A program made the position numbers and the translations under genes. A stretch of DNA of 64,000 nt from Bacillota bacterium (lineage in GTDB: Bacteria; Bacteroidota; Bacteroidia; Bacteroidales; Bacteroidaceae), in NCBI GenBank assembly GCA_023664625.1, contig JAMPFD010000003.1, positions 106,384 through 170,383 on the forward strand, given 5' to 3'. The notes beneath the pieces were generated by a model. That model was not told the DNA's origin. It did not search any database and worked only from the letters and a program-made list of their open reading frames with translations. Of this stretch, positions 1 through 64,000 are shown piece by piece. How positions within the stretch are numbered: the first letter of the stretch is position 1; every line of letters begins with the position of its first letter.

Positions 1-293
1 TATTGAACTGTACGCCGATGCCGTCAAAGTTTCCCTGCAGCGGCTCGTTAAGTTCCTGAGTCTCCTTGGCAGTGGTAAAGGACGAGTGCGGGTCAAGCCT
101 CTCCAGCATGCCCCGTATACCGTCCTCCACAAGTTTATCGGCATCTACCGAGTCGACATAAAGGCTCTCTATGGCAAACTGCGCTATCTGCAACTTGCGC
201 ATGGGAGAGTCCGAACCGATATTTATCCGTGTCTGTCCTGTCACGATAACAGGAAGCAACGAAAGCAGTATGAGTAGTTTCTTCATTGTCATT
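1..293 (-). CDS. S41 family C-terminal processing (tail-specific) peptidase; N-terminal part only, the gene runs off the window
   Basis: Reverse-strand translation from the ATG at 291-293 gives MTMKKLLILLSLLPVIVTGQ... (a signal peptide) followed by DSVDADKLVEDGIRGMLERLDPHSS and GNFDGIGVQF. It is collinear with the N-terminus of the complete S41 peptidase at 60550..62298. Confidence 0.65.
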
Positions 294-558
294 TATTATT
301 TCAGGAAAGACAGTCTGCCACCGAATCGCCGGCATTACCGTGGTAAAGGCATTCCCTTTATATAGATAATGTGATAGCCGTACACATGTTTCTCCGTCTT
401 GACATACACCGGCAATCCTATCCCTTACACTATGTTGATACGTGTAGTTCGGAATTTTATTGCACCAGATATGGATACTGTTCAGGATACATATATCCAT
501 TCACTCCTTCATCATGCAAAAAACAGCCATTTCACCGCCGGAAACAGGTTCCGGAAGA

Positions 559-2511
559 CTATTCCTCCACGTCGGGAATATCCTTTTCTATCACAAGATT
601 GTTTATGATAAAGTCCTGCCGGTCAGGAGTGTTCTTGCCCATATAGTATGCAAGGAGTTTCTGAACCTGGTCTTCCTGCCGCAGCGTGACCTGCTCCAGA
701 CGGATGTCCGGACCGATGAAACCGGCAAATTCGTCAGGCGAAATCTCTCCCAAGCCCTTAAAGCGTGTAATCTCCGGATCAGGGGAAAGTTCCTCTATGG
801 CACGCAGCCGCTCTTCATCACTGTAACAGTAGCGCGTGATAAAATCCTTCTGTTTCTCGTTGCGCGCCTTCAGTTTTTCGTCCTCTGCCTTTACGACGGC
901 CTTGTTCTTAATCTTCGTACGGCGGTTGCGCACACGGAAGAGCGGCGTCTGGAGGATATACACATGCCCCTTACGCACCAGTTCAGGGAAGAACTGGAGG
1001 AAGAAAGTGATTGTCAGAAGACGGATATGCATGCCGTCAACATCGGCATCCGTCGCCACGATGACCTTATTATAACGCAGGGAGTCCAGACCGTCCTCTA
1101 TGTCAAGAGCTGCCTGAAGCAAGTTGAACTCTTCATTCTCATAGACAACCTTCTTTGTTAGTCCGAAAGAGTTCAGCGGCTTTCCGCGCAGGGAGAAGAC
1201 CGCCTGGGTGTTCACGTTACGGCTCTTGGTTATTGAACCGGATGCGGAATCACCCTCGGTGATGAATATTGACGACTCCTCTTTCAGAGGGTTCTTGAAG
1301 TCGGAGTAATGGACACGGCAGTCACGGAGCTTCGGATTATGAAGATTAGCCTTCTTGGCACGCTCACGGGCGAGCTTCGTAACACCGGCCATCGCCTTGC
1401 GCTCACGCTCCGAGGAGGTGATTTTCTCAAGGATAACCTCGGCGACATCGGGGTTCTTGTGAAGGAAATTGTCCACCTCGGTATGTACGAAATCACCTAC
1501 ATACTTATTGATGCTGATGCCGTCGGGTGCCATCTGAAGGGAGCCGAGCTTGATTTTCGTCTGCGACTCGAACATCGGTTCCTCAACGTTCACCGCCACG
1601 GCAGCCACGATACCGTTACGTATGTCGGTAAACTCGAAGGATTTCTGGAAGAAGTCCTTCAGGGTCTTGGCGATATGTTCCTTAAAGGCTGACTGGTGGG
1701 TACCGCCCTGCGTGGTGTGCTGTCCGTTGACAAAGGAGTGGTACTCCTCCCCATACTGGTTGGCATGTGTGAAGGCTATCTCTATGTCCTCGCCCTTTAT
1801 GTGCACTATAGGATAGAGAGGTGCTGTGGACATCGTGTCCTTAAGCAGGTCGGCCAGTCCGTTGCGCGATGCTATGCGGCGACCGTTGTGCATGATGATG
1901 AGCCCAGAGTTGAGGTACGTATAGTTACGGAGCATCTCCGCGACGATGTCATCGTGGAACTTATAGTTGAGAAACAGTGTCTCGTCCGGCTCGAAGAAGA
2001 TGAACGTTCCGTTCTCCTCCTCGGTCTCCTTTGTCTCATCAGAGACGAGCAATCCTCTCTCAAAGCAGGCGCGGCGCACCTTACCTTCACGATAGGAGCG
2101 CACTTCAAAGCGTGTGGAGAGGAAGTTCACCGCCTTCACACCGACACCGTTCATGCCGACAGACTTCTTGAAAGCCTTGGAGTCATACTTGCCTCCGGTG
2201 TTGAGCTGTGACACTGCCTCTATCATCTTGCCCTGCGGAATGCCACGGCCGTAGTCACGGATGGAGACGCGCATCTGGTCGTCCACGTCAACCTCGATAC
2301 GCTTTCCGGCATTCATGCGAAATTCGTCGATGGAGTTGTCTATGGCTTCTTTCAGGAGCACATATATGCCGTCCTCGGCATGGCTGCCGTCACCGAGACG
2401 GCCGATGTACATGCCCGGACGCGTGCGGATATGCTCCACGTCAGACAGCTTGCGTATGTTGTCGTCGGTATATTCTACCTGCTCTTCATTAAATTCCAAG
2501 TCTTCTGCCAT
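559..2511 (-). CDS. parE: Type IIA DNA topoisomerase B subunit (topoisomerase IV ParE-like / GyrB family)
   Basis: 650 aa. GHKL ATPase N-box ([12 protein letters not shown]), TOPRIM region ([26 protein letters not shown]) and a C-terminal tail. This is the divergent Bacteroidetes ParE-type sequence rather than canonical GyrB. Confidence 0.8.
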
Positions 2512-2704
2512 TGTTTTTTATGGGTTGTAGGTTGTAAGGTTATGGGGGTTGCGGTCATGAGGTTATGAAGTTGTGGGCCATAAGGTTCTTTGTTTTTTAA
2601 CGCTGTACGGCATGGATATGCCATCGCATATTCATCCTTGTCATGAGGCTGCGGAAGAATATCCGTAAAACCGTATGAAACTTTAACCGTAAAACAACAA
2701 AAAA

Positions 2705-3862
2705 CTATATTTTCTTCTTCCAGCACACGCGCTTCTTATGGTTGCGGTGCTCAAACATGTCCCACTGTCCCTGCACGGCGGTGTTGGTCTCCATCTCCAG
2801 CTGCGTCTCCGCCCATTTCACGCCATATTTCAGGAAATAAGGGATAAGGTCGTAGAAGAAGAGGGCATTGACTCCCTTGTTGCGGTATTCAGGGAGCACA
2901 CCGATGAGAAGCAGGTCTATTCCTTCCGACTTATGGGAGAGAAGGAAGCGCAGCAGATGGAACCAGCCGAAAGGCAGGAGCCTGCCACGGCGGCATTTCT
3001 GCAGTACTTTAGCCATGGAGGGGACAGTGATGCCCACACCGACGATGTCGTGTCCCGGTGTGTTCCAGTCTTCCACAAGGGTCACGAGGTTCATGTCGAG
3101 AACCAAGGAGAACTTGCTCACCAGCTGCTTTATCTGCCTGTCGGTCAGCTCACTGTAACCGTACAGGTCTTTGTAAGTGTCGTTTATCAGTGAAAAGACC
3201 TTATGCCCGATGTTCTCCTTGCCGAAAAGCTCCCGGCGCTTCACCTTCCTTATGTGAAGGTTGTAGCGCTTCATCACCATCTCGGAGATTTTCCTGTGCT
3301 TCTCCGGCATCTTCTCCGGCATGAGGATATTGTACTCGTTATAGCGGTTGTCAACCTCGAAACCGCCTATTTCCTCAAAGATTTTCGGATAATACTCGTA
3401 ATTATAGAGAGTGGCGATGGTGCTCAGTTCGTCAAAGCCATGGACAAGCATGCCCTCGCTGTCCATGTCTGTGAAGCCGAGAGGTCCTGCCATCTGCTCC
3501 ATGCCGTGCCTCCTGCCATAGTTCGCCACGGCACCGAGCAGAGCTTCGACAACGGCTTTGTCCTCTACAAAGTCTATCCAGCCGAAGCGCACGTCTTTCC
3601 TGCCCCACTTCCCGTTGGCCTTGTGATTGATGATTGCGGCCACCCTGCCGGCGAGCTTGCCGTCACGGAAAGCCATGTAATATTCCGCCTCACAGAATTC
3701 AAAGGCGGCATTGCGGTCTTCGGAGAGCGTGTCAACCTCGTCGCCGTAAAGCGGAAGGACATCGTATGGCGAACCTTTATAAAGGTCGTAATGAAAATCA
3801 ATGAACTGCTTAAGGTCTTTCTTTGTCTCTACCTTGCGTATCTCTATATTTGTCATATTCAA
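2705..3862 (-). CDS. GNAT-like acyltransferase family protein (conserved hypothetical)
   Basis: 385-aa ORF with coding-like composition, no signal peptide and an acyl-CoA N-acyltransferase-like layout. Assigned from memory of Bacteroides homologues, not from a motif scan. Confidence 0.45.
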   Translation of the reverse strand: MNMTNIEIRKVETKKDLKQFIDFHYDLYKGSPYDVLPLYGDEVDTLSEDRNAAFEFCEAEYYMAFRDGKLAGRVAAIINHKANGKWGRKDVRFGWIDFVEDKAVVEALLGAVANYGRRHGMEQMAGPLGFTDMDSEGMLVHGFDELSTIATLYNYEYYPKIFEEIGGFEVDNRYNEYNILMPEKMPEKHRKISEMVMKRYNLHIRKVKRRELFGKENIGHKVFSLINDTYKDLYGYSELTDRQIKQLVSKFSLVLDMNLVTLVEDWNTPGHDIVGVGITVPSMAKVLQKCRRGRLLPFGWFHLLRFLLSHKSEGIDLLLIGVLPEYRNKGVNALFFYDLIPYFLKYGVKWAETQLEMETNTAVQGQWDMFEHRNHKKRVCWKKKI

Positions 3863-4375
3863 TGATTTGAGTCATGGCGGGATTCTTCCGTCCCTGCATA
3901 TACAGATGTTTGGGCGCGTCCGCGCATAAAACGGTACAAAGATAATAAAAATAAACGTATCATTAACGTTTTACCATATAAAATTATTTTTTTTTAGTTC
4001 TTTCCGCAATCCCCGCAACTATTCAGCGGATTACTATCACAGATTTACAGTGCAATACAAATCAGAGTCAACCTCTATTTCAGGAAAAAGCACTCATTTG
4101 TGAGTTGTCTTTCAGCTGTCTGCTTCTGTAACGGATTGCTTTTCTTGTAATTTATTTGTTTTAAGTAACTGTTGGAAATTAGTTAATACTAAAAAACGCA
4201 GTTATTTTTTTTAGGCGGTTAGTGTACGGAACCGAAGGAGCAATGCGGGCATTGTGACTGAGTGACAACTTTCCCGACAAGCCATACGGGCAGAACGAAA
4301 CTTATTTCAGCTATGCCGTGGCAAGGGACAGTGCGCGTAGCGTCAGCAAGCGAGTGCACTAAATGACAAAAAAGA

Positions 4376-4529
4376 ACGTTTTCGTTAAGCCAGATGAGCA
4401 GAGTTAAGTTTACTTAAACTCTGCCATGGCGAGAAAAGGTAGAATGAAATTCAACGTTTTCGTTAAGCCGGATGAGCAGAGTTAAGTTCACTTGAACTCT
4501 GCCATGGCGAGAAAAGGTAGAATGAAATT
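4376..4529. repeat. Tandem direct repeat, two units of about 77 bp plus a partial third, each with an internal hairpin
   Basis: The unit aacgttttcgttaagccRgatgagcagagttaagttYacttRaactctgccatggcgagaaaaggtagaatgaaattc occurs at 4376-4452 and 4453-4529. Each unit has the inverted repeat cagagtt...aactctg and the palindrome gccatggc. Confidence 0.8.
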
Positions 4530-4775
4530 CAACAAGTTTTAATGAGAAAACGTTATATTATAAAATAATTATCAATAGTTACTTATGCCCGCTGAACAGC
4601 TACCCCCTGCTCCACAGCCGCAGGGTCCTTGCCGCAGGCTCTCTGTCCGTTCTGTCACAAAGCTGCCGGCCGTTGTCTGTCCGGCAGGCAAACACCTGTC
4701 TGCCCTGCCGGCTCTCACCACAATGGCACACGGACTGCATCCCCAAGACGGACAGGGCGGACACGGGCCAAACAC

Positions 4776-4858
4776 AAAAAGGTTATCTTTGACACTGCAA
4801 AAGGTTACGGTTTACCACATAAAAGGTTACCCTTCGTAATGCAAAAGGTAACCTTTTA
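4776..4858. repeat. REP-like array A: four units of about 22 bp with the core AAAAGGTTACC(N)TTT
   Basis: Units aaaaggttatctttgacactgc, aaaaggttacggtttaccacat, aaaaggttacccttcgtaatgc and aaaaggtaaccttttacgccac, immediately 3' of the stop codon of the minus-strand gene 4885..6135. Confidence 0.8.
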
Positions 4859-4884
4859 CGCCACCGTCCATATCCGGCTGAACA

Positions 4885-6135
4885 TCAGCTATTTACAAAA
4901 ACACTTCCTTCCCCTCGGCTGCGGCGGCATATCACAAGCCGGTGCACACCGAGAATTGTGGTTCCGAAGACATACGTCTCTCCTCCGTCTTTCAGCCGCA
5001 GACGCTTGCGGAGCTCCTCGGCCGACAGCGGGAAATTCCTCACGGCTATGTTCGCACGCGACAGTCCGCCGAGAATCTCCCCGAGAGTCCTGCGCAGTTC
5101 CTTCCTGTTCAGTGATGAGACGGCAAGGATTTCAAATTTCCTTCCCGGAATTTCAGCGGTGAAACCGACGTTTTTTGCTATAAAAAGATGAGACATCCGG
5201 TCCAATGCGGCAACGCCGAAACGTGCGGCGAACTCAGCAAAACATCCGGCTTTCATCATCGAGGCATTAGGCACCACCAGAGTATCTCCCGCCGACGGCA
5301 TGGCGGTGACGACGGGAGGCAGTGCGGACTGTACCCCTGTGCACGGAGAAAACATGGTCTCAAAGACATCACCGTCATTGACGCAGACAAGTCTCGCAGA
5401 ATCCTCACTGTCTTCCACTACCAGTACAAGCTCCTTGCATTCGTTCTTCACGGAGACGATGTGCACCTCCGAGACACCTCCTGTCAGGCGGCAGGCCTCC
5501 CTGTGGTCGAGCATCGGCGAGAGTTTTACTATCACTCGCCGCGCTTTCTGTCTCAACACAGGCATCAGAGCGACAACGTCCGGCGTGCAGTCGGCAATGG
5601 CATAGGTCTTCCTGCCGTCGGTATCGCGGCGTGCGGGGTCAAGGTAGATTGTCGTTCCGGCACGCAGTTCCTCTGACGACGGCAAGGTTTGCAGAAATGA
5701 TTCGGCAGTGGAGCAGACGACATGGGCGTTGTCCATCCCCAAGACCGAGAAGTTATGGCGTGCCGTCTCGCAAAGATGCTCCTGACGCTCCACATAATAT
5801 GCCTCTCCGAAGCCTCGGGACATATAGGAAAAGTCAACGCCGAATCCGCCCGTAAGGTCGATGAAACGGGATTTTTTCTTCACCTCCTCCGGCTCCCGGC
5901 AGATACTGTCACGCTTGTAGACGGCGGTCTGCTCGCTCGAGCACTGCTCCATTGAGATGTGAGGAGGATAGACAATGCCGTCATGGGCCGCCCACACCGG
6001 CAGCTTCGTACGTGCCCTCTGCCATCCGTCAATCTGCTGAAGGGCAAAGTGCATGTCAACGCCTGACGGACTTTTCAGTGCCAGCATGCGCACGTCCTCC
6101 TCCCTGTGTACGGCGATAAACTCCTGTGTCGTCAT
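4885..6135 (-). CDS. Class I SAM-dependent methyltransferase-like protein (THUMP-like, putative RNA methyltransferase)
   Basis: 416 aa. The central region (IDLTGGFGVDFSYMS) resembles MTase motif I. Size and layout match the conserved Bacteroidetes methyltransferase. Confidence 0.5.
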   Translation of the reverse strand: MTTQEFIAVHREEDVRMLALKSPSGVDMHFALQQIDGWQRARTKLPVWAAHDGIVYPPHISMEQCSSEQTAVYKRDSICREPEEVKKKSRFIDLTGGFGVDFSYMSRGFGEAYYVERQEHLCETARHNFSVLGMDNAHVVCSTAESFLQTLPSSEELRAGTTIYLDPARRDTDGRKTYAIADCTPDVVALMPVLRQKARRVIVKLSPMLDHREACRLTGGVSEVHIVSVKNECKELVLVVEDSEDSARLVCVNDGDVFETMFSPCTGVQSALPPVVTAMPSAGDTLVVPNASMMKAGCFAEFAARFGVAALDRMSHLFIAKNVGFTAEIPGRKFEILAVSSLNRKELRRTLGEILGGLSRANIAVRNFPLSAEELRKRLRLKDGGETYVFGTTILGVHRLVICRRSRGEGSVFVNS

Positions 6136-6334
6136 GGTCGGTAGTATTGGATTTTAAATGGATTTGTATGCTTTTTCCGTGAAAAATAAAAAATTATGAT
6201 GCAAAGATATAAAGAATTTGCCAAATAATTAGTAAATTTGTGGCAAATTATGCCATTCCGTTCTGCATGCAATGTTTTTCGGGAGAAGATGCGTGCAGCA
6301 ATGCTGTATGGTCAAAAAAACAAGAAAACCGACT

Positions 6335-7369
6335 ATGGATGAAGATTTCGACATAAGGCAACAAGGACAGAGAGCTACTGAGAAAGACTTCGAAAATGCT
6401 CTCCGCCCGCTCGAATTCGGCGATTTCACCGGACAACAGAAGGTCGTGGAGAACCTTCAGGTCTTCGTGGAAGCGGCGAAATACCGTGGCGAACCTCTCG
6501 ACCACACACTCCTCCACGGACCTCCGGGACTCGGAAAGACGACACTCTCGAACATCATCGCCAACGAACTCGGAGTGGGATTCAAGATAACTTCCGGCCC
6601 TGTCCTCGACAAACCGGGCGACCTCGCCGGAATATTGACGTCCCTGGAGCCTAACGACGTGCTGTTCATTGACGAGATCCACCGCCTCAGCCCTGTCGTG
6701 GAAGAATACCTTTATTCTGCCATGGAGGACTACCGCATAGACATCATGATCGACAAGGGTCCTTCGGCGAGAAGCATACAGATTGACCTTAACCCGTTCA
6801 CACTCGTCGGCGCGACGACGCGCTCCGGACTTCTGACGGCTCCGCTGCGTGCGCGCTTCGGAATAAACATGCACCTTGAATACTACAATCCCGAGACCCT
6901 GATGCGCATCATCCGGCGCTCGGCGAAGATTCTAAGGGTGCCTATCTCCGACAAGGCTGCCATGGAGATAGCGCGACGCTCACGTGGCACGCCGCGTATC
7001 GCCAATGCCCTGCTGCGCCGCGTGAGGGACTTCGCACAGGTAAAGGGCAACGGAAGCATAGACACGGCCATAGCGGAGATGTCCCTGACAGCACTGAACA
7101 TCGACTCATTCGGACTGGATGAGATTGACAACAAGATTCTTCTGACCATCATCGACAAGTTCAGGGGCGGCCCCGTGGGCATCTCCACCATCGCCACAGC
7201 CATCGGTGAGGATGCAGGTACTGTGGAGGAGGTCTACGAACCTTTCCTCATCATGGAGGGCTTCATGAAAAGAACGCCGCGCGGACGCGTACTCACGGAA
7301 CTGGCATACCGGCATCTCGGAAGGGACATCTACACCTCCGGAGAGCGGCAGCCTTCACTCTTCGACTGA
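6335..7369 (+). CDS. ruvB: Holliday junction branch migration helicase RuvB
   Basis: Walker [24 protein letters not shown], sensor [10 protein letters not shown] and a C-terminal winged helix. The start is moved to the ATG at 6335 (MDEDFDIRQ...), because the ORF track begins upstream at an alternative start. Confidence 0.93.
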
Positions 7370-7406
7370 AAAATCTTATAAAGAAACAGGCTAAAACCAC
7401 GGAATC

Positions 7407-7847
7407 ATGCGTACAGCAATATTCACCGGAACTTTCAATCCGTTCACGATAGGTCATGCCGACATTGTGGAACGTGCCCTGAACATCTTCGACAAAGTAG
7501 TAATAGGCATAGGATTCAACCCCGCAAAGGACAGCAATGTGAACGTTGAGGAGCGTCTCGCACAAATCAAGAACGTATATAAGGAAGAGCCGCGCGTGAC
7601 AGTAGAGGCTTACAGCGATATGGCTGCCGACTTTGCAAAAAGGCATGATGCGGCGGCTGTGGTCAAGGGGGTGCGCTCAGTCACCGACTATGAGTATGAA
7701 AGGAATCAGGCGGAATACAACCGCCTTTTAGGAGACGGGCTGGAGACGGTGCTGTTCTTCTCGCGCCCTGAGCTCTCCGCACTGTCAAGCAGCGGAGTGC
7801 GCACACTGCAGATGTTCGGCAAGGACACAAGCAAGTTTCTGCCATAA
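7407..7847 (+). CDS. coaD: Phosphopantetheine adenylyltransferase
   Basis: 146 aa with FTGTFNPFTIGHADIV (the T/HxGH nucleotidyltransferase motif) and a typical CoaD length. Confidence 0.9.
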   Translation: MRTAIFTGTFNPFTIGHADIVERALNIFDKVVIGIGFNPAKDSNVNVEERLAQIKNVYKEEPRVTVEAYSDMAADFAKRHDAAAVVKGVRSVTDYEYERNQAEYNRLLGDGLETVLFFSRPELSALSSSGVRTLQMFGKDTSKFLP

Positions 7848-7949
7848 GGCTTAAACGAATAATATATCGACAATCGTAACAACAGATTTTCCGGCGATGA
7901 AATGGGCGTTTTTATAAGAACTTATACAGTTTCAAAAACATAGAGAATT

Positions 7950-8372
7950 ATGATCAGTTATAATAGTGAGAGTGTAAAGGTGCCTCAGATAAAGAAACGT
8001 GAGGTAAGTAAATGGATACGCAATGTCGCAGCAAAGTACGGCAGGACAGTCGGAGAGGTGGGATATCTCTTCTGCGACGACGAAAAAATCCTTGAGGTGA
8101 ACCGCGAGTACCTCGGGCATGACTACTACACTGACATCATAACCTTCGACTATGACGAGGGCGAACAGATAAACGGCGACCTTGTAATATCGCTTGACAC
8201 GATAAAGACCAATGCCGAGCTTTTCAAAAAGCCTTACGAGGAGGAGCTTTACCGCGTAATCATCCATGGCATTCTCCACCTCTGCGGCATCAACGACAAA
8301 GGCCCGGGAGAGCGCGAGATAATGGAGAAAGCTGAGAACGAGGCCCTCGCCATGTGGTTCGGAAGACAGTAG
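7950..8372 (+). CDS. ybeY: rRNA maturation endoribonuclease YbeY
   Basis: 140 aa with the HGILHLCGINDKGPGE zinc-binding H3xH5xxxD motif. Confidence 0.9.
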   Translation: MISYNSESVKVPQIKKREVSKWIRNVAAKYGRTVGEVGYLFCDDEKILEVNREYLGHDYYTDIITFDYDEGEQINGDLVISLDTIKTNAELFKKPYEEELYRVIIHGILHLCGINDKGPGEREIMEKAENEALAMWFGRQ

Positions 8373-8396
8373 AGCCCTGATAAACGGCAAGAAAAA

Positions 8397-8452
8397 GGAA
8401 ACCGGCATGTTGATATTTCAATGCATCAACATACCGGTTTCCTTGGCATTTA
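8397..8452. terminator. Bidirectional hairpin terminator between the convergent ybeY and yqeY-like genes
   Basis: ggaaaccggcatgttgat-atttcaatgc-atcaacataccggtttcc, a stem of about 18 bp. Confidence 0.6.
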
Positions 8453-8485
8453 GACTTATACAAGCACCTGAGATGGCAGCATCCC

Positions 8486-8932
8486 TTACGCAAGGAGACG
8501 CTTCACAATGGCGGAAATCTGACCGCCCTCGGCCTTTCCGGCCATCTGTTTTGAGGCTATGCCCATGACTTTGCCCATCTCCTTTATCGACGCGGCACCG
8601 GTCTCGGCAATGACAGCCTTCACAATCTCCTCTATCTCAGCCTCTGTCAATGGCTTTGGGAGATACTCCTCGATGACGGCAACCTGTGCAAGCTCGTCGT
8701 CTGCGAGGTCCTGACGTCCCTGCTGGACGTATGTTGCGGCAGACTCTTTGCCCTGCTTGGCAAGCTTCTGCAGAATCTTCATCGCGTCAGCGTCAGCGAG
8801 CTCGTCATTCGCACCGGGAGCGGTCTTGGCCTCCAGGAATACTTTCTTTATGTTTCTTAATGTTTCGAGGCGCACTTTGTCGCGTGCTTTCATAGCCTCC
8901 TTGATGTCTGTTGAAATCTGGTCGAAAAGCAT
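8486..8932 (-). CDS. GatB/YqeY domain-containing protein
   Basis: 148 aa with the pattern IKEAMKARDK...LETLR...KQGKESAATY... typical of the YqeY family. Confidence 0.85.
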   Translation of the reverse strand: MLFDQISTDIKEAMKARDKVRLETLRNIKKVFLEAKTAPGANDELADADAMKILQKLAKQGKESAATYVQQGRQDLADDELAQVAVIEEYLPKPLTEAEIEEIVKAVIAETGAASIKEMGKVMGIASKQMAGKAEGGQISAIVKRLLA

Positions 8933-9021
8933 ATTTCTATTGTTTTTATGGTTATTTTTTCACTTCTTCACCGCAGAGAATGCCATGAAGATGCCATGAC
9001 TCACGGCAACAACGCCGCAAA

Positions 9022-9384
9022 TCAGTCGGAATCCTCCAGACCTTTGGAAAGACCTTCCATCATTCCTGCCGCCCCTTCCATGACACCTCTCATAATACCG
9101 CCGAAAGAACCTGGCAGAGATTTCATGAAACAGGCGAAGCAGATTCCCTCCAGGCGTCCTATCTCCCGTATTTCCTCGTCAGTATATTCTGACTTATGTT
9201 TCTCCAGCTGCTCAGCAACGGAGGCATATTTTTCGGAAGCCTCCTGCCAGTCCTGCGGTGAATAGCCCGAACTGTTCTCCTGCAACTCCGTTGCCAAGTC
9301 CGACAACTGACGAATGGCATCCTGCTTATTATCACAAGCAACAAGCCCCATCGTCATTATAATACATAAGAATATATGTTTCAT
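9022..9384 (-). CDS. Small lipoprotein, hypothetical
   Basis: MKHIFLCIIMTMGLVAC is a lipobox signal peptide. The start is moved to the internal ATG at 9384. Confidence 0.55.
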   Translation of the reverse strand: MKHIFLCIIMTMGLVACDNKQDAIRQLSDLATELQENSSGYSPQDWQEASEKYASVAEQLEKHKSEYTDEEIREIGRLEGICFACFMKSLPGSFGGIMRGVMEGAAGMMEGLSKGLEDSD

Positions 9385-9466
9385 TTCATCCGGCATTTTA
9401 TCAATAGTACAGGCAGGCGGCATGTTTTCATTTCCATTACTTTTATCTTATGTCACATAACCGGAC

Positions 9467-10456
9467 TCAGTTCGTCAGCCTGTCAAAGTAGGTTATTATC
9501 TCCTCCCATGTCTTGAACGTGTCCGAACCGTATTCCACGGGCGTTGCCATGCCGCCTTCCGGAGGGCAGGGCGATATGAAGAAGTCGCCGTAGAGAAGGT
9601 CGGGGCGGTTGGTGAACGTCACATGTCCGTGGGCAGGAACCGTGACATACTCCCGCAGCCATTCCGTCACCATATTATAATAAGAGGTGTCGTTCGTCGG
9701 CGACGGTGCCACAAAATGCAGTTCATAGCGGTCAATAAGAGTCTCTATGGCCTTACGCATGGATGATGTGGCCTGCATATAGGAGTCATGGAGGCATTCA
9801 AAGTCAATGTATATTGTCTCACGCTGGCGTTTCTCCTGCCTGTCGTCAATCCATCGCACTAAGGGAACGAGGGCATGATGCACCACCTTGTCTATCAGGC
9901 GGTGCTCTCCATGGAAGGTCACTCCCTGAGTGTAATGTTCAAGAAAAAGGTCCTTTGTGTGCACCACAGGGTCTTTGTCGCCGAAGAGTCCCCACACACG
10001 GCCGTTGTCTTCCCTCACCCTTTCCGCGTCAAAGCATTGCGCCGTAAGTTCGCGGTATTCCTTTACAAGAGCCTTGGTGACTATCATTTCCTGCACCCCG
10101 TCACGCCGCGGATTCTGGAAAGTGAGCTTCCCCACCATGCCGTGGCTGCCCATTGTCTCACCCATCCGGAAAGCCGGATTGACCAGTATGCGGTCATATC
10201 CGTAGAGCATCTCCGTCATCATGCCGCCCATGGACGAGCCTATGATGAGGTCGGGCAGCTCCTCAACGCAGACATTGCGGAGCAGCTCCATCGCTTCCTG
10301 CGGGCGGAGGGGAAGGTCGGGAGCTATCACAGTGGCGTTGGGAAAGATGGTGCGCAGAAGCGTCACCGTCCCCGACAGGCCGCTGGAGGCAAAGCCGTGG
10401 ACATAAAGTATCTTCTTGCCGGACATAAGTTCCGGCCATGACTTCATATATTCCAT
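9467..10456 (-). CDS. Alpha/beta hydrolase (YqiA-type esterase domain) fused to a C-terminal domain of unknown function
   Basis: N-terminus KILYVHGFASSG ... IIGSSMGGMM (GxSxG nucleophile elbow). About 130 C-terminal residues are unassigned. Confidence 0.6.
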   Translation of the reverse strand: MEYMKSWPELMSGKKILYVHGFASSGLSGTVTLLRTIFPNATVIAPDLPLRPQEAMELLRNVCVEELPDLIIGSSMGGMMTEMLYGYDRILVNPAFRMGETMGSHGMVGKLTFQNPRRDGVQEMIVTKALVKEYRELTAQCFDAERVREDNGRVWGLFGDKDPVVHTKDLFLEHYTQGVTFHGEHRLIDKVVHHALVPLVRWIDDRQEKRQRETIYIDFECLHDSYMQATSSMRKAIETLIDRYELHFVAPSPTNDTSYYNMVTEWLREYVTVPAHGHVTFTNRPDLLYGDFFISPCPPEGGMATPVEYGSDTFKTWEEIITYFDRLTN

Positions 10457-10586
10457 CTGTTCTTTTCAGGACGGATTAATCTGTTAGACATATTACCGTC
10501 ACCCGTCATCACGCATGACGGCGGCATTTACGGCGGGAAGCCCCGCCTCTCCCTGCGGAAGGCGTCAGCGGCAGAGCCTCAGCCCC

Positions 10587-11915
10587 TTACTTGCAGAGCT
10601 TGCAGCCCTCACACTTCGACAGCTCGCCGCGGAAGCGCTTGTCAATGAGATAGTGCAGGCGGTCGCGCAGAGGCTCCAGTGGAATATTGTCGATTACCTC
10701 ATATACAAACGCCGTCTGCAGCAGCAGGCGTGCCTCTTCGAGGGAGATGCCGCGCTGGCGCATATAGAACAGGGCACTTTCGCTGAGCTGTCCCACGGTG
10801 GAGCCGTGGGAGCACTTCACGTCATCGGCATATATTTCGAGCATCGGCTGTGTATACATGCGGGCCGTCTTTGTGGCAAGGAGGTTCTGGTTGGTCTCCT
10901 CCGAAGTCGTCTTCTGCGCATCCTTACGCACGAGGATGCGTCCTGCGAAAGCCCCTGTGGCACTGCCGTCGAGGACATATTTATAGAGCTCATGGCTGTC
11001 ACAGTGAGGCACGGCATGGTCGATGAGCGTATTATTGTCAACGTGCTGTTCCTTATCAGCCACCACAGCACCGTTAAGCCAGCATTCCGCCCCCTCGCCG
11101 GCAAGCGTGAGGCGTGTCATCTGGCGCGTATTTCCGTTATGAAGCGTGACAAGAGTGTGATGGACACGCGAGCCGCGCTCCTGTCTTATATACGTGTTTG
11201 AGACGAGAGTGTTGCGCTGGTGTGTCTCCTCCAGTCCGTAAATCTCTATGCTTGCATTCTCTCCGGCAAGGACCTCCGTCACCTGAGTGGTAAGGAACCG
11301 GCGGTCGTCAGCCGTATGGTCGCAGAAGAGAACCTTCACGCTTGCACCCGCACCGGCGACGATAAGGACGCGGCGGTTAACCATCATGCCGACATCCGAG
11401 CGTAGAATATTCACAACCTGTATGGTCTTGTCCACACAGACTCCCTCCGGGACGTAGACGAGAAGCCCGTCCTCGGCAAGCATGGTGTTGAGCGATGTCA
11501 CGGCATCCTTGTCGGCCAGCGTATTGTAGTACTTCGCCACGATGTCCGGCCTGTGGCAGAAAGAGTCCACAACGACACCTTCAGGAAGCTCCCTCTTCGG
11601 AAGAGCCTTGTCAAAGAGTGTGTCATTGACCACGAAATAAAGCTGCGTGGAGAGGTTCGGCACGTCACACCGGAACACTTTGTACGGGTCTGCCGGAATC
11701 TCGAGACGGTTTATGTTCAGTCCGAGGTCAGGAGCCATCAGCTCACGGATGTCCGTATATTTGTACTCCTCCGCCTTCCTGCCTGGAAAGCCTGTGCCCC
11801 GGAAAGCCTCGTAAGCCTCCTCGCGCACGGCATTCATAGGCTCACAGCTGTGGGACATTACCGCCTCACGGCACTGCTCATAAAGTTCAACATACTGTCT
11901 TGCACTATTCTCCAT
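10587..11915 (-). CDS. sufD: Fe-S cluster assembly protein SufD
   Basis: 442 aa directly downstream of sufC with an 11-nt overlap, and a C-terminal SufB/SufD signature (ADDVKCSHGSTVGQL). Confidence 0.85.
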   Translation of the reverse strand: MENSARQYVELYEQCREAVMSHSCEPMNAVREEAYEAFRGTGFPGRKAEEYKYTDIRELMAPDLGLNINRLEIPADPYKVFRCDVPNLSTQLYFVVNDTLFDKALPKRELPEGVVVDSFCHRPDIVAKYYNTLADKDAVTSLNTMLAEDGLLVYVPEGVCVDKTIQVVNILRSDVGMMVNRRVLIVAGAGASVKVLFCDHTADDRRFLTTQVTEVLAGENASIEIYGLEETHQRNTLVSNTYIRQERGSRVHHTLVTLHNGNTRQMTRLTLAGEGAECWLNGAVVADKEQHVDNNTLIDHAVPHCDSHELYKYVLDGSATGAFAGRILVRKDAQKTTSEETNQNLLATKTARMYTQPMLEIYADDVKCSHGSTVGQLSESALFYMRQRGISLEEARLLLQTAFVYEVIDNIPLEPLRDRLHYLIDKRFRGELSKCEGCKLCK

Positions 11916-12660
11916 CAGCTTCCTGCTTTATCCAGTCGAAACCACGTTGCTGTATCTCATGCGCCAGTTCGGGACCGGCGGTCTTGACAATCCTGCCTTT
12001 GTAAAGCACATGTACGAACTGAGGGCGTATCATGTCAAGGAGACGGTCATAATGTGTAATGACTATCGTAGAAGTCTTCTCACTGCTGAGCTTGTTGACG
12101 CCATCGGCAACGATGCGCATGGCATCGACGTCCAGCCCCGAGTCTGTCTCGTCGAGAATGGCGAGTGTCGGTTCGAGCATCGCCATCTGGAAAATCTCAT
12201 TGCGTTTCTTCTCTCCTCCCGAGAAACCCTCGTTCACAGAGCGGTGGGCAAGCTTGCTGTCAAGTTCAACGACCTTACGCTTCTCACGCATAAGCTTCAT
12301 GAACTCGGAAGCGTTGAGCGGCTCCAAGCCCCCGTACTTGCGCTTCTCGTTGATGGCCGTGCGCATGAAATTGGTCATGGAGACTCCCGGTATCTCCACC
12401 GGATACTGGAAAGAGAGGAACAGTCCCTCATGGGCACGGTCCTCAGGCTTCATCTCCAGAAGGTTCTTGCCGTTATACCATGCCTCTCCCTCAGTGACCT
12501 CATAGGCGGGATTGCCCACGAGCACGGCGGAGAGAGTGGACTTTCCTGAGCCGTTAGGCCCCATTATGGCATGCACCTCACCGTCGTTGACTGTGAGATT
12601 GATGCCCTTTAGTATTTCCTTATCGCCTATCCTGGCGTGCAGATTCTTTACCTCTAACAT
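11905..12660 (-). CDS. sufC: Fe-S cluster assembly ATPase SufC
   Basis: 251 aa. Walker A GPNGSGKST, ABC signature FSGGEKKRNEI, Walker B LAILDETDSGLD. Confidence 0.93.
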   Translation of the reverse strand: MLEVKNLHARIGDKEILKGINLTVNDGEVHAIMGPNGSGKSTLSAVLVGNPAYEVTEGEAWYNGKNLLEMKPEDRAHEGLFLSFQYPVEIPGVSMTNFMRTAINEKRKYGGLEPLNASEFMKLMREKRKVVELDSKLAHRSVNEGFSGGEKKRNEIFQMAMLEPTLAILDETDSGLDVDAMRIVADGVNKLSSEKTSTIVITHYDRLLDMIRPQFVHVLYKGRIVKTAGPELAHEIQQRGFDWIKQEADGE

Positions 12661-12935
12661 ACTGTTTTACTGATTTTATGTTGCAAAATTAATAATATTT
12701 TTTCAATTACGATGCTTTTTCCTGCTGTTTTTTGACTGCCGCAACATGACAGTTTCCATAAACACCGTCTCCCTGTCATCCTGTTCCACGGAACGAAGTG
12801 CATACGGCCGGTATGCTTGCCGTCACCCTCAATCCCATTGACATATTTCTATAAATATAAAGAAAAAGGGCCTTTAACTTACAAAATGTAGCCTATATTC
12901 TTATTTTTTCGTTCATTTTGTTGTATAATTCAAAC

Positions 12936-12943
12936 TTTCTTTG
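12936..12943 (+). promoter_or_regulatory. Candidate Bacteroidetes -7 promoter box (TAATTTTG) for gdhA
   Basis: Matches the TAnnTTTG consensus about 95 nt upstream of the gdhA ATG. Confidence 0.3.
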
Positions 12944-13038
12944 TAATTTTGCAACCGCAAACCAAGAAGGTTTGTTTTTATGAACAGGGAACAAGGTAAA
13001 AGGATAAAATAACTCAACAAATAAAAACAGCAAAGATT

Positions 13039-14379
13039 ATGAACGCAGCACAAGTTGTCGAAACTCTCAAGCAGAGATTTCCAAATGAGCCGGAGTACAT
13101 CCAGGCCGTAAGTCAGGTTCTTCCTACTATTGAGGAAGAGTACAACAAGCATCCGGAGTTCGAGGCGGCAAACCTCATAGAGCGTCTCTGCATACCGGAC
13201 CGTATCATACAGTTCCGTGTATCCTGGGTTGACGACAAGGGCAAGGTTCAGACAAATATGGGTTACCGCGTGCAGCACAACAATGTCATAGGCCCTTACA
13301 AAGGCGGCATCCGTTTCCATGCATCCGTAAACCTCGGCATCCTCAAGTTCCTCGCTTTCGAGCAGACATTCAAGAACTCTCTGACCACTCTCCCCATGGG
13401 CGGCGCGAAAGGCGGTTCCGATTTCTCCCCGCGCGGAAAGTCAAACAACGAAGTAATGCGCTTCTGCCAGGCTTTCATGACAGAGCTTTACCGTCACGTA
13501 GGTGCTGACGAGGACGTTCCGGCAGGCGACATCGGCGTCGGCGGCCGTGAGGTGGGCTACATGTTCGGCATGTACAAGAAGCTCACACATCAGTTCACCG
13601 GCATGCTTACCGGCAAGGGCCGCGAGTTCGGCGGCTCCCTCATCCGTCCTGAGGCAACGGGCTACGGCAACGTATATTTCCTCTGCGAGATGCTCAAGAC
13701 AAGAGGCATTGAGCTGAAGGGCAAGAAGGTCATCATCTCCGGTGCCGGCAATGTGGCGCAGTATACGGCAGAGAAAGTTCTCCAGCTCGGCGGCATCCCT
13801 ATGACAATGTCCGACTCCAACGGCTACATCTATGACCCGGACGGCATCGACCGTGAGAAGCTCGACTTCATCATGGACCTCAAGAACGTCCAGCGCGGCC
13901 GCATAAAGGAGTATGTGGACGAATATCCTACGGCACAGTATGTCGAGGGCAAGAAGCCTTGGTTTGTCGAAGGCTGCGAGATAGCCCTCCCTTCCGCAAC
14001 ACAGAACGAGATAAACGAGGAGGCGGCAAAGGCTCTCGTGGCAAACGGCGTGATAGCCGTTTCCGAGGGTGCGAACATGCCTTGTACTCCTGAGGCCATC
14101 AAAGTGTTCCAGGATGCCAAGCTTCTCTACGCTCCGGGCAAGGCAGCCAATGCCGGCGGCGTGTCAGTGTCAGGTCTCGAGATGTCACAGAACTCTGAGC
14201 GTCTCTCATGGTCTGCCGAGGAGGTTGACAACAAGCTCCACTGGATTATGGAGAACATTCACGAGAACTGCGTGAAGTACGGCACCGAGGAGAACGGGTA
14301 CATCAACTACGTGAAGGGCGCAAACGTTGCCGGCTTCATGAAGGTTGCAAAGGCAATGATGGCTCAGGGCATCGTATAA
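13039..14379 (+). CDS. gdhA: NAD(P)-specific glutamate dehydrogenase
   Basis: 446 aa with GGAKGGSDFSP (the catalytic Lys region) and a GAGNVAQY Rossmann motif. Full-length hexameric GDH family. Confidence 0.95.
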   Translation: MNAAQVVETLKQRFPNEPEYIQAVSQVLPTIEEEYNKHPEFEAANLIERLCIPDRIIQFRVSWVDDKGKVQTNMGYRVQHNNVIGPYKGGIRFHASVNLGILKFLAFEQTFKNSLTTLPMGGAKGGSDFSPRGKSNNEVMRFCQAFMTELYRHVGADEDVPAGDIGVGGREVGYMFGMYKKLTHQFTGMLTGKGREFGGSLIRPEATGYGNVYFLCEMLKTRGIELKGKKVIISGAGNVAQYTAEKVLQLGGIPMTMSDSNGYIYDPDGIDREKLDFIMDLKNVQRGRIKEYVDEYPTAQYVEGKKPWFVEGCEIALPSATQNEINEEAAKALVANGVIAVSEGANMPCTPEAIKVFQDAKLLYAPGKAANAGGVSVSGLEMSQNSERLSWSAEEVDNKLHWIMENIHENCVKYGTEENGYINYVKGANVAGFMKVAKAMMAQGIV

Positions 14380-14411
14380 CGGTAACGAGAACCACAGACT
14401 TATATAAGACC

Positions 14412-14446
14412 GACGGCTCGTCTGCACAGAAAGCAGGCGGGCCGTC
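14412..14446 (+). terminator. Hairpin terminator of gdhA
   Basis: gacggctcg...cgggccgtc stem followed by tttgcatttt. Confidence 0.5.
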
Positions 14447-14524
14447 TTTGCATTTTCCGACAAGGAAAAGCGGAACCCGGGAAAGCTGCTGCAGACTTCC
14501 CTAAAGCAGGAGAACCACGGACGG

Positions 14525-14611
14525 CAAAAGGACAGGTAACGCTTCACATGGCAAAAGGTAACGGTTGACAATGCAAAAGGTAACCTTTCAAATTCTGAAA
14601 GGTTACCTTTT
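14525..14611. repeat. REP-like array B: four units of about 22 bp with the core AAAGGTAACC(N)TTT
   Basis: gcaaaaggacaggtaacgc..., gcaaaaggtaacggttgacaat, gcaaaaggtaacctttcaaattc and tgaaaggttaccttttatcacg, lying between the convergent 3' ends of gdhA and the 14727..17852 gene. Confidence 0.8.
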
Positions 14612-14726
14612 ATCACGTCTACGATATTTTAACGTCCGTCCATCTTTTCGGGTTGTCAAGATTGTTTGTATTCCGTCATTACTGCAGGCAAATACGACTT
14701 CATGCTTACATAAAGACACATTGCCA

Positions 14727-17700
14727 TCATTCAGCTATCGTCGCAGCCATCAGGCCTATAACAACATCGTTGGCAGTTGTCTTCAGCTTCAGCCCCTTTA
14801 GCGGCTTACCCTTTTGGAGAGGAACATAAAGCACTGTTGCCGCACCGCCGGGAATAGTGCGCGAGGAGAGACCTTTCAGTCCGAGAGCCTTATCCATATC
14901 ATTGCTTACGATGCCTGATGCAAGGGCAACGCGATAAGGGCGCGGAGTCTCTATGCTGAATGCCTTGCCGTCAATGTAGAAGTCCTGCTCTATCGGAGCC
15001 CAGTTGTCCGGATTGCGAAGCTCAAGCCTGCGGGTTGTACCGTCTGCATATTCAATTGTGACAAGTCCGTTCCGGTGGCGGCTCTGCATGTGGTTGGTGC
15101 TGCCGGCAAGAAGCAGGTAGATTCCTTTGCCACAGCCTTCAAGGGCAACGCTCACCGAATCAGGATAGTTGTCCCATAACGATGTGAAGACGATGTTCCT
15201 CCCCTCCTTGTACGAACGGAACGGCACACCTTGCGGCATGCTGAACACACCATCAGTGATTTCCCTGCGGAAGCCGCTGTCGTCTATGTATGCCGTATCT
15301 CTCGGATGGCACCATTCGCCGATGCCCTGCAACGGTATCTGCAACGTTGTGTAAGGAGAGCGTGGCGAGGCATACGTGTTCCTGAAGATGTCCGTCACGC
15401 TTGCATTGACCAGACTGTCAAGGCTTACCATGCGGAAAGAATCGGCAGCATCCGGCTCCGGCAACACTGTCCCATAATCTTTTTCGCCGTCTCCCACGTA
15501 AGGAGACGGTTCCACAAGCGACCACCACTCCACTTTCCCCTGCCTCATGCGGGCAAAGGAGCCCTTTGTCTCTGACGGCCGGCAATGCTCATAGTCAACC
15601 GGAGAGCCGCTCCATTTCACAACCACCTTTATCTCCTTGGCGTACCGGCATTCCACGACGATGCGGGCACGCCCCACACTCACGTCATTCACCGGCGTGA
15701 CCGGCCGGCCGTTTACCTGTACGGCACCGTAGCTGTCAAGCAAAGCGGGGATTGTCAGCACCACGTCGGCAGGCTTCATGAAGCGCGGCCTGATAATGTA
15801 AGTGTCGGCAGTACCCTTACGCTTGAATTCGATGTCTATGTCAGGAGAGTGCAGCGAAGCATGATTCCAGGCGGCGGGGAAGCCAGGAGTGATGCTCACC
15901 TTATTGTCCAGCAAGTCCGGAGCGACACCGAAGAGCCCCTGCACCAGTGCCCTTGCCGCCACGCCTATCGGGTCGCCGAAGTCACGGTAGCACTCGCCGC
16001 GTGCACGGTCGTAATGGCTTATCTGTCCGAAATTTCCCGGGCAGCGTCCGAGATACATGCCGTCAATCACCGAACTCTTGAACAGCCGGAAGGCTTCCTC
16101 ATTCCGTCCCGCCTGCCAGAAAGCCAGAGCAGTATGCCACACCTCGGCGAAAGCCACATTATTTATGCTCCATGCGTAAGGCATCCAGTTGGTCGTGCTG
16201 ACGGTATGGCAGCTGCCCTCAATTCCCTTTCCCGTCACAGGGATATGCGGAATCTCACGGTCAACGTATTTTGTGGCACGGTAATATTGGAACATGTCTC
16301 CCACATCCGAGTCTATGGCGTGGTATATTGTCCATAATGCAGGCGAGGCATGCAGGCTGCGGCTACCCATATAGTCCTCATATTCAGCCCAGCAGCCTTT
16401 ATCCTCCATCCACAGGCGCGAGTCAAGGGCTTCCTTTATGCGCTCCGCCTCACGGGCATAGCGGCTGCCGTCCTCGCCGATGAGCGCGGCAATCCTTGCC
16501 GCCATCCTGTTCGCACGGTAGTTGTAAGCCGAGGAGTGGGTCACCGCCCCGCTGTTGTAGTAAAGGGCATCGCTTGCCCAGATGCAGCAGTACGCATCGT
16601 AGAGACCGTCGCCGTCAGGGTCGAAATTACGTTTTTCCCACTCCAGATGGCAGGTCAGGACATTCCACATCTTCCTTGCATAGGCGGTGTCGCCCGTCCA
16701 GCAGAGGTGCCACAGCAGTTCATTGATGTAGCAGAGGTTCATGTCATAATGGTGCATCTGGTCGTTACGGTTCGGGTTACGGCAGATATATCCGTTGCTG
16801 TACATCGGCGTCCCCCATTTCTTTTCGGCACGCGCATTGTTCATCTTCGCGTCCTGTGCAGGATGCGGGTATACAGGCTCACAGCCGGTGACCTGCGAGT
16901 TTGCGTAATTGTCGAAATGCCTCCGTGCACGGTCATGCCATCCCAGGAAGTCGCCGGCATAAGCCGCACGCCATCCGCTGAGCGGCATGCGCCAGGCATT
17001 GGCCCCATGGAGCCACACCTCGCCGTCCCAGATGCCGTCGGCAGCAGCCATGAGTGCTCCGCCGAGCGTGTTGATGTAAGGGTCTGGAGTGACAATCTCC
17101 AGCCGTGAGACAAGAGCCTTGCGCGCCTGTTCCGCCTCAGCAAAGAGTTCCCTTCCCTCAGCAACGGACACTTGACGGAGAGCGTTATCCTCATAAACTA
17201 TATACAGTTCTTTCCCCAAGAGTCCGTACTCCGCACACTCCGGCACGGCAGTCAGCGAGGGCTCGAAGCTGTCTGCCCTGTCCACACCAAGGTCGCCGCT
17301 GCGCTGAAGCTTCACAGCCCGTATGGGACATGTCTTTGAACGCAGGCGCATCTTCACCTTATCCGTGCGGAACATCCATACCGCTCCTTCCTTGTCGGCC
17401 AAAGGAATGGCTGTCACCGAGAGAGTCCCGCCTCCCCACCGCCTGTCCTTCAGCGTATAGTCCCTGCGCCCCGGAGCATAGCGTGACTTACAGTAGGCGG
17501 TGGAGTCAAGAGCTATGGTTTTGCCGCCTGCCACAACGCTGAACGCCACATGCCGGCTTTTCGGCTTGTTGTAGACGGCAAAGACGGGACGGTCGCTCGT
17601 CTCCAGCCGCCATGCGGTATGGGTGCCGTAGAGCGGGCGTGTGAAACGGTTCTTTCCGTTCACACAGACAAAGTCCTTGCCCTCAGGATAATACTGCATG

Positions 17701-17852
17701 GAACGTTCTGCCGTCGCGCCGCTGATGTCATCGGCAGTGAACCGCTGCCGGGCAGAAATGGGAAGAGAAAGTAAGAGAAAAAGCCCAAGAGCAAGAGCCT
17801 TGAAGACTCGGAATGTATGGGTCGCGGACATGGAATCGTTGTCAGGAATCAT
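14727..17852 (-). CDS. Large secreted glycoside-hydrolase-like protein (six-hairpin glycosidase / DUF4450-like)
   Basis: 1041 aa with an N-terminal signal peptide (MSATHTFRVFKALALGLFLLLSLPISA) and strong coding composition. The (alpha/alpha)6-barrel GH assignment is from memory only. The true start may be the internal Met at 17831. Confidence 0.55.
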   Translation of the reverse strand: MIPDNDSMSATHTFRVFKALALGLFLLLSLPISARQRFTADDISGATAERSMQYYPEGKDFVCVNGKNRFTRPLYGTHTAWRLETSDRPVFAVYNKPKSRHVAFSVVAGGKTIALDSTAYCKSRYAPGRRDYTLKDRRWGGGTLSVTAIPLADKEGAVWMFRTDKVKMRLRSKTCPIRAVKLQRSGDLGVDRADSFEPSLTAVPECAEYGLLGKELYIVYEDNALRQVSVAEGRELFAEAEQARKALVSRLEIVTPDPYINTLGGALMAAADGIWDGEVWLHGANAWRMPLSGWRAAYAGDFLGWHDRARRHFDNYANSQVTGCEPVYPHPAQDAKMNNARAEKKWGTPMYSNGYICRNPNRNDQMHHYDMNLCYINELLWHLCWTGDTAYARKMWNVLTCHLEWEKRNFDPDGDGLYDAYCCIWASDALYYNSGAVTHSSAYNYRANRMAARIAALIGEDGSRYAREAERIKEALDSRLWMEDKGCWAEYEDYMGSRSLHASPALWTIYHAIDSDVGDMFQYYRATKYVDREIPHIPVTGKGIEGSCHTVSTTNWMPYAWSINNVAFAEVWHTALAFWQAGRNEEAFRLFKSSVIDGMYLGRCPGNFGQISHYDRARGECYRDFGDPIGVAARALVQGLFGVAPDLLDNKVSITPGFPAAWNHASLHSPDIDIEFKRKGTADTYIIRPRFMKPADVVLTIPALLDSYGAVQVNGRPVTPVNDVSVGRARIVVECRYAKEIKVVVKWSGSPVDYEHCRPSETKGSFARMRQGKVEWWSLVEPSPYVGDGEKDYGTVLPEPDAADSFRMVSLDSLVNASVTDIFRNTYASPRSPYTTLQIPLQGIGEWCHPRDTAYIDDSGFRREITDGVFSMPQGVPFRSYKEGRNIVFTSLWDNYPDSVSVALEGCGKGIYLLLAGSTNHMQSRHRNGLVTIEYADGTTRRLELRNPDNWAPIEQDFYIDGKAFSIETPRPYRVALASGIVSNDMDKALGLKGLSSRTIPGGAATVLYVPLQKGKPLKGLKLKTTANDVVIGLMAATIAE

Positions 17853-18169
17853 GGTTTCAACTGTTTAGGCATGGACGTATGAAAGCATTCTCGGTTGCTG
17901 AGGTACAGCTTATCTTATGCAAAGAAACGGGTAAGCGAGAGAAGAACAAGCTCGTTTGAGTTCTTCCGAGCAGGAGTTTCTTATGCAAAGATAATGATTT
18001 TCCTCCATATACCACTGGTTTTCTCCGATTTTCCCCATATATGCGACTGCAAAAAACAGTATTTTTACCGTCACGAGAAACAGATTTTTAAAAACATAAA
18101 GTTTTTTTCTATGCCAAGCATTTGCATATATCAATAATTTTACTGAACTTTGCAGGAAAATGTAATACT

Positions 18170-18865
18170 ATGCTTTTCTTCAAATCCACGATACGAATTT
18201 CGGACACATCCATCCTCAACGGGTTCACCGACTGTCACTGCCACCTGCTCCCCGGTGTGGACGACGGAGTGAAGAGAATGGAGGACACACTGAAACTCCT
18301 TGACATGATGCAGCGCAGGGGTGTCAGGGAGGTGTGGCTTACGCCGCATATCATGGAGGAATACCCGAACAATCCAGAGGATTTACGCCGGCATTTCGGG
18401 AGCATTCCCTACGACGGACCGATGAAACTATGTCTCGCGGCAGAGCACATGCTTGACAGCGAGTTCAGTATCGGCCGCTCCTCCATGCTTACACTTCCGG
18501 ACAACCAGCTTCTCGTGGAGACGAGCTATTTCACTCCCCCGCTGAATCTGAAAGACACTTTCAGTGACATCAAGGCGGCGGGGCTCAACCCTGTCCTCGC
18601 CCATCCATGCAGATACCAGTACATGGAATACGAGAACTACGAGGAACTGCACTCGCTCGGCATCCGCTTCCAGCTCAATGTCCCTGCCCTTGCAGGACTC
18701 TACGGCCCCGCGGCAAAGAATAATGCGGAATGGATTCTTGACCACGGGTACTACAGTCTCGCAGGCTCTGACATCCACAGCATAACCCATTTCAGGCATT
18801 TCCTTGACAGCAAGATTTCCAGGAAGGTGCTGAAAAAGGTACGTGTACTCATCGGAAACGAGTGA
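18170..18865 (+). CDS. CpsB/YwqE-type PHP-domain protein-tyrosine phosphatase
   Basis: The DCHCHLLPGVDDG motif at the N-terminus is diagnostic for this family. The start is moved to the ATG at 18170, because the track ORF begins at a TTG. Confidence 0.8.
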   Translation: MLFFKSTIRISDTSILNGFTDCHCHLLPGVDDGVKRMEDTLKLLDMMQRRGVREVWLTPHIMEEYPNNPEDLRRHFGSIPYDGPMKLCLAAEHMLDSEFSIGRSSMLTLPDNQLLVETSYFTPPLNLKDTFSDIKAAGLNPVLAHPCRYQYMEYENYEELHSLGIRFQLNVPALAGLYGPAAKNNAEWILDHGYYSLAGSDIHSITHFRHFLDSKISRKVLKKVRVLIGNE

Positions 18866-18970
18866 GACTGTTGCCAAACAATAGCAATCCACAGCCTGAT
18901 AAACAGGCAAAATACCGTTTTTCCAACGGGCATCACCGGCAGGAAATTGCCTTGAAGGTCAAGAATAACA

Positions 18971-19007
18971 TAAGAGCGGGTACCCTGATTCAGGATACCC
19001 GCTCTTA
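18971..19007. terminator. Bidirectional hairpin terminator between convergent genes
   Basis: taagagcgggtaccctg-attc-aggatacccgctctta, a 15-bp stem with one mismatch. Confidence 0.55.
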
Positions 19008-19103
19008 TGTTGCCACAATCTCTGCACAACAAGGCTCACAGAATGCCTGGACAATTGCCGTGCCATGCTCACAAGTCCAAACGGTCCGGCAAAGGGGCAA
19101 GCA

Positions 19104-19865
19104 TCATTCCTTGCCCAAACTCCTGTGGAGTTGCAGGAAGGCGGCAAGGAAAAGTAAAAGGGAGAGCAATGCCGCCATACCGAGACGGAGATATGAGCCG
19201 CCGAAGAACTCGATGACCTGCATGTCGTATGACTGCGGATATACGGACTGAAGGGCGAATGCTATGCTGTTGTTGACCCAATGGACTATTATTCCGGGCA
19301 CTATGCTTCCCGAGCGGCGGCACAGCCATCCCATCAGAATTCCTACGAGGAAGGCGTGGGGCATCTGCGCCGGATTACCGTGAACGGCGGCGAAAAGCAT
19401 TGCCGTAAACACTATTCCGGCCCATGCCGGCATGCCGTTGGAGCGGAAGAAGGCGACGGCCTGGCGCTGTATGGCACCGCGGAAGACCACCTCCTCCCCT
19501 ATCGGTGCAAAGATTCCGATGATGACATATCCCCATCCGTTCCCCATGATGGACTTGAAAAGATCGGCGGCAATGTCGGTGCGCCATGCCGCAGGTATCA
19601 GCTCCTCAAGGCTCTGCAAGGGGATAAGCATACCGAGGGCAAGCATCACGCACCAGTATGCTGCCGTCCACGGCCTGTGACGCAGGAACACCGGGCTGAG
19701 AGGGCACCACCCGGCAAGACAGAAGAGGGCGATGGCAACGGCGTTGCTGACTGTCCCGGAGACAATCAGCTGTATGTCCGTAGCCTCTATGAAGTACATC
19801 GTCAAGGTGCCGGCAAGCAGTTGTATGACTATGTAGACAAGAAAATATACAAGTATCCTTTTCAT
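19104..19865 (-). CDS. CPBP family intramembrane metalloprotease (CAAX protease / Abi family)
   Basis: 253 aa, polytopic, with EEVVFRG (motif 1), FxxxH and HWVNN motifs. Confidence 0.8.
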   Translation of the reverse strand: MKRILVYFLVYIVIQLLAGTLTMYFIEATDIQLIVSGTVSNAVAIALFCLAGWCPLSPVFLRHRPWTAAYWCVMLALGMLIPLQSLEELIPAAWRTDIAADLFKSIMGNGWGYVIIGIFAPIGEEVVFRGAIQRQAVAFFRSNGMPAWAGIVFTAMLFAAVHGNPAQMPHAFLVGILMGWLCRRSGSIVPGIIVHWVNNSIAFALQSVYPQSYDMQVIEFFGGSYLRLGMAALLSLLLFLAAFLQLHRSLGKE

Positions 19866-20054
19866 TGGATTATAAGGTTTTACGGTTATAAGGCTATAGG
19901 TGTGTGTGGTGGTATTGTCATCGGGCTTGGTTTTGGGGTTTCAGGGCGCAGGTTACAGGAGTTTTGGGGTTGGCGGTTATGCAACAGTTCCGGAGATGTC
20001 TCCGTACAAACATAAGACCATACATCCTTACGGCCCAGCCATCATCCCCGAGGA

Positions 20055-20588
20055 CTACAGCCCCATCAGCTCCCTTGCGGCATCCTCCCTGCCCGTCCTT
20101 ATCAGTTCCCGGAGGAGCGACGAAGAGACCGGACGGCCCTCAAAGAGACCGCTTGCCTCCGGACGCGGACCTTCCACGACCTCGATACCTAACTCACGGC
20201 CGTAACGTACATAAGTCCCGAATGTCTCCGAAGCGTCACGGCGGCCGAAGCGGTTGTCATAGCCAATCATGAGGAGGCGCACGTCAAGCTCGTCACGGAG
20301 CAGATGTTCCATGAATTCACGTGCCGGACGGCTCATCATTGTCCTGTCGAAGGGATATGCCACCACCTTGTCCACACCCGTTGCACGGAGACTTTCCATC
20401 TTCTCCTCAAAAGGAAGAAGCAGTTCCGGGGCACTGCCCGGACGCACGACCTCCATCGGATGGTTACTGAAAGTGATGACCATGGACTGCAGTCCCCTGC
20501 TCCGGGCGAGAGCCTGCAGACGGGAGATGACATGGCGATGGCCACGGTGTACTCCGTCAAAAAAACCTATTGTCGCAGCGTATGCCAT
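20055..20588 (-). CDS. ribF: FAD synthetase (FMN adenylyltransferase) domain protein; RibF N-terminal domain only, possibly truncated
   Basis: 177 aa with GFFDGVHRGHRHV (a nucleotidyltransferase HxGH motif). There is no riboflavin kinase domain: translation stops at 20055 and the 190 bp downstream is noncoding A/C-rich leader. Confidence 0.7.
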   Translation of the reverse strand: MAYAATIGFFDGVHRGHRHVISRLQALARSRGLQSMVITFSNHPMEVVRPGSAPELLLPFEEKMESLRATGVDKVVAYPFDRTMMSRPAREFMEHLLRDELDVRLLMIGYDNRFGRRDASETFGTYVRYGRELGIEVVEGPRPEASGLFEGRPVSSSLLRELIRTGREDAARELMGL

Positions 20589-20643
20589 TTCTTTTGCTGT
20601 TATAAGTAACTATTGAAAATCAGGCTCCATGCAAATACCGGGA

Positions 20644-20727
20644 CAAAAGGTGACACTTTACATTGAGGGAAGTCACCTTTTACCCTGTCAGCCGTTACCT
20701 TTCGGCATGCGGAAGGTCACCTTTTGC
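20644..20727. repeat. REP-like array C: four units with the core AAAGGTGAC / GTCACCTTT
   Basis: gacaaaaggtgacacttta, gaagtcaccttttaccc, ccgttacctttcggc and ggaaggtcaccttttgcacg. It overlaps the last codons of the ATPase gene and lies upstream of ribF. Confidence 0.75.
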
Positions 20728-23331
20728 ACGGCGGTAGATCTCACCCGCCCAAAGTACGGGAGAGGTGAGGACGAAAATCCATATCCAGTCGGAGACGGAG
20801 AGCGGTACGCAACGGAACATTGCACCACCGTAACTGACCATGAGCCACTGGCCGGCGAGGATGACAAGGAGCACAAGACAGAAACTTCTTGATGCCCACA
20901 GCCGCCTGAAGGCACTGTGGCGGGAGCCTATGCAGCGGGCATTGAAGAGGTTCCACCACTGGAGCATCACGAAGACCGTAAAGAACCGGGTAAGTTCATG
21001 AGGGTCCACACCGGCATGGTTCGTGTCACCGCCGAAGAAGTCAAATCCGTATTCGCAATAGATAAGGTAAGCGAACATGACGGCAAACATCAGGAGTCCC
21101 GTGACTACTATGCCGCGGATTATCGGCATACTGAGGATAAAGTCTGTCTGACAGCGGGGCTTCTCCGCCATCACCTCACATGAGGGAGGGAGGGACGAGA
21201 GGGCAAGGGCGGCGAAAGTGTCCATGATTATGTTCACCCACAGTATCTGGGTCACCGTCAGAGGCATCTCCGTACCCACCAGGGAGCCGGCTATGACGAG
21301 GAGCAGTGCCGCAACGTTCACCACAAGCTGGAAGAAAAGGAACCGCTGGATGTTCCTGTACAGGGAGCGTCCCCACATCACGGCGTTGGCGATGCTGCCG
21401 AAAGAGTCGTCAAGAAGAGTCATGTCCGATGCCTCCTTGGCAACGTTTGTGCCTGAACCGAGCGACAGTCCGACATGGGCATGGTTAAGGGCGGGAGCGT
21501 CATTCGTGCCGTCACCCGTCACCGCCACCACCTGCCCCTGCTTCTGAAGGAGCTGCACGAGACGCTGCTTGTCCTGCGGACGGGCACGGGACATCACGCA
21601 CAGGTTCCTTGCCACTTCTCCCGCCTCGTCATCGGAAAGGGCGGCGAACTCCGCTCCGCTGATGCTCAGCCTGCCGGAAAGAGCCGATGTGGAGGCGGCA
21701 CCGGGACGGACGGCATTGCCGGCACCGTCGACAAGTCCTATGCGGCGGGCTATCTCAAGTGCCGTGGCGTCAACATCACCCGTGACAATCTTCACCTCTA
21801 TCCCAGCATCATGGCACCTGCGGACGGCCTCAGGAACATCACTGCGGACGGGATCAGAGATACCGAAGACCGCCTGCAGCCTGCCGTCAAGGGCCATGGC
21901 CAGGGTGCGCATGGCTTTCTTCTGGTAGCCGGCAAGGGTCTTGCGTATCTCGGCAAGGGCATCAGGAGCAAGGTCACACTGTGCAAGGATTATCTCCGGC
22001 GCACCTTTTATATATGTATGCACCTTCCCGCCGGCATCACGGACGGTGGTGGACATCTGCTTTGTCTCCGTGGAGAACGGCTGCTGCCCGACAATCTCCA
22101 TGCCCCGGCGCAGGGAAAGATAATCAGCGCCACGGTCCCTGAGCCACAGGAGGAGGGCAACCTCCGTCGGATTGCCTATGCCTTTGTCACCGTCAAGATT
22201 GGCGGTGGTATTGACGGATATTCCCTTGTAAATCTCCTGCACGACACCATCGTCGACCTCCGTTGCGCCGGAAACCGGAACGGAGCATTCCTGCACCGTC
22301 ATACGGTTTTCCGTAAGCGTGCCGGTCTTGTCAGTACAGATTACCGTCACCGCGCCCATTGTCTCACAGGCATGGAGCTTGCGGACAAGATTGTTGCTCC
22401 TGAGCATGCGGCGCATGTTCAGCGCGAGGGAGAGCGTGACGGCCATGGGAAGACCTTCGGGAACAGCCATGACGATGAGAGTGACGGCCATCATGAAATA
22501 TTTGAGCACCACACGTGACATTGCGACATAGTCGGCACCGGCACTGCCGAAAGCTTCCCATAGGGGATTGACAAGAACATCGTGACCGAGGAAGAGAACG
22601 GCAGAGAGGATTGAGAACGAGACGCCAAGTCTGTTGATTACTTTTCCGAGACGGTCGAGCTGAAGGTTCAGCGGGGTCTTCACTCCGGATTGCTCTCCCG
22701 AGGAGCGTGCAACCTTGCCGATCTCCGTCCCGTTGCCCACGGCTGTGACGACAAAGCGTCCTTTGCCGTTCATCACCATTGACGAACGCAGCACGTAATT
22801 GGCAGCATAGGCGGACTCCCCGTCACCTTTCCCAACGGGAACCACGGCACTCTTTGTGGCTATCGGCTCACCTGTGAGCATCGATTCGTCAATCTGAAGC
22901 GAGTTGCTGCTGTCAAGGACTCCGTCGGCGGGAATCTCATCGCCTGTCTCCACAAGGACGGTGTCGCCGACGACAATATCCTTCCGTGCCACGAGGCATA
23001 CCCGGCCGTTGCGTATGACCTTCACCTGCTGCTCCTCGTTGAGCCGGGTGAGGACGTCGAATTTCCGTGCGGCGTCCATCTCGAAAAGGAAACCTACGGT
23101 GGTGGCAAGGATAATGGCGAAGAAAATGCCTATGGTTTCTATATACTCATTCTCTATCACCGCCAGCACGAGGGATACGAGGGCGGCAGCGAGGAGTATC
23201 TTTATGATAGGGTCTTTGTACTTATCAAGATAGAGCTTCCAGAGGGATTCTCTCTTCGGAGGTGTGAGGAGGTTCCATCCGTGCTCACGGCGCGAGTCGG
23301 TAACCTCTTGGTCGTTAAGTCCTGAAATCAT
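20695..23331 (-). CDS. P-type cation-transporting ATPase (Ca2+/PMCA-SERCA type, P2 subfamily)
   Basis: 878 aa from the ATG at 23331 (MISGLNDQEVTDS...). Phosphorylation motif CTDKTGTLT, TGDN-like VTGDVDATA, GDGTNDAPAL and 10 predicted TM segments. The track ORF extends 47 codons further into the A/C-rich leader, which is not coding. Confidence 0.9.
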   Translation of the reverse strand: MISGLNDQEVTDSRREHGWNLLTPPKRESLWKLYLDKYKDPIIKILLAAALVSLVLAVIENEYIETIGIFFAIILATTVGFLFEMDAARKFDVLTRLNEEQQVKVIRNGRVCLVARKDIVVGDTVLVETGDEIPADGVLDSSNSLQIDESMLTGEPIATKSAVVPVGKGDGESAYAANYVLRSSMVMNGKGRFVVTAVGNGTEIGKVARSSGEQSGVKTPLNLQLDRLGKVINRLGVSFSILSAVLFLGHDVLVNPLWEAFGSAGADYVAMSRVVLKYFMMAVTLIVMAVPEGLPMAVTLSLALNMRRMLRSNNLVRKLHACETMGAVTVICTDKTGTLTENRMTVQECSVPVSGATEVDDGVVQEIYKGISVNTTANLDGDKGIGNPTEVALLLWLRDRGADYLSLRRGMEIVGQQPFSTETKQMSTTVRDAGGKVHTYIKGAPEIILAQCDLAPDALAEIRKTLAGYQKKAMRTLAMALDGRLQAVFGISDPVRSDVPEAVRRCHDAGIEVKIVTGDVDATALEIARRIGLVDGAGNAVRPGAASTSALSGRLSISGAEFAALSDDEAGEVARNLCVMSRARPQDKQRLVQLLQKQGQVVAVTGDGTNDAPALNHAHVGLSLGSGTNVAKEASDMTLLDDSFGSIANAVMWGRSLYRNIQRFLFFQLVVNVAALLLVIAGSLVGTEMPLTVTQILWVNIIMDTFAALALSSLPPSCEVMAEKPRCQTDFILSMPIIRGIVVTGLLMFAVMFAYLIYCEYGFDFFGGDTNHAGVDPHELTRFFTVFVMLQWWNLFNARCIGSRHSAFRRLWASRSFCLVLLVILAGQWLMVSYGGAMFRCVPLSVSDWIWIFVLTSPVLWAGEIYRRAKGDLPHAER

Positions 23332-23440
23332 TTTGTACGGTTGTACTGTTTGACGGTTATAGGGTTCGTAAGGTTGTAGGTCTTTGGTATGGGGCGCAGG
23401 TCGGGGTGCAGGGTAAGGTCTTATGGTTTTGTGCGTTACG
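23332..23440 (-). promoter_or_regulatory. A/C-only leader with CATAACC and CCGTACAA repeats upstream of the ATPase
   Basis: The coding-strand sequence cataaccctgcaccccgacctgcgccccataccaaagacctacaaccttacgaaccctataaccgtcaaacagtacaaccgtacaaaATG contains almost no G or T runs. Confidence 0.5.
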
Positions 23441-23539
23441 GGGGATGATGTCCGGTACTCCTGAGGGCACACAAAAAAGTTCCCACCACTCCGCCATGTC
23501 AGGCGGAGTGATGAGAACCGTCATTTATGTCTGCTTCTC

Positions 23540-25876
23540 TTAGAAGTCGAACTTGTCAAGTGCATCTGTGAAGTCCTTTGGAGTCTCCACTGCCGGCTGT
23601 GCAGGGGTCTCCTGGGCAGCATCATTGTTATTGAATGAAGGACGAGGACGACGCTCATTGCGCTGATTGCGGTCTCCGCGCTGTGGACGCTCGCGGCGTT
23701 CGCCACGCTCTGGACGAGGACGGCGCTCACGCTCGACGTATCCTTCCGGCTTTTCGATGAGGACACGGTGGGAGAGCTTGTACTTGCCGGTCTTCTGGTC
23801 GATGTCGATAAGCTTCACCTGAATATGGTCACCCTCCTTGATGCCTGCCTCTTCCACAGTCTCAAGACGCTTCCAGTCTATCTCTGAGATATGAAGAAGT
23901 CCGTCCTTGCCCGGCATAATCTCCACGAAACAGCCGTAAGGCATGATGGAGCGTACGGTTCCGTCGTATGTCTCACCGACTTCAGGGATGGCGACGATGG
24001 CCTTAATCTTGGCGAGGGCAGAGTCGATGGAGTCCTTGTTAGGCGCGCTGACCTGCACATGGCCGACGCCGTCAGCCTCCTCGATGGTGATTGTTGTGCC
24101 TGTCTCTTCCTGCATCTGCTGGATAATCTTGCCGCCGGGGCCTATCACCGCACCGATGAACTCCTTAGGTATGTCGATGGAAACGATGCGAGGAACCTGA
24201 GGCTTCATCTCTGTACGTGGTTCTGCGATTGTATCCGTGATGCAGTTGAGGATATGCTCACGGCCTGCCTTTGCCTGTGCGAGTGCCTTCTCGAGTATCT
24301 CGTAGGAGAGGCCGTCGCACTTGATGTCCATCTGTGTGGCTGTCAGACCGTCCTTCGTACCTGTGGTCTTGAAGTCCATGTCACCGAGGTGGTCCTCGTC
24401 ACCGAGAATGTCTGAGAGCACAGCATACTTGTCCTCTCCAGGGTTCTTGATAAGTCCCATGGCAATGCCTGATACAGGCTTCTTCATAGGAACGCCGGCA
24501 TCCATGAGGGCAAGTGTGCCCGCGCAGACTGTCGCCATTGAAGAAGAGCCGTTGGACTCAAGTATCTGCGACACGACACGCACGGTGTAAGGGAAGTCGG
24601 AAGGTATCTGACCCTTCAGTCCGCGCCATGCGAGATGGCCGTGACCGATTTCGCGACGGCCTACGCCACGCTGCGGCTTAGCCTCGCCGGTACAGAAAGG
24701 AGGGAAGTTATAGTGGAGGAGGAAGCGCATGTAGCTCTTGTCAAGGACATTGTCGACGAGCTTCTCGTCCATCTTGTTGCCGAGAGTGACGGTCGTGAGC
24801 GACTGTGTCTCGCCACGTGTGAAGATTGAGGATCCGTGAGGCATCGGCAGCGGAGAGACCTCGCACCATATCGGACGGATGTCCGTTGTCTTACGGCCGT
24901 CGAGGCGCACGCCCTCGTCAAGGATGCAGCGGCGCATGGCGTCCTTCTCTACATCATGATAGTACTTGTCGACAAGAGCGAACTTCTCTTCCATCTCGTC
25001 CTCTGTAAACTCAGCATGGGCAGCAGCGTATGCCTCCTTGAAGTCTGCCTTTATCTGCTCGAAAGCCTCTGCACGCGCATGCTTCTCAAGAGCCTGCTTG
25101 ACAACGTCGTAAGCCTTCTGGTAGCAGTCGGTCTTGACCTGCTCCTTCAGTTCGTCATCGTTGACCTCGTGGCAGTACTCGCGCTTAACGTCTGTGCCAA
25201 GTTCCTTCATCAGCTCGTACTGCATCTCGCACATAGGCTTGATGGCGGCATGAGCGGCCTTGAGTGCATTCAGGAGGTCTGCTTCCTGGACCTCTTTCAT
25301 CTCGCCTTCGACCATCATGATGTTCTCTGCCGTGGCACCGACCATGAGATCCATGTCGGCCTCTGCCATCTGGGCAAAGGTCGGGTTGATGACATACTCG
25401 CCGTTTACGCGTGCCACGCGCACCTCTGATATAGGGAACTCGAACGGAATGTCTGAACAAGCGAGGGCGCATGATGCGGCAAAGCCGGCAAGAGCGTCAG
25501 GCTGGTCAACTCCGTCAGCGGAGAAGAGGATGACGTTCACGAAAACCTCTGCATGGTAGTCGCTCGGGAAAAGCGGGCGGAGAGCGCGGTCAACAAGGCG
25601 GCAGGTGAGAATCTCGTCGTCACTTGCCTTGCCCTCACGCTTTGTGAAACCTCCCGGGAAGCGTCCTGCGGCAGCATACTGCTCGCGGTACTCAACCTGG
25701 AGAGGCATGAAGTCTGTTCCGGGCACTGCATCCTTTGCAGCGCATACTGTGGCAAGAAGGACGGTGTTGCCCATACGGAGCGTACAGCTGCCGTCTGCCT
25801 GCTTAGCCAACTTTCCTGTCTCAATAGTAATCTGACGTCCGTCAGGCAATGAGACTGTCTTTGTAATTACGTTCAT
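23540..25876 (-). CDS. pnp: Polyribonucleotide nucleotidyltransferase (PNPase)
   Basis: Two RNase PH domains, a KH domain, an S1 domain and a basic RG-rich tail ([18 protein letters not shown]). The start is moved to the internal ATG ([22 protein letters not shown]), which is the canonical PNPase N-terminus. Confidence 0.93.
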
Positions 25877-26123
25877 TTCTTTTTGTAAAAAACATCTAAC
25901 GGGCAATATGCCCAAATAAAACATCTCGGACGAACCAAGCAAACGGTGTCCATCTTCTCCCGCAACAACAGCGGGACAACACCGCTTCTCTGACGTCTGT
26001 CCTTTATAAAAATCCTTGCAAATTTACCCAATTTAAACCAAACAAACGAACCGAAATGGTGTTTTCCACCCTTTATTATGTTTTTTTAAGGAAATATTTC
26101 TTGTGTGTTTCAATTATTCTTGC

Positions 26124-26131
26124 TACCTTTG
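26124..26131 (+). promoter_or_regulatory. Candidate -7 promoter box (TACCTTTG) upstream of tRNA-Met
   Basis: Matches TAnnTTTG. The same octamer precedes tRNA-Asn at 62655. Confidence 0.3.
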
Positions 26132-26224
26132 CATCCGCAATCAGGCGAGCGGGAGCATTTCACAATTTTCCATGCTGATGTTCCTTAAAGGTTCTGCCTG
26201 TTGCGGTTGCTCCTATGCAATCCC

Positions 26225-26298
26225 GGACTTGTAGCTCAGTTGGTTAGAGCAACAGACTCATAATCTGGAGGTCCCTGGTTCAAGCCCAGGCTGGTCCA
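26225..26298 (+). tRNA. tRNA-Met (anticodon CAT); integration target of the mobile element
   Basis: Folded by hand into a cloverleaf: acceptor ggacttg/ctggtcc, D-arm gctc-agttggtta-gagc, anticodon loop ctCATaa, T-arm cctgg-ttcaagc-ccagg. There is no encoded CCA. A terminator hairpin (ggagttacgaatttcgtaactcc + T6) follows at 26307-26336. Confidence 0.85.
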
Positions 26299-26344
26299 CT
26301 TTCAAAATCAAGGAGTTACGAATTTCGTAACTCCTTTTTTCTTA

Positions 26345-26368
26345 CCCTTGCGTAAACAATGCGTAAAC
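26345..26368 (+). repeat. Left-end arm-type repeat (GCGTAAACAA, two copies)
   Basis: gcgtaaacaatgcgtaaacaaac lies immediately inside the left direct repeat. The same 23-mer is at 45593-45616, about 110 bp inside the right direct repeat. Confidence 0.7.
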
Positions 26369-26899
26369 AAACTGTTTGAGTTGGCCGTGTTTAACACATA
26401 GAATTTCTATGATGCTCCATGTTATCCTGTAATACCTTTACCCGAAGTTTTGTTAGTGTGACGACACTTTACGATTAAATAAACTCAAATATACTCCATT
26501 TGTATATTGATTTACAGAATAATGTTGTAACTTTGCAAATGCAATGCATTTATGGCAAGCCATGACCAAGAGGTGCTTTTTCCTAATAAGGAAAAGTGGA
26601 TTTGTCTAACCTTCGTGGGAGGGTCATCCCATTCCGATGAATCGAAGCGTAGAGGGAGTATTAGTCGGAGAATACTCTATTTCAAACAATACGTGAGAGT
26701 TGCTTCAGGGGTTGAGACCGATTAGCAGAAGCCCGGTTACCAGTCAGCGACAGAAGACAACGAGATTGCACCGCTGCATATAACGACAATGTTTTTATCT
26801 GTCAAAGGATAGGGACTCAGTGGTTATATGCAGCGTTTTGTATATGTACGCCTCACATTGCAAAGCGGCTGTATTCAGAGGTTATGTTGAACATAAACA

Positions 26900-28402
26900 A
26901 TGAATGCAATGGAAAAATTAACCAAGTCATTGTCTCTTTTCAAAGAGCGTAACTGTTCTGTCTCTATCGTGTTGGATTCACGTACCCGCAGAAATAATGC
27001 GTGTGAGTTTCCATTATCTCTTCGTTTCACGATTGACCGCAAGTTCTTCTACTTTACAGTTGGAAGTTCTTTTACTGAGAAAAAGTTCTCGGACGTCTGC
27101 AATGCGATGAAATGTAAAAGCGAGAACTACAAACTTCAGAAGGAGTGGAAAGATACCATTGCCCCCAAGTACAAAGAAATCTTGATGAATCTGAACAAAG
27201 GCGGCATCCTAACATTTGAGATGGTACGTCAATGTATCATGGGTGAAGAAGTGGTGCTATCCAAAGAGAACACAACCCAATCACAATCCTTTATTAGTAT
27301 ATGGGAACAAGTCATTCACGAATTGCGTACAGAAGATGGAGGAGTACGTTTCACCACCGCAGAAAGTTATGAGTGTGCGCTCAAATCATTCAGAAAGATT
27401 CTTGGAGAAAATGCAATCAAGGGCTTTTGCATCTGTGCGGCAGAACTACAGAAATGGAAGGATGGTATGCACAATGGAGTTAAAGACGAAAATGGTGCGA
27501 TTGTCGGAAAAATCAGTGATACCACAGCCGGTATCTACTTGCGCTGTTGTCGTGCCGTATGGAACAGGTGTGTGCATGAGGGCTACCTCAAAAATGCTCC
27601 CTATCCTTTTTCCAACAAAAAAGAAAAAGGGCTTGTGAGCATTCCCAAGAGTGCAAAACGCAAGCAGAGTTTCCTGAACGTAAACCAGATGACAGAGCTT
27701 TATAACCTTTTCGTTTCAAAGCAATACCCCGAACATTGGGCGGAAGATTATATGAAACGTGCCCATTATTCATTAGGGCTGTTCCTTGCGCAATACCTGT
27801 GTAATGGTTTCAACATGGCTGATGCCGGACGGCTGACTTACAACAGTTATTATTACCAGACAGAAGGTAAGGCGTTCCGCTTCAATCGCAAAAAGACTTC
27901 CCGAAGATGCCCCGATGGTTCCGAGGTGATAGTTCCTATTATCCCTCCCTTACAATATATCTTGGATGAGATTGCTGCGCCTCCGACTCGTGATGGCTTG
28001 GTGTTCCCCGACATATTAAAGGGAGCGGAGACAGAAGAACTGCGCCGCAAATACACGGTACAAGAAAACTCAAACGTGAAGGACCGAGTTATCAAGATTT
28101 GTCATGAGGCATTGAATTGGGACAAGTCTATCTGCCCGTCCAGGACATGGTGCCGACACTCATTTGCCACCAACTTACATAATGCCGGAGTGGATATGGA
28201 TTATATTTCGGAGAGCATGGGACACGCTTCTTCAGACCATGCCATCACTCAAATCTACATTGAACATTATCCTCTCGATATACAAATGCAAAACAATTCA
28301 AAGTTGCTAAACTTGAAGAACACTTCTGAGAGAGATGCTTTGTTGGCGAAGCTGGCAAGCATGTCCACAGAAGAACTGCTCAAATTATTCAGACAACCTT
28401 AA
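26900..28402 (+). CDS. int: Tyrosine-type site-specific recombinase / integrase
   Basis: 500 aa. C-terminal catalytic region with R...HSFATNL (HxxR) ... GHASSDHAITQIY (catalytic Tyr), and an N-terminal SAM-like/arm-binding region. It is the first gene inside the element next to attL. Confidence 0.88.
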   Translation: MNAMEKLTKSLSLFKERNCSVSIVLDSRTRRNNACEFPLSLRFTIDRKFFYFTVGSSFTEKKFSDVCNAMKCKSENYKLQKEWKDTIAPKYKEILMNLNKGGILTFEMVRQCIMGEEVVLSKENTTQSQSFISIWEQVIHELRTEDGGVRFTTAESYECALKSFRKILGENAIKGFCICAAELQKWKDGMHNGVKDENGAIVGKISDTTAGIYLRCCRAVWNRCVHEGYLKNAPYPFSNKKEKGLVSIPKSAKRKQSFLNVNQMTELYNLFVSKQYPEHWAEDYMKRAHYSLGLFLAQYLCNGFNMADAGRLTYNSYYYQTEGKAFRFNRKKTSRRCPDGSEVIVPIIPPLQYILDEIAAPPTRDGLVFPDILKGAETEELRRKYTVQENSNVKDRVIKICHEALNWDKSICPSRTWCRHSFATNLHNAGVDMDYISESMGHASSDHAITQIYIEHYPLDIQMQNNSKLLNLKNTSERDALLAKLASMSTEELLKLFRQP

Positions 28403-28408
28403 TCCGTA

Positions 28409-29659
28409 ATGCTGATGATAAATTTCATAGAAAGGATAAAATCCTATTCCAAAAGGAAGGATGCGGCTGATATGGCTATCCGTGCATGGATATCAGCTAA
28501 CGAAGACGTGTATGCCAACTTTTGTAAGCGCATAGATGCTGTGGCTAAAGGTGACATATCAGTTCTGATGGACATGTATCTGATGATGCGGGATTGCGTA
28601 CCACCCGAAGCCTTATTGATGTATAACTGGCTCTCTGATTTTGCGAACGGCAAAGATGTAACAGCCATCACGAACCAACAATGGGCTGGCCAATATACCG
28701 AGACCATCGCCAAATGTATCACCAACAAGCGTTTGTGGATAGGCATCAATGTAAAAACGGGTACTGTAGAACTGATTACTTCTCCGAAATCAGGGCTGCT
28801 GATGATTCATTCTGAAACGCCTATTGAAATATGGAATCATCTGCCACAAGAGTTGAGGTCCTACTTGATTGGGCAATTAGATATGTTCATGAGAAACAGC
28901 AAAGGATGCTATCTGTTGAGCAAACTGGAAAGAAAAATGGTTTATCAGTTCCTGACCTATATCTCTCAAATTGTTTTCCTCTCTCATGCGGTATTCATTG
29001 GCGGGTTCATGGCTAACCTGTATGACCGTGTAATGGAAAAGAAAGAGGATTTGGCTTATTGCATGTATTATTTTGTAGTGTTTGACCATGGTCTGTCCCG
29101 TATGGCAAAGTTGCTTAATCGTCTGCTGAACAGTGAAGAGGTTGAACATGGCGATATGCTTTTGATAAAGTCATGTGTTACACTTCTTGTCAATAGAAGT
29201 GTAGAGATAGGTACAGAAACCAAAGCGGATTGGGAAAACACCGTTGAGAGGTGTAACCCAGAAATCTGGAAAGAAGTGATGTTCGCCTTACGAAAAGTAA
29301 AAGGCAGCCGTGGAAACAAGAAAGTGATACAGTCATTGGATGATATTCTTTTGGGCGACAAGGAACGTATCAAGCAGGGTATTCATTTGTTCCTTGAAGA
29401 GAATACCGAGAATATAAGCCTTGCCTATTTATTGAAATCATTGGTAAAGTCCGGCAAGATAAAAGCATCCACAAGGTACATGACATTTCACCGTGCCATC
29501 GAACAATTCTTCCAACGACATTATGGGCACGATATACCGCAGAAGCGATACGGAGAAATCAAGGAACTCATTTTGAATTCGCCCCAAAGAGGAAACAGTT
29601 ATACCAAGGCTAAACGAATAATAGACCGATGGACGGACTATTTTATCAATAACGGGTAG
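28409..29659 (+). CDS. Hypothetical protein (416 aa) co-transcribed with the integrase
   Basis: Starts 6 nt after the int stop with coding-like composition. No recognisable motifs. Confidence 0.5.
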   Translation: MLMINFIERIKSYSKRKDAADMAIRAWISANEDVYANFCKRIDAVAKGDISVLMDMYLMMRDCVPPEALLMYNWLSDFANGKDVTAITNQQWAGQYTETIAKCITNKRLWIGINVKTGTVELITSPKSGLLMIHSETPIEIWNHLPQELRSYLIGQLDMFMRNSKGCYLLSKLERKMVYQFLTYISQIVFLSHAVFIGGFMANLYDRVMEKKEDLAYCMYYFVVFDHGLSRMAKLLNRLLNSEEVEHGDMLLIKSCVTLLVNRSVEIGTETKADWENTVERCNPEIWKEVMFALRKVKGSRGNKKVIQSLDDILLGDKERIKQGIHLFLEENTENISLAYLLKSLVKSGKIKASTRYMTFHRAIEQFFQRHYGHDIPQKRYGEIKELILNSPQRGNSYTKAKRIIDRWTDYFINNG

Positions 29660-29835
29660 TTGGGAAATTCAGCTATCCGTTTTTCTGCAAACATCTGTTG
29701 TAATTCGGTCGGTAAATTTAAGGTATAAATAAACCGACCAACCCACAGAGTTTCACACACTACCTTTGCTTGCGAAATCGGTTTCACAGAGTTGAACCGA
29801 GGCTTAAAGTATTTAATCACCAAACAAGTAAAGGT

Positions 29836-30153
29836 ATGGAAGAAAAACTCAATCTCAACCAACTACTCCAAAAGCCCATCGCCATGATGACAGGCGAGGA
29901 GCTATGTTTTCTCATCACCAAAAGCATGGAGAACACAGAAGTAGCCACTCCCCAGATGGTATCCAAAGGCAACTACTATGGCATCGAAGGAATCGCCCGT
30001 GTATTCGGTTGTAGCGTACCCACCGCAAACCGCATCAAGAAAAGCGGAATCATAGACAAGGCCATCACGCAGATAGGACGCAAGATAGTGGTGGATGCAG
30101 ACCTTGCGCTGTCTTTGGCAAAAGAAGCAGGTGGCATTCATATAAAGGAGTAG
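29836..30153 (+). CDS. DUF3853-type helix-turn-helix protein (excisionase-like)
   Basis: 105 aa with GIEGIARVFGCSVPTANRIKKSGIIDKAITQIGRKIV, the HTH typical of Bacteroides mobile-element Xis-like proteins. The start is taken at the ATG at 29836. Confidence 0.65.
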   Translation: MEEKLNLNQLLQKPIAMMTGEELCFLITKSMENTEVATPQMVSKGNYYGIEGIARVFGCSVPTANRIKKSGIIDKAITQIGRKIVVDADLALSLAKEAGGIHIKE

Positions 30154-30157
30154 TGGT

Positions 30158-39957: not shown

Positions 39958-41538
39958 CTACTTTTCTTTCCAATACTGAACAACTTCAAACAAGTCGCCT
40001 TTTTGCAATTCTTTAATATTAGATACACATTGTCCGTTATCTAATTTTTCAAGATTTCGCAGAGTTCGAGATCCATCCTTTTCACTCAGACCTAAGAATT
40101 TGTTTATTGCTTTTGTATTATTAAGGTCGTTTATCGGTAAAAGGAATGCTGTTTCACATTCTTGCGAGAAATCGAAATTGCCTTGGTTATACTCCGATAT
40201 GCCTTGAGAGAGAAGAACTATAGAGACTCCATATGACCGAATTTTTCTAAGTAAAACTTCCAAAATCTCCAAAGACTTTTTTTCTCGGAATAAATCGTGA
40301 GCTTCATCAATCATTAACACATAACGCATGCTTCGGTTACCATCAATGACTTCTGTGCCACCCATATTTGTGAACACATTAAAGATGTAATTAATGATGA
40401 GGAAGATTGACGTGAATCGAACCGTACTATCCAGCTCACCTGATAGAGAAAAATAATAATTGTTATTTAGGAAGATACTTGGATCATTAACTCTTGACGC
40501 AAAGAGTTCATATTCACTAAGACGTTCCATAATTTCAGTAAGAGTGTCACGGTTATCGCCAACCGATTCAATTACCAAATCATAGATTTCCTTCAATGAA
40601 GGATGCTTACCGTCTTTATGTTGAATAAACGCTTCTTTGGTAGCATCTTTTAGTGTTTGTTGCTGCCTCTTGCCGATATTGGAGTATTTAGCAATAATGT
40701 CAACAAACTTATTTATACCTACCAGTTTGTTCTTTTCGTTAACATTGTCAATGAATGAAACGGGATTCAAAGGGAATGGTGTATGAGGCGCATTTATACA
40801 TTCTGTATGAGTTTCTGTAAAAAAGTCACTCATTTTGTTTTTGTCATCCTCACTCAATCCCTTAAAATCAAGGAACAAGAAGTTGACTTGCCCTTGCGTC
40901 TGCTTATATAGTTGACGAAGAAACTCAAGTGCGAATTGAGTCTTACCGGAACCTGACTTTCCGGCAACAGCAATATGCTGATTATTGTAACGAGTGGAAT
41001 CGTTGAAACAGCAATATATATTCTCACCTGTCGAAATATTATAGCCCACTTTTATTTGGATTGGTCCTGAAAAGGTAGTTTTTGTGATATGTTGATTTCG
41101 ATTTTCAACACAATCAAATCTTTCAGGAGTATCCTCAATCAAATCAATTCCTTTTCTGAAGTATTCAGTTAAGAAATCGAAGAAAGTATATTGTGGATTG
41201 TTTTCAAACAGATAATTTATCTTTTCTAATCCATGGTCAATATGCAACTTTATATATTTGGGAATAAGCTCATCGTTTTTAGTTATTCCATATGCCTGAC
41301 AAATTAAGGCAATATAGAAATCTCTATACTGTCCATCAAACAGAATATGGTCTTTGTATTCTTTTCCTTGTGAATCGTAGGTAGAAAATTCCTGTTGGGT
41401 AAAGCGTTTTCCCGTAGACAAAGAATAGCCTAATGCAATACGAGCTATCACATTTTCTTTTGTACCCCCAGTAAGTTTTTTTGTTAATTGGGTTACAATG
41501 GCTTGATTTTCGCCAGATGTTTTGATGTTAATTTGCAT
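39958..41538 (-). CDS. Fusion protein: N-terminal DndE-like domain + C-terminal HerA/FtsK-type (DUF87-like) P-loop ATPase
   Basis: 526 aa. Residues 1-115 (LTKKLTGGTKENVIARIALGYSL ... KYIKLHIDHGLEKI) follow the DndE pattern (TGxTxNVxARxAxxxSL ... HxxDGI). Residues 190-460 carry Walker A AVAGKSGSGKTQF and Walker B LMIDEAHDLF. Overlaps the dndD-like gene by 11 nt. Confidence 0.7.
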   Translation of the reverse strand: MQINIKTSGENQAIVTQLTKKLTGGTKENVIARIALGYSLSTGKRFTQQEFSTYDSQGKEYKDHILFDGQYRDFYIALICQAYGITKNDELIPKYIKLHIDHGLEKINYLFENNPQYTFFDFLTEYFRKGIDLIEDTPERFDCVENRNQHITKTTFSGPIQIKVGYNISTGENIYCCFNDSTRYNNQHIAVAGKSGSGKTQFALEFLRQLYKQTQGQVNFLFLDFKGLSEDDKNKMSDFFTETHTECINAPHTPFPLNPVSFIDNVNEKNKLVGINKFVDIIAKYSNIGKRQQQTLKDATKEAFIQHKDGKHPSLKEIYDLVIESVGDNRDTLTEIMERLSEYELFASRVNDPSIFLNNNYYFSLSGELDSTVRFTSIFLIINYIFNVFTNMGGTEVIDGNRSMRYVLMIDEAHDLFREKKSLEILEVLLRKIRSYGVSIVLLSQGISEYNQGNFDFSQECETAFLLPINDLNNTKAINKFLGLSEKDGSRTLRNLEKLDNGQCVSNIKELQKGDLFEVVQYWKEK

Positions 41539-43642
41539 ATCCGCTATTGTTGTATTCTTCGAAAAGATTTTCTGGTTTCACTTCAACAAAGTGTGAACCA
41601 TTCTTCTCATTATTTATTAAATAGGATTTATTCACAATCGGTTGAATATATTGATATTCTTCTTCCGTCAATTCTTTTTTAAGAAGGGGAAAGAGAATCA
41701 CTTGTTTTGAAACATTTGGATAGAACTTCGTGAGTACATTCTTTGTATGTTGTGGGTCAAATTTCTGCATAGGACTATCTATGAAAACAGGAAAATCAAT
41801 TTCTGTTTCATCAACCAAAGCACTTAACAGCGCAGATGCAAACATCTGGCGTTCACCCATGGAAAGAATGCTATTGTCAATTTTCTTGTCATCATATCCA
41901 AATAGGCAGATGTCAACATCATCGCCATTGCCATTGATGTCAACAATTACCTTTTTAACAAGATTGGTCTTGTGCAAATATGATTGAAGTTTTGTCTCTA
42001 ATTTCTTCGCAAGAGCCTTTTTCTTTTCATCTTTGAAGCGAATAAGGAATTTTTGTATCGTATTGATCAGACGCGTAGCCTCATTGTCAACTGCGCGGTT
42101 CTGATCAGACACATTTATTTTTTTAGAGAGAATCTCCTTTTGCTTTTTGTGAGCAATCACTTGTTCTTGAAGTGATTCTATTTCACTTTGTCTTTTCCCG
42201 ATCTCAATACCTATAGAATCTATCTGACGGTCGATATTCTCTTTTCGGGTTCTCAAATCTTGAACATAATCGCTCTCTGCCTTTTTCTCAGCCTCTCGAA
42301 TGTTCTTTTCGATTGTGTATAATTCTGATTTAGCCTTGGTGTATTTGTTAATTAGATTTTCAAAAGAGGACTTACTATCTTTGATTTTCGCAATAATATG
42401 CGTAAATTCATCAATCTGTCCTTGGCTAAAGTCATGCAACGTACTGAAGTGCTCAAACTTACTTTCATCAGAAACATTGTAAAAATGCTTTTTGATGAGT
42501 TGTCTGATTTGAAGCTCGTAGAAGTCTCTAGTCTTTATATCTATTGAGAAATGAAGATCCTTCTTTGCTTCTTCAATATCGCCAAGTATGACATCAGTTT
42601 TATCATTAACTCCTTCCAACTGAAGCTTGTTCTGCTTATACGCTTTTTCTGTTTCTAATTGGGTTGAAAGTTCAGCCATAATACCTCCAGCCAAGCCAAA
42701 TGGAATAAGACTGTATAAATCTTTAAGACTGTCATCTGCTTCCCTTAACACTATGCCAAGTTCCTCCTTTCGATTATTCAATTTTTGCAATTCATCGGCT
42801 GACATCATATCGCCTTCACGAATCAATTTTGATTGAAGTTCGGCAGAATTATGACGTTTAAACACTCTGTCTTCTTCCAAATTAGATATTTCTTCGATCA
42901 ATCTGCCAATTTCTCCTTCTTTAAAATCAATATCTGCGATTAGCCCATTAAACTCGCGCTTCTCTTGAGGTTTAGCAGATGATTTCCTATAATCATCCTG
43001 AATTCTAACCAACTCATTTTTGAGATCTTCGTATTTCTGTATGCCAAGAACTTGAGAATATGCAAGACTTAAATCTTTTCGTTGTTCTGGAGTATTTATT
43101 TGAGCAAATGAAACTATCTTTTCTGCATCAAAGAAAAAGAATTTTGCAATCTCTATTGGAAGTATGTAATCCCGAATAAATATTTCCTCTTCTTTTGCAA
43201 TTTCCTCTTTTGATCCCGTGAACAAATCGTTCTTCCGGCCATCAATCAGAATTTCTAACTCGTCATCATAATTTGTTGCACTATCATAGGAACGAACAAT
43301 TGTTATCTCGGTGCAAGGCGTATCAGGAATTTCTACGTCCGTAAATGTAACGGACACAGAGAACCGAGTTTCGCCTTCTTTCTGTGCAGCAAAGTTGAGA
43401 CTATTACCAATGTATTTACTATAACCTCCTTTTTCGTCAATTTCTTTACGATATAGTTCATCAACCTTCCCCATGTTCTTACCATATAGGCACCAAACTA
43501 ATGACATGAGAAAAGTTGTTTTGCCGAAACCATTATTACCACTGACGATAATCAGATTCCTATTCCCATCGGGAAAAAGTTCAATCTTATTCTTCCCTTT
43601 ATAAATTCGGAAATTATTAAGTTCTATTTCGCGTATCGTCAT
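41528..43642 (-). CDS. dndD: DndD-like SMC/ABC-type ATPase (DNA sulfur-modification protein DndD / SspC family)
   Basis: 704 aa. N-terminal Walker A VSGNNGFGKTTFL, a long coiled-coil, C-terminal ABC signature LSMGERQ, and a D-loop/Walker B FPVFIDSP. A 4-nt overlap with the dndC-like gene suggests translational coupling. Confidence 0.75.
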   Translation of the reverse strand: MTIREIELNNFRIYKGKNKIELFPDGNRNLIIVSGNNGFGKTTFLMSLVWCLYGKNMGKVDELYRKEIDEKGGYSKYIGNSLNFAAQKEGETRFSVSVTFTDVEIPDTPCTEITIVRSYDSATNYDDELEILIDGRKNDLFTGSKEEIAKEEEIFIRDYILPIEIAKFFFFDAEKIVSFAQINTPEQRKDLSLAYSQVLGIQKYEDLKNELVRIQDDYRKSSAKPQEKREFNGLIADIDFKEGEIGRLIEEISNLEEDRVFKRHNSAELQSKLIREGDMMSADELQKLNNRKEELGIVLREADDSLKDLYSLIPFGLAGGIMAELSTQLETEKAYKQNKLQLEGVNDKTDVILGDIEEAKKDLHFSIDIKTRDFYELQIRQLIKKHFYNVSDESKFEHFSTLHDFSQGQIDEFTHIIAKIKDSKSSFENLINKYTKAKSELYTIEKNIREAEKKAESDYVQDLRTRKENIDRQIDSIGIEIGKRQSEIESLQEQVIAHKKQKEILSKKINVSDQNRAVDNEATRLINTIQKFLIRFKDEKKKALAKKLETKLQSYLHKTNLVKKVIVDINGNGDDVDICLFGYDDKKIDNSILSMGERQMFASALLSALVDETEIDFPVFIDSPMQKFDPQHTKNVLTKFYPNVSKQVILFPLLKKELTEEEYQYIQPIVNKSYLINNEKNGSHFVEVKPENLFEEYNNSGYAN

Positions 43643-44979
43643 GATTTCTTTTTATTTACAAATTCCTCTAAACGAGACTCAATTTCTGTTTTCAAGCCAC
43701 GGCGTCGCTGCATGAGTGACTTGCTTTTCTGAAGCATAAGAAGTTGCTCTATCAATTCACCTTCTTCAAGGTTCTCTTGGCAAATTTCTTTCATCAAATC
43801 TGCTTCCAATTTGTTTTTTATCTTGCCCTCTTCCATATTTAATGAGGAATTATAGATTTTGTTATATATTTCTGATACTTGATGTGCAAAGTTAAAATCT
43901 CGATACCAATTCACTTGAATTGCAATCAATTCTTGATCTGTAATGAGTTTTATTTCAGGATTATATTGTTGCAATTCATGTTGAACATTTAACAGTCCTT
44001 CCAACATTTTCGCTCTATATGTGAAAGTGTAGGATCCCATATCGTTCACGGCTCTTCTTCCATCCCGTCGCAACGGGAACCGATTCTCAATGATATTCCG
44101 TTCTTGATCCAGTTTTAACCTAAAATCATAAAGCGGTTGCATCCATTCTCGCCCATTTTTTATAAGCGAACGCATGGACTTATCATCCTTCACAACAGTA
44201 CAAGTCCAACAACCGAAACGACTTTGACCACAAGAACCATGACTTTTGTCTGTTACAACGGTTGGACATTCGTAATCGTCCGCACTCGCATCAACATAAA
44301 TGTTAAACAGGATTTTGTTATCAAATCCCCAAGGAGATGGAATGGTATTTATTATGTACCAGACTTCTTCTAACATCAATTCTTTGATTGGTGCATAGAC
44401 ATATGTATTTGTCAACAGAGTATGATTGGTAAGTCGCTTGCCATGAATTTCATGTTTCTTGATGGAACGAGCGCGAGTTGCACTTTCAGCCTTTCTTGTT
44501 CCTATTAAAATTATAGCTTCCCCACACTCGTCAACTTGTTCAATTATAAAACGAGCAGTAGGTTTAATTTTCATTTTCTCTGTACACCATCTAAATGCTG
44601 TGTTCGGGACAGGATAACCTTTCCCGATAACATTCACCCAAAATGAATCTTCCAATCGAGGCGTAGTCTTCCGGACAAAAATAGGCAAATCTTCTTCTCT
44701 CGCTTTTTTTTCTATCTGTTCAAGAACTTGATCAACATACGATGCAATTATAGGATTTTCAACCATTGTATCATTACATACTACATATATTGGTCTACGA
44801 AGTTGAAATGGCCCCGGTAGTTCTTTTAATTTTTCGAGCGCAATCCATACAAGCATTAATAATACTGTTGAATCTTTTCCTCCACTGAATCCTATAATCC
44901 ATGGTCGGGTTGATTCATCAGCATACGCATACTGGTCAAGAATTTCATCTATTATATATTCAATACGTTTATTCCTCAT
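43639..44979 (-). CDS. dndC: DndC-like PP-loop ATP pyrophosphatase (PAPS reductase fold) with a Cys cluster
   Basis: 446 aa with the PP-loop IIGFSGGKDSTVLL and the cysteine cluster CPTVVTDKSHGSCGQSRFGCWTCT, typical of the DndC/SspD Fe-S site. Confidence 0.75.
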   Translation of the reverse strand: MRNKRIEYIIDEILDQYAYADESTRPWIIGFSGGKDSTVLLMLVWIALEKLKELPGPFQLRRPIYVVCNDTMVENPIIASYVDQVLEQIEKKAREEDLPIFVRKTTPRLEDSFWVNVIGKGYPVPNTAFRWCTEKMKIKPTARFIIEQVDECGEAIILIGTRKAESATRARSIKKHEIHGKRLTNHTLLTNTYVYAPIKELMLEEVWYIINTIPSPWGFDNKILFNIYVDASADDYECPTVVTDKSHGSCGQSRFGCWTCTVVKDDKSMRSLIKNGREWMQPLYDFRLKLDQERNIIENRFPLRRDGRRAVNDMGSYTFTYRAKMLEGLLNVQHELQQYNPEIKLITDQELIAIQVNWYRDFNFAHQVSEIYNKIYNSSLNMEEGKIKNKLEADLMKEICQENLEEGELIEQLLMLQKSKSLMQRRRGLKTEIESRLEEFVNKKKS

Positions 44980-45018
44980 TTCGGATTTTTATCATAAATC
45001 AGACATTTGATTTATAGG

Positions 45019-45231
45019 TTAAAAAGTTTTAAAGTCTTTATTCACTAAATCGGTCAATTCGACATCTAATAGGTGTGATATTTTAATTAGGGTTTCAATA
45101 TCTGGCTGAGAACTATTTGTACACCATTTTGAAACGGTGGATGGGTTGACATTTAATTGCTCACACAACCACTTATTTGTTCTCTTCTTCTCCGCTAAAA
45201 CAACTTTCAGACGATTTATATCTGTTTCCAT
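45019..45231 (-). CDS. XRE-family HTH transcriptional regulator (controller-like), first gene of the operon
   Basis: 70 aa. LAEKKRTNKWLCEQLNVNPSTVSKWCTNSSQPDIETLIKISHLLDVELTDLV is a Cro/C1-type HTH. Lies 40 nt upstream of the dndC-like gene. Confidence 0.7.
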   Translation of the reverse strand: METDINRLKVVLAEKKRTNKWLCEQLNVNPSTVSKWCTNSSQPDIETLIKISHLLDVELTDLVNKDFKTF

Positions 45232-45728
45232 CTTGGCAAAATTTGTTATTTTCTCACAAAAATAGTGATTTCATTTCACTCGACAAAAGAAATGGATTAG
45301 TTTATGATAAAAATAACCAGAAATACTGATTTGAATCATTATAATAAACACAGTTGCTATAGAAGTTCTATTTATATGTTATCAATACACGTAGTGTCGG
45401 AGTTAGTGTGTAAGTTGGTGTTAGAGTTGATATTAAAAGTGTCAGAGTGTCCTTACTATCTATGTCTATAGTGCTAATACATTCTTGTCGCAAACCTCAA
45501 AAATAATTGCGACAACATCATGCCTTATGTCAATAGATGGTACTTGTATTTGTTAAATGGGCTTAGTACAGTCTTCGCTCCTGCTTGTTTCTGCGTAAAC
45601 AATGCGTAAACAAACTATTTCAGTTAGGGGGATTTAGTGAATTTCATAGAGGATAGCGAATTTTGCAACTAACTGATATTCAACAAAGATTAATAAAACG
45701 GACTATCACAGAATATCATCTTATCGTT

Positions 45729-45812
45729 CTCATAATCTGGAGGTCCCAGGTTCAAGCCCTGGCTGGTCCACAAACAAAATCAAGCGGTTACGAATTTCGT
45801 AACTGCTTTTTT
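45729..45812 (+). repeat. attR direct repeat: displaced copy of the tRNA-Met 3' half plus terminator hairpin
   Basis: ctcataatctggaggtcc-caggttcaagccctgg-ctggtccac...gcggttacgaatttcgtaactgc-tttttt. The T-stem has the swapped compensatory pair (ccagg/cctgg, against cctgg/ccagg in the intact tRNA). Confidence 0.85.
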
Positions 45813-46451
45813 GTGTCTGTGTGCAGGCTACATGCATACCATAGTATCAATGAAAAACCGATTGGATTCTGTTGGACAGCTGAATAATAAAATGACTCCC
45901 CATGCGGGAAGAAGCATGCAGGGGATATGAATATCAGCGAAGGACAACCGCACATGCAGTCTTATGAGCAGTGTAAAAAAAAGAGAGAATCAGCATACAG
46001 TCTGCATGACCAATGTCATAAAGGATTCCCTGCATCCACTTTACAGGAGCGAACAAAAACCAATTCAGAATACTTGTCTTACTCGTCTTCAGATTACGCA
46101 CAGTAAAGTCTGCTGTGCTCTTTAACGTATCCACATAGTTATTTTGTTCTGATGGCAATCACCGCACCCTTGCACTGCAAAATAAGGGCTATTATTTCAG
46201 AAACAAAGGGAGTTCCTTGACATTATTACCATTATAAATAATCAATATCTTCACGGAAGACCATATGAGCCACGTAACATCAAGACAAGCATGACGGAAT
46301 AATGTAAATGACGGAGTACAAAGCCGGCATGCAAATCAAAAGCCGACTATGCAAAAATCATCCCGGGGGGGCAGGCACCGGTTGCCTGTCCATGATTATT
46401 TATATGGAACTTATGCAATGGCTCTTTCCCCGAAGTACAGAATGAACATTG

Positions 46452-47096
46452 TCACAGCAGATACTTCACAGCCTCAGGGCCTTCGTTGAAGAGGAGGTCG
46501 AGGATGGATAGGCCGGGAAGGAAACCGTGGCGTTCACGGTAGACTTGATAGTAAGGTTGTGGGGAGCAGATTGCGGGGAGCAGATTGTGGGGAACAGGAG
46601 TCTTTGGTGAGATGAGATAGCGATAGTCCTGAGCCTCCGCAAGTTTGTCTGAAGGAATGAATTCCTCGGTAAAGCCAAAGGTAATGTCAAGGTCAAGGAG
46701 GCGGCACATGAGTTCCGCGGAGGCCATGTTGTAGTCGAGGAGGTAGTCCTTATGTACGGGTGATGACGGTCCTTCGTCGATGAAGAAGGGCCGGATGTCG
46801 TCCTGATAGTACTCGAAGAATGCGGATTCGCCGTAGGCTGTGCAGAGTGCCTGCCAGTGGAGGTGTCGCCAGTTGCCGTGGTCGGAGATGCGTATGTCCT
46901 TGATGAGTTGGCTGCTGCCGTGGGTCACGGGGACAGTGAGAGCCTGTGTGCCGTTGGCGGTGGCTATGACGCAGCGGTTTCTGTAGGTCTGCTTCCGGAA
47001 CGACTCACATGCTTCTATGGAGACGTGCGAGCCGGAGCAACGGCTCAGGAGTGAATACCATTGCACAGGACCGAAATATGTTGTTGAGAGTATCAA
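46452..47096 (-). CDS. WbqC-like family protein
   Basis: 214 aa in the usual size range and layout. There is a stop three codons upstream in frame, so the start is the TTG at 47094-47096, preceded by the ATAACC leader. Confidence 0.55.
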   Translation of the reverse strand: MILSTTYFGPVQWYSLLSRCSGSHVSIEACESFRKQTYRNRCVIATANGTQALTVPVTHGSSQLIKDIRISDHGNWRHLHWQALCTAYGESAFFEYYQDDIRPFFIDEGPSSPVHKDYLLDYNMASAELMCRLLDLDITFGFTEEFIPSDKLAEAQDYRYLISPKTPVPHNLLPAICSPQPYYQVYRERHGFLPGLSILDLLFNEGPEAVKYLL

Positions 47097-47237
47097 TGGG
47101 GTTTACGGTTGTAGGTTATGGGGTGAGGTGTGGGAAAATTTTCCATACGGCAGGGATACGCGCCATGGCGCACCCGCAATCAAATGGATTATCACTGCAA
47201 CCGGCGGACTGACAAACCGGCGGACTGCCGGCGCAGG

Positions 47238-47675
47238 TCAGCGGTTTATCTCATGCTCCCCGGCATATCTGCGGAGATCCTCCTCGTCGCCTATGAGTTC
47301 TTCTCTGTCAAACTCATCGCGTCCGTGCAGGTCAGCGTCACAGTCTTCTCTGCGCACACGATAATATTTGCCGTCAAGTTTCTCTATTTCCCAGTATTCA
47401 TCCTCTGCGGCAGTTATTATATCCGGCTCGTCGTCAGAAGAAATTCCTGAAGATTCACTGATGCCCAAGTCCTCCAGAGTCACCGTTCCAAGCCTCACCG
47501 TACTTTCAAGAGGCTCACGTCTATTGTCCTTTTTCTGTACCACGGCGGCATCCCGGACAGATGTCTCTTCACCGGACCTGTCATATAATACGATGCCAAG
47601 CATGAGGCAAAGCAAGACGGCTGTCCACAGCATCGGCGAGGAATCGCCAAGGAAGAGTTTCTTGCACAATTTCAT
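47238..47675 (-). CDS. Hypothetical membrane-anchored acidic protein
   Basis: 145 aa with an N-terminal TM helix (MLWTAVLLCLMLGIVLY) and a highly acidic C-terminus. Confidence 0.4.
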   Translation of the reverse strand: MKLCKKLFLGDSSPMLWTAVLLCLMLGIVLYDRSGEETSVRDAAVVQKKDNRREPLESTVRLGTVTLEDLGISESSGISSDDEPDIITAAEDEYWEIEKLDGKYYRVRREDCDADLHGRDEFDREELIGDEEDLRRYAGEHEINR

Positions 47676-47766
47676 AAGGCTCAGGAATCATCTGCCCAAA
47701 AGCTACCCGACACATCCGTCAGGCCTATAGAAAAGGGCAGGCTGATGTATCGGGCAAAAGGCTGTA

Positions 47767-49206
47767 TCATTTTATATTGTCAACCCATGTAAAGAGGCGG
47801 TGCCAGCGTATGCCGGAGAAGCCGTGGCGGTCAGGGTCGGAAGACCACCAGATGAAGAGAGGCTTGCCCACGATATGGTCCTCAGGGACGAAGCCCCAGT
47901 AGCGGGAGTCCGCCGAGTTGTGGCGGTTGTCGCCCATCATCCAGTAGTAGTCCATCTTGAACGTGTAGGACGTTGCCTCCTTGCCGTTGATGAGAATCCT
48001 GCCATCCTTTGTGACGACAAGGTCATTGCCCTCGTATGTGCGTATCGGACGTTCGTATACGGCGATATTGTTGACATCAAGCTTCACGGACTTTCCCTTT
48101 TGAGGAATCCATACCGGCCCATAGTTGTCACGTGTCCAGCCTGTCCTTGCGTTGAGCGGATAGAGGTCGCCCGTAGGAGAGTTGGTATTGAGGGAAATGC
48201 TCTTGACTATGTCTCTGCGTGATTTCAGCACATCATAAGCACGTTTTGTCAATGGCATATAGCCATACTGGTTAAGCTGCGTGAGGTCCTCCATGGAGAT
48301 TCCAAGCGACTCAATGAGCTCCTCAGGGAACTGTGACCGGAGCTTGACATTATAAGTGTACTGCACATTGTCAGGCTCTTTGTTTGCCTTTCCGTCAAGA
48401 TATACGATACGGTCCTTTATCTGCAAGGTCTGTCCGGGCAGTCCCACGCAACGTTTGACATAGTTTTCGCGGCGGTCGGCAGGACGTGTGATGATGTCAC
48501 CGTAGTCATTAGGGTTTTGGCTTATATACTTCTTCCCTGCCTCATAGTAGGCGTTGTAAAGCGCACGTTGCTGTATTGGCGTAAGAGAGTCCGTCGGAGT
48601 GTCAGTCTCAACAAGCTGCTGCCCGAATGAATATGCCATTTGATAGAAGTCTGCACCTGCCCAACGCTCGTCAGAGACAAGTGTGTCGCCGGCAGGATAG
48701 TTGAAGACTACGATATCGTTAAGCTCCACCTTTCCGAGTCCCTTGGCACGACGGTACTCCCACTGCGGGAATTCAATGTAGCTCTTGCATCCGAAAAGCG
48801 GCATTGTATGCTGTGTCAGAGGCATTGTGAGCGGCGTCTGCGGTATGCGGGGGCCATAGGCGACCTTACTTACGCAGAGATAGTCACCGGTGAGAAGAGA
48901 CTTCTCCAGGGAACTTGACGGTATTACATAATTCTGGAAGAAGAAGAGATTGATGAAGTAGACGGCGACAAGGGCGAAGACGATGGCGTCAACCCATGAC
49001 ATGACAAACCGCGTCATGCCGTCCGCGTCACGCCACCACTGCCAGTTTATCTTACGGGAGATATAGACATCGTAGATGAATGGCACTACGAGGAGTCCCC
49101 ACCATGACTCCACCCAATAGAGGAAGAGGAGGTAGAGTACCGTCACTATGGCGAATTTCGCCCATTGCACAGCCTTCTTAGGCTCTTGCTTTCTGATTTT
49201 TCTCAT
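47767..49206 (-). CDS. lepB: Signal peptidase I (S26 family, long Bacteroidetes form)
   Basis: 479 aa with an N-terminal TM segment and the catalytic regions VAYGPRIPQT... and GDNRHNSADSRYWGFVPEDHIVGKPLFIWWS (box E). Confidence 0.88.
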   Translation of the reverse strand: MRKIRKQEPKKAVQWAKFAIVTVLYLLFLYWVESWWGLLVVPFIYDVYISRKINWQWWRDADGMTRFVMSWVDAIVFALVAVYFINLFFFQNYVIPSSSLEKSLLTGDYLCVSKVAYGPRIPQTPLTMPLTQHTMPLFGCKSYIEFPQWEYRRAKGLGKVELNDIVVFNYPAGDTLVSDERWAGADFYQMAYSFGQQLVETDTPTDSLTPIQQRALYNAYYEAGKKYISQNPNDYGDIITRPADRRENYVKRCVGLPGQTLQIKDRIVYLDGKANKEPDNVQYTYNVKLRSQFPEELIESLGISMEDLTQLNQYGYMPLTKRAYDVLKSRRDIVKSISLNTNSPTGDLYPLNARTGWTRDNYGPVWIPQKGKSVKLDVNNIAVYERPIRTYEGNDLVVTKDGRILINGKEATSYTFKMDYYWMMGDNRHNSADSRYWGFVPEDHIVGKPLFIWWSSDPDRHGFSGIRWHRLFTWVDNIK

Positions 49207-49214
49207 TGTTTTCC

Positions 49215-49970
49215 TTAGAACTTGAACATGTCATCGATGGTCAGCAGCCCCTCATGCACTGACGTGAACTCCGCAGCCAGAACCGCTCCGAGAGCAAAGC
49301 CCTGACGTGAGTGGGCGTCATGGGTGATGGTGATGCTGTCCGCCTCACTGTCGTATGTGATGGAGTGTATGCCGGGAACCTCGTCACGGCGGATTGAGTT
49401 GATTGTAAGCTTTGAAGGATCGTTGTCCTCAGCCGGAGTCACGGTGCCGTCAGGATTCTGCACGGCGCCCACCTGCCAGCCTGTCTTGCGGTCAAGACAT
49501 CCGACAATCTGCTCGGCGAGCGTTATGCCCGTCCCTGACGGATGGTCGAGCTTATGGACATGGTGGGTCTCCGTCTCCTCGACATCATACTGCGGGAAAG
49601 TGTTCATCATGCTTGCCAGATACTTGTTGACGGCGGAGAATATCGCCACGCCTATGGAAAAATTGGATGCCCAGAAAAGTGTCTTTCCTTCTTCGGCACA
49701 CGCCTTTCTGACATCATCGCCATGTTCCTTGAGCCATCCCGTGGAACCGGAGACTACCTTCACGCCGGCTTTCCATGCCTTCAGGTAATTGCCGTAAGCC
49801 ACCTGCGGAGCGGTAAATTCTATTGCGACATCTGCCGAGGCAAACGCCTCGGACTCGAAATCCTGCTGATTGTCAATATCAATGATACTGACAATCTCAT
49901 GGCCTCGGGAAAGAGCGGTCTGCTCTATCATACGTCCCATCTTGCCATAGCCTATGAGTGCTATTTTCAT
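49215..49970 (-). CDS. dapB: 4-hydroxy-tetrahydrodipicolinate reductase
   Basis: 251 aa with MKIALIGYGKMGR (Rossmann) and HHVHKLDHPSGTG (the DapB substrate-binding HH motif). Confidence 0.92.
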   Translation of the reverse strand: MKIALIGYGKMGRMIEQTALSRGHEIVSIIDIDNQQDFESEAFASADVAIEFTAPQVAYGNYLKAWKAGVKVVSGSTGWLKEHGDDVRKACAEEGKTLFWASNFSIGVAIFSAVNKYLASMMNTFPQYDVEETETHHVHKLDHPSGTGITLAEQIVGCLDRKTGWQVGAVQNPDGTVTPAEDNDPSKLTINSIRRDEVPGIHSITYDSEADSITITHDAHSRQGFALGAVLAAEFTSVHEGLLTIDDMFKF

Positions 49971-50275
49971 TATGTGAGTTTTTTTTATGGTTGTAGATTG
50001 GGGTTCCCGAATGCAGAGACGCCCCCTGTTCCTGAACTGCGGAACTTACATAATATCAATGCAAAAATACTCATTTCTCCGCACATACACATACGTACAT
50101 AACAATATTTAGCATTATTTGTAATGTGTATCTTAAAAAAACATAACAATTAACTATATAATAATGTGAACAAGATTATTTTGAGTATTTTTGCGCCCCG
50201 AAACGGCAGCGGTATGAACCACATGCCGGAATCTGCAACTAAAAGAAAGAACAAGAAAACATACAACAACCTACA

Positions 50276-52600
50276 ATGAAAGAGAACTTGGTCATCGTGG
50301 AGAGTCCTGCAAAGGCAAAGACCATTGAGAAGTTCCTTGGCAAGGAATACAAGGTCATGTCGTCCTACGGACACATCCGCGACTTGAAAAAGAAAGAAAT
50401 AAGCATCGACCTCAAGAGCCTCAACCCTGTATACGAGATTCCTGAGGAGAAGAAGAAGCTTGTCAACGAGCTGAAGACTCAGGCGAAGAAAGCCGACAAG
50501 GTCTGGCTTGCATCCGATGAGGACCGCGAGGGAGAGGCTATCTCATGGCACCTTTGCGAGGTTCTCGGACTGGACGAGCAGAAGACTGCACGCATTGTGT
50601 TCCACGAAATAACAAAGCCTGCCATCCTCGATGCCATCGAGCATCCGAGACATCTTGACATGAACCTCGTCGATGCCCAGCAGGCACGCCGTGTACTTGA
50701 CCGTCTTGTGGGTTTCAAACTCTCTCCTGTGCTGTGGCGCAAGGTGAAGCCTGCTCTCTCCGCAGGCCGCGTCCAGTCCGTGGCAGTAAGGCTTATCGTG
50801 GAGCGGGAGCGGGAAATCCAGCTTTTCAAGTCTGAGCCTTACTACAGGGTGAACGCCATCTTCACCATTGAAGAGGATGGTCATCCCATAGAGGTGAAGG
50901 CAGAGCTTGACCGTCGCTTCAAGACCCATGAGGAGGCACAGGCCTTCCTTGAGAAATGCCGCGATGCGGAGTTCAAGGTGGCAGACATACAGAAAAAGCC
51001 GCTCCACCGCACACCGGCACCGCCGTTCACGACATCAACTCTCCAGCAGGAGGCGGCAAGAAAGCTCGGTTTCACTGTTTCCCAAACAATGATGGTGGCA
51101 CAGCATCTCTACGAAAACGGTCTCATAACCTACATGCGTACCGACTCCGTGAACCTCTCCAAGCTCTGCATAGGCGCGTCAAAGGAGGACATCATCAACG
51201 AATATGGCGAGGAATACAGCCGTCCGCGTAACTACCAGACCAAGTCAAAGGGTGCGCAGGAAGCCCACGAGGCCATCCGTCCGACATATATGGATAAGGT
51301 GAAGATCGACGGTACGGTACAGGAACGACGCCTTTACGAGCTCATCCGCAAGCGCACCATAGCCTCTCAGATGGCTGACGCCGAGCTTGAGAAGACCCAG
51401 GTGACGATAAGCGTCAGCGGAACCGCCGAGCAGTTCATCGCCCAGGGTGAGGCAATAAAGTTTGACGGCTTCCTTAAAGTCTATGCGGAGAGCCGTGACG
51501 ACGAGCCTCAGGACGAAGAAGACGGGCACCTCCTGCCACAGTTTGTCATAGGACAGTCCATCGAACGCCGCGAGATAACCTCCACGGAGCGTTTCTCACA
51601 GTCACCTCTGAGATACACCGAGGCATCCCTCGTACACAAACTCGAGGAACTGGGTATCGGCCGCCCGTCAACCTACGCCCCTACAATATCCACCATACAG
51701 CAGCGCGGATATGTGCAGAAGGGTGACAAGAAGGGTGTCGAGAGACAGTATGTCATAGACACCCTGCGCGGAGCCGTAGTCTCCTCCCGCACCAAAAAGG
51801 AAATGGCCGGCTCCGACAAGGGCAAGCTCCAGCCGACGGACATAGGCATCGTCGTGAACGATTTCCTCATACAGTACTTCCCGAACATCATGGACTACAA
51901 CTTCACCGCCAAAGTCGAGGAGAAGTTTGACGAGATTGCCGAGGGCAAGGAGCCATGGAACAACATGATAAAGGACTTCTACGGAGAGTTCGACAAGACC
52001 GTCGAGGAGACCATCAACTCACGCTCCGAGCATAAAGCGGGAGAGCGCGAGATCGGAAATGACCCTAAGAGCGGCAAGCCTGTCTTCGTAAAGATAGGAA
52101 GATACGGGCCCGTCGTACAGATAGGAACGGCTGACGACGAGGAGAAGCCACGGTTCGCACAGCTTCCTGCAGACAAGTCCATGGAGACGATAACCCTCGA
52201 GGAGGCTCTTGCCCTCTTTGCCCTGCCACGCCGTCTCGGAACCTACGAAGGACATGTCATCACCGTAGGAGCAGGACGCTTCGGCCCGTATATCCTCCAC
52301 AACAAGAAATACGTCTCACTGCCTAAGGACATCGATCCGCTCACCGCCGACCTCGAATGTGCCGTAAGACTCATTGTCGAGAAGCGCAGACAGGAGGAAC
52401 AGCGATATATCAAGGTCTTCGAGGAGGACGAAAAGATGCAGCTTCTCAACGGACGCTACGGACCTTACATCCAGTATGACGGCAAGAACTACCGCCTGCC
52501 TAAAGCCCTTCACGGACGTGTCAGTGAACTTTCCTACGAGGAATGCATGGAAATTGTCAATAATCCTGTAGCCTCAAAACGAACGGCAAAGAAACAATAA
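50276..52600 (+). CDS. topA: DNA topoisomerase I
   Basis: 774 aa. TOPRIM domain (LVIVESPAKAKTI ... ASDEDREGEAIS), catalytic Tyr region (GLITYMRTDS) and C-terminal Zn-ribbon-like repeats. Confidence 0.95.
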   Translation: MKENLVIVESPAKAKTIEKFLGKEYKVMSSYGHIRDLKKKEISIDLKSLNPVYEIPEEKKKLVNELKTQAKKADKVWLASDEDREGEAISWHLCEVLGLDEQKTARIVFHEITKPAILDAIEHPRHLDMNLVDAQQARRVLDRLVGFKLSPVLWRKVKPALSAGRVQSVAVRLIVEREREIQLFKSEPYYRVNAIFTIEEDGHPIEVKAELDRRFKTHEEAQAFLEKCRDAEFKVADIQKKPLHRTPAPPFTTSTLQQEAARKLGFTVSQTMMVAQHLYENGLITYMRTDSVNLSKLCIGASKEDIINEYGEEYSRPRNYQTKSKGAQEAHEAIRPTYMDKVKIDGTVQERRLYELIRKRTIASQMADAELEKTQVTISVSGTAEQFIAQGEAIKFDGFLKVYAESRDDEPQDEEDGHLLPQFVIGQSIERREITSTERFSQSPLRYTEASLVHKLEELGIGRPSTYAPTISTIQQRGYVQKGDKKGVERQYVIDTLRGAVVSSRTKKEMAGSDKGKLQPTDIGIVVNDFLIQYFPNIMDYNFTAKVEEKFDEIAEGKEPWNNMIKDFYGEFDKTVEETINSRSEHKAGEREIGNDPKSGKPVFVKIGRYGPVVQIGTADDEEKPRFAQLPADKSMETITLEEALALFALPRRLGTYEGHVITVGAGRFGPYILHNKKYVSLPKDIDPLTADLECAVRLIVEKRRQEEQRYIKVFEEDEKMQLLNGRYGPYIQYDGKNYRLPKALHGRVSELSYEECMEIVNNPVASKRTAKKQ

Positions 52601-52768
52601 GCTACGAATACGACGCTCCCCTTCCCCATGGCCACACATGCGGGAAAGGGAGCGTCACGGTGTTATATCCGGCAGGACGCACACACATTGCTCCTCCGGC
52701 TCCGCACACCGGCAGCCGGTCAGGCAACCGCACTTCACAGCAAACAATCTCCCCAACAGAAACCTAAC

Positions 52769-53293
52769 ATGAAAAGAATCATACTCATAGGCTACATGGG
52801 CGTCGGCAAGACCACCGTCGGCAAAGCTCTCGCCAAGAAACTCGGCCTTATGTTCTACGACCTCGACTGGTACATAGAGTCCAGAATGAGGAAAACCGTC
52901 AAGCAGATATTCGACGAGCGGGGAGAAGACGGCTTCCGCAAGATCGAGCACAACATGCTCCATGAGGTTGCAGAATTTGAAAACGTGATAATCGCCTGCG
53001 GCGGAGGCACGCCCTGCTTCTTTGACAATATCGACTACATGAACCGGCAGGCAGACACCATCTTCCTGAAAGGCTCGCCGGAGACCATAATGAAGCACCT
53101 GCGCATGGGCAAAGGAGTAAGGCCCCTGCTTCTCGGGAAGAACAATGAGGAACTCCGCGAATACATAGAAGAATCCCTCATGACACGAAACCCGTTCTAC
53201 ACCAAGGCCAAACATACCATAGAGGTGCAGCCCATGGACAGCTTCGAGAAGACCGACAGCATCGTGGAAGAGATTCGCGACATCATTGAATGA
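52769..53293 (+). CDS. aroK: Shikimate kinase
   Basis: Walker A GYMGVGKTTVGK, then DLD and the LID region. The start is moved to the ATG at 52769 (MKRIILIGYMG...). Confidence 0.88.
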   Translation: MKRIILIGYMGVGKTTVGKALAKKLGLMFYDLDWYIESRMRKTVKQIFDERGEDGFRKIEHNMLHEVAEFENVIIACGGGTPCFFDNIDYMNRQADTIFLKGSPETIMKHLRMGKGVRPLLLGKNNEELREYIEESLMTRNPFYTKAKHTIEVQPMDSFEKTDSIVEEIRDIIE

Positions 53294-53362
53294 CATCCCC
53301 GCACAGCCAAGGGCCATACCTTTCCAATATACAAAAATCCTTCCTATCAATAAAGAACAGAC

Positions 53363-54160
53363 ATGAACATCACAGTAGTAAAAGTCGGAGGAGCCATCGT
53401 TGAGGACGAGGCGCAGCTCCGCCGGCTCATCAACGACTTCGCCGCCATCACCGGCCCCAAGATACTTGTCCACGGCGGAGGCCGCCGCGCAACGAAAGTC
53501 GCCGCGCAGCTCGGCATAGAAAGCCGGATGATCGGCGGACGGCGAGTAACCGACGCCGCCATGCTCGATGTCGTCACGATGGTCTATGGCGGACTTGTCA
53601 ACAAGCATCTCGTGGCAATGCTCCAGTCGAAAGGCGTGAACGCCATAGGACTGACAGGGGCGGACATGGACATCATACGCTCCCACAAGCGTCCTCTCAG
53701 GCGCATGGAGACAGACGGCGGGGAACAGATGGTCGACTTCGGCTTTGTGGGAGACGTCGACCGCGCCGACGGGAAGACGCTCCTGAAACTCCTTGACCAG
53801 GGAGCCGTGCCCGTCATTGCCCCGCTGACACATGACGGGAACGGAAATATCCTCAACACGAACGCCGACACCATGGCGGCGGAGACCGCATGCGGAATGG
53901 CGGCGGAAGGGGGCAATGTCACACTGATCTACTCCTTCGAGAAGCGCGGTGTCCTTGCCGACCCTGACGATGACAATTCCGTAATACCTGTAATAACGCA
54001 CGAGAGTTTCCTGAAATACAAGGCTGACGGCACAATCTCAGGAGGAATGCTGCCGAAAATAGAGAACGCCCTCGACGCCATAGACCGTGGCGTCGGCAAG
54101 GTTGTCATAACCCTCGCCACCGCAATAGACGGGAACTCGGGGACAACAATCACGAAGTAA
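53363..54160 (+). CDS. argB: Acetylglutamate kinase
   Basis: 265 aa with VVKVGGA (the amino acid kinase N-terminus), ILVHGGG and the overall AAK-fold layout. Confidence 0.88.
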   Translation: MNITVVKVGGAIVEDEAQLRRLINDFAAITGPKILVHGGGRRATKVAAQLGIESRMIGGRRVTDAAMLDVVTMVYGGLVNKHLVAMLQSKGVNAIGLTGADMDIIRSHKRPLRRMETDGGEQMVDFGFVGDVDRADGKTLLKLLDQGAVPVIAPLTHDGNGNILNTNADTMAAETACGMAAEGGNVTLIYSFEKRGVLADPDDDNSVIPVITHESFLKYKADGTISGGMLPKIENALDAIDRGVGKVVITLATAIDGNSGTTITK

Positions 54161-54343
54161 GTCTCTCACGGTTGGGTATTGGGTCATGCGGTTACAGTTT
54201 TTCAGGTTGTAAGGCTGTACGGATGCATGCGAAAACAAACCGCACCACCTATGGCCCCGTACAGCCCATGCCCCTGCAGCCATAAAAACCGCACGCCCCA
54301 TAACCGAAAAACATATAACACCAAAAACGCATAACCGAAAACC

Positions 54344-54838
54344 ATGTCCTCATTCCGCAACGACATACTCCCGCTGAAAGACAAGCTCTTCCGTCTTGCA
54401 TTACGCATCACGATGCAGAGGGAAGACGCCGAGGATGTCGTGCAGGACACGATGATAAAGCTGTGGGGAAAGCGAGAGGCACTCGAGACCGTTGACAACC
54501 TCGAGGCCTTTGCCATGACAATATGCCGCAACAAGGCACTCGACCATGTCAGGCGCGCCGCCGCAGGGACAGTTTCCCTCGACGACAGAATGACCCTCAA
54601 CGAAGGCTCCATAAACCCTTATGACAGCATCTACGCACAAGAATCACTGCGCCATGTCAACTCCCTCATGCAGCAGCTCCCCGAGAAACAGAGGGCATGC
54701 ATGCACCTGCGGGACTTCGAAGGAAAGAACTACCGGGAGATTGCCGACATCATGGAGATGACGGAAGACCAGGTGAAAATCAATATCTTCCGTGCAAGAA
54801 AAGCCATAAAGAGTAAAATCCGCAGCAACCGGCAATAG
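54344..54838 (+). CDS. RNA polymerase sigma-70 factor, ECF subfamily
   Basis: 164 aa with region 2 (DAEDVVQDTMIKLW) and region 4 (REIADIMEMTEDQVKINIFRARKAI). Confidence 0.88.
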   Translation: MSSFRNDILPLKDKLFRLALRITMQREDAEDVVQDTMIKLWGKREALETVDNLEAFAMTICRNKALDHVRRAAAGTVSLDDRMTLNEGSINPYDSIYAQESLRHVNSLMQQLPEKQRACMHLRDFEGKNYREIADIMEMTEDQVKINIFRARKAIKSKIRSNRQ

Positions 54839-54906
54839 GAATCCCGCAGCCTGCAAACGAAAGCATGCAACCATAAAACCGCATACCCCACAAAAAAACA
54901 TACACA

Positions 54907-55905
54907 ATGAAAATCCAGAACGTAATCAACGAAGACGCAAGATGGCGCAAGATGCTCGGCCTCTCCACAATAGAAGGACTCAACAACGCCATCGGCAAAG
55001 GCCGTGCCACAAACCTCATACAGGTCTGCGAGGCTCTCCAGGAAAAGAAAATCGTGGAGATTGCCGACCGCATCGCCAAACTTCCTGAGGTCAGGACCGT
55101 CCTCCTCGCAGGGCCGTCCTCCTCGGGAAAGACGACGACAAGCAAGCGTCTCAGCATACAGCTCATAGCAAACGGCATCTGGCCGGTGCCGATTTCCCTT
55201 GACGACTACTTCCTCGACCGCCATCTCACACCGAAGGACGAGAACGGCGACTATGACTTCGAACGCCTCGACGCCCTCAACGTCGAACTGCTCAACGACC
55301 ATCTCAACGCCCTCTTCCGCGGGGAAGAGATTGAATTGCCACGGTACAACTTCAAGGACGGACGCAGCGAGAAGAGCGGGCAGCGCCTGCAGCTGAAAGG
55401 CAACGAAGTTCTTATCTTCGAGGGAATCCATGCCCTCAACCCTGCACTGACATGCCATGTCCCGCAGAACCAGATATTCCGCCTCTATGCCTCTGCACTC
55501 GTCAGCAACTTTCTCGATGACGGCACACGCATACCGACAAGTGACAACAGACTCCTGCGGCGCATCCTCCGTGACGTAAGACAGCGCGGCGTGTCGGCGG
55601 CAGAGACGATACGCCGATGGCCGAGCGTACGTGCCGGAGAGGAAAAATGGATATTCCCATATCAGGAAAACGCCGACGCAGTATTCAATACAGCCATGCT
55701 TTTTGAACTCGCCGTCATGAAGACCCAGGGGGAGCGCATTCTCAATGACCTTCTGGAACAGGAGACGGACACCGCCGTCACTGACGCGGCACGGCGCCTC
55801 CTCGGATGGCTCGCTCCAATCAAGTCCATGGACATGGCAGAGAAGGACATCCCGCCGACAAGCCTCCTGAGAGAATTCCTCGGCGGAAGCTCTTTCGAAT
55901 ACTGA
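54907..55905 (+). CDS. P-loop nucleoside/nucleotide kinase family protein (uridine kinase / phosphoribulokinase-like)
   Basis: 332 aa with Walker A LLAGPSSSGKTTTSKRL and a PRK/uridine-kinase-like layout. There is no anti-sigma TM helix, so it is not the sigma factor's partner. Confidence 0.55.
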   Translation: MKIQNVINEDARWRKMLGLSTIEGLNNAIGKGRATNLIQVCEALQEKKIVEIADRIAKLPEVRTVLLAGPSSSGKTTTSKRLSIQLIANGIWPVPISLDDYFLDRHLTPKDENGDYDFERLDALNVELLNDHLNALFRGEEIELPRYNFKDGRSEKSGQRLQLKGNEVLIFEGIHALNPALTCHVPQNQIFRLYASALVSNFLDDGTRIPTSDNRLLRRILRDVRQRGVSAAETIRRWPSVRAGEEKWIFPYQENADAVFNTAMLFELAVMKTQGERILNDLLEQETDTAVTDAARRLLGWLAPIKSMDMAEKDIPPTSLLREFLGGSSFEY

Positions 55906-56171
55906 TGCGGGCTTCTAAGACAAGAAACCCGCCATCGGCCGGTCAGACAGGAAAAACAACGGCCCAAGCCGGTCAACGGCATCAGTCCGGGCCATCTGCA
56001 CCGACCTTCCACGAGAGAAACATGAAGCAGAAGGACATATACGGCGGACTGCATGGCCTGCTGGCTCCCGGGCTTCAACCGGCATGGAAAAGCCGGGAGC
56101 CATGAGCAGCGGCAAGCTTGCTCTCAATAAAAGTACTCTTTCAGGAAAACAGCTGATTTCCAGATAATGAC

Positions 56172-56253
56172 GAAAGGTTACCCTTTACACTGCGAACCGT
56201 TACCTTCCACATAGTCAAAGGTGACCTTTCGTAACGTAAAAGGTAACCTTTCG
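56172..56253. repeat. REP-like array D: four units around AAAGGTTACC / GGTGACCTTT
   Basis: gacgaaaggttaccctttacactg, cgaaccgttaccttccacatagt, caaaggtgacctttcgtaacgt and aaaaggtaacctttcgtcatat. Confidence 0.8.
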
Positions 56254-56449
56254 TCATATAAGCCATCCACTTTGCAGAGACGGAGCCGGAGGAATGTGCA
56301 CGCCTGTCTCATGAACTTTCAAGGCATAAGCATAAAAAAGAACGCCTTTCCCTCACTTATTTCAATAATTTTCACTAACTTTGCAAAGAAAATTAGTTAT
56401 TAAGGCGAGGGGATAGGAAGAGCGGTTATGATACGACAGACAAAAATGT

Positions 56450-56595
56450 CTCCGGCGCAGCTGCCGGACTATCCCCTGGCATAATAACCCTATAACCACA
56501 AAACCTAACCCCGCAGCCGTACAACCCAAGACCCAATAACCACAAAACCGTACAACTCCATAACCCAAAAACTATAACCCAAAACCCTAAAATCT
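56450..56595 (+). promoter_or_regulatory. A/C-only leader of about 150 nt with six ATAACC copies upstream of the GH43 gene
   Basis: ccctggcataataaccctataaccacaaaacctaaccccgcagccgtacaacccaagacccaataaccacaaaaccgtacaactccataacccaaaaactataacccaaaaccctaaaatctATG. Confidence 0.5.
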
Positions 56596-58362
56596 ATGAA
56601 ATTATTGTTTGCCGCAGGACTCACTGCCCTGCTACTCTCCACCCCGGACTGTCTCGCGCAGAGCAAGAGCAACACATGGAACCCGAACCTTCCGGGCAAC
56701 AAGTACAGGAATCCCATCATCGATGCCGACTACTCCGACCCGGATGTGTGCCGCGTAGGCAACGACTACTACATGACATCGTCCTCCTTCGCCTGCTTCC
56801 CGGGACTGCAGATACTCCACTCCACCGACCTCGTCAACTGGGAGATAATCGGTGCGGCACTCACAAACGACTATCCGGTGCTGCCGGAGAACGAGGGCAA
56901 GGAACTCGACTGGCACAAGAAAATCCAGCACGGCAACTACGTATGGGCACCGTCCATACGCTACCACGACGGATGGTTCTACATCTACTGCGGAGACCCT
57001 GACCAGGGACTCTTCATGACAAAGACAAAGAACCCTCGCGGAACATGGACAGAACCGGTATGGGTGATGAAAGGAAAGGGACTCATCGACTGCTGTCCGC
57101 TATGGGACGACGACGGCAAGGCTTACCTCTCACACGGCTGCGCAGGCTCAAGGGCCGGAGTGAAGTCAGTGCTCTTCGTGGCTCCGATGTCCCCTGACGG
57201 CGAGAAAGTCATCGGCCCGTCACGAATAGTCTATGACGGACATGAAGACCAGCCTACCATTGAAGGCACGAAGTTCTACAAACGCAACGGCTACTACTAC
57301 ATCTTCTCCCCCGCAGGAGGCGTGAAGTACGGATGGCAGGTGGAGCTGCGCTCAAAGAACCCTTACGGACCATACGAGGAATACGTGGGACTTGCACAGG
57401 GAAAGTCAAAGGTCAACGGCCCTCATCAGGGCGCATGGGTCGACACCCGGAACGGCGAGGACTGGTTCCTCCACTTCCAGGACAAGCACGCCTACGGCCG
57501 CGTGGTACATCTCCAGCCTGCAAAATGGGTCAACGACTGGCTCGTCATCGGTGACGACAAGGACGGCGACGGATGCGGTGATGCCGTAGCGACATGGACA
57601 AAGCCTGACCTCCCCGCACCGAAGAACCCTGTCCAGCCGGCAGAGGATGACGACTTCAACAGCGTAGACCTCGGACTGCAGTGGCAGTTTGAAGGCCCTT
57701 ACAGCCACTACTGGTACTTCTGCGACGCAAACAAGTCCAAGCTGCGCCTCTACGGCGTAGAACAACCTGAGGACTTCAAGAACCTCTCCGACCTCCAGAA
57801 CGCACTCCTGCAGAAGTTCCCTACAGAGAACTTCACCGCCACTGCAAAGGTTAAGTTCATCCCTAACCCATCATACAAGAACAAGGGTGAGCAGGCGGGC
57901 TTCATAATCAAGGGCCAGGACTATGCCGCCCTGAAGTTCATCACCGAGAAAGGCGGCAAGGACGGCAAGGAGACCGTCTGCAAGCTCCGGTACGTTGTCT
58001 GTGAGGGTGCACAGAAAGGAAAGGCTGAGAAGGTCATCGCCGAACAGCCGATAGACCTCAGGGAACTGCCTGCGCCATACACACAGAAGTATGCCGTCGA
58101 CGACATCCCTCAGCCTCGCAACGCCACTCCTGATGTCTACGTGCGCTGCACCGTGAAATCTTCCGGCATCGGCAACGACATAAAGGCCCACGCACAGTTC
58201 TACTACAGCCTCGACGGAAAGAAGTTCAAGAAAATGGGCGAGCCGTTCACAGTCAAGGAAGGCAAGTGGATCGGTGCGAAAGTGGGATTCTTCAACTCAC
58301 GCCCTACCAAGAACAACGACGGAGCTTTCCTCGATGTTGACTGGATAAAGTTCACGAAATAA
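56596..58362 (+). CDS. Glycoside hydrolase family 43 (beta-xylosidase / alpha-L-arabinofuranosidase type) with a C-terminal beta-sandwich domain
   Basis: 588 aa with a signal peptide and a 5-bladed propeller region (DPDVCRVGNDYYMTSSS, WAPSIRYHDGWFYIY) typical of GH43, plus a C-terminal jelly-roll domain. Confidence 0.85.
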   Translation: MKLLFAAGLTALLLSTPDCLAQSKSNTWNPNLPGNKYRNPIIDADYSDPDVCRVGNDYYMTSSSFACFPGLQILHSTDLVNWEIIGAALTNDYPVLPENEGKELDWHKKIQHGNYVWAPSIRYHDGWFYIYCGDPDQGLFMTKTKNPRGTWTEPVWVMKGKGLIDCCPLWDDDGKAYLSHGCAGSRAGVKSVLFVAPMSPDGEKVIGPSRIVYDGHEDQPTIEGTKFYKRNGYYYIFSPAGGVKYGWQVELRSKNPYGPYEEYVGLAQGKSKVNGPHQGAWVDTRNGEDWFLHFQDKHAYGRVVHLQPAKWVNDWLVIGDDKDGDGCGDAVATWTKPDLPAPKNPVQPAEDDDFNSVDLGLQWQFEGPYSHYWYFCDANKSKLRLYGVEQPEDFKNLSDLQNALLQKFPTENFTATAKVKFIPNPSYKNKGEQAGFIIKGQDYAALKFITEKGGKDGKETVCKLRYVVCEGAQKGKAEKVIAEQPIDLRELPAPYTQKYAVDDIPQPRNATPDVYVRCTVKSSGIGNDIKAHAQFYYSLDGKKFKKMGEPFTVKEGKWIGAKVGFFNSRPTKNNDGAFLDVDWIKFTK

Positions 58363-58473
58363 AACAATATCCCTCAGCAGTTCCGGCGGTCCTGAACAAG
58401 ACTGCCGGAACTGCTGTCAAAGAACAATCACGGCATCGGCCGCAAGCATCATTCATAAAACAACCAGACAGTA

Positions 58474-58956
58474 ATGAGAAAATTCATCATCTTTGCCCTG
58501 ACAGCAATCCTCAGCGTCTCGCTCACTTCATGTGAAGAAGATCCGGACGAATTCATCGCCTACAGCCTCGAAGGCACATGGGCAGGCTATATGTACAACC
58601 CGGTGACGGACGAGAGAATCTTCAGCACGATAGAGTTCATCGGCGACCCCTACAACGCACGCTACGGAGCCACGGGAACAGGACGATGGCTCGACGACTA
58701 CCCTGACGGAGACTACTTCTACAGCCGCATAGAATGGAAAGTGACCTATGAGAACATAGAAATATATCTCCTCGACAACAGTGCCGATGACCGCAGGAAC
58801 ATCCTCTATATTGACCGTAACACTTACCGCCTCAGCACAAGATACTTCTCCGGTGTCCTCGCATATTTCGGCGGACAGCGGGAGTTCAACCTCGTGAAGG
58901 TTGACGCGCCGGACTGGAGCAGATACCCTTACGGCTACTCCAAGAAGGCAAACTGA
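58474..58956 (+). CDS. Hypothetical lipoprotein
   Basis: 160 aa with the lipobox MRKFIIFALTAILSVSLTSC. Confidence 0.55.
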   Translation: MRKFIIFALTAILSVSLTSCEEDPDEFIAYSLEGTWAGYMYNPVTDERIFSTIEFIGDPYNARYGATGTGRWLDDYPDGDYFYSRIEWKVTYENIEIYLLDNSADDRRNILYIDRNTYRLSTRYFSGVLAYFGGQREFNLVKVDAPDWSRYPYGYSKKAN

Positions 58957-59056
58957 TTCCGGCATCACGCCGCCACGGCTGCCGGCGGCCAACGGACCAG
59001 CACCTGTCAAATAGACACCGTATTAAAAACATAAAAACAATACAACCGCAAAACAA

Positions 59057-60211
59057 ATGAAAAAGACTCTTTTCCATGCCCTTGCGCTCCTCGCACTGAT
59101 ATCCTCCTGCTCGACGAGAAAGTATCATGTCGAGGGAGAAATCACCAACGCCAAGGACTCCATACTCTATTTTGAAAACCTTTCTCTCGAAGGACCGGTA
59201 GTGATGGACTCCGTGAAACTTGCCGAAGACGGGAAGTTCACGTTCGCCGCCGACGCCAAGGAGGCTCCGGAATTTTACCGCCTGCGCATCGCTGACCAGA
59301 TTATCAACCTCTCAGCCGACTCGACAGAGACCGTGACCGTAAAGGCCAAGTATCCGGACATGGCATGGAAATATGATGTCAGCGGCTCGGAAAACTGCAA
59401 GAAAATACAGGAACTCGCATATCTGCAGATAGCCCTGCAGAACCGGTGCATACAGATTGACCGCAATACCGGCCTCAGCGCAAAGACTGCCGGTGACTCC
59501 ATAGACAAGATTATCGAAGCTTATAAGGAGAACATCAAGGCCAACTACATCACGAAAGAACCCATGAAGGCATACGCCTACTTCGCTCTCTTCCAGGCAA
59601 TCGGCAACCGCCTCATCTTCAACCCGCGCGAAAACCGCGACGACATAAAGATGTTCGCCGCCGTGGCAACGTCGTGGGACACATTCTACCCTGAGGCGGA
59701 ACGCGGCAGAAACCTCCACAACATCGCCATAGAGGGAATGAAGACAATGCGGATCGTGGACAATGCCAGCAGAACAATTGAGATTGACCCGGGCAAAGTG
59801 ACGGAGACGAACATGATCGACATTGCCCTCCTTGACAACAAAGGTGACGTAAGAAAGCTGTCAGGCCTGAAGGGCAACGTCGTCATCCTTGACTTCCATG
59901 CCTTCTCAATGAAAGGCTCCACGGAGCGCATCATGGAACTGCGCAATCTCTACAATAAGTACCACGCACAGGGACTGGAAGTCTACCAAGTCGGAGTGGA
60001 CGGCAACGCACACTTCTGGAAGACCAATGTAGCTGCCTTGCCGTGGGTATGTGTCTATGACGAGAAGGGCAATGCCACCACCACATATAACGTGCAGAAC
60101 ATCCCTACCTTCTTCCTCCTTGACCGCAACGGCACTCCTGTCAAGCGTGACATACAGATAAAAGACATCGAGGCTGAGATACAAGCTCTCCTGAAAGGCG
60201 CCGCACAGTAG
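59057..60211 (+). CDS. Thioredoxin-fold lipoprotein (TlpA/DUF4369-like) lacking the CxxC active site
   Basis: 384 aa with the lipobox LALISSCS. The C-terminal thioredoxin-like region has ILDFHAFSMKGS where redox-active family members have WCxxC. Confidence 0.6.
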   Translation: MKKTLFHALALLALISSCSTRKYHVEGEITNAKDSILYFENLSLEGPVVMDSVKLAEDGKFTFAADAKEAPEFYRLRIADQIINLSADSTETVTVKAKYPDMAWKYDVSGSENCKKIQELAYLQIALQNRCIQIDRNTGLSAKTAGDSIDKIIEAYKENIKANYITKEPMKAYAYFALFQAIGNRLIFNPRENRDDIKMFAAVATSWDTFYPEAERGRNLHNIAIEGMKTMRIVDNASRTIEIDPGKVTETNMIDIALLDNKGDVRKLSGLKGNVVILDFHAFSMKGSTERIMELRNLYNKYHAQGLEVYQVGVDGNAHFWKTNVAALPWVCVYDEKGNATTTYNVQNIPTFFLLDRNGTPVKRDIQIKDIEAEIQALLKGAAQ

Positions 60212-60397
60212 GCGGAGACATGCCGGAAAGCCTGCCGGACGGCAAGAAAGAATCATGCATCATATATTTACAGGCAGCTGTAGGGAATTAGTCCACACCA
60301 AGATGAATCATTATAAATTAATTTCCGAAAGCTACTTGACATGACGGAAGCCGGCTGTGCCCTTCGTATAGACCGGTCTCCAACAGTTATTTGCAAG

Positions 60398-60448
60398 CAA
60401 AAGCCACAAGTCCGCATCTGCCCTCTCACAGATGCGGACTTGTGGCTT
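60398..60448. terminator. Perfect 21-bp hairpin; bidirectional terminator between convergent genes
   Basis: aaagccacaagtccgcatctg-ccctctca-cagatgcggacttgtggcttt. Confidence 0.7.
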
Positions 60449-60549
60449 TACATTCAAGCATTTACCGGCAATGATGCCCCGGAGCCGGGACGGAGCAGCA
60501 AAAGAGGACTCATGACCGTCCCTCTGCCCCATATCCCGGTAAGCCCAGC

Positions 60550-62298
60550 TCAGTTTTCCGTCTCTTTTCCGCTTTGCGGAGCGAGCAAGGCAGAATATCT
60601 CTCAGGGGCACCGAGTATGTCCAAAGCCTCCTTCACCTGCTTGTCATACCGGAAGCTGCTCTCTATGGCACCCGCCTGATAGTAGTAGCAGGTGACGATG
60701 TCAAAGGTTATCGCCTTCTTTATCATGTCGCGGTGATAGTCAAGCTCCGCTGCGAGGTCATGCCGCAGCTTTGCTTCCAGAGCCTCAAATTCATCCTTCG
60801 CACGGTCATAGTAGCCCTCGAAGCGTGCCACCTTCTCAAGGTCCTTGAGGAACCTGACACTCTCACGGTCGTACTTGAAGCCCGCCTCTACGGCACGGCG
60901 GCAGAAATCGTCATAGTCAGCGTCAGAGATTTGGAACTCACGTGCCGGAGCTATCTGCGGATGCTTTGCGACATAGTCCACGACATAGTCCATCATGACG
61001 TTGGTGGAGTCCAGTCCTGAGGTGGTGAGATACATCACGATGTTCGGCAGCGAGTCTGGCTTGACCTCCACATCTGGCATTATTCCTCCGCCGTCCCTCA
61101 CCGTCCTGCCGTGCAAGGTCTTGAATTCCCGCTTCAGGGAGTCAGCAACGGCCTCACGTGAGCCGCCGTTGGAATGCTTGTAGTTTATCGCCTGGATACA
61201 TCTTCCCGAAGGAATATAATAATGTGCCGTAGTCAGTTTCAGGTTGCCGTTATAGGGCACGTCAAGCGGGATCTGCACAAGTCCCTTGCCGAAAGTCTTC
61301 GTTCCCAGCACGACGCCGCGGTCAAGGTCCTGCAGCGTACCTGCCATTATCTCCGAAGACGATGCCGTTCCTCCGTTGACAAGCACGACGAGAGGCATCA
61401 GCGTGTCAATAGGAAGAGCCGTGGTCTTGTACTCACGGTTGGCGCGCGCAAGCTTTCCCTTTGTCTTCACGATACTGAGGTCTTCAGGCAGGAACAGGTT
61501 GAGTATGTTCACCGCCTCGGAAAGGGAGCCGCCCCCGTTGCCCCTCAGGTCAAAGACAAGGCTTTGCATGCCCTTGCGCTTCAGGTCTATGACGGCGTGG
61601 CGCACATCCTTGGAGCAGTCCTCGGTGAACTGGCTGAGGTTTATGTATCCCACGGAGTCCGTCAGCATGCCGTAGTACGGCAGGGCAGGCATCTGAATTG
61701 CACGCCTCGTAATCTTGAAGGAGAGCACCTGCCCCTTTCCCTCCATGGCATCCTTCTTCGTCTTTTTGGTCTTCCCGGCAGGAGTGCCGCCGGCATTTCC
61801 GGCAGCAGGACGCTGCACTTTCAGTATGAAACTCGTGCCTGCCTCACCGCGGAGATGCTCTGAGACATACGATGTGGACTTGCCCTTCATGTCCTCACCG
61901 TCGATGGAGAGGATTATGTCGCCCTTCTTCAGCCCGGCTTCCTGCGCCGGCATACCGAAATAAGGCTCGTTGATGACCGTCATGTCCTCCTTCAGATTAT
62001 AGGAGACAACGGAGCCGATGCCGCCGTACTTGCCGGTGATCATCTGCTTCAGGTCCTTCACGTCCGCCTGCGGATAGTACTCGGTGTAAGGGTCGAGGGA
62101 GCGGAGCATCGCCCTTATGCCCGTCTCCACCACCTCCTTGGCATCAAGAGAGTCAACATACATCATGTCAAGGTCACGGTAAATGTCACAGAAGATTTCC
62201 AGCTGCTTCGCAACCTCGAAGTTATGGTCGTCTTTCTGTGCCTTGCCGTACAGCGTTCCGAGTAAGGGGAACAGAAGGATAAATAGTGTTTGTTTCAT
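60550..62298 (-). CDS. S41 family C-terminal processing (tail-specific) peptidase
   Basis: 582 aa with a signal peptide, a PDZ region and an S41 catalytic region (GGTASSSEIMAG ... Ser/Lys dyad context). Confidence 0.88.
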   Translation of the reverse strand: MKQTLFILLFPLLGTLYGKAQKDDHNFEVAKQLEIFCDIYRDLDMMYVDSLDAKEVVETGIRAMLRSLDPYTEYYPQADVKDLKQMITGKYGGIGSVVSYNLKEDMTVINEPYFGMPAQEAGLKKGDIILSIDGEDMKGKSTSYVSEHLRGEAGTSFILKVQRPAAGNAGGTPAGKTKKTKKDAMEGKGQVLSFKITRRAIQMPALPYYGMLTDSVGYINLSQFTEDCSKDVRHAVIDLKRKGMQSLVFDLRGNGGGSLSEAVNILNLFLPEDLSIVKTKGKLARANREYKTTALPIDTLMPLVVLVNGGTASSSEIMAGTLQDLDRGVVLGTKTFGKGLVQIPLDVPYNGNLKLTTAHYYIPSGRCIQAINYKHSNGGSREAVADSLKREFKTLHGRTVRDGGGIMPDVEVKPDSLPNIVMYLTTSGLDSTNVMMDYVVDYVAKHPQIAPAREFQISDADYDDFCRRAVEAGFKYDRESVRFLKDLEKVARFEGYYDRAKDEFEALEAKLRHDLAAELDYHRDMIKKAITFDIVTCYYYQAGAIESSFRYDKQVKEALDILGAPERYSALLAPQSGKETEN

Positions 62299-62654
62299 TG
62301 TTTTTTATGGATTGTGTGTTTTACGGTTTTACGGTTATGAGACCCTACGGTTGGGCATGGCGGGTTCCATGGTTATGGGACATGCGGTTGCGGAGGCTTT
62401 CCGCCGGACTTGGCCGCGGGACTTCGGACTTGATGTCTTCCCGAAAAGCCATTTGAGATATATCCGCATGGCTCAGAACCTGAAACCTATACCTCACGGC
62501 CTGCTGCCGTAACCCCACAACACCCTATAATCATACAGCCCTTATAACCCTGAAACCATATCAATATTTTTTGCAAAGATACTACTTTTCCGCCTTTTTT
62601 CAACAAATAATGCATTTTTTTTAGAAAATATTTGGTAGTTTCAAAAAATAGCAG

Positions 62655-62662
62655 TACCTTTG
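62655..62662 (+). promoter_or_regulatory. Candidate -7 promoter box (TACCTTTG) for tRNA-Asn, with TTTG at -33 (62630-62633)
   Basis: Matches TAnnTTTG about 33 nt upstream of the mature tRNA 5' end. The TTTG lies 21 nt further upstream. Confidence 0.4.
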
Positions 62663-62694
62663 CACACGCTTTTGAGACATAAAGCAAAGCAAAT

Positions 62695-62768
62695 GCTTCC
62701 TTAGCTCAGTTGGTTAGAGCATCTGACTGTTAATCAGGGGGTCCTAGGTTCAAGCCCTAGAGGGAGCG
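62695..62768 (+). tRNA. tRNA-Asn (anticodon GTT)
   Basis: Cloverleaf by hand: acceptor gcttcct/agggagc, D-arm gctc-agttggtta-gagc, anticodon loop ctGTTaa, T-arm ctagg-ttcaagc-cctag. A terminator hairpin (agagacattcgcaaggatgtctct + T7) follows at 62775-62808. Confidence 0.85.
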
Positions 62769-62959
62769 CGTAAAAAGAGACATTCGCAAGGATGTCTCTT
62801 TTTTTGTTAATACAGCGGCGGCAACGGCTGCCGACATGCCGGAAACCGCCGGGATACGGCAACGGAGGCCTGGAGGAACAGAGGCCGCAACACTGACGGA
62901 CACTCCGCAAAATACATGCCGGCGGCAACGGCACAGCCATTGCCCTGCCCCGGCAAAAC

Positions 62960-63041
62960 GAAAGGTTACCTTTCGCATGACAAAAGGTTACCGTCTGCAT
63001 GGTAAAAGGTAACGCTTTACATCATGAAAGGTCACCTTTTG
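62960..63041. repeat. REP-like array E: four units around AAAGGTTACC / GGTCACCTTT
   Basis: acgaaaggttacctttcgcatg, acaaaaggttaccgtctgcatg, gtaaaaggtaacgctttacatcatg and aaaggtcaccttttgtcaag, lying downstream of the tRNA-Asn terminator. Confidence 0.8.
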
Positions 63042-63207
63042 TCAAGAACAAAACGAACCATCATATAAAAGCCTGGCAGACACCAAGTTACAGGCAGAAC
63101 GGGAACATATGGAAATTGCAGACGGGAACCGCCGCCGGCCTACGCCTGTCCGCCGGCCTGCAACCGGCATCAGGAGACATCATCATATCCCGTAACATCA
63201 CGACATC

Positions 63208-64000
63208 ATGGCAACAACATCCGACAACCATACCGCAGACAATCACAACCTTGCGACATCCGCCGCACGGCATGACACCCGCGAGCCGGAGATGGCGGAC
63301 CATCTCTTCGCAGAACTCGGCAATGCCCTGAAACTGCGCCCTGACTTCCGGGCGGCATACAACGCCTTCGACCATATCTTCCGCATATTCCTCGACAGGA
63401 ATACACGGACGGCGGGGCTTAACCTTACGGGGATCTTTGCCAAGACCGACTATCTCCTGAAGGAATGCCGGGCAGGGAAGGCTCTCGTCATAGCTGTCAA
63501 CGACACCAGGGTCAGACTGCGTGAGGCCGCCGGCCTGAGAGACAGTGCCGCAGGAGCGGAGCCCCTCAGTCTTGAAGAATACTGCCGGCACGACTTCAGG
63601 AACCTCTGCGAGTTCGTCTCCCTCGTCTACGGAACGCCTGTTCCGGGACATCTCGCCGCCATGTTCCCCGCAGAGAGGAAGCACGGCTTCTCCTCCGCCC
63701 TCGTCGGAGAATATGTGCGCGTCATTGCCGTACGGTGGGATGAAAGCTTCATCTACTGCCGCCATGAGAACGCCACGGACGGGGAGGAAGCGAGGATAGC
63801 ATGGCATGGCTGTCTCTATGACTACGACTGGTCGTACATCAAAGACCTTCTTCACGAAGGCACGCAGCTCAACATCATACGCCCGAGGGAGAAGGACGGC
63901 GTGCTGTATCCCGAGTTCATCATCCTCGAGCCTGACTATCTCGTCGACATATCGTCAATAGCGCGCTGCTTCACAAGCTACGCGGAGTCGCCTCTTGTCC
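63208..64000 (+). CDS. Hypothetical protein, N-terminal part; the ORF runs off the window end
   Basis: An open frame of at least 264 codons from the ATG at 63208 (MATTSDNHTADNHN...), with good codon composition and the usual A/C-rich leader. It is not in the ORF track because no stop falls in the window. Confidence 0.5.
   Translation, partial: MATTSDNHTADNHNLATSAARHDTREPEMADHLFAELGNALKLRPDFRAAYNAFDHIFRIFLDRNTRTAGLNLTGIFAKTDYLLKECRAGKALVIAVNDTRVRLREAAGLRDSAAGAEPLSLEEYCRHDFRNLCEFVSLVYGTPVPGHLAAMFPAERKHGFSSALVGEYVRVIAVRWDESFIYCRHENATDGEEARIAWHGCLYDYDWSYIKDLLHEGTQLNIIRPREKDGVLYPEFIILEPDYLVDISSIARCFTSYAESPLV

Follow-up and report, generated by a model that had tools for sequence, protein, structure and literature searches.

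What are the A/C-rich stretches that precede many start codons at this locus, and does the word that recurs in them, ATAACC, carry a meaning of its own? In the 64,000-nt stretch of DNA analysed here (the window), which is of Prevotellaceae (Palleniella-like) origin, G-poor, A/C-rich mRNA leaders lie ahead of 10–12 native genes (~1/3), and about two thirds of the native genes have no such leader. An earlier note on this DNA had described these leaders as A/C-only and had read a recurrent heptamer in them as a translational enhancer or binding motif. The leaders are real, and A/C-rich sense tracts do stand directly 5′ of the parE, CPBP, ATPase, WbqC, dapB, sigma-70, PRK-family, GH43 and S41 genes, which partly confirms the description. 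It was nevertheless overstated, since the tracts contain 7–20% T and a single 40-nt window, in the PRK-family gene leader, reaches at least 90% A+C; topA, also listed as a member, has an A-rich leader that belongs only weakly. The tracts and their upstream signals are as follows.

2512..2590, minus strand: parE leader, a degenerate AC-rich octamer array (CATAACC, TTACAACC, CTACAACC; G 0.03, A+C 0.80; TRF period 7–8 at 2523–2541), its 3′ end CATAAAAAACA followed by the ATG at 2511
19866..19960, minus strand: Rce1/CPBP protease leader, AC-rich array TTATAACCGTAAAACC, predicted unpaired (TRF period 8 at 19870–19898)
23332..23440, minus strand: leader of the P-type cation ATPase gene, an AC-rich array between two cistrons (TRF period 8, 5.6 copies, at 23333–23378)
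23473–23519: terminator-like hairpin upstream of the ATPase leader
47097..47140, minus strand: WbqC leader CCCATAACCTACAACCGTAAACCCCA, followed by a TTG start
49971..50005, minus strand: dapB leader, short AC tract CTACAACCATAAAAAAAACTCACATA
50057–50069: dapB promoter −7 box
50230..50275, plus strand: topA leader, A-rich, weak member (G 13% in the last 60 nt, 9% across the tract)
54271..54343, plus strand: sigma-70 family gene leader, AC-rich array (CATAACCGAAAAAC three times; period 16, TRF 54300–54345)
54853..54906, plus strand: PRK-family gene leader, by A+C content
56376–56383, plus strand: GH43 promoter −7 box TAACTTTG, kept in the sister species
56407–56476, plus strand: GH43 5′ hairpin, preceding the AC tract and kept in the sister species
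56473..56595, plus strand: GH43 leader, the longest AC tract, predicted unpaired, with five ATAACC, two CCGTACAA and a ~44-nt internal duplication
59008..59056, plus strand: AhpC/DUF4369 gene leader, A/C-rich (TAAAAACA twice, ATACAACCGCAAAACAA), by composition and TRF
62299..62395, minus strand: S41 peptidase leader, AC tract (CATAACCGTAAAACCGTAAAAC ... CATAAAAAACA; TRF period 8 at 62318–62336)
62574–62581, minus strand: S41 −7 box TATCTTTG, preceding a GT-rich arm

These leaders are 35–125 nt long, with 0–13% G and 72–85% A+C. Across the final 60 nt of 10 leaders, the G fraction is 0.02–0.17 (0.17 for dapB only, 0.02–0.12 for the others) and A+C is 0.67–0.85, against a G fraction of 0.27 in native coding sequence. 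Counting the tracts that reach both 40 nt and 80% A+C gave 17, compared to 7.4 ± 2.4 after shuffling inside 500-nt blocks, and 13 of the 15 intergenic AC tracts were both sense-oriented and start-adjacent (p = 0.007). Genes of the integrated island had no tract (0/16), compared to 10 of 32 native genes (p = 0.02). Some tracts follow a TAnnTTTG promoter of their own and others sit in intercistronic gaps without a promoter, so that they appear linked with the start codon rather than with transcription initiation. Their register relative to this codon is not fixed, the last AACC ending anywhere from −1 to −29, which fits a standby or enhancer role rather than a Shine-Dalgarno-like site.

Several short words are strongly enriched in the leaders. 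Over 833 nt of leader and relative to 1000 dinucleotide shuffles, ATAACC occurs 14 times (2.0 expected), TACAACC 8 times (0.5 expected), AACCGTA 7 times (0.34 expected), and AACC 46 times (22 expected), i.e. an excess of 7–20x for the three longer words. Beyond the leaders these words are at chance level (for ATAACC/GGTTAT, the remaining 28 copies in ~127 kb, both strands); the GH43 leader has five exact ATAACC copies, where six had been given. The words are also periodic: leader self-identity at lag 8 is 0.455 over a baseline of ~0.27, the spacing from one AACC to the next has a mode of 8, and TRF reports period 7, 8 or 16 in six leaders. What had been taken for a heptamer is thus in fact the repeat unit of an 8-nt tandem array that has become degenerate. 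Unlinked leaders have 9–14-mers in common (e.g. ATAACCGTAAAACC, shared by the S41 and CPBP leaders), and there is no match to an Rfam family.

Comparison with sister species showed that the A/C-rich leaders are the start-proximal part of a lineage-specific intergenic element family built from 8-nt units of the NNNNAACC types, i.e. CATAACC, TACAACC, GTAAAACC, and CGCATAACC. In its intact form, found at the sister-species loci L163–L166, the element opens with an array of GT-rich octamers, passes through a GGCTAT/ATAGCC octamer core and closes with an array of AC-rich octamers; all arrays have period 8, and the element often takes up the entire gap between a stop codon and the start codon that follows. 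Its polarity is always GT then AC, identical when read on either DNA strand, and elements occupy 11 of the 13 co-directional or divergent gaps of L163. Window arrays are decayed (period 7–8, imperfect), and most of their AC arms are without a matching GT arm; the GT-rich arms found in the window are the following.

2663..2705, minus strand: GT-rich arm from the stop codon of the gene upstream of the parE leader, forming a local hairpin
54167..54222, plus strand: GT-rich arm of the sigma-factor gap (GGTTGTAAGG, GCGGTTAC), just 3′ of the upstream stop codon
62507–62559, minus strand: GT-rich arm 5′ of the S41 leader

Exact words are common to the window and the sister species (ACCGTAAAACCG and 'acggttttacggatatt', the latter connecting the arm at 2663..2705 to a sister-species element), and solo AC arms lie directly 5′ of ATGs in both.

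The elements turn over rapidly. Strains of the sister species differ by 0.44% substitutions in CDS and by 4.96% in gaps, and all 12 indels fall in gaps, the clean ones measuring 8, 16, and 80 nt. Two octamers in the AC arm are the sole difference between strains in the p160 gap, and in one gap the unit type differs by strain, with both arms swapped together and AC composition kept. Orthologous leaders fail to align between species whose ParE or TopA proteins are 95–96% identical, and AC composition persists at the GH43, sigma, and PRK leaders despite complete sequence replacement; the topA leader, unlike the others, is kept in the sister species. Palleniella muris has a different, 9-nt unit (TATTGACAG type). 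Across Prevotellaceae loci, gaps hold ~9 times the density of short-period arrays that CDS does, and these arrays are equally frequent on the downstream and the upstream side of genes; heptamers are commonest (period 7 or 14 in 27 of 44 arrays), and the heptamer arrays of other Prevotellaceae have no consistent C>G bias on the sense strand (10 vs 6). Given the octamer-array unit, the family of GT arms, the unalignable orthologous leaders, the octamer and unit changes between strains, and the 9-nt unit of P. muris, a conserved trans-acting reader of ATAACC seems unlikely on sequence grounds, and the recurrent heptamer is probably a by-product of array growth instead of a specific recognition site. 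Of the earlier proposal, the view of the tracts as 5′ leaders or intercistronic spacers in an organism without Shine-Dalgarno pairing is supported and fits a standby or enhancer role, whereas the heptamer as a specific recognition motif is unsupported. Fast leader turnover also fits weak or no selection.

Structure predictions agree with the view of these leaders as unstructured in an organism without Shine-Dalgarno pairing. Predicted pairing probability is lower in AC leaders than in other leaders, both from −100 to −1 (0.35 vs 0.55, p = 8.6e-6) and from −40 to +10 (0.31 vs 0.48), and minimum-free-energy folds leave the GH43, CPBP, and ATPase tracts unpaired. The S41 GT arm is predicted to pair with the distal AC tract (z = −3.07), so that ~42 nt ahead of the AUG stay free. 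Sense RNA is less stable than antisense by 1–32 kcal/mol in 12 of 14 elements, since AC rather than GU makes up the surplus array of the sense strand. Several sister-species elements, however, fold into long near-perfect hairpins of 35–40 bp (z −5 to −12; individual stems −5.3, −11.8, −9.0, and −8.9), which start 3–10 nt past the stop codon and finish 4–20 nt ahead of the next AUG. These bury most of the AC arm, with just these 4–20 nt free, so that in that species an "unstructured platform" can be no more than part of the explanation.

The nearest published parallel is the TAACTGA heptamer repeats found before start codons, for which a translational role was proposed with S1, Csp or CsrA as suggested readers (PMC4679880). 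As in the present case, these are short-unit tandem repeats with a unit length that is not a multiple of three, nearly all intergenic and "forward", ending a few nucleotides before start codons; they are G-poor, stand in place of any Shine-Dalgarno sequence, precede functionally unrelated genes including essential ones, and differ between strains in unit-length steps. Here, in contrast, the unit is 8 nt and of other sequences, window arrays are decayed, and complementary GT-rich arrays together with the GGCTAT/ATAGCC core make up long palindromes, which were not described for TAACTGA.

Our preferred reading, held tentatively and rated somewhat short of probable, is that decayed octamer arrays near starts act as a structure-free standby or loading zone for Shine-Dalgarno-independent initiation. 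Counting against it, besides the sister-species hairpins and the fast turnover, are the two thirds of native genes that manage without such leaders, the lack of a consistent C>G bias in the heptamer arrays of other Prevotellaceae, and the fact that C>G bias, absence of pairing and periodic CC are equally the marks of Rho loading sites. Replication slippage would grow and shrink the arrays, recombination between copies would spread or replace them, and selection would hold the AC-rich side, in the longer form, on the mRNA-sense strand beside start codons. Near-pure A/C RNA should be free of self-pairing, of AUG/GUG/UUG, and of Shine-Dalgarno-like runs, and upstream of an A-rich initiation region it could offer the 30S subunit an open loading or standby zone, perhaps through protein bS1, in the manner of the CA-rich enhancers and CA-repeat tails of enterobacteria. 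Initiation in Bacteroidetes relies on an unstructured A-rich region, with bS1 proposed as reader (PMC6847099), and both ACA/CA-rich elements and CA-repeat 5′ tails boost initiation in a position-independent, length-dependent manner (PMC3879156, PMC5934652). Enterobacterial C/A-rich enhancers (in the GcvB targets gltI, yifK, and dppA) and CA-repeat standby tails resemble the leaders studied here in being C/A-rich, unpaired, and upstream of the initiation region. The enterobacterial elements, which a complementary G/U-rich RNA can silence, are 10–30 nt long and work with a Shine-Dalgarno sequence, whereas the window has 35–125 nt tandem arrays without Shine-Dalgarno sequence, whose enhancing effect is putative. 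From composition, position, and analogy, we infer that a permissive or enhancing unstructured platform, akin to a CA-rich standby site, is the best-supported role. The omega leader of tobacco mosaic virus lacks G and combines direct repeats of 8 nt (ACAAUUAC) with a (CAA)n region. It promotes initiation without Shine-Dalgarno pairing, including in E. coli, and S1 binding has been reported; it is similarly G-poor with 8-nt repeats, and differs in being viral, single-copy, and of fixed sequence.

Two other readings take the whole element as their starting point. REP/BIME, ERIC, BOX, and Correia sequences are dispersed, transcribed, modular mosaic palindromes of intergenic regions, also found inside operons, with variable copy number and module make-up, and REPs depend on RAYT transposases. 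The present elements resemble them as dispersed modular intergenic palindromes and could likewise act as RNA hairpins, GT and AC arms pairing in the transcript to protect the 3′ end of the upstream cistron, form an RNase III site, or couple translation from stop to start; window AC leaders would then be decayed hairpin halves. The stop-to-near-AUG stems of the sister species, the exchange of both arms at once when unit type changes between strains, the complete hairpins that also directly follow stop codons where no start codon is close, and the S41 pairing all speak for this reading. We still consider it unlikely: sense folds are the worse ones in 12 of 14 elements, arm mismatches on the sense strand are C-A although G-U would be expected if RNA pairing were selected, some gaps mix arms of different unit type and fail to fold (z = +0.13 for the PRK gap), most window AC tracts are without a partner, and a palindromic DNA origin explains arm complementarity equally well. 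The known families differ from the present elements in having a defined consensus in place of tandem octamer arrays, and are without the A/C-against-G/T arm asymmetry. Alternatively, the arrays may be neutral or selfish simple-sequence DNA, slippage-prone octamers and palindromic copies accumulating in gaps, with selection acting solely against GU-rich, GUG/UUG/AUG-bearing, pairing-prone sequence beside the start codon. This overlaps with the standby-zone reading, the main difference being that it denies a positive effect. Comparable arrays are on record: cyanobacterial STRR heptamers were reportedly described by Mazel in 1990, and long simple sequence repeats with 5–11 nt units were surveyed in prokaryotes by Mrazek in 2007 (as relayed in PMC4679880). 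Both share with the present arrays a lineage-specific, intergenic, tandem organization, 7–8 nt units, and a presumed slippage origin, and heptamers are their commonest class, as in other Prevotellaceae loci; unlike here, those arrays are not known to have a polarity towards start codons or GT-core-AC palindromes. Extreme turnover between strains and species, the differing unit of P. muris, the gap-enriched Prevotellaceae arrays lying equally downstream of genes, and the majority of genes lacking arrays are all as expected from neutrality, but the strong orientation bias and start adjacency of solo AC arms, the longer AC arm on the sense strand, and the AC composition kept at orthologous GH43, sigma, and PRK leaders are not, and we regard this reading as rather unlikely.

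The remaining readings give the AC tract a specific ligand. As Rho loading (rut) sites masked by GT arms, the tracts would enforce polarity or attenuation whenever translation of the downstream gene fails, the GT-before-AC order sequestering the rut-like arm as soon as it is made, and a structure masking a Rho entry site is a known design (e.g. pgaA). Each E. coli Rho subunit binds 5 nt with 4–5 nt linkers and prefers A and C, and rut sites are C>G-biased and little structured (PMC12360218), as are these unpaired tracts, with a C/G ratio of 3 to >10 and, in the longer ones, CC every 8 nt over 60–125 nt. On the other hand, half of the tracts measure just 35–55 nt (often <60 nt in total), their period is 8 rather than 9–10, unmasked solo AC arms are the rule in the window, and the tracts abut starts of housekeeping genes (parE, dapB, and weakly topA) where constitutive termination would be costly; the binding preference is moreover that of E. 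coli and may not be that of Bacteroidota Rho. We judge this quite improbable. Very doubtful, finally, is that the repeat serves as a specific site of binding, either for a multimeric or multi-domain RNA-binding protein (bS1, a cold-shock protein, an RRM or KH protein) or for a GcvB-like, GU-rich small RNA pairing with (C/U)A(C/U)AACC. Such a ligand would account for words shared by unlinked leaders far over composition expectation, including the 9–14-mers, and would match the readers put forward for TAACTGA repeats (PMC4679880) and the GcvB targeting of CA-rich enhancers (PMC3879156); GU-rich sequences complementary to the motif are also present in cis in the window. The unit nonetheless changes from one sister species to another and, at one locus, even from strain to strain, its distance to the start codon is not fixed, common descent of array units explains the word sharing, and no trans-acting RNA candidate was seen in 84 kb, to which the lack of an Rfam match adds.

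The tracts also affect gene calling. Longest-ORF calling reads the ATPase leader as an N-terminal extension (VCPQEYRTSSPV...), rightly suspected earlier of being spurious though opening with a GTG start: the Pfam Cation_ATPase_N alignment begins at residue 3 of the ATG-started protein. The AC tract attributed to the ORF at 63208 falls inside that called ORF and not upstream of it:

63210–63252: AC tract within a called ORF (MATTSDNHTADNHNL...)

Ten genes in the window are immediately preceded, in the mRNA sense, by a G-poor, A/C-rich stretch (AC tract, or AC leader), and weaker versions of this leader precede two others:

parE
Rce1/CPBP protease gene (CPBP)
P-type ATPase gene (ATPase)
WbqC gene
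dapB
sigma-70 family gene (sigma)
PRK-family gene (PRK)
GH43 gene
AhpC/DUF4369 gene (AhpC)
S41 peptidase gene (S41)
topA (weaker version)
160-aa ORF (weaker version)

G made up 0–13% of the AC tracts as a whole and a fraction of 0.02–0.17 of the last 60 nt of the AC leaders (dapB 0.17, all others 0.02–0.12), with A+C at 0.67–0.85. An earlier note had described such leaders before many start codons, and these are indeed present at the ten genes, but its term "A/C-only" is too strong, since T accounts for 7–20% and a single 40-nt window reaches 90% A+C. The window contains 17 tracts in which A+C reaches 80% or more over 40 nt, as compared to 7.4 ± 2.4 after shuffling in 500-nt blocks, and 13 of the 15 intergenic AC tracts are both sense and start-adjacent (p = 0.007). 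The end of the final AACC varies in position between −1 and −29 relative to the start codon, and there is therefore no Shine-Dalgarno-like register. A predominates in the last 10–20 nt of the leaders (CATAAAAAACA and the like), and seven of ten have A at −3, as is usual for Bacteroidota (PMC6847099). With no SD-like G-rich run, an A-rich sequence predicted to be weakly paired, and A at −3, the leaders correspond to the Bacteroidota SD-less initiation region (−20 to +20) of Baez 2019.

The recurrence of the motif, which the earlier note had pointed out, exceeds what composition would produce. Across 833 nt of leader, ATAACC was found 14 times vs. 2.0 expected from dinucleotide shuffles, TACAACC 8 times vs. 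0.5, and AACCGTA 7 times vs. 0.34. ATAACC/GGTTAT occur at chance frequency in the rest of the window, so that the motif is enriched in leaders only and not equally frequent away from starts. Some details of the earlier description changed upon recounting: the GH43 leader holds five exact ATAACC copies instead of six, and the tract placed upstream of the ORF at 63208 (63210–63252) falls within the called ORF. There, after the called start of a 1172-aa AAA_11/AAA_12 helicase-like gene (63208–63252), the AC-rich stretch is translated as MATTSDNHTADNHNL, which is either an array-derived low-complexity N-terminus or a sign that the true start lies further downstream, e.g., at the Met in ...REPEMADHLF. 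The N-terminal extension noted on the ATPase ORF does exist and is spurious, the Pfam domain starting at the ATG after the tract. We rejected the idea that AC tracts in general encode low-complexity N-termini: 8- or 16-nt indels between strains would shift the frame, many units contain TAA, and Pfam domains begin at the post-tract ATG.

What had been read as a heptamer is a unit of a decayed octamer array. The units, of the types CATAACC(N), TACAACC(N), GTAAAACC, and CGCATAAC, recur every 7–8 nt, each with AACC at its end. Self-identity of the pooled leaders reaches 0.455 at lag 8 vs. ~0.27 at other lags, the spacing from AACC to AACC is most often 8, with lesser peaks at 14–16, and Tandem Repeats Finder at low stringency returned a period of 7, 8, or 16 in six leaders. 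A scan with Rfam 15 at gathering score matched two tRNAs only in the window, and nothing in L163, a locus of a sister species. A search of the fetched loci for a 16S rRNA gene, with which the motif might be compared for complementarity, found none.

The ParE protein encoded in the window shares 96% identity with its counterparts in Palleniella muris and P. intestinalis, which places this DNA in a Palleniella-like member of the Prevotellaceae, and two contigs of assembly GCA_023667065.1 (L161, L162) are 100% identical to it. A greedy ORF map gave 48 genes, 16 of which belong to an AT-rich integrated element beside a tRNA gene, bounded by 22-bp direct repeats. This apparent mobile element (26225–45613) includes the tRNA gene (26225–26298) and an integrase-like ORF (26900–28402), and its coding G+C is ~40% vs. 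55% in native genes. The two identical repeats TGCGTAAACAA at 26349–26370 and 45592–45613 are likely attachment sites. AC leaders precede none of the 16 island genes vs. 10 of the 32 native genes (p = 0.02), and no further AC leaders were found in the flanks provided by L161 and L162, which add ~20 kb of the same genome.

A TopA protein search followed by contig look-ups identified four strains of one sister species (L163–L166), 98% identical among themselves, whose coding DNA matches that of the window at 78–88% identity, with synteny across WbqC, dapB, topA, SKI, AAK, sigma, PRK, GH43, p160, and AhpC. In L163, 11 of 13 co-directional or divergent gaps carry a crisp modular element composed, in order, of:

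GT arm: GT-rich octamer array of the GGTTTTAC/GGTTATGC type or the GGTGGTTT/GGTTGTTT type
Core: ATAGCCNN and/or NNGGCTAT octamers
AC arm: AC-rich array of the AACCGTAA/AACCGCAT type or the AACCAAAC/CCACTAAA type

Every sister-species array has period 8, with up to 13 units, and in L163 gaps of 144–154 nt the element spans from directly past the stop codon to 0–20 nt 5' of the next ATG. Tandem direct repeats of a 5–11 nt unit are thus found in both species, degenerate in the window and crisp in the sister species. Because the window and sister-species elements share exact words (ACCGTAAAACCG, and the 17-mer acggttttacggatatt in the parE gap), and because the parE, sigma, and S41 gaps of the window likewise have a GT arm first and an AC arm second, we consider the window leaders to be decayed members of the L163-type element family. 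The diagnostic words were absent from the other fetched loci except for a (CTCACAAC)6 array in L094 and one GGCTAT-core pattern match in L010. The former, AACC-type octamers at ~5040–5120 (−) of a Prevotella metagenome contig, apparently lies inside coding-looking sequence. A convergent-gene gap of L163 (2047–2216) holds four tandem copies of a ~22-nt unit (aatatatacgctttctgttttt) unrelated to the octamer family.

This octamer simple-sequence family is hypervariable. Between L163 and L165, substitutions amount to 0.44% in CDS and 4.96% in gaps, and all 12 indels fall in gaps, the clean ones measuring 8, 16, and 80 nt; these unit-step changes were observed between strains of the sister species. 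In the p160 gap, three strains differ only by two added octamers and by altered units in the AC arm, and the SKI leader reads (CCGCATAA)5 in one sister-species strain and (CCGTAAAA)5 in the others. In the SKI-to-AAK gap, the unit type of L163 differs from that of L164–L166, with both arms swapped together. Between the window and the sister species, orthologous leaders cannot be aligned and retain their AC-rich character (GH43, sigma, PRK). Leaders of orthologues in species with 95–96% identical ParE or TopA, compared in search of conserved sequence or covariation, likewise failed to align.

More distant genomes have arrays of their own. P. muris and P. intestinalis carry a 9-nt TATTGACAG-type unit forming palindromes, plus a short AC stretch beside the ATG; gaps of their loci L001 and L002 (e.g., L001 11954–12071 and 13641–13718) contain the period-9 units TATTGACAG, ACTGACAAT, and AATGTCAGT, and palindromes such as GTCAATATTGAC. 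Across 160 other Prevotellaceae/Bacteroidales loci, short-period arrays are ~9x denser in gaps than in CDS, with species-specific units and a period of 7 or 14 in 27 of 44. A general sense-strand avoidance of G by such arrays in other Prevotellaceae was considered and dropped, the difference (10 vs. 6) being non-significant. Leaders of other Prevotella species consist of tandem units that are longer or of another kind and stand immediately before starts (L097/L099 9860–9931, L094 9830–9946, L090–L092 ~4232–4325), such as a 20-mer in three copies (AACCATAAATCTAAAGANATA), a 24-mer, and (CCTCTTAACC)9 reaching the ATG. Finally, the parE leaders of three Palleniella species, otherwise unalignable, have reiterated (C)CTCATGA words in common 5' of the AC tract:

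2600–2660, window
9900–9960, P. muris locus (L001)
9900–9960, P. intestinalis locus (L002)

The polarity of the element is fixed. Since a GT-then-AC element reads alike on the complementary strand, the genuine asymmetries are three: the reverse order (AC then GT) was never observed, solo AC arms, i.e., those with no GT partner, are always sense, and the sense-strand AC arm is longer and more variable. Stems of 35–40 bp are predicted in several sister-species elements (z = −9.0, −5.3, −11.8, −8.9), with a weaker one in the sigma gap (−3.4) and no fold in a gap with arms of unlike type (z = +0.13). In the window, the GT arm of the S41 leader is predicted to pair with the distal AC tract and to leave ~42 nt free (z = −3.07), pairing in the sigma leader is predicted to be weak (z = −1.5), the GH43, CPBP, and ATPase tracts are predicted to be unpaired, and most AC tracts have no partner arm. 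Predicted pairing is lower in AC leaders than in other native leaders, both at −100 to −1 (0.35 vs. 0.55, p = 8.6e-6) and at −40 to +10 (0.31 vs. 0.48, p = 0.005), so that, as judged by structure prediction, these genes have single-stranded C/A-rich sequence upstream of the initiation region.

As for the function of the AC arrays, we infer, tentatively and at somewhat less than even probability, that they are kept beside starts as open loading or standby zones, with the motif itself arising as a by-product of array growth. We favor this reading because A/C RNA can neither pair with itself nor contain a start codon or SD-like run, because initiation in Bacteroidetes depends on an unstructured A-rich region for which bS1 is the proposed reader (PMC6847099), and because initiation is enhanced, regardless of position and according to length, by C/A-rich and ACA elements and by CA-repeat tails (PMC3879156, PMC5934652). 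The sister-species stems (z from −5 to −12) would instead suit an element whose hairpin affects the processing or stability of mRNA, or coupling; however, in 12 of 14 elements the predicted fold of the sense RNA is weaker than that of the antisense, by 1–32 kcal/mol and with fewer G-U pairs, which is opposite to what selection for a sense hairpin predicts and matches selection for low mRNA structure, and we consider the hairpin unlikely. Wobble pairs fixing the hairpin to the sense strand were rejected, since AC arms are nearly devoid of G/U and folding is poorer in the sense strand than in the antisense. It is likewise unlikely that the arrays are neutral simple-sequence DNA filtered by purifying selection only.

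Transcription offers another context. TAnnTTTG −7 boxes lie 90–283 nt 5' of the dapB, topA, CPBP, GH43, and S41 starts, and the parE, sigma, PRK, p160, AhpC, ATPase, and WbqC tracts occupy promoter-less gaps behind co-directional genes; the tracts are therefore tied to start codons and not to transcription starts. Situated downstream of the boxes or in promoter-less intercistronic gaps, they were rejected as parts of promoters. The published description of rut sites (PMC12360218) fits the tracts well, suggesting candidate Rho loading sites that the GT arms would mask: those of parE, CPBP, ATPase, sigma, GH43, and S41 are C>G-biased, unstructured stretches of 73–123 nt with spaced YC dinucleotides. 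The WbqC, dapB, PRK, and AhpC tracts (35–54 nt), however, fall short of the rut-site length of ~60–80 nt, and with many tracts being short and ahead of housekeeping genes we regard a role in Rho loading as quite improbable. A specific protein or small-RNA binding site is very unlikely, as the unit changes between strains and species. A broader, speculative and rather unlikely reading is that Palleniella-like Prevotellaceae use previously undescribed, genome-wide hypermutable octamer elements (GT array, GGCTAT core, AC array) as inherited "tuning knobs" with which translation or translational coupling of ordinary housekeeping genes could be adjusted rapidly. Elements would then fill most stop-to-next-start gaps, the number of unpaired AC octamers and the match between arms would set the openness of the initiation region, and slippage and cassette exchange would create expression diversity between strains.

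Long simple sequence repeats of 5–11 nt are a known general class, and the closest counterpart in the literature is the TAACTGA heptamer repeat, found in forward orientation directly before starts in Beggiatoaceae, Cyanobacteria, and a few Bacteroidetes, with a role that is a proposal (PMC4679880). Like these repeats, the window AC tracts are intergenic, forward, and end near the start codon (13 of 15; 1–29 nt), and the sister-species arrays change in unit steps between strains, but the window unit is not TAACTGA, which makes this the same kind of feature from a different family. The dispersed palindrome typical of REP/BIME, ERIC, and BOX elements is clear in the sister species and present in the window only at S41 and, weakly, at sigma; across ~84 kb of this genome, we saw no RAYT transposase gene of the kind cognate to REPs, and no published consensus matches. 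No account of such elements in Prevotella or Bacteroides turned up in our literature search, and according to an S. copri transcriptome preprint, 5' UTRs there measure ~70 nt and lack a consensus ribosome-binding site. The octamer unit, the palindromic arrangement of GT array, core, and AC array from stop to start, and the cassette exchange between strains are new.

How start sites are chosen and loaded without Shine-Dalgarno pairing in Bacteroidota is only partly understood. The leaders described here are natural, nearly A/C, variable in length, with or without a complementary masking arm, located before easily assayed genes, and different among close strains, and thus form a ready natural series for asking whether unstructured C/A-rich sequence promotes initiation in Bacteroidota and whether Rho competes. 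In practice, the arrays also trick ORF callers into spurious N-terminal extensions, and in gut-metagenome genomes errors of assembly and alignment concentrate at them.

Other repeats were noted in the same DNA. In a long gene-free stretch of the window (3857–4884), a 78-nt unit is present in two tandem copies with 96% identity (4375–4533). The unit includes a hairpin of its own, gagcagagttaagtt...aactctgcc, and may represent either a small RNA that has been duplicated or a repeat element. Palindromic boxes AAAGGTNACCTTT occur as pairs or triplets at an exact 22-bp spacing in five intergenic regions of the window:

4778–4860
14534–14612
20700–20730
56170–56255
62961–63039

The same boxes are found in the sister species, in the 6246–6560 gap of L163, and could represent the operator of one transcription factor or another dispersed repeat.

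Follow-up and report, generated by a model that had tools for sequence, protein, structure and literature searches.

A low-GC island of 19,472 bp, measured start-to-start, lies between an intact tRNA(CAU) gene and a second, displaced 3′ half of that gene in the window, the 64-kb stretch of DNA analysed here. The host is a mouse-gut Prevotella-like bacterium, one of the Prevotellaceae related to Palleniella. The gene content classifies the island as an integrative mobilizable element (IME), since it holds a tyrosine integrase, a NikA/MbpA-like protein and an MbpB-like relaxase and lacks a T4SS. The data as a whole are very probably explained by integration of this IME through an anticodon-loop core, with the 3′ half of the present tRNA gene supplied by the element. 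This is a clean but ordinary case of a well-known integration route for mobile DNA.

The tRNA gene and the direct repeat

The GC content is about 53% in the flanks versus 33-47% between the repeats, and the drop is confined to that interval, all 17 open reading frames (ORFs) of which were scanned and accounted for. The tRNA call, the repeat and the gene content bear out the original prediction of a 19.6-kb, tRNA-bounded element with an integrase and a relaxase but no T4SS. The boundary features are:

26225-26298, + strand: tRNA(CAU) gene at attL (ARAGORN; Rfam tRNA 64.6 bits; the sole tRNA found, anticodon CAT)
26257-26340, + strand: attL copy of the 84-nt direct repeat, the tRNA 3′ half with U51-A63 plus the element terminator hairpin (26310-26336)
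26257-26275, + strand: 19-bp identical core at attL, CTCATAATCTGGAGGTCCC, extending from the anticodon loop two bases into the T-stem
45729-45812, + strand: attR, the displaced tRNA 3′ fragment (45729-45770, A51-U63) plus the host terminator hairpin

The two copies of the repeat (26257-26340 and 45729-45812; 84 nt, 90% identity) begin at base 1 of the anticodon loop (CTCATAA) and extend past the tRNA 3′ end to include the terminator hairpin, the parts of the gene that had been predicted to be duplicated. A 22-nt piece of the repeat occurs at just these two sites in the window, with 0.00 occurrences expected from shuffles. Unbroken identity extends over 19 bp (CTCATAATCTGGAGGTCCC; 26257-26275 and 45729-45747) rather than the 18 bp first reported, and its left edge suggests that the 7-nt loop CTCATAA is the probable crossover overlap. 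The gene had been named tRNA-Met on the sole basis of its CAT anticodon; the closest Escherichia coli tRNA is tRNA-Ile2(CAT) (78% identity, versus 69% ungapped for metT). The tRNA is not an initiator (G1-C72), has an Ile2-like T-arm and C4-G69, and may be tRNA-Ile2 rather than tRNA-Met.

Backbone, arm repeats and mobilization module

The left part of the island and its right end contain the following features:

26349-26393, + strand: left arm repeat, TGCGTAAACAA twice (26349-26370) then ACTGTTTGAGTT; candidate arm-type integrase-binding sites
26909-28402, + strand: tyrosine integrase, 497 aa (Pfam SAM_5 and Phage_integrase)
28409-29659, + strand: DUF6043 protein, conserved backbone (Pfam)
29836-30153, + strand: DUF3853 helix-turn-helix protein, 105 aa (Pfam); candidate excisionase or directionality factor
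30158-31543, + strand: VapE-like NTPase, primase-helicase-associated type (Pfam VapE-like_dom, E = 2.5e-74)
31677-32024 and 32076-32771, + strand: two further backbone genes (ORF calls, Pfam scan)
32772-32940: intergenic region preceding the relaxosome genes and containing an inverted repeat (32828-32870); candidate oriT by position alone
32941-33339, + strand: NikA/MbpA-like relaxosome accessory protein (profile matches)
33355-34563, + strand: relaxase, MobA/VirD2 nuclease domain, MbpB-like (PF03432 and an MbpB-like match)
34588-35130, + strand: 180-aa protein after the relaxase, conserved in sister elements
45592-45636, + strand: right arm repeat, TGCGTAAACAA twice (45592-45613) then ACTATTTCAGTT; 137 bp before the core
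45637-45728, + strand: right (P) arm, ending at the core; the Bacteroides acidifaciens copy is identical

Members of the IntCTnDOT subgroup of tyrosine recombinases have arm-binding, core-binding and catalytic domains (PMC8138268). The integrase of the island shares the SAM_5-type core-binding domain and the R..R-H..H..Y catalytic domain, with invariant catalytic residues R327, R416, H417, H439 and Y450. Two points count against the preferred reading here, namely the weak Pfam match to the catalytic domain and the lack of an arm-binding domain (Arm-DNA-bind_5) in the Pfam scan. An AlphaFold2 model shows a confident, beta-rich, four-strand-plus-helix domain at residues 1-95; its poor quality beyond the N-terminus is a further point against that reading. 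An 11-bp tandem motif that the original prediction did not include recurs at +50 after attL and -137 before attR. The +50 position is kept in 42 related loci, and other subfamilies have different motifs at the same positions. These paired repeats flanking the core, described here for the first time, are probably arm sites.

The genes previously described as mobC and a relaxase correspond to the NikA/MbpA-like accessory protein and the relaxase, and the Xis-like gene is the DUF3853 helix-turn-helix protein, for which a role in excision is plausible. The supposed primase-like gene encodes a VapE-like protein; no primase domain was detected in it. No T4SS mating-pore or coupling-protein genes were found among the 17 scanned ORFs, and the lone weak TrwB-like match falls in a DndE-ATPase fusion.

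There is a small chance of a fossil island, one that entered by the proposed route a single time and can no longer excise or transfer in this host. All four host-lineage contigs carry the island, decayed-element scars exist at the tRNA(CAU) site (L144), no helper conjugative element is visible within the 64-kb window, and a metagenome scan for the circular attP junction gave one match, a chromosomal scar rather than a circle; the last two points also count against the preferred explanation. Against a fossil, all backbone ORFs are intact, the paired repeats are kept in both arms, gene calls are unchanged in sister assemblies, and a near-identical copy is present in another family (B. acidifaciens).

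Position of the crossover

The T-stem reads CCTGG/CCAGG at attL versus CCAGG/CCTGG at attR, so that attL has U-A and attR has A-U as pair 51:63. The predicted cloverleaf energy is the same for both matched stems (-19.0 kcal/mol), versus -14.4 and -13.9 kcal/mol for mixed stems; sequence and energy thus agree with the predicted complementary swap that leaves each copy foldable. The terminator hairpins differ by a second compensatory change (G-C to C-G), which the original prediction lacked. Across full Bacteroidales tRNA genes, pair 51:63 is A-T in 49 and T-A in 37. By these counts the swap is a standing two-allele polymorphism across Bacteroidales rather than a special event, and integration at the anticodon loop would be expected to leave such a T-stem difference behind.

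Over its right-hand 2.05 kb the element matches, at 99.6% identity, DNA beside a displaced fragment in B. acidifaciens DSM 15896, a comparison that covers 2 kb only and to that extent counts against the explanation given here. Identity spans the 19-bp core and first breaks at T-stem positions 51 and 63; beyond CCACAAA there is no further similarity. Because this near-identical right end is joined there to the opposite T-stem allele and to a trailer of unrelated sequence, the attR DNA lying 3′ of the core comes entirely from the host. The comparison is independent evidence and places the crossover, as had been proposed, within the core from the anticodon loop to the variable region. The proposal that the element supplies the tRNA 3′ half also holds: the tRNA gene at attL is host DNA in its 5′ part up to the anticodon stem and element-supplied from the core crossover on. 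The island has an intact tRNA gene at one end, a same-orientation fragment at the other and a tyrosine integrase inside; attP/attB identity starts in the anticodon loop, and on its 3′ side the attR sequence is specific to the host.

Backbones 89-92% identical to this one lie beside the same tRNA in other Bacteroidales (L009, L018, L020 and L084), where attL always has U-A and the same element terminator. Comparison with related genomes lacking the insertion yielded an empty site in a Prevotella relative (L130), in which the tRNA of the orthologous pnp-tRNA locus is uninterrupted and the element is absent. The native terminator there is similar to the attR trailer. An empty site in the same species was not found; four of four contigs with exact flank proteins carry the element. 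L130, the nearest relative with an empty site, has U-A, so the host A-U allele is read from attR only. Both points count against the preferred explanation.

That U-A allele would suit a crossover at the T/acceptor junction, on the 3′ side of the T-stem as in NBU1, with the U-A of attL belonging to the host and the A-U of attR to the element. Either placement gives self-consistent stems, and the shared GGCTGGTCCAC would permit a second identical segment. Such a crossover is nevertheless very unlikely. The B. acidifaciens attR has the opposite allele although its P arm and core are identical to those here, and for the stem to belong to the element a pair of matched substitutions would have had to arise in a region that is otherwise 99.6% identical. 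In the four related loci the attL allele is linked to the element-type terminator, and attP homology begins exactly at the anticodon loop. More improbable still is a history in which integration left two identical T-stems and a compensatory double mutation then arose in place in one of them. Nothing supports this directly, although a displaced fragment is free to drift, and in L095 an attR-type fragment carries a mismatched T/T stem. Both states are common intact-gene alleles across species (49 versus 37), a drifting fragment is under no selection for pairing and yet attR is perfectly paired, and the second compensated difference, in the terminator, fits two separately selected genes. A phage satellite or prophage remnant that is not conjugatively mobilized is suggested by the integrase and VapE-like pair typical of satellites, but is hardly credible given the relaxase and NikA-like protein and the absence of capsid, terminase and packaging genes.

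On the preferred reading of integration through the anticodon-loop core, the integrase joined the tRNA(CAU) gene to a circular attP within the 19-bp core, most probably with the 7-nt loop as overlap, its N-terminal domain probably binding the paired TGCGTAAACAA tandem repeats as arm-type sites. The resulting gene combines the host 5′ part and promoter with the T-arm, acceptor 3′ strand and terminator of the element, and the original host 3′ half and terminator are displaced by 19.5 kb as a non-functional fragment (attR). On this reading the element copy was shaped in a U51-A63 donor and the present host has A51-U63; the copies therefore differ by a matched pair, each self-consistent. The anatomy, the assignment of each side to host or element and the horizontal spread are established by the sequence comparisons, and the steps of excision and transfer that follow are inferred. 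Excision would be the reverse reaction, probably helped by the DUF3853 protein. Transfer would involve the relaxase and NikA-like protein acting on the putative oriT, with a mating pore from a co-resident conjugative element.

The dnd cargo

The remaining genes of the island are:

35371-36747, - strand: SLFN/AlbA_2-HATPase_c_4-HTH protein, cargo (domain matches)
36862-37791, - strand: Methyltransf_35, cargo, in the lineage-specific back end of the dnd cluster (36862-39957)
37788-39152, - strand: HATPase_c_3, cargo, same back end
39166-39957, - strand: Mrr-type endonuclease, cargo, same back end
39958-41538, - strand: DndE fused to a DndH-like ATPase, cargo, phosphorothioation module
41528-43642, - strand: DndD/PbeC, cargo (PADLOC DndD 278 bits, PbeC 714 bits)
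43639-44979, - strand: DndC, cargo (PADLOC DndC 472 bits)
45019-45231, - strand: HTH_3 regulator, always preceding dndC

Profile matches identify this cargo as a dndC-dndD-dndE DNA phosphorothioation defence cluster with an Mrr-type nuclease. It did not feature in the original prediction. DndA, DndB and the DndFGH restriction module are absent from the element, which has just the DndH-like ATPase domain fused to DndE. Many gut isolates also lack DndA, for which IscS or SufS substitutes (PMC12914056). The cluster resembles the gut Bacteroidales dndBCDE clusters of that study in its DndC, DndD and DndE domain and in lacking DndA, and differs in the DndE fusion. Most dnd copies carry DndB and a 139-aa gene, in place of which the Mrr, HATPase_c_3 and Methyltransf_35 genes are found here. 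The exact DndC protein is present in 651 index blocks; the exact integrase and HATPase_c_3 proteins occur in this host lineage only, a point against the preferred explanation.

Comparison with known systems

Islands that restore their target tDNA are established, and more than half have an anticodon-centred attP (PMC4383910); anticodon-centred tRNA islands restoring the target gene are the commonest known class. The island shares with Islander class A (Williams 2002; Hudson et al. 2015, PMC4383910) a tyrosine integrase, a target tRNA split and then restored, a displaced direct 3′ fragment at the far end, a repeat starting from the anticodon loop, and tandem arrays at the same tDNA. There is no essential difference; the repeat here runs about 42 nt past the tRNA because the element and host terminators are homologous.

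NBU1 and NBU2 are Bacteroidales IMEs that target tRNA genes and need a helper conjugative element (PMC5704250). Their cores lie at the 3′ end of tRNA-Leu or tRNA-Ser, NBU1 recombining at the tRNA-Leu 3′ end and not at the anticodon loop (PMC10865867, PMC5704250). The present island is likewise a Bacteroidales IME with a tyrosine integrase, its own relaxase and a tRNA target. The NBU1 and NBU2 cores are short (13-14 bp), and NBU1 mobilization depends on a single protein, MobN1. Here the target is tRNA(CAU), the core starts from the anticodon loop, the mobilization module has two proteins (NikA/MbpA-like and MbpB-like), and the accessory genes are DUF6043, DUF3853 and VapE-like. The earlier description as NBU-like thus holds only as an analogy, given the other tRNA target, the core position and the two-protein module.

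The order of accessory protein, relaxase and third small gene recalls the pLV22a-type mbpA-mbpB-mbpC mobilization region known from Bacteroides. The NCBIfam scores are far below the equivalog cut-offs (MbpA E = 5.8e-15, 55 versus 90 bits; MbpB E = 1.5e-35, 123 versus 400 bits), and the third gene here has no match. The pLV22a region is plasmid-borne, whereas this module is chromosomally integrated.

Hot spot and implications

The tRNA(CAU) site is occupied in 42 of 80 species representatives and is thus a heavily used hot spot, which had not been noted before. A sister element (L018/L078) shares the backbone and carries other cargo. It is conceivable, though doubtful, that the elements landing in tRNA(CAU) form a very large guild of Bacteroidales mobilizable elements, as yet without a name, with tandem stacking and at least six subfamilies, each marked by an 11-bp arm-repeat "code" of its own in fixed places, and that decay or imprecise loss permanently overwrites the host tRNA 3′ half and terminator with element copies. 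If so, the patchy 51:63 alleles and element-like "native" terminators would record element traffic rather than vertical evolution.

The understanding of tRNA-targeting islands is unchanged by the present element. Its natural T-stem and terminator polymorphisms provide a map of the recombination point from sequence only, and the paired arm repeats and 19-bp core could serve site-specific integration vectors for Prevotellaceae, as NBU2 does for Bacteroides. The element shows the movement of defence genes between gut Bacteroidales families, with dnd in this island and, in its sister elements, restriction-modification or SIR2-HerA systems, all on a common integrase-relaxase backbone.

A tRNA gene and its displaced 3' half bound the island

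A single tRNA gene with a CAT anticodon was found in the window, at 26225-26298 on the plus strand (ARAGORN; Rfam tRNA, 64.6 bits). An 84-nt direct repeat (26257-26340 and 45729-45812, 90% identity, spacing 19,472 bp) starts at the first base of its anticodon loop and spans the remaining tRNA and a terminator hairpin. One 22-nt piece of this repeat occurs only twice in the window, where shuffles predict 0.00 occurrences, and a chance repeat was rejected. The longest unbroken identity between the left (attL) and right (attR) ends is a 19-bp core, CTCATAATCTGGAGGTCCC. The original prediction of a repeat-bounded tRNA island was correct apart from two small changes of length: the repeat, put at about 80 bp, measures 84 nt, and the identical crossover segment from the anticodon loop is 19 bp rather than 18 bp. 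GC content was 33-47% within the interval versus about 53% outside.

The first mismatch beyond the core falls at T-stem position 51 (attL T, attR A), and position 63 differs in complementary fashion (attL A, attR T). This is the pair swap that had been proposed to leave each copy foldable, and the attL and attR cloverleafs indeed have the same energy, -19.0 kcal/mol, with mixed T-stems at -14.4 and -13.9 kcal/mol. Between the two terminator hairpins (26310-26336 and 45782-45808), one G-C pair is replaced by C-G in compensated fashion and one A-T pair by G-T; their folding energies are -16.4 and -15.5 kcal/mol, against poorer values of -12.1 and -9.5 kcal/mol when the arms are mixed. Homology of the element's terminator with the host's is the sole reason that the repeat runs on past the tRNA to a length of 84 nt.

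Gene content of the element

The open reading frames listed here between the two flanking genes occupy the whole interval.

Genes of the element and its flanks
23540-25876, minus strand, pnp (PNPase), left flank
Plus strand, tyrosine integrase, 497 aa, SAM_5 and Phage_integrase domains
Plus strand, DUF6043 protein
Plus strand, DUF3853 helix-turn-helix protein
Plus strand, VapE-like NTPase
Plus strand, two genes without assigned function, between the VapE-like and NikA/MbpA-like genes
Plus strand, NikA/MbpA-like protein
Plus strand, relaxase, MobA/VirD2-type, MbpB-like
Plus strand, 180-aa protein, listed after the relaxase
Minus strand, SLFN/AlbA_2-HATPase_c_4-HTH protein, cargo
36862-37791, minus strand, Methyltransf_35 (putative O-methyltransferase), cargo
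Minus strand, HATPase_c_3, cargo
Minus strand, Mrr-type endonuclease, cargo
Minus strand, DndE fused to DndH-like ATPase, cargo
Minus strand, DndD/PbeC, cargo
Minus strand, DndC, cargo
Minus strand, small HTH_3 regulator, cargo
46452-47096, minus strand, WbqC-family gene, right flank

No mating-pore or coupling protein was found among the open reading frames of the interval, in agreement with the predicted integrase and relaxase without a type IV secretion system. From this gene set, the element is an integrative mobilizable element (IME) with phosphorothioation and restriction cargo. A prophage or satellite was rejected, as there are no structural genes. We infer a candidate excision factor, an oriT and dependence on a helper.

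The crossover maps to the 19-bp core

A crossover 5' or 3' of the T-stem would give self-consistent stems either way, and a single genome cannot discriminate between the two. In Bacteroides acidifaciens DSM 15896, DNA beside a displaced tRNA fragment matches the right end of the element (43679-45728, 2.05 kb) at 99.6% identity. In this alignment over about 2 kb, no base differs in the right arm or the 19-bp core, the B. acidifaciens attR has T and A at positions 51 and 63, unlike the window, and similarity is wholly lost beyond CCACAAA. Because the match runs through the core and then gives way to divergent alleles and trailers, the comparison indicates that all attR DNA 3' of the core is the respective host's and that the crossover falls within the 19 bp, which bears out the anticodon-side crossover of the original prediction. 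Backbones 89-92% identical adjoin the same tRNA in other Bacteroidales (loci L009, L018, L020 and L084), in every case with T at position 51 and A at 63 (T..A) and the same element-type terminator.

In the window's subfamily the anticodon loop is exactly where attP homology begins; in other subfamilies it begins 1-6 nt earlier. For this reason the 7-nt loop (CTCATAA) is the likely overlap region, the same as in the common anticodon-centred class. The attP of an excised circle is predicted to read ...ATCTTATCGTT-CTCATAATCTGGAGGTCCC-T-GGTTCAAGCCC-A-GG...CTTTCAAAATCAAGGAG, and the empty attB would be a tRNA with A51-U63 followed by CAAACAAAATCAAGCGG.

The T-stem alleles were followed by an exact-pattern scan with one genome per species, which returned more than 120 loci (at least 120 among the matches listed), these being from Bacteroides, Phocaeicola, Prevotella, Paraprevotella and relatives. 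Among the matches listed, 49 full tRNA genes carried A..T and 37 T..A; of the displaced fragments, 16 had A..T, 15 had T..A and a single one was mismatched (T..T). These counts leave out two more copies, which lay at contig edges. An in-place compensatory mutation of one T-stem was rejected. In these sequences the T-stem difference is a standing polymorphism of the tRNA(CAU) gene, and the apparent swap reflects an element copy formed in a T..A donor and then inserted into an A..T host. The mismatched displaced fragment, at locus L095, has a T51/T63 stem, which would be expected either if a copy without function had drifted or if a crossover had, rarely, fallen in the T-loop. The acceptor-stem U6-U67 mismatch of the window's tRNA was common to all 86 of 86 full copies among the matches listed and is native, since it was found in all copies.

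Isotype of the target tRNA

The Met label reflects the anticodon alone. The acceptor end is G1-C72, so that this is not an initiator tRNA. The best match in 5,426 Escherichia coli genomes was tRNA-Ile with anticodon CAT, i.e. tRNA-Ile2 (58/74 identical), and ungapped identity to metT was 51/74. The T-arm and the C4-G69 pair, which we take to be a TilS determinant, resemble Ile2. No second CAT tRNA for comparison was present in any Bacteroidales locus examined. Ile2 appears somewhat more likely than Met as the isotype; of the predicted tRNA-Met, the CAT anticodon stands, and the sequence resembles E. coli tRNA-Ile2(CAT) more than it does elongator tRNA-Met.

Host lineage and empty site

In a homologue search with WbqC, the nearest named relative was Palleniella muris (82% identity, none closer), which places the host in a mouse-gut Prevotellaceae lineage. 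The exact PNPase and WbqC flank proteins were present on four contigs, including those of GCA_023664025.1 and GCA_023667065.1, and the element was in all four; this look-up gave no same-species empty site in the searched collections. The contigs of P. muris stop short of the tRNA. The proposed comparison with genomes lacking the insertion succeeded at greater distance: in a Prevotella locus whose WbqC is 80% identical (L130), the pnp-tRNA arrangement is orthologous and the promoter region is the same, and the tRNA is unbroken and without the element. The native terminator of this locus, GCAGTTACGGAATCCGTAACTGC, is similar to the window's attR trailer, which makes the trailer look native to the host lineage. 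Downstream of this empty-site tRNA, imperfect repeats of about 20 nt (tatatac...ttttctgtttt) were noted at 14950-15130 of L130 (minus-strand view).

Integrase and arm repeats

Residues R327, R416, H417, H439 and Y450 of the integrase were invariant in an alignment of 24 homologues. An AlphaFold2 model had a mean pLDDT of 62, with a poor catalytic domain and a confidently modelled beta-rich N-terminal domain (residues 1-95) that had no Pfam match; Foldseek with this model against the PDB returned nothing at E <= 0.001. The family is large: its clusters run to thousands of sequences, under generic names only, and no description of it was found in the literature. The window's integrase gene lies just inside attL, unlike several other subfamilies at the same tRNA; in loci L008, L021, L027, L075, L090 and L116 a homologue (E = 1e-35 to 1e-145) is encoded on the opposite strand, next to attR within the element. 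Co-variation of the N-terminal domain with the arm motif was attempted on comparison loci of 8 kb each, few of which contain the integrase gene.

The 11-bp motif TGCGTAAACAA stands twice in tandem at 26349-26370 (50 nt past the tRNA, attL) and at 45592-45613 (137 nt ahead of the core, attR), and had six matches in the window at up to one mismatch versus 0.99 expected. In a circular attP the two pairs would stand either side of the core in direct orientation. Among the matches listed, 80 full tRNAs had sufficient sequence downstream, and in 42 of these an 11-bp tandem repeat stood at the same distance 3' of the tRNA, with the motif differing by subfamily (TGCGTAAACAA, GGTGACCTTCA, TGCGAAAACAA, TGCGAACAnnn, GGGAAAACAAT or GTGAAATTCAG). 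Displaced fragments with a readable upstream motif had a motif of this set 137-209 nt upstream, with the matching right-arm type. Fixed position together with subfamily-specific sequence is the appearance expected of arm-type integrase sites, and the repeats are putative sites of this kind, presumably bound by the integrase.

Defence cargo

Judged by gene content, the cargo is modular on the element backbone. In the L018/L078 element the same backbone is combined with a SacI-type restriction-modification pair, an SLFN/AlbA_2 protein and an Mrr/M78 protein; the cargo at L144, a human gut metagenome contig, is two methyltransferases and SIR2-HerA. Across 651 indexed blocks of the collection, the window's exact DndC protein stands in many different genomic contexts. 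Downstream of the identical HTH-DndC-DndD-DndE/ATPase module, most genomes have a 139-aa gene, DndB and an SLFN-Fic protein; in the window (36862-39957, minus strand) Mrr, HATPase_c_3 and Methyltransf_35 follow instead, and this back end, searched as exact proteins, was found in the host lineage only. Methyltransf_35 has 309 aa in the window and GCA_023667065.1 and was called at 248 aa in GCA_023664025.1; the sister assemblies may differ in start site or by a frameshift. In Bacteroidales isolates, dndCD clusters, with dndBE present or not, are reported to give GpsA/GpsT phosphorothioates (PMC12914056).

Relation to known islands and a shared landing site

The standard case is an island that splits a tRNA gene, restores it by its own copy and leaves a displaced fragment, and Islander records an anticodon-centred attP in 2083 of 3919 islands, as well as tandem arrays (PMC4383910). 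The Bacteroidota IME targets in a 2017 review are tRNA-Leu (NBU1, MTnPi4), tRNA-Ser (NBU2) and tRNA-Pro (Tn6031), with no insertion in tRNA-Met or tRNA-Ile2 in that list (PMC5704250), and our literature search found no description of tRNA-Met or tRNA-Ile2 IMEs in Bacteroidales. NBU1 has its core at the tRNA 3' end, not at the anticodon loop (PMC10865867). The 'NBU-like' designation holds for the mode of working, which is alike in NBU-type IMEs, but not for the insertion site, with the core at the anticodon loop, nor for the mobilization module, which is MbpA/MbpB-like. The original observation was confirmed and its overall interpretation supported; the element is a well-resolved, apparently undescribed member of a well-known island class.

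Seven displaced fragments (L008, L021, L027, L062, L105, L112 and L119) run straight into the left end of an element whose arm motif is that of another subfamily, forming tandem arrays. No excised circle of the window's element was found when metagenomes were scanned for the predicted attP junction; the sole match was L144, which is not a circle. At 10310-10645 of L144, the right end of a sister element meets 117 bp made up of the element-type tRNA 3' part, terminator and two copies of TGCGTAAACAA; directly beyond comes chromosomal DNA resembling the flank in Phocaeicola vulgatus. The arrangement identifies the 117 bp as the scar of an older, deleted element, by which element-borne tRNA 3' halves can persist in chromosomes. 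On a bolder and less likely reading, the tRNA(CAU) gene would be a heavily contested landing pad, its 3' half and terminator repeatedly overwritten by element copies.
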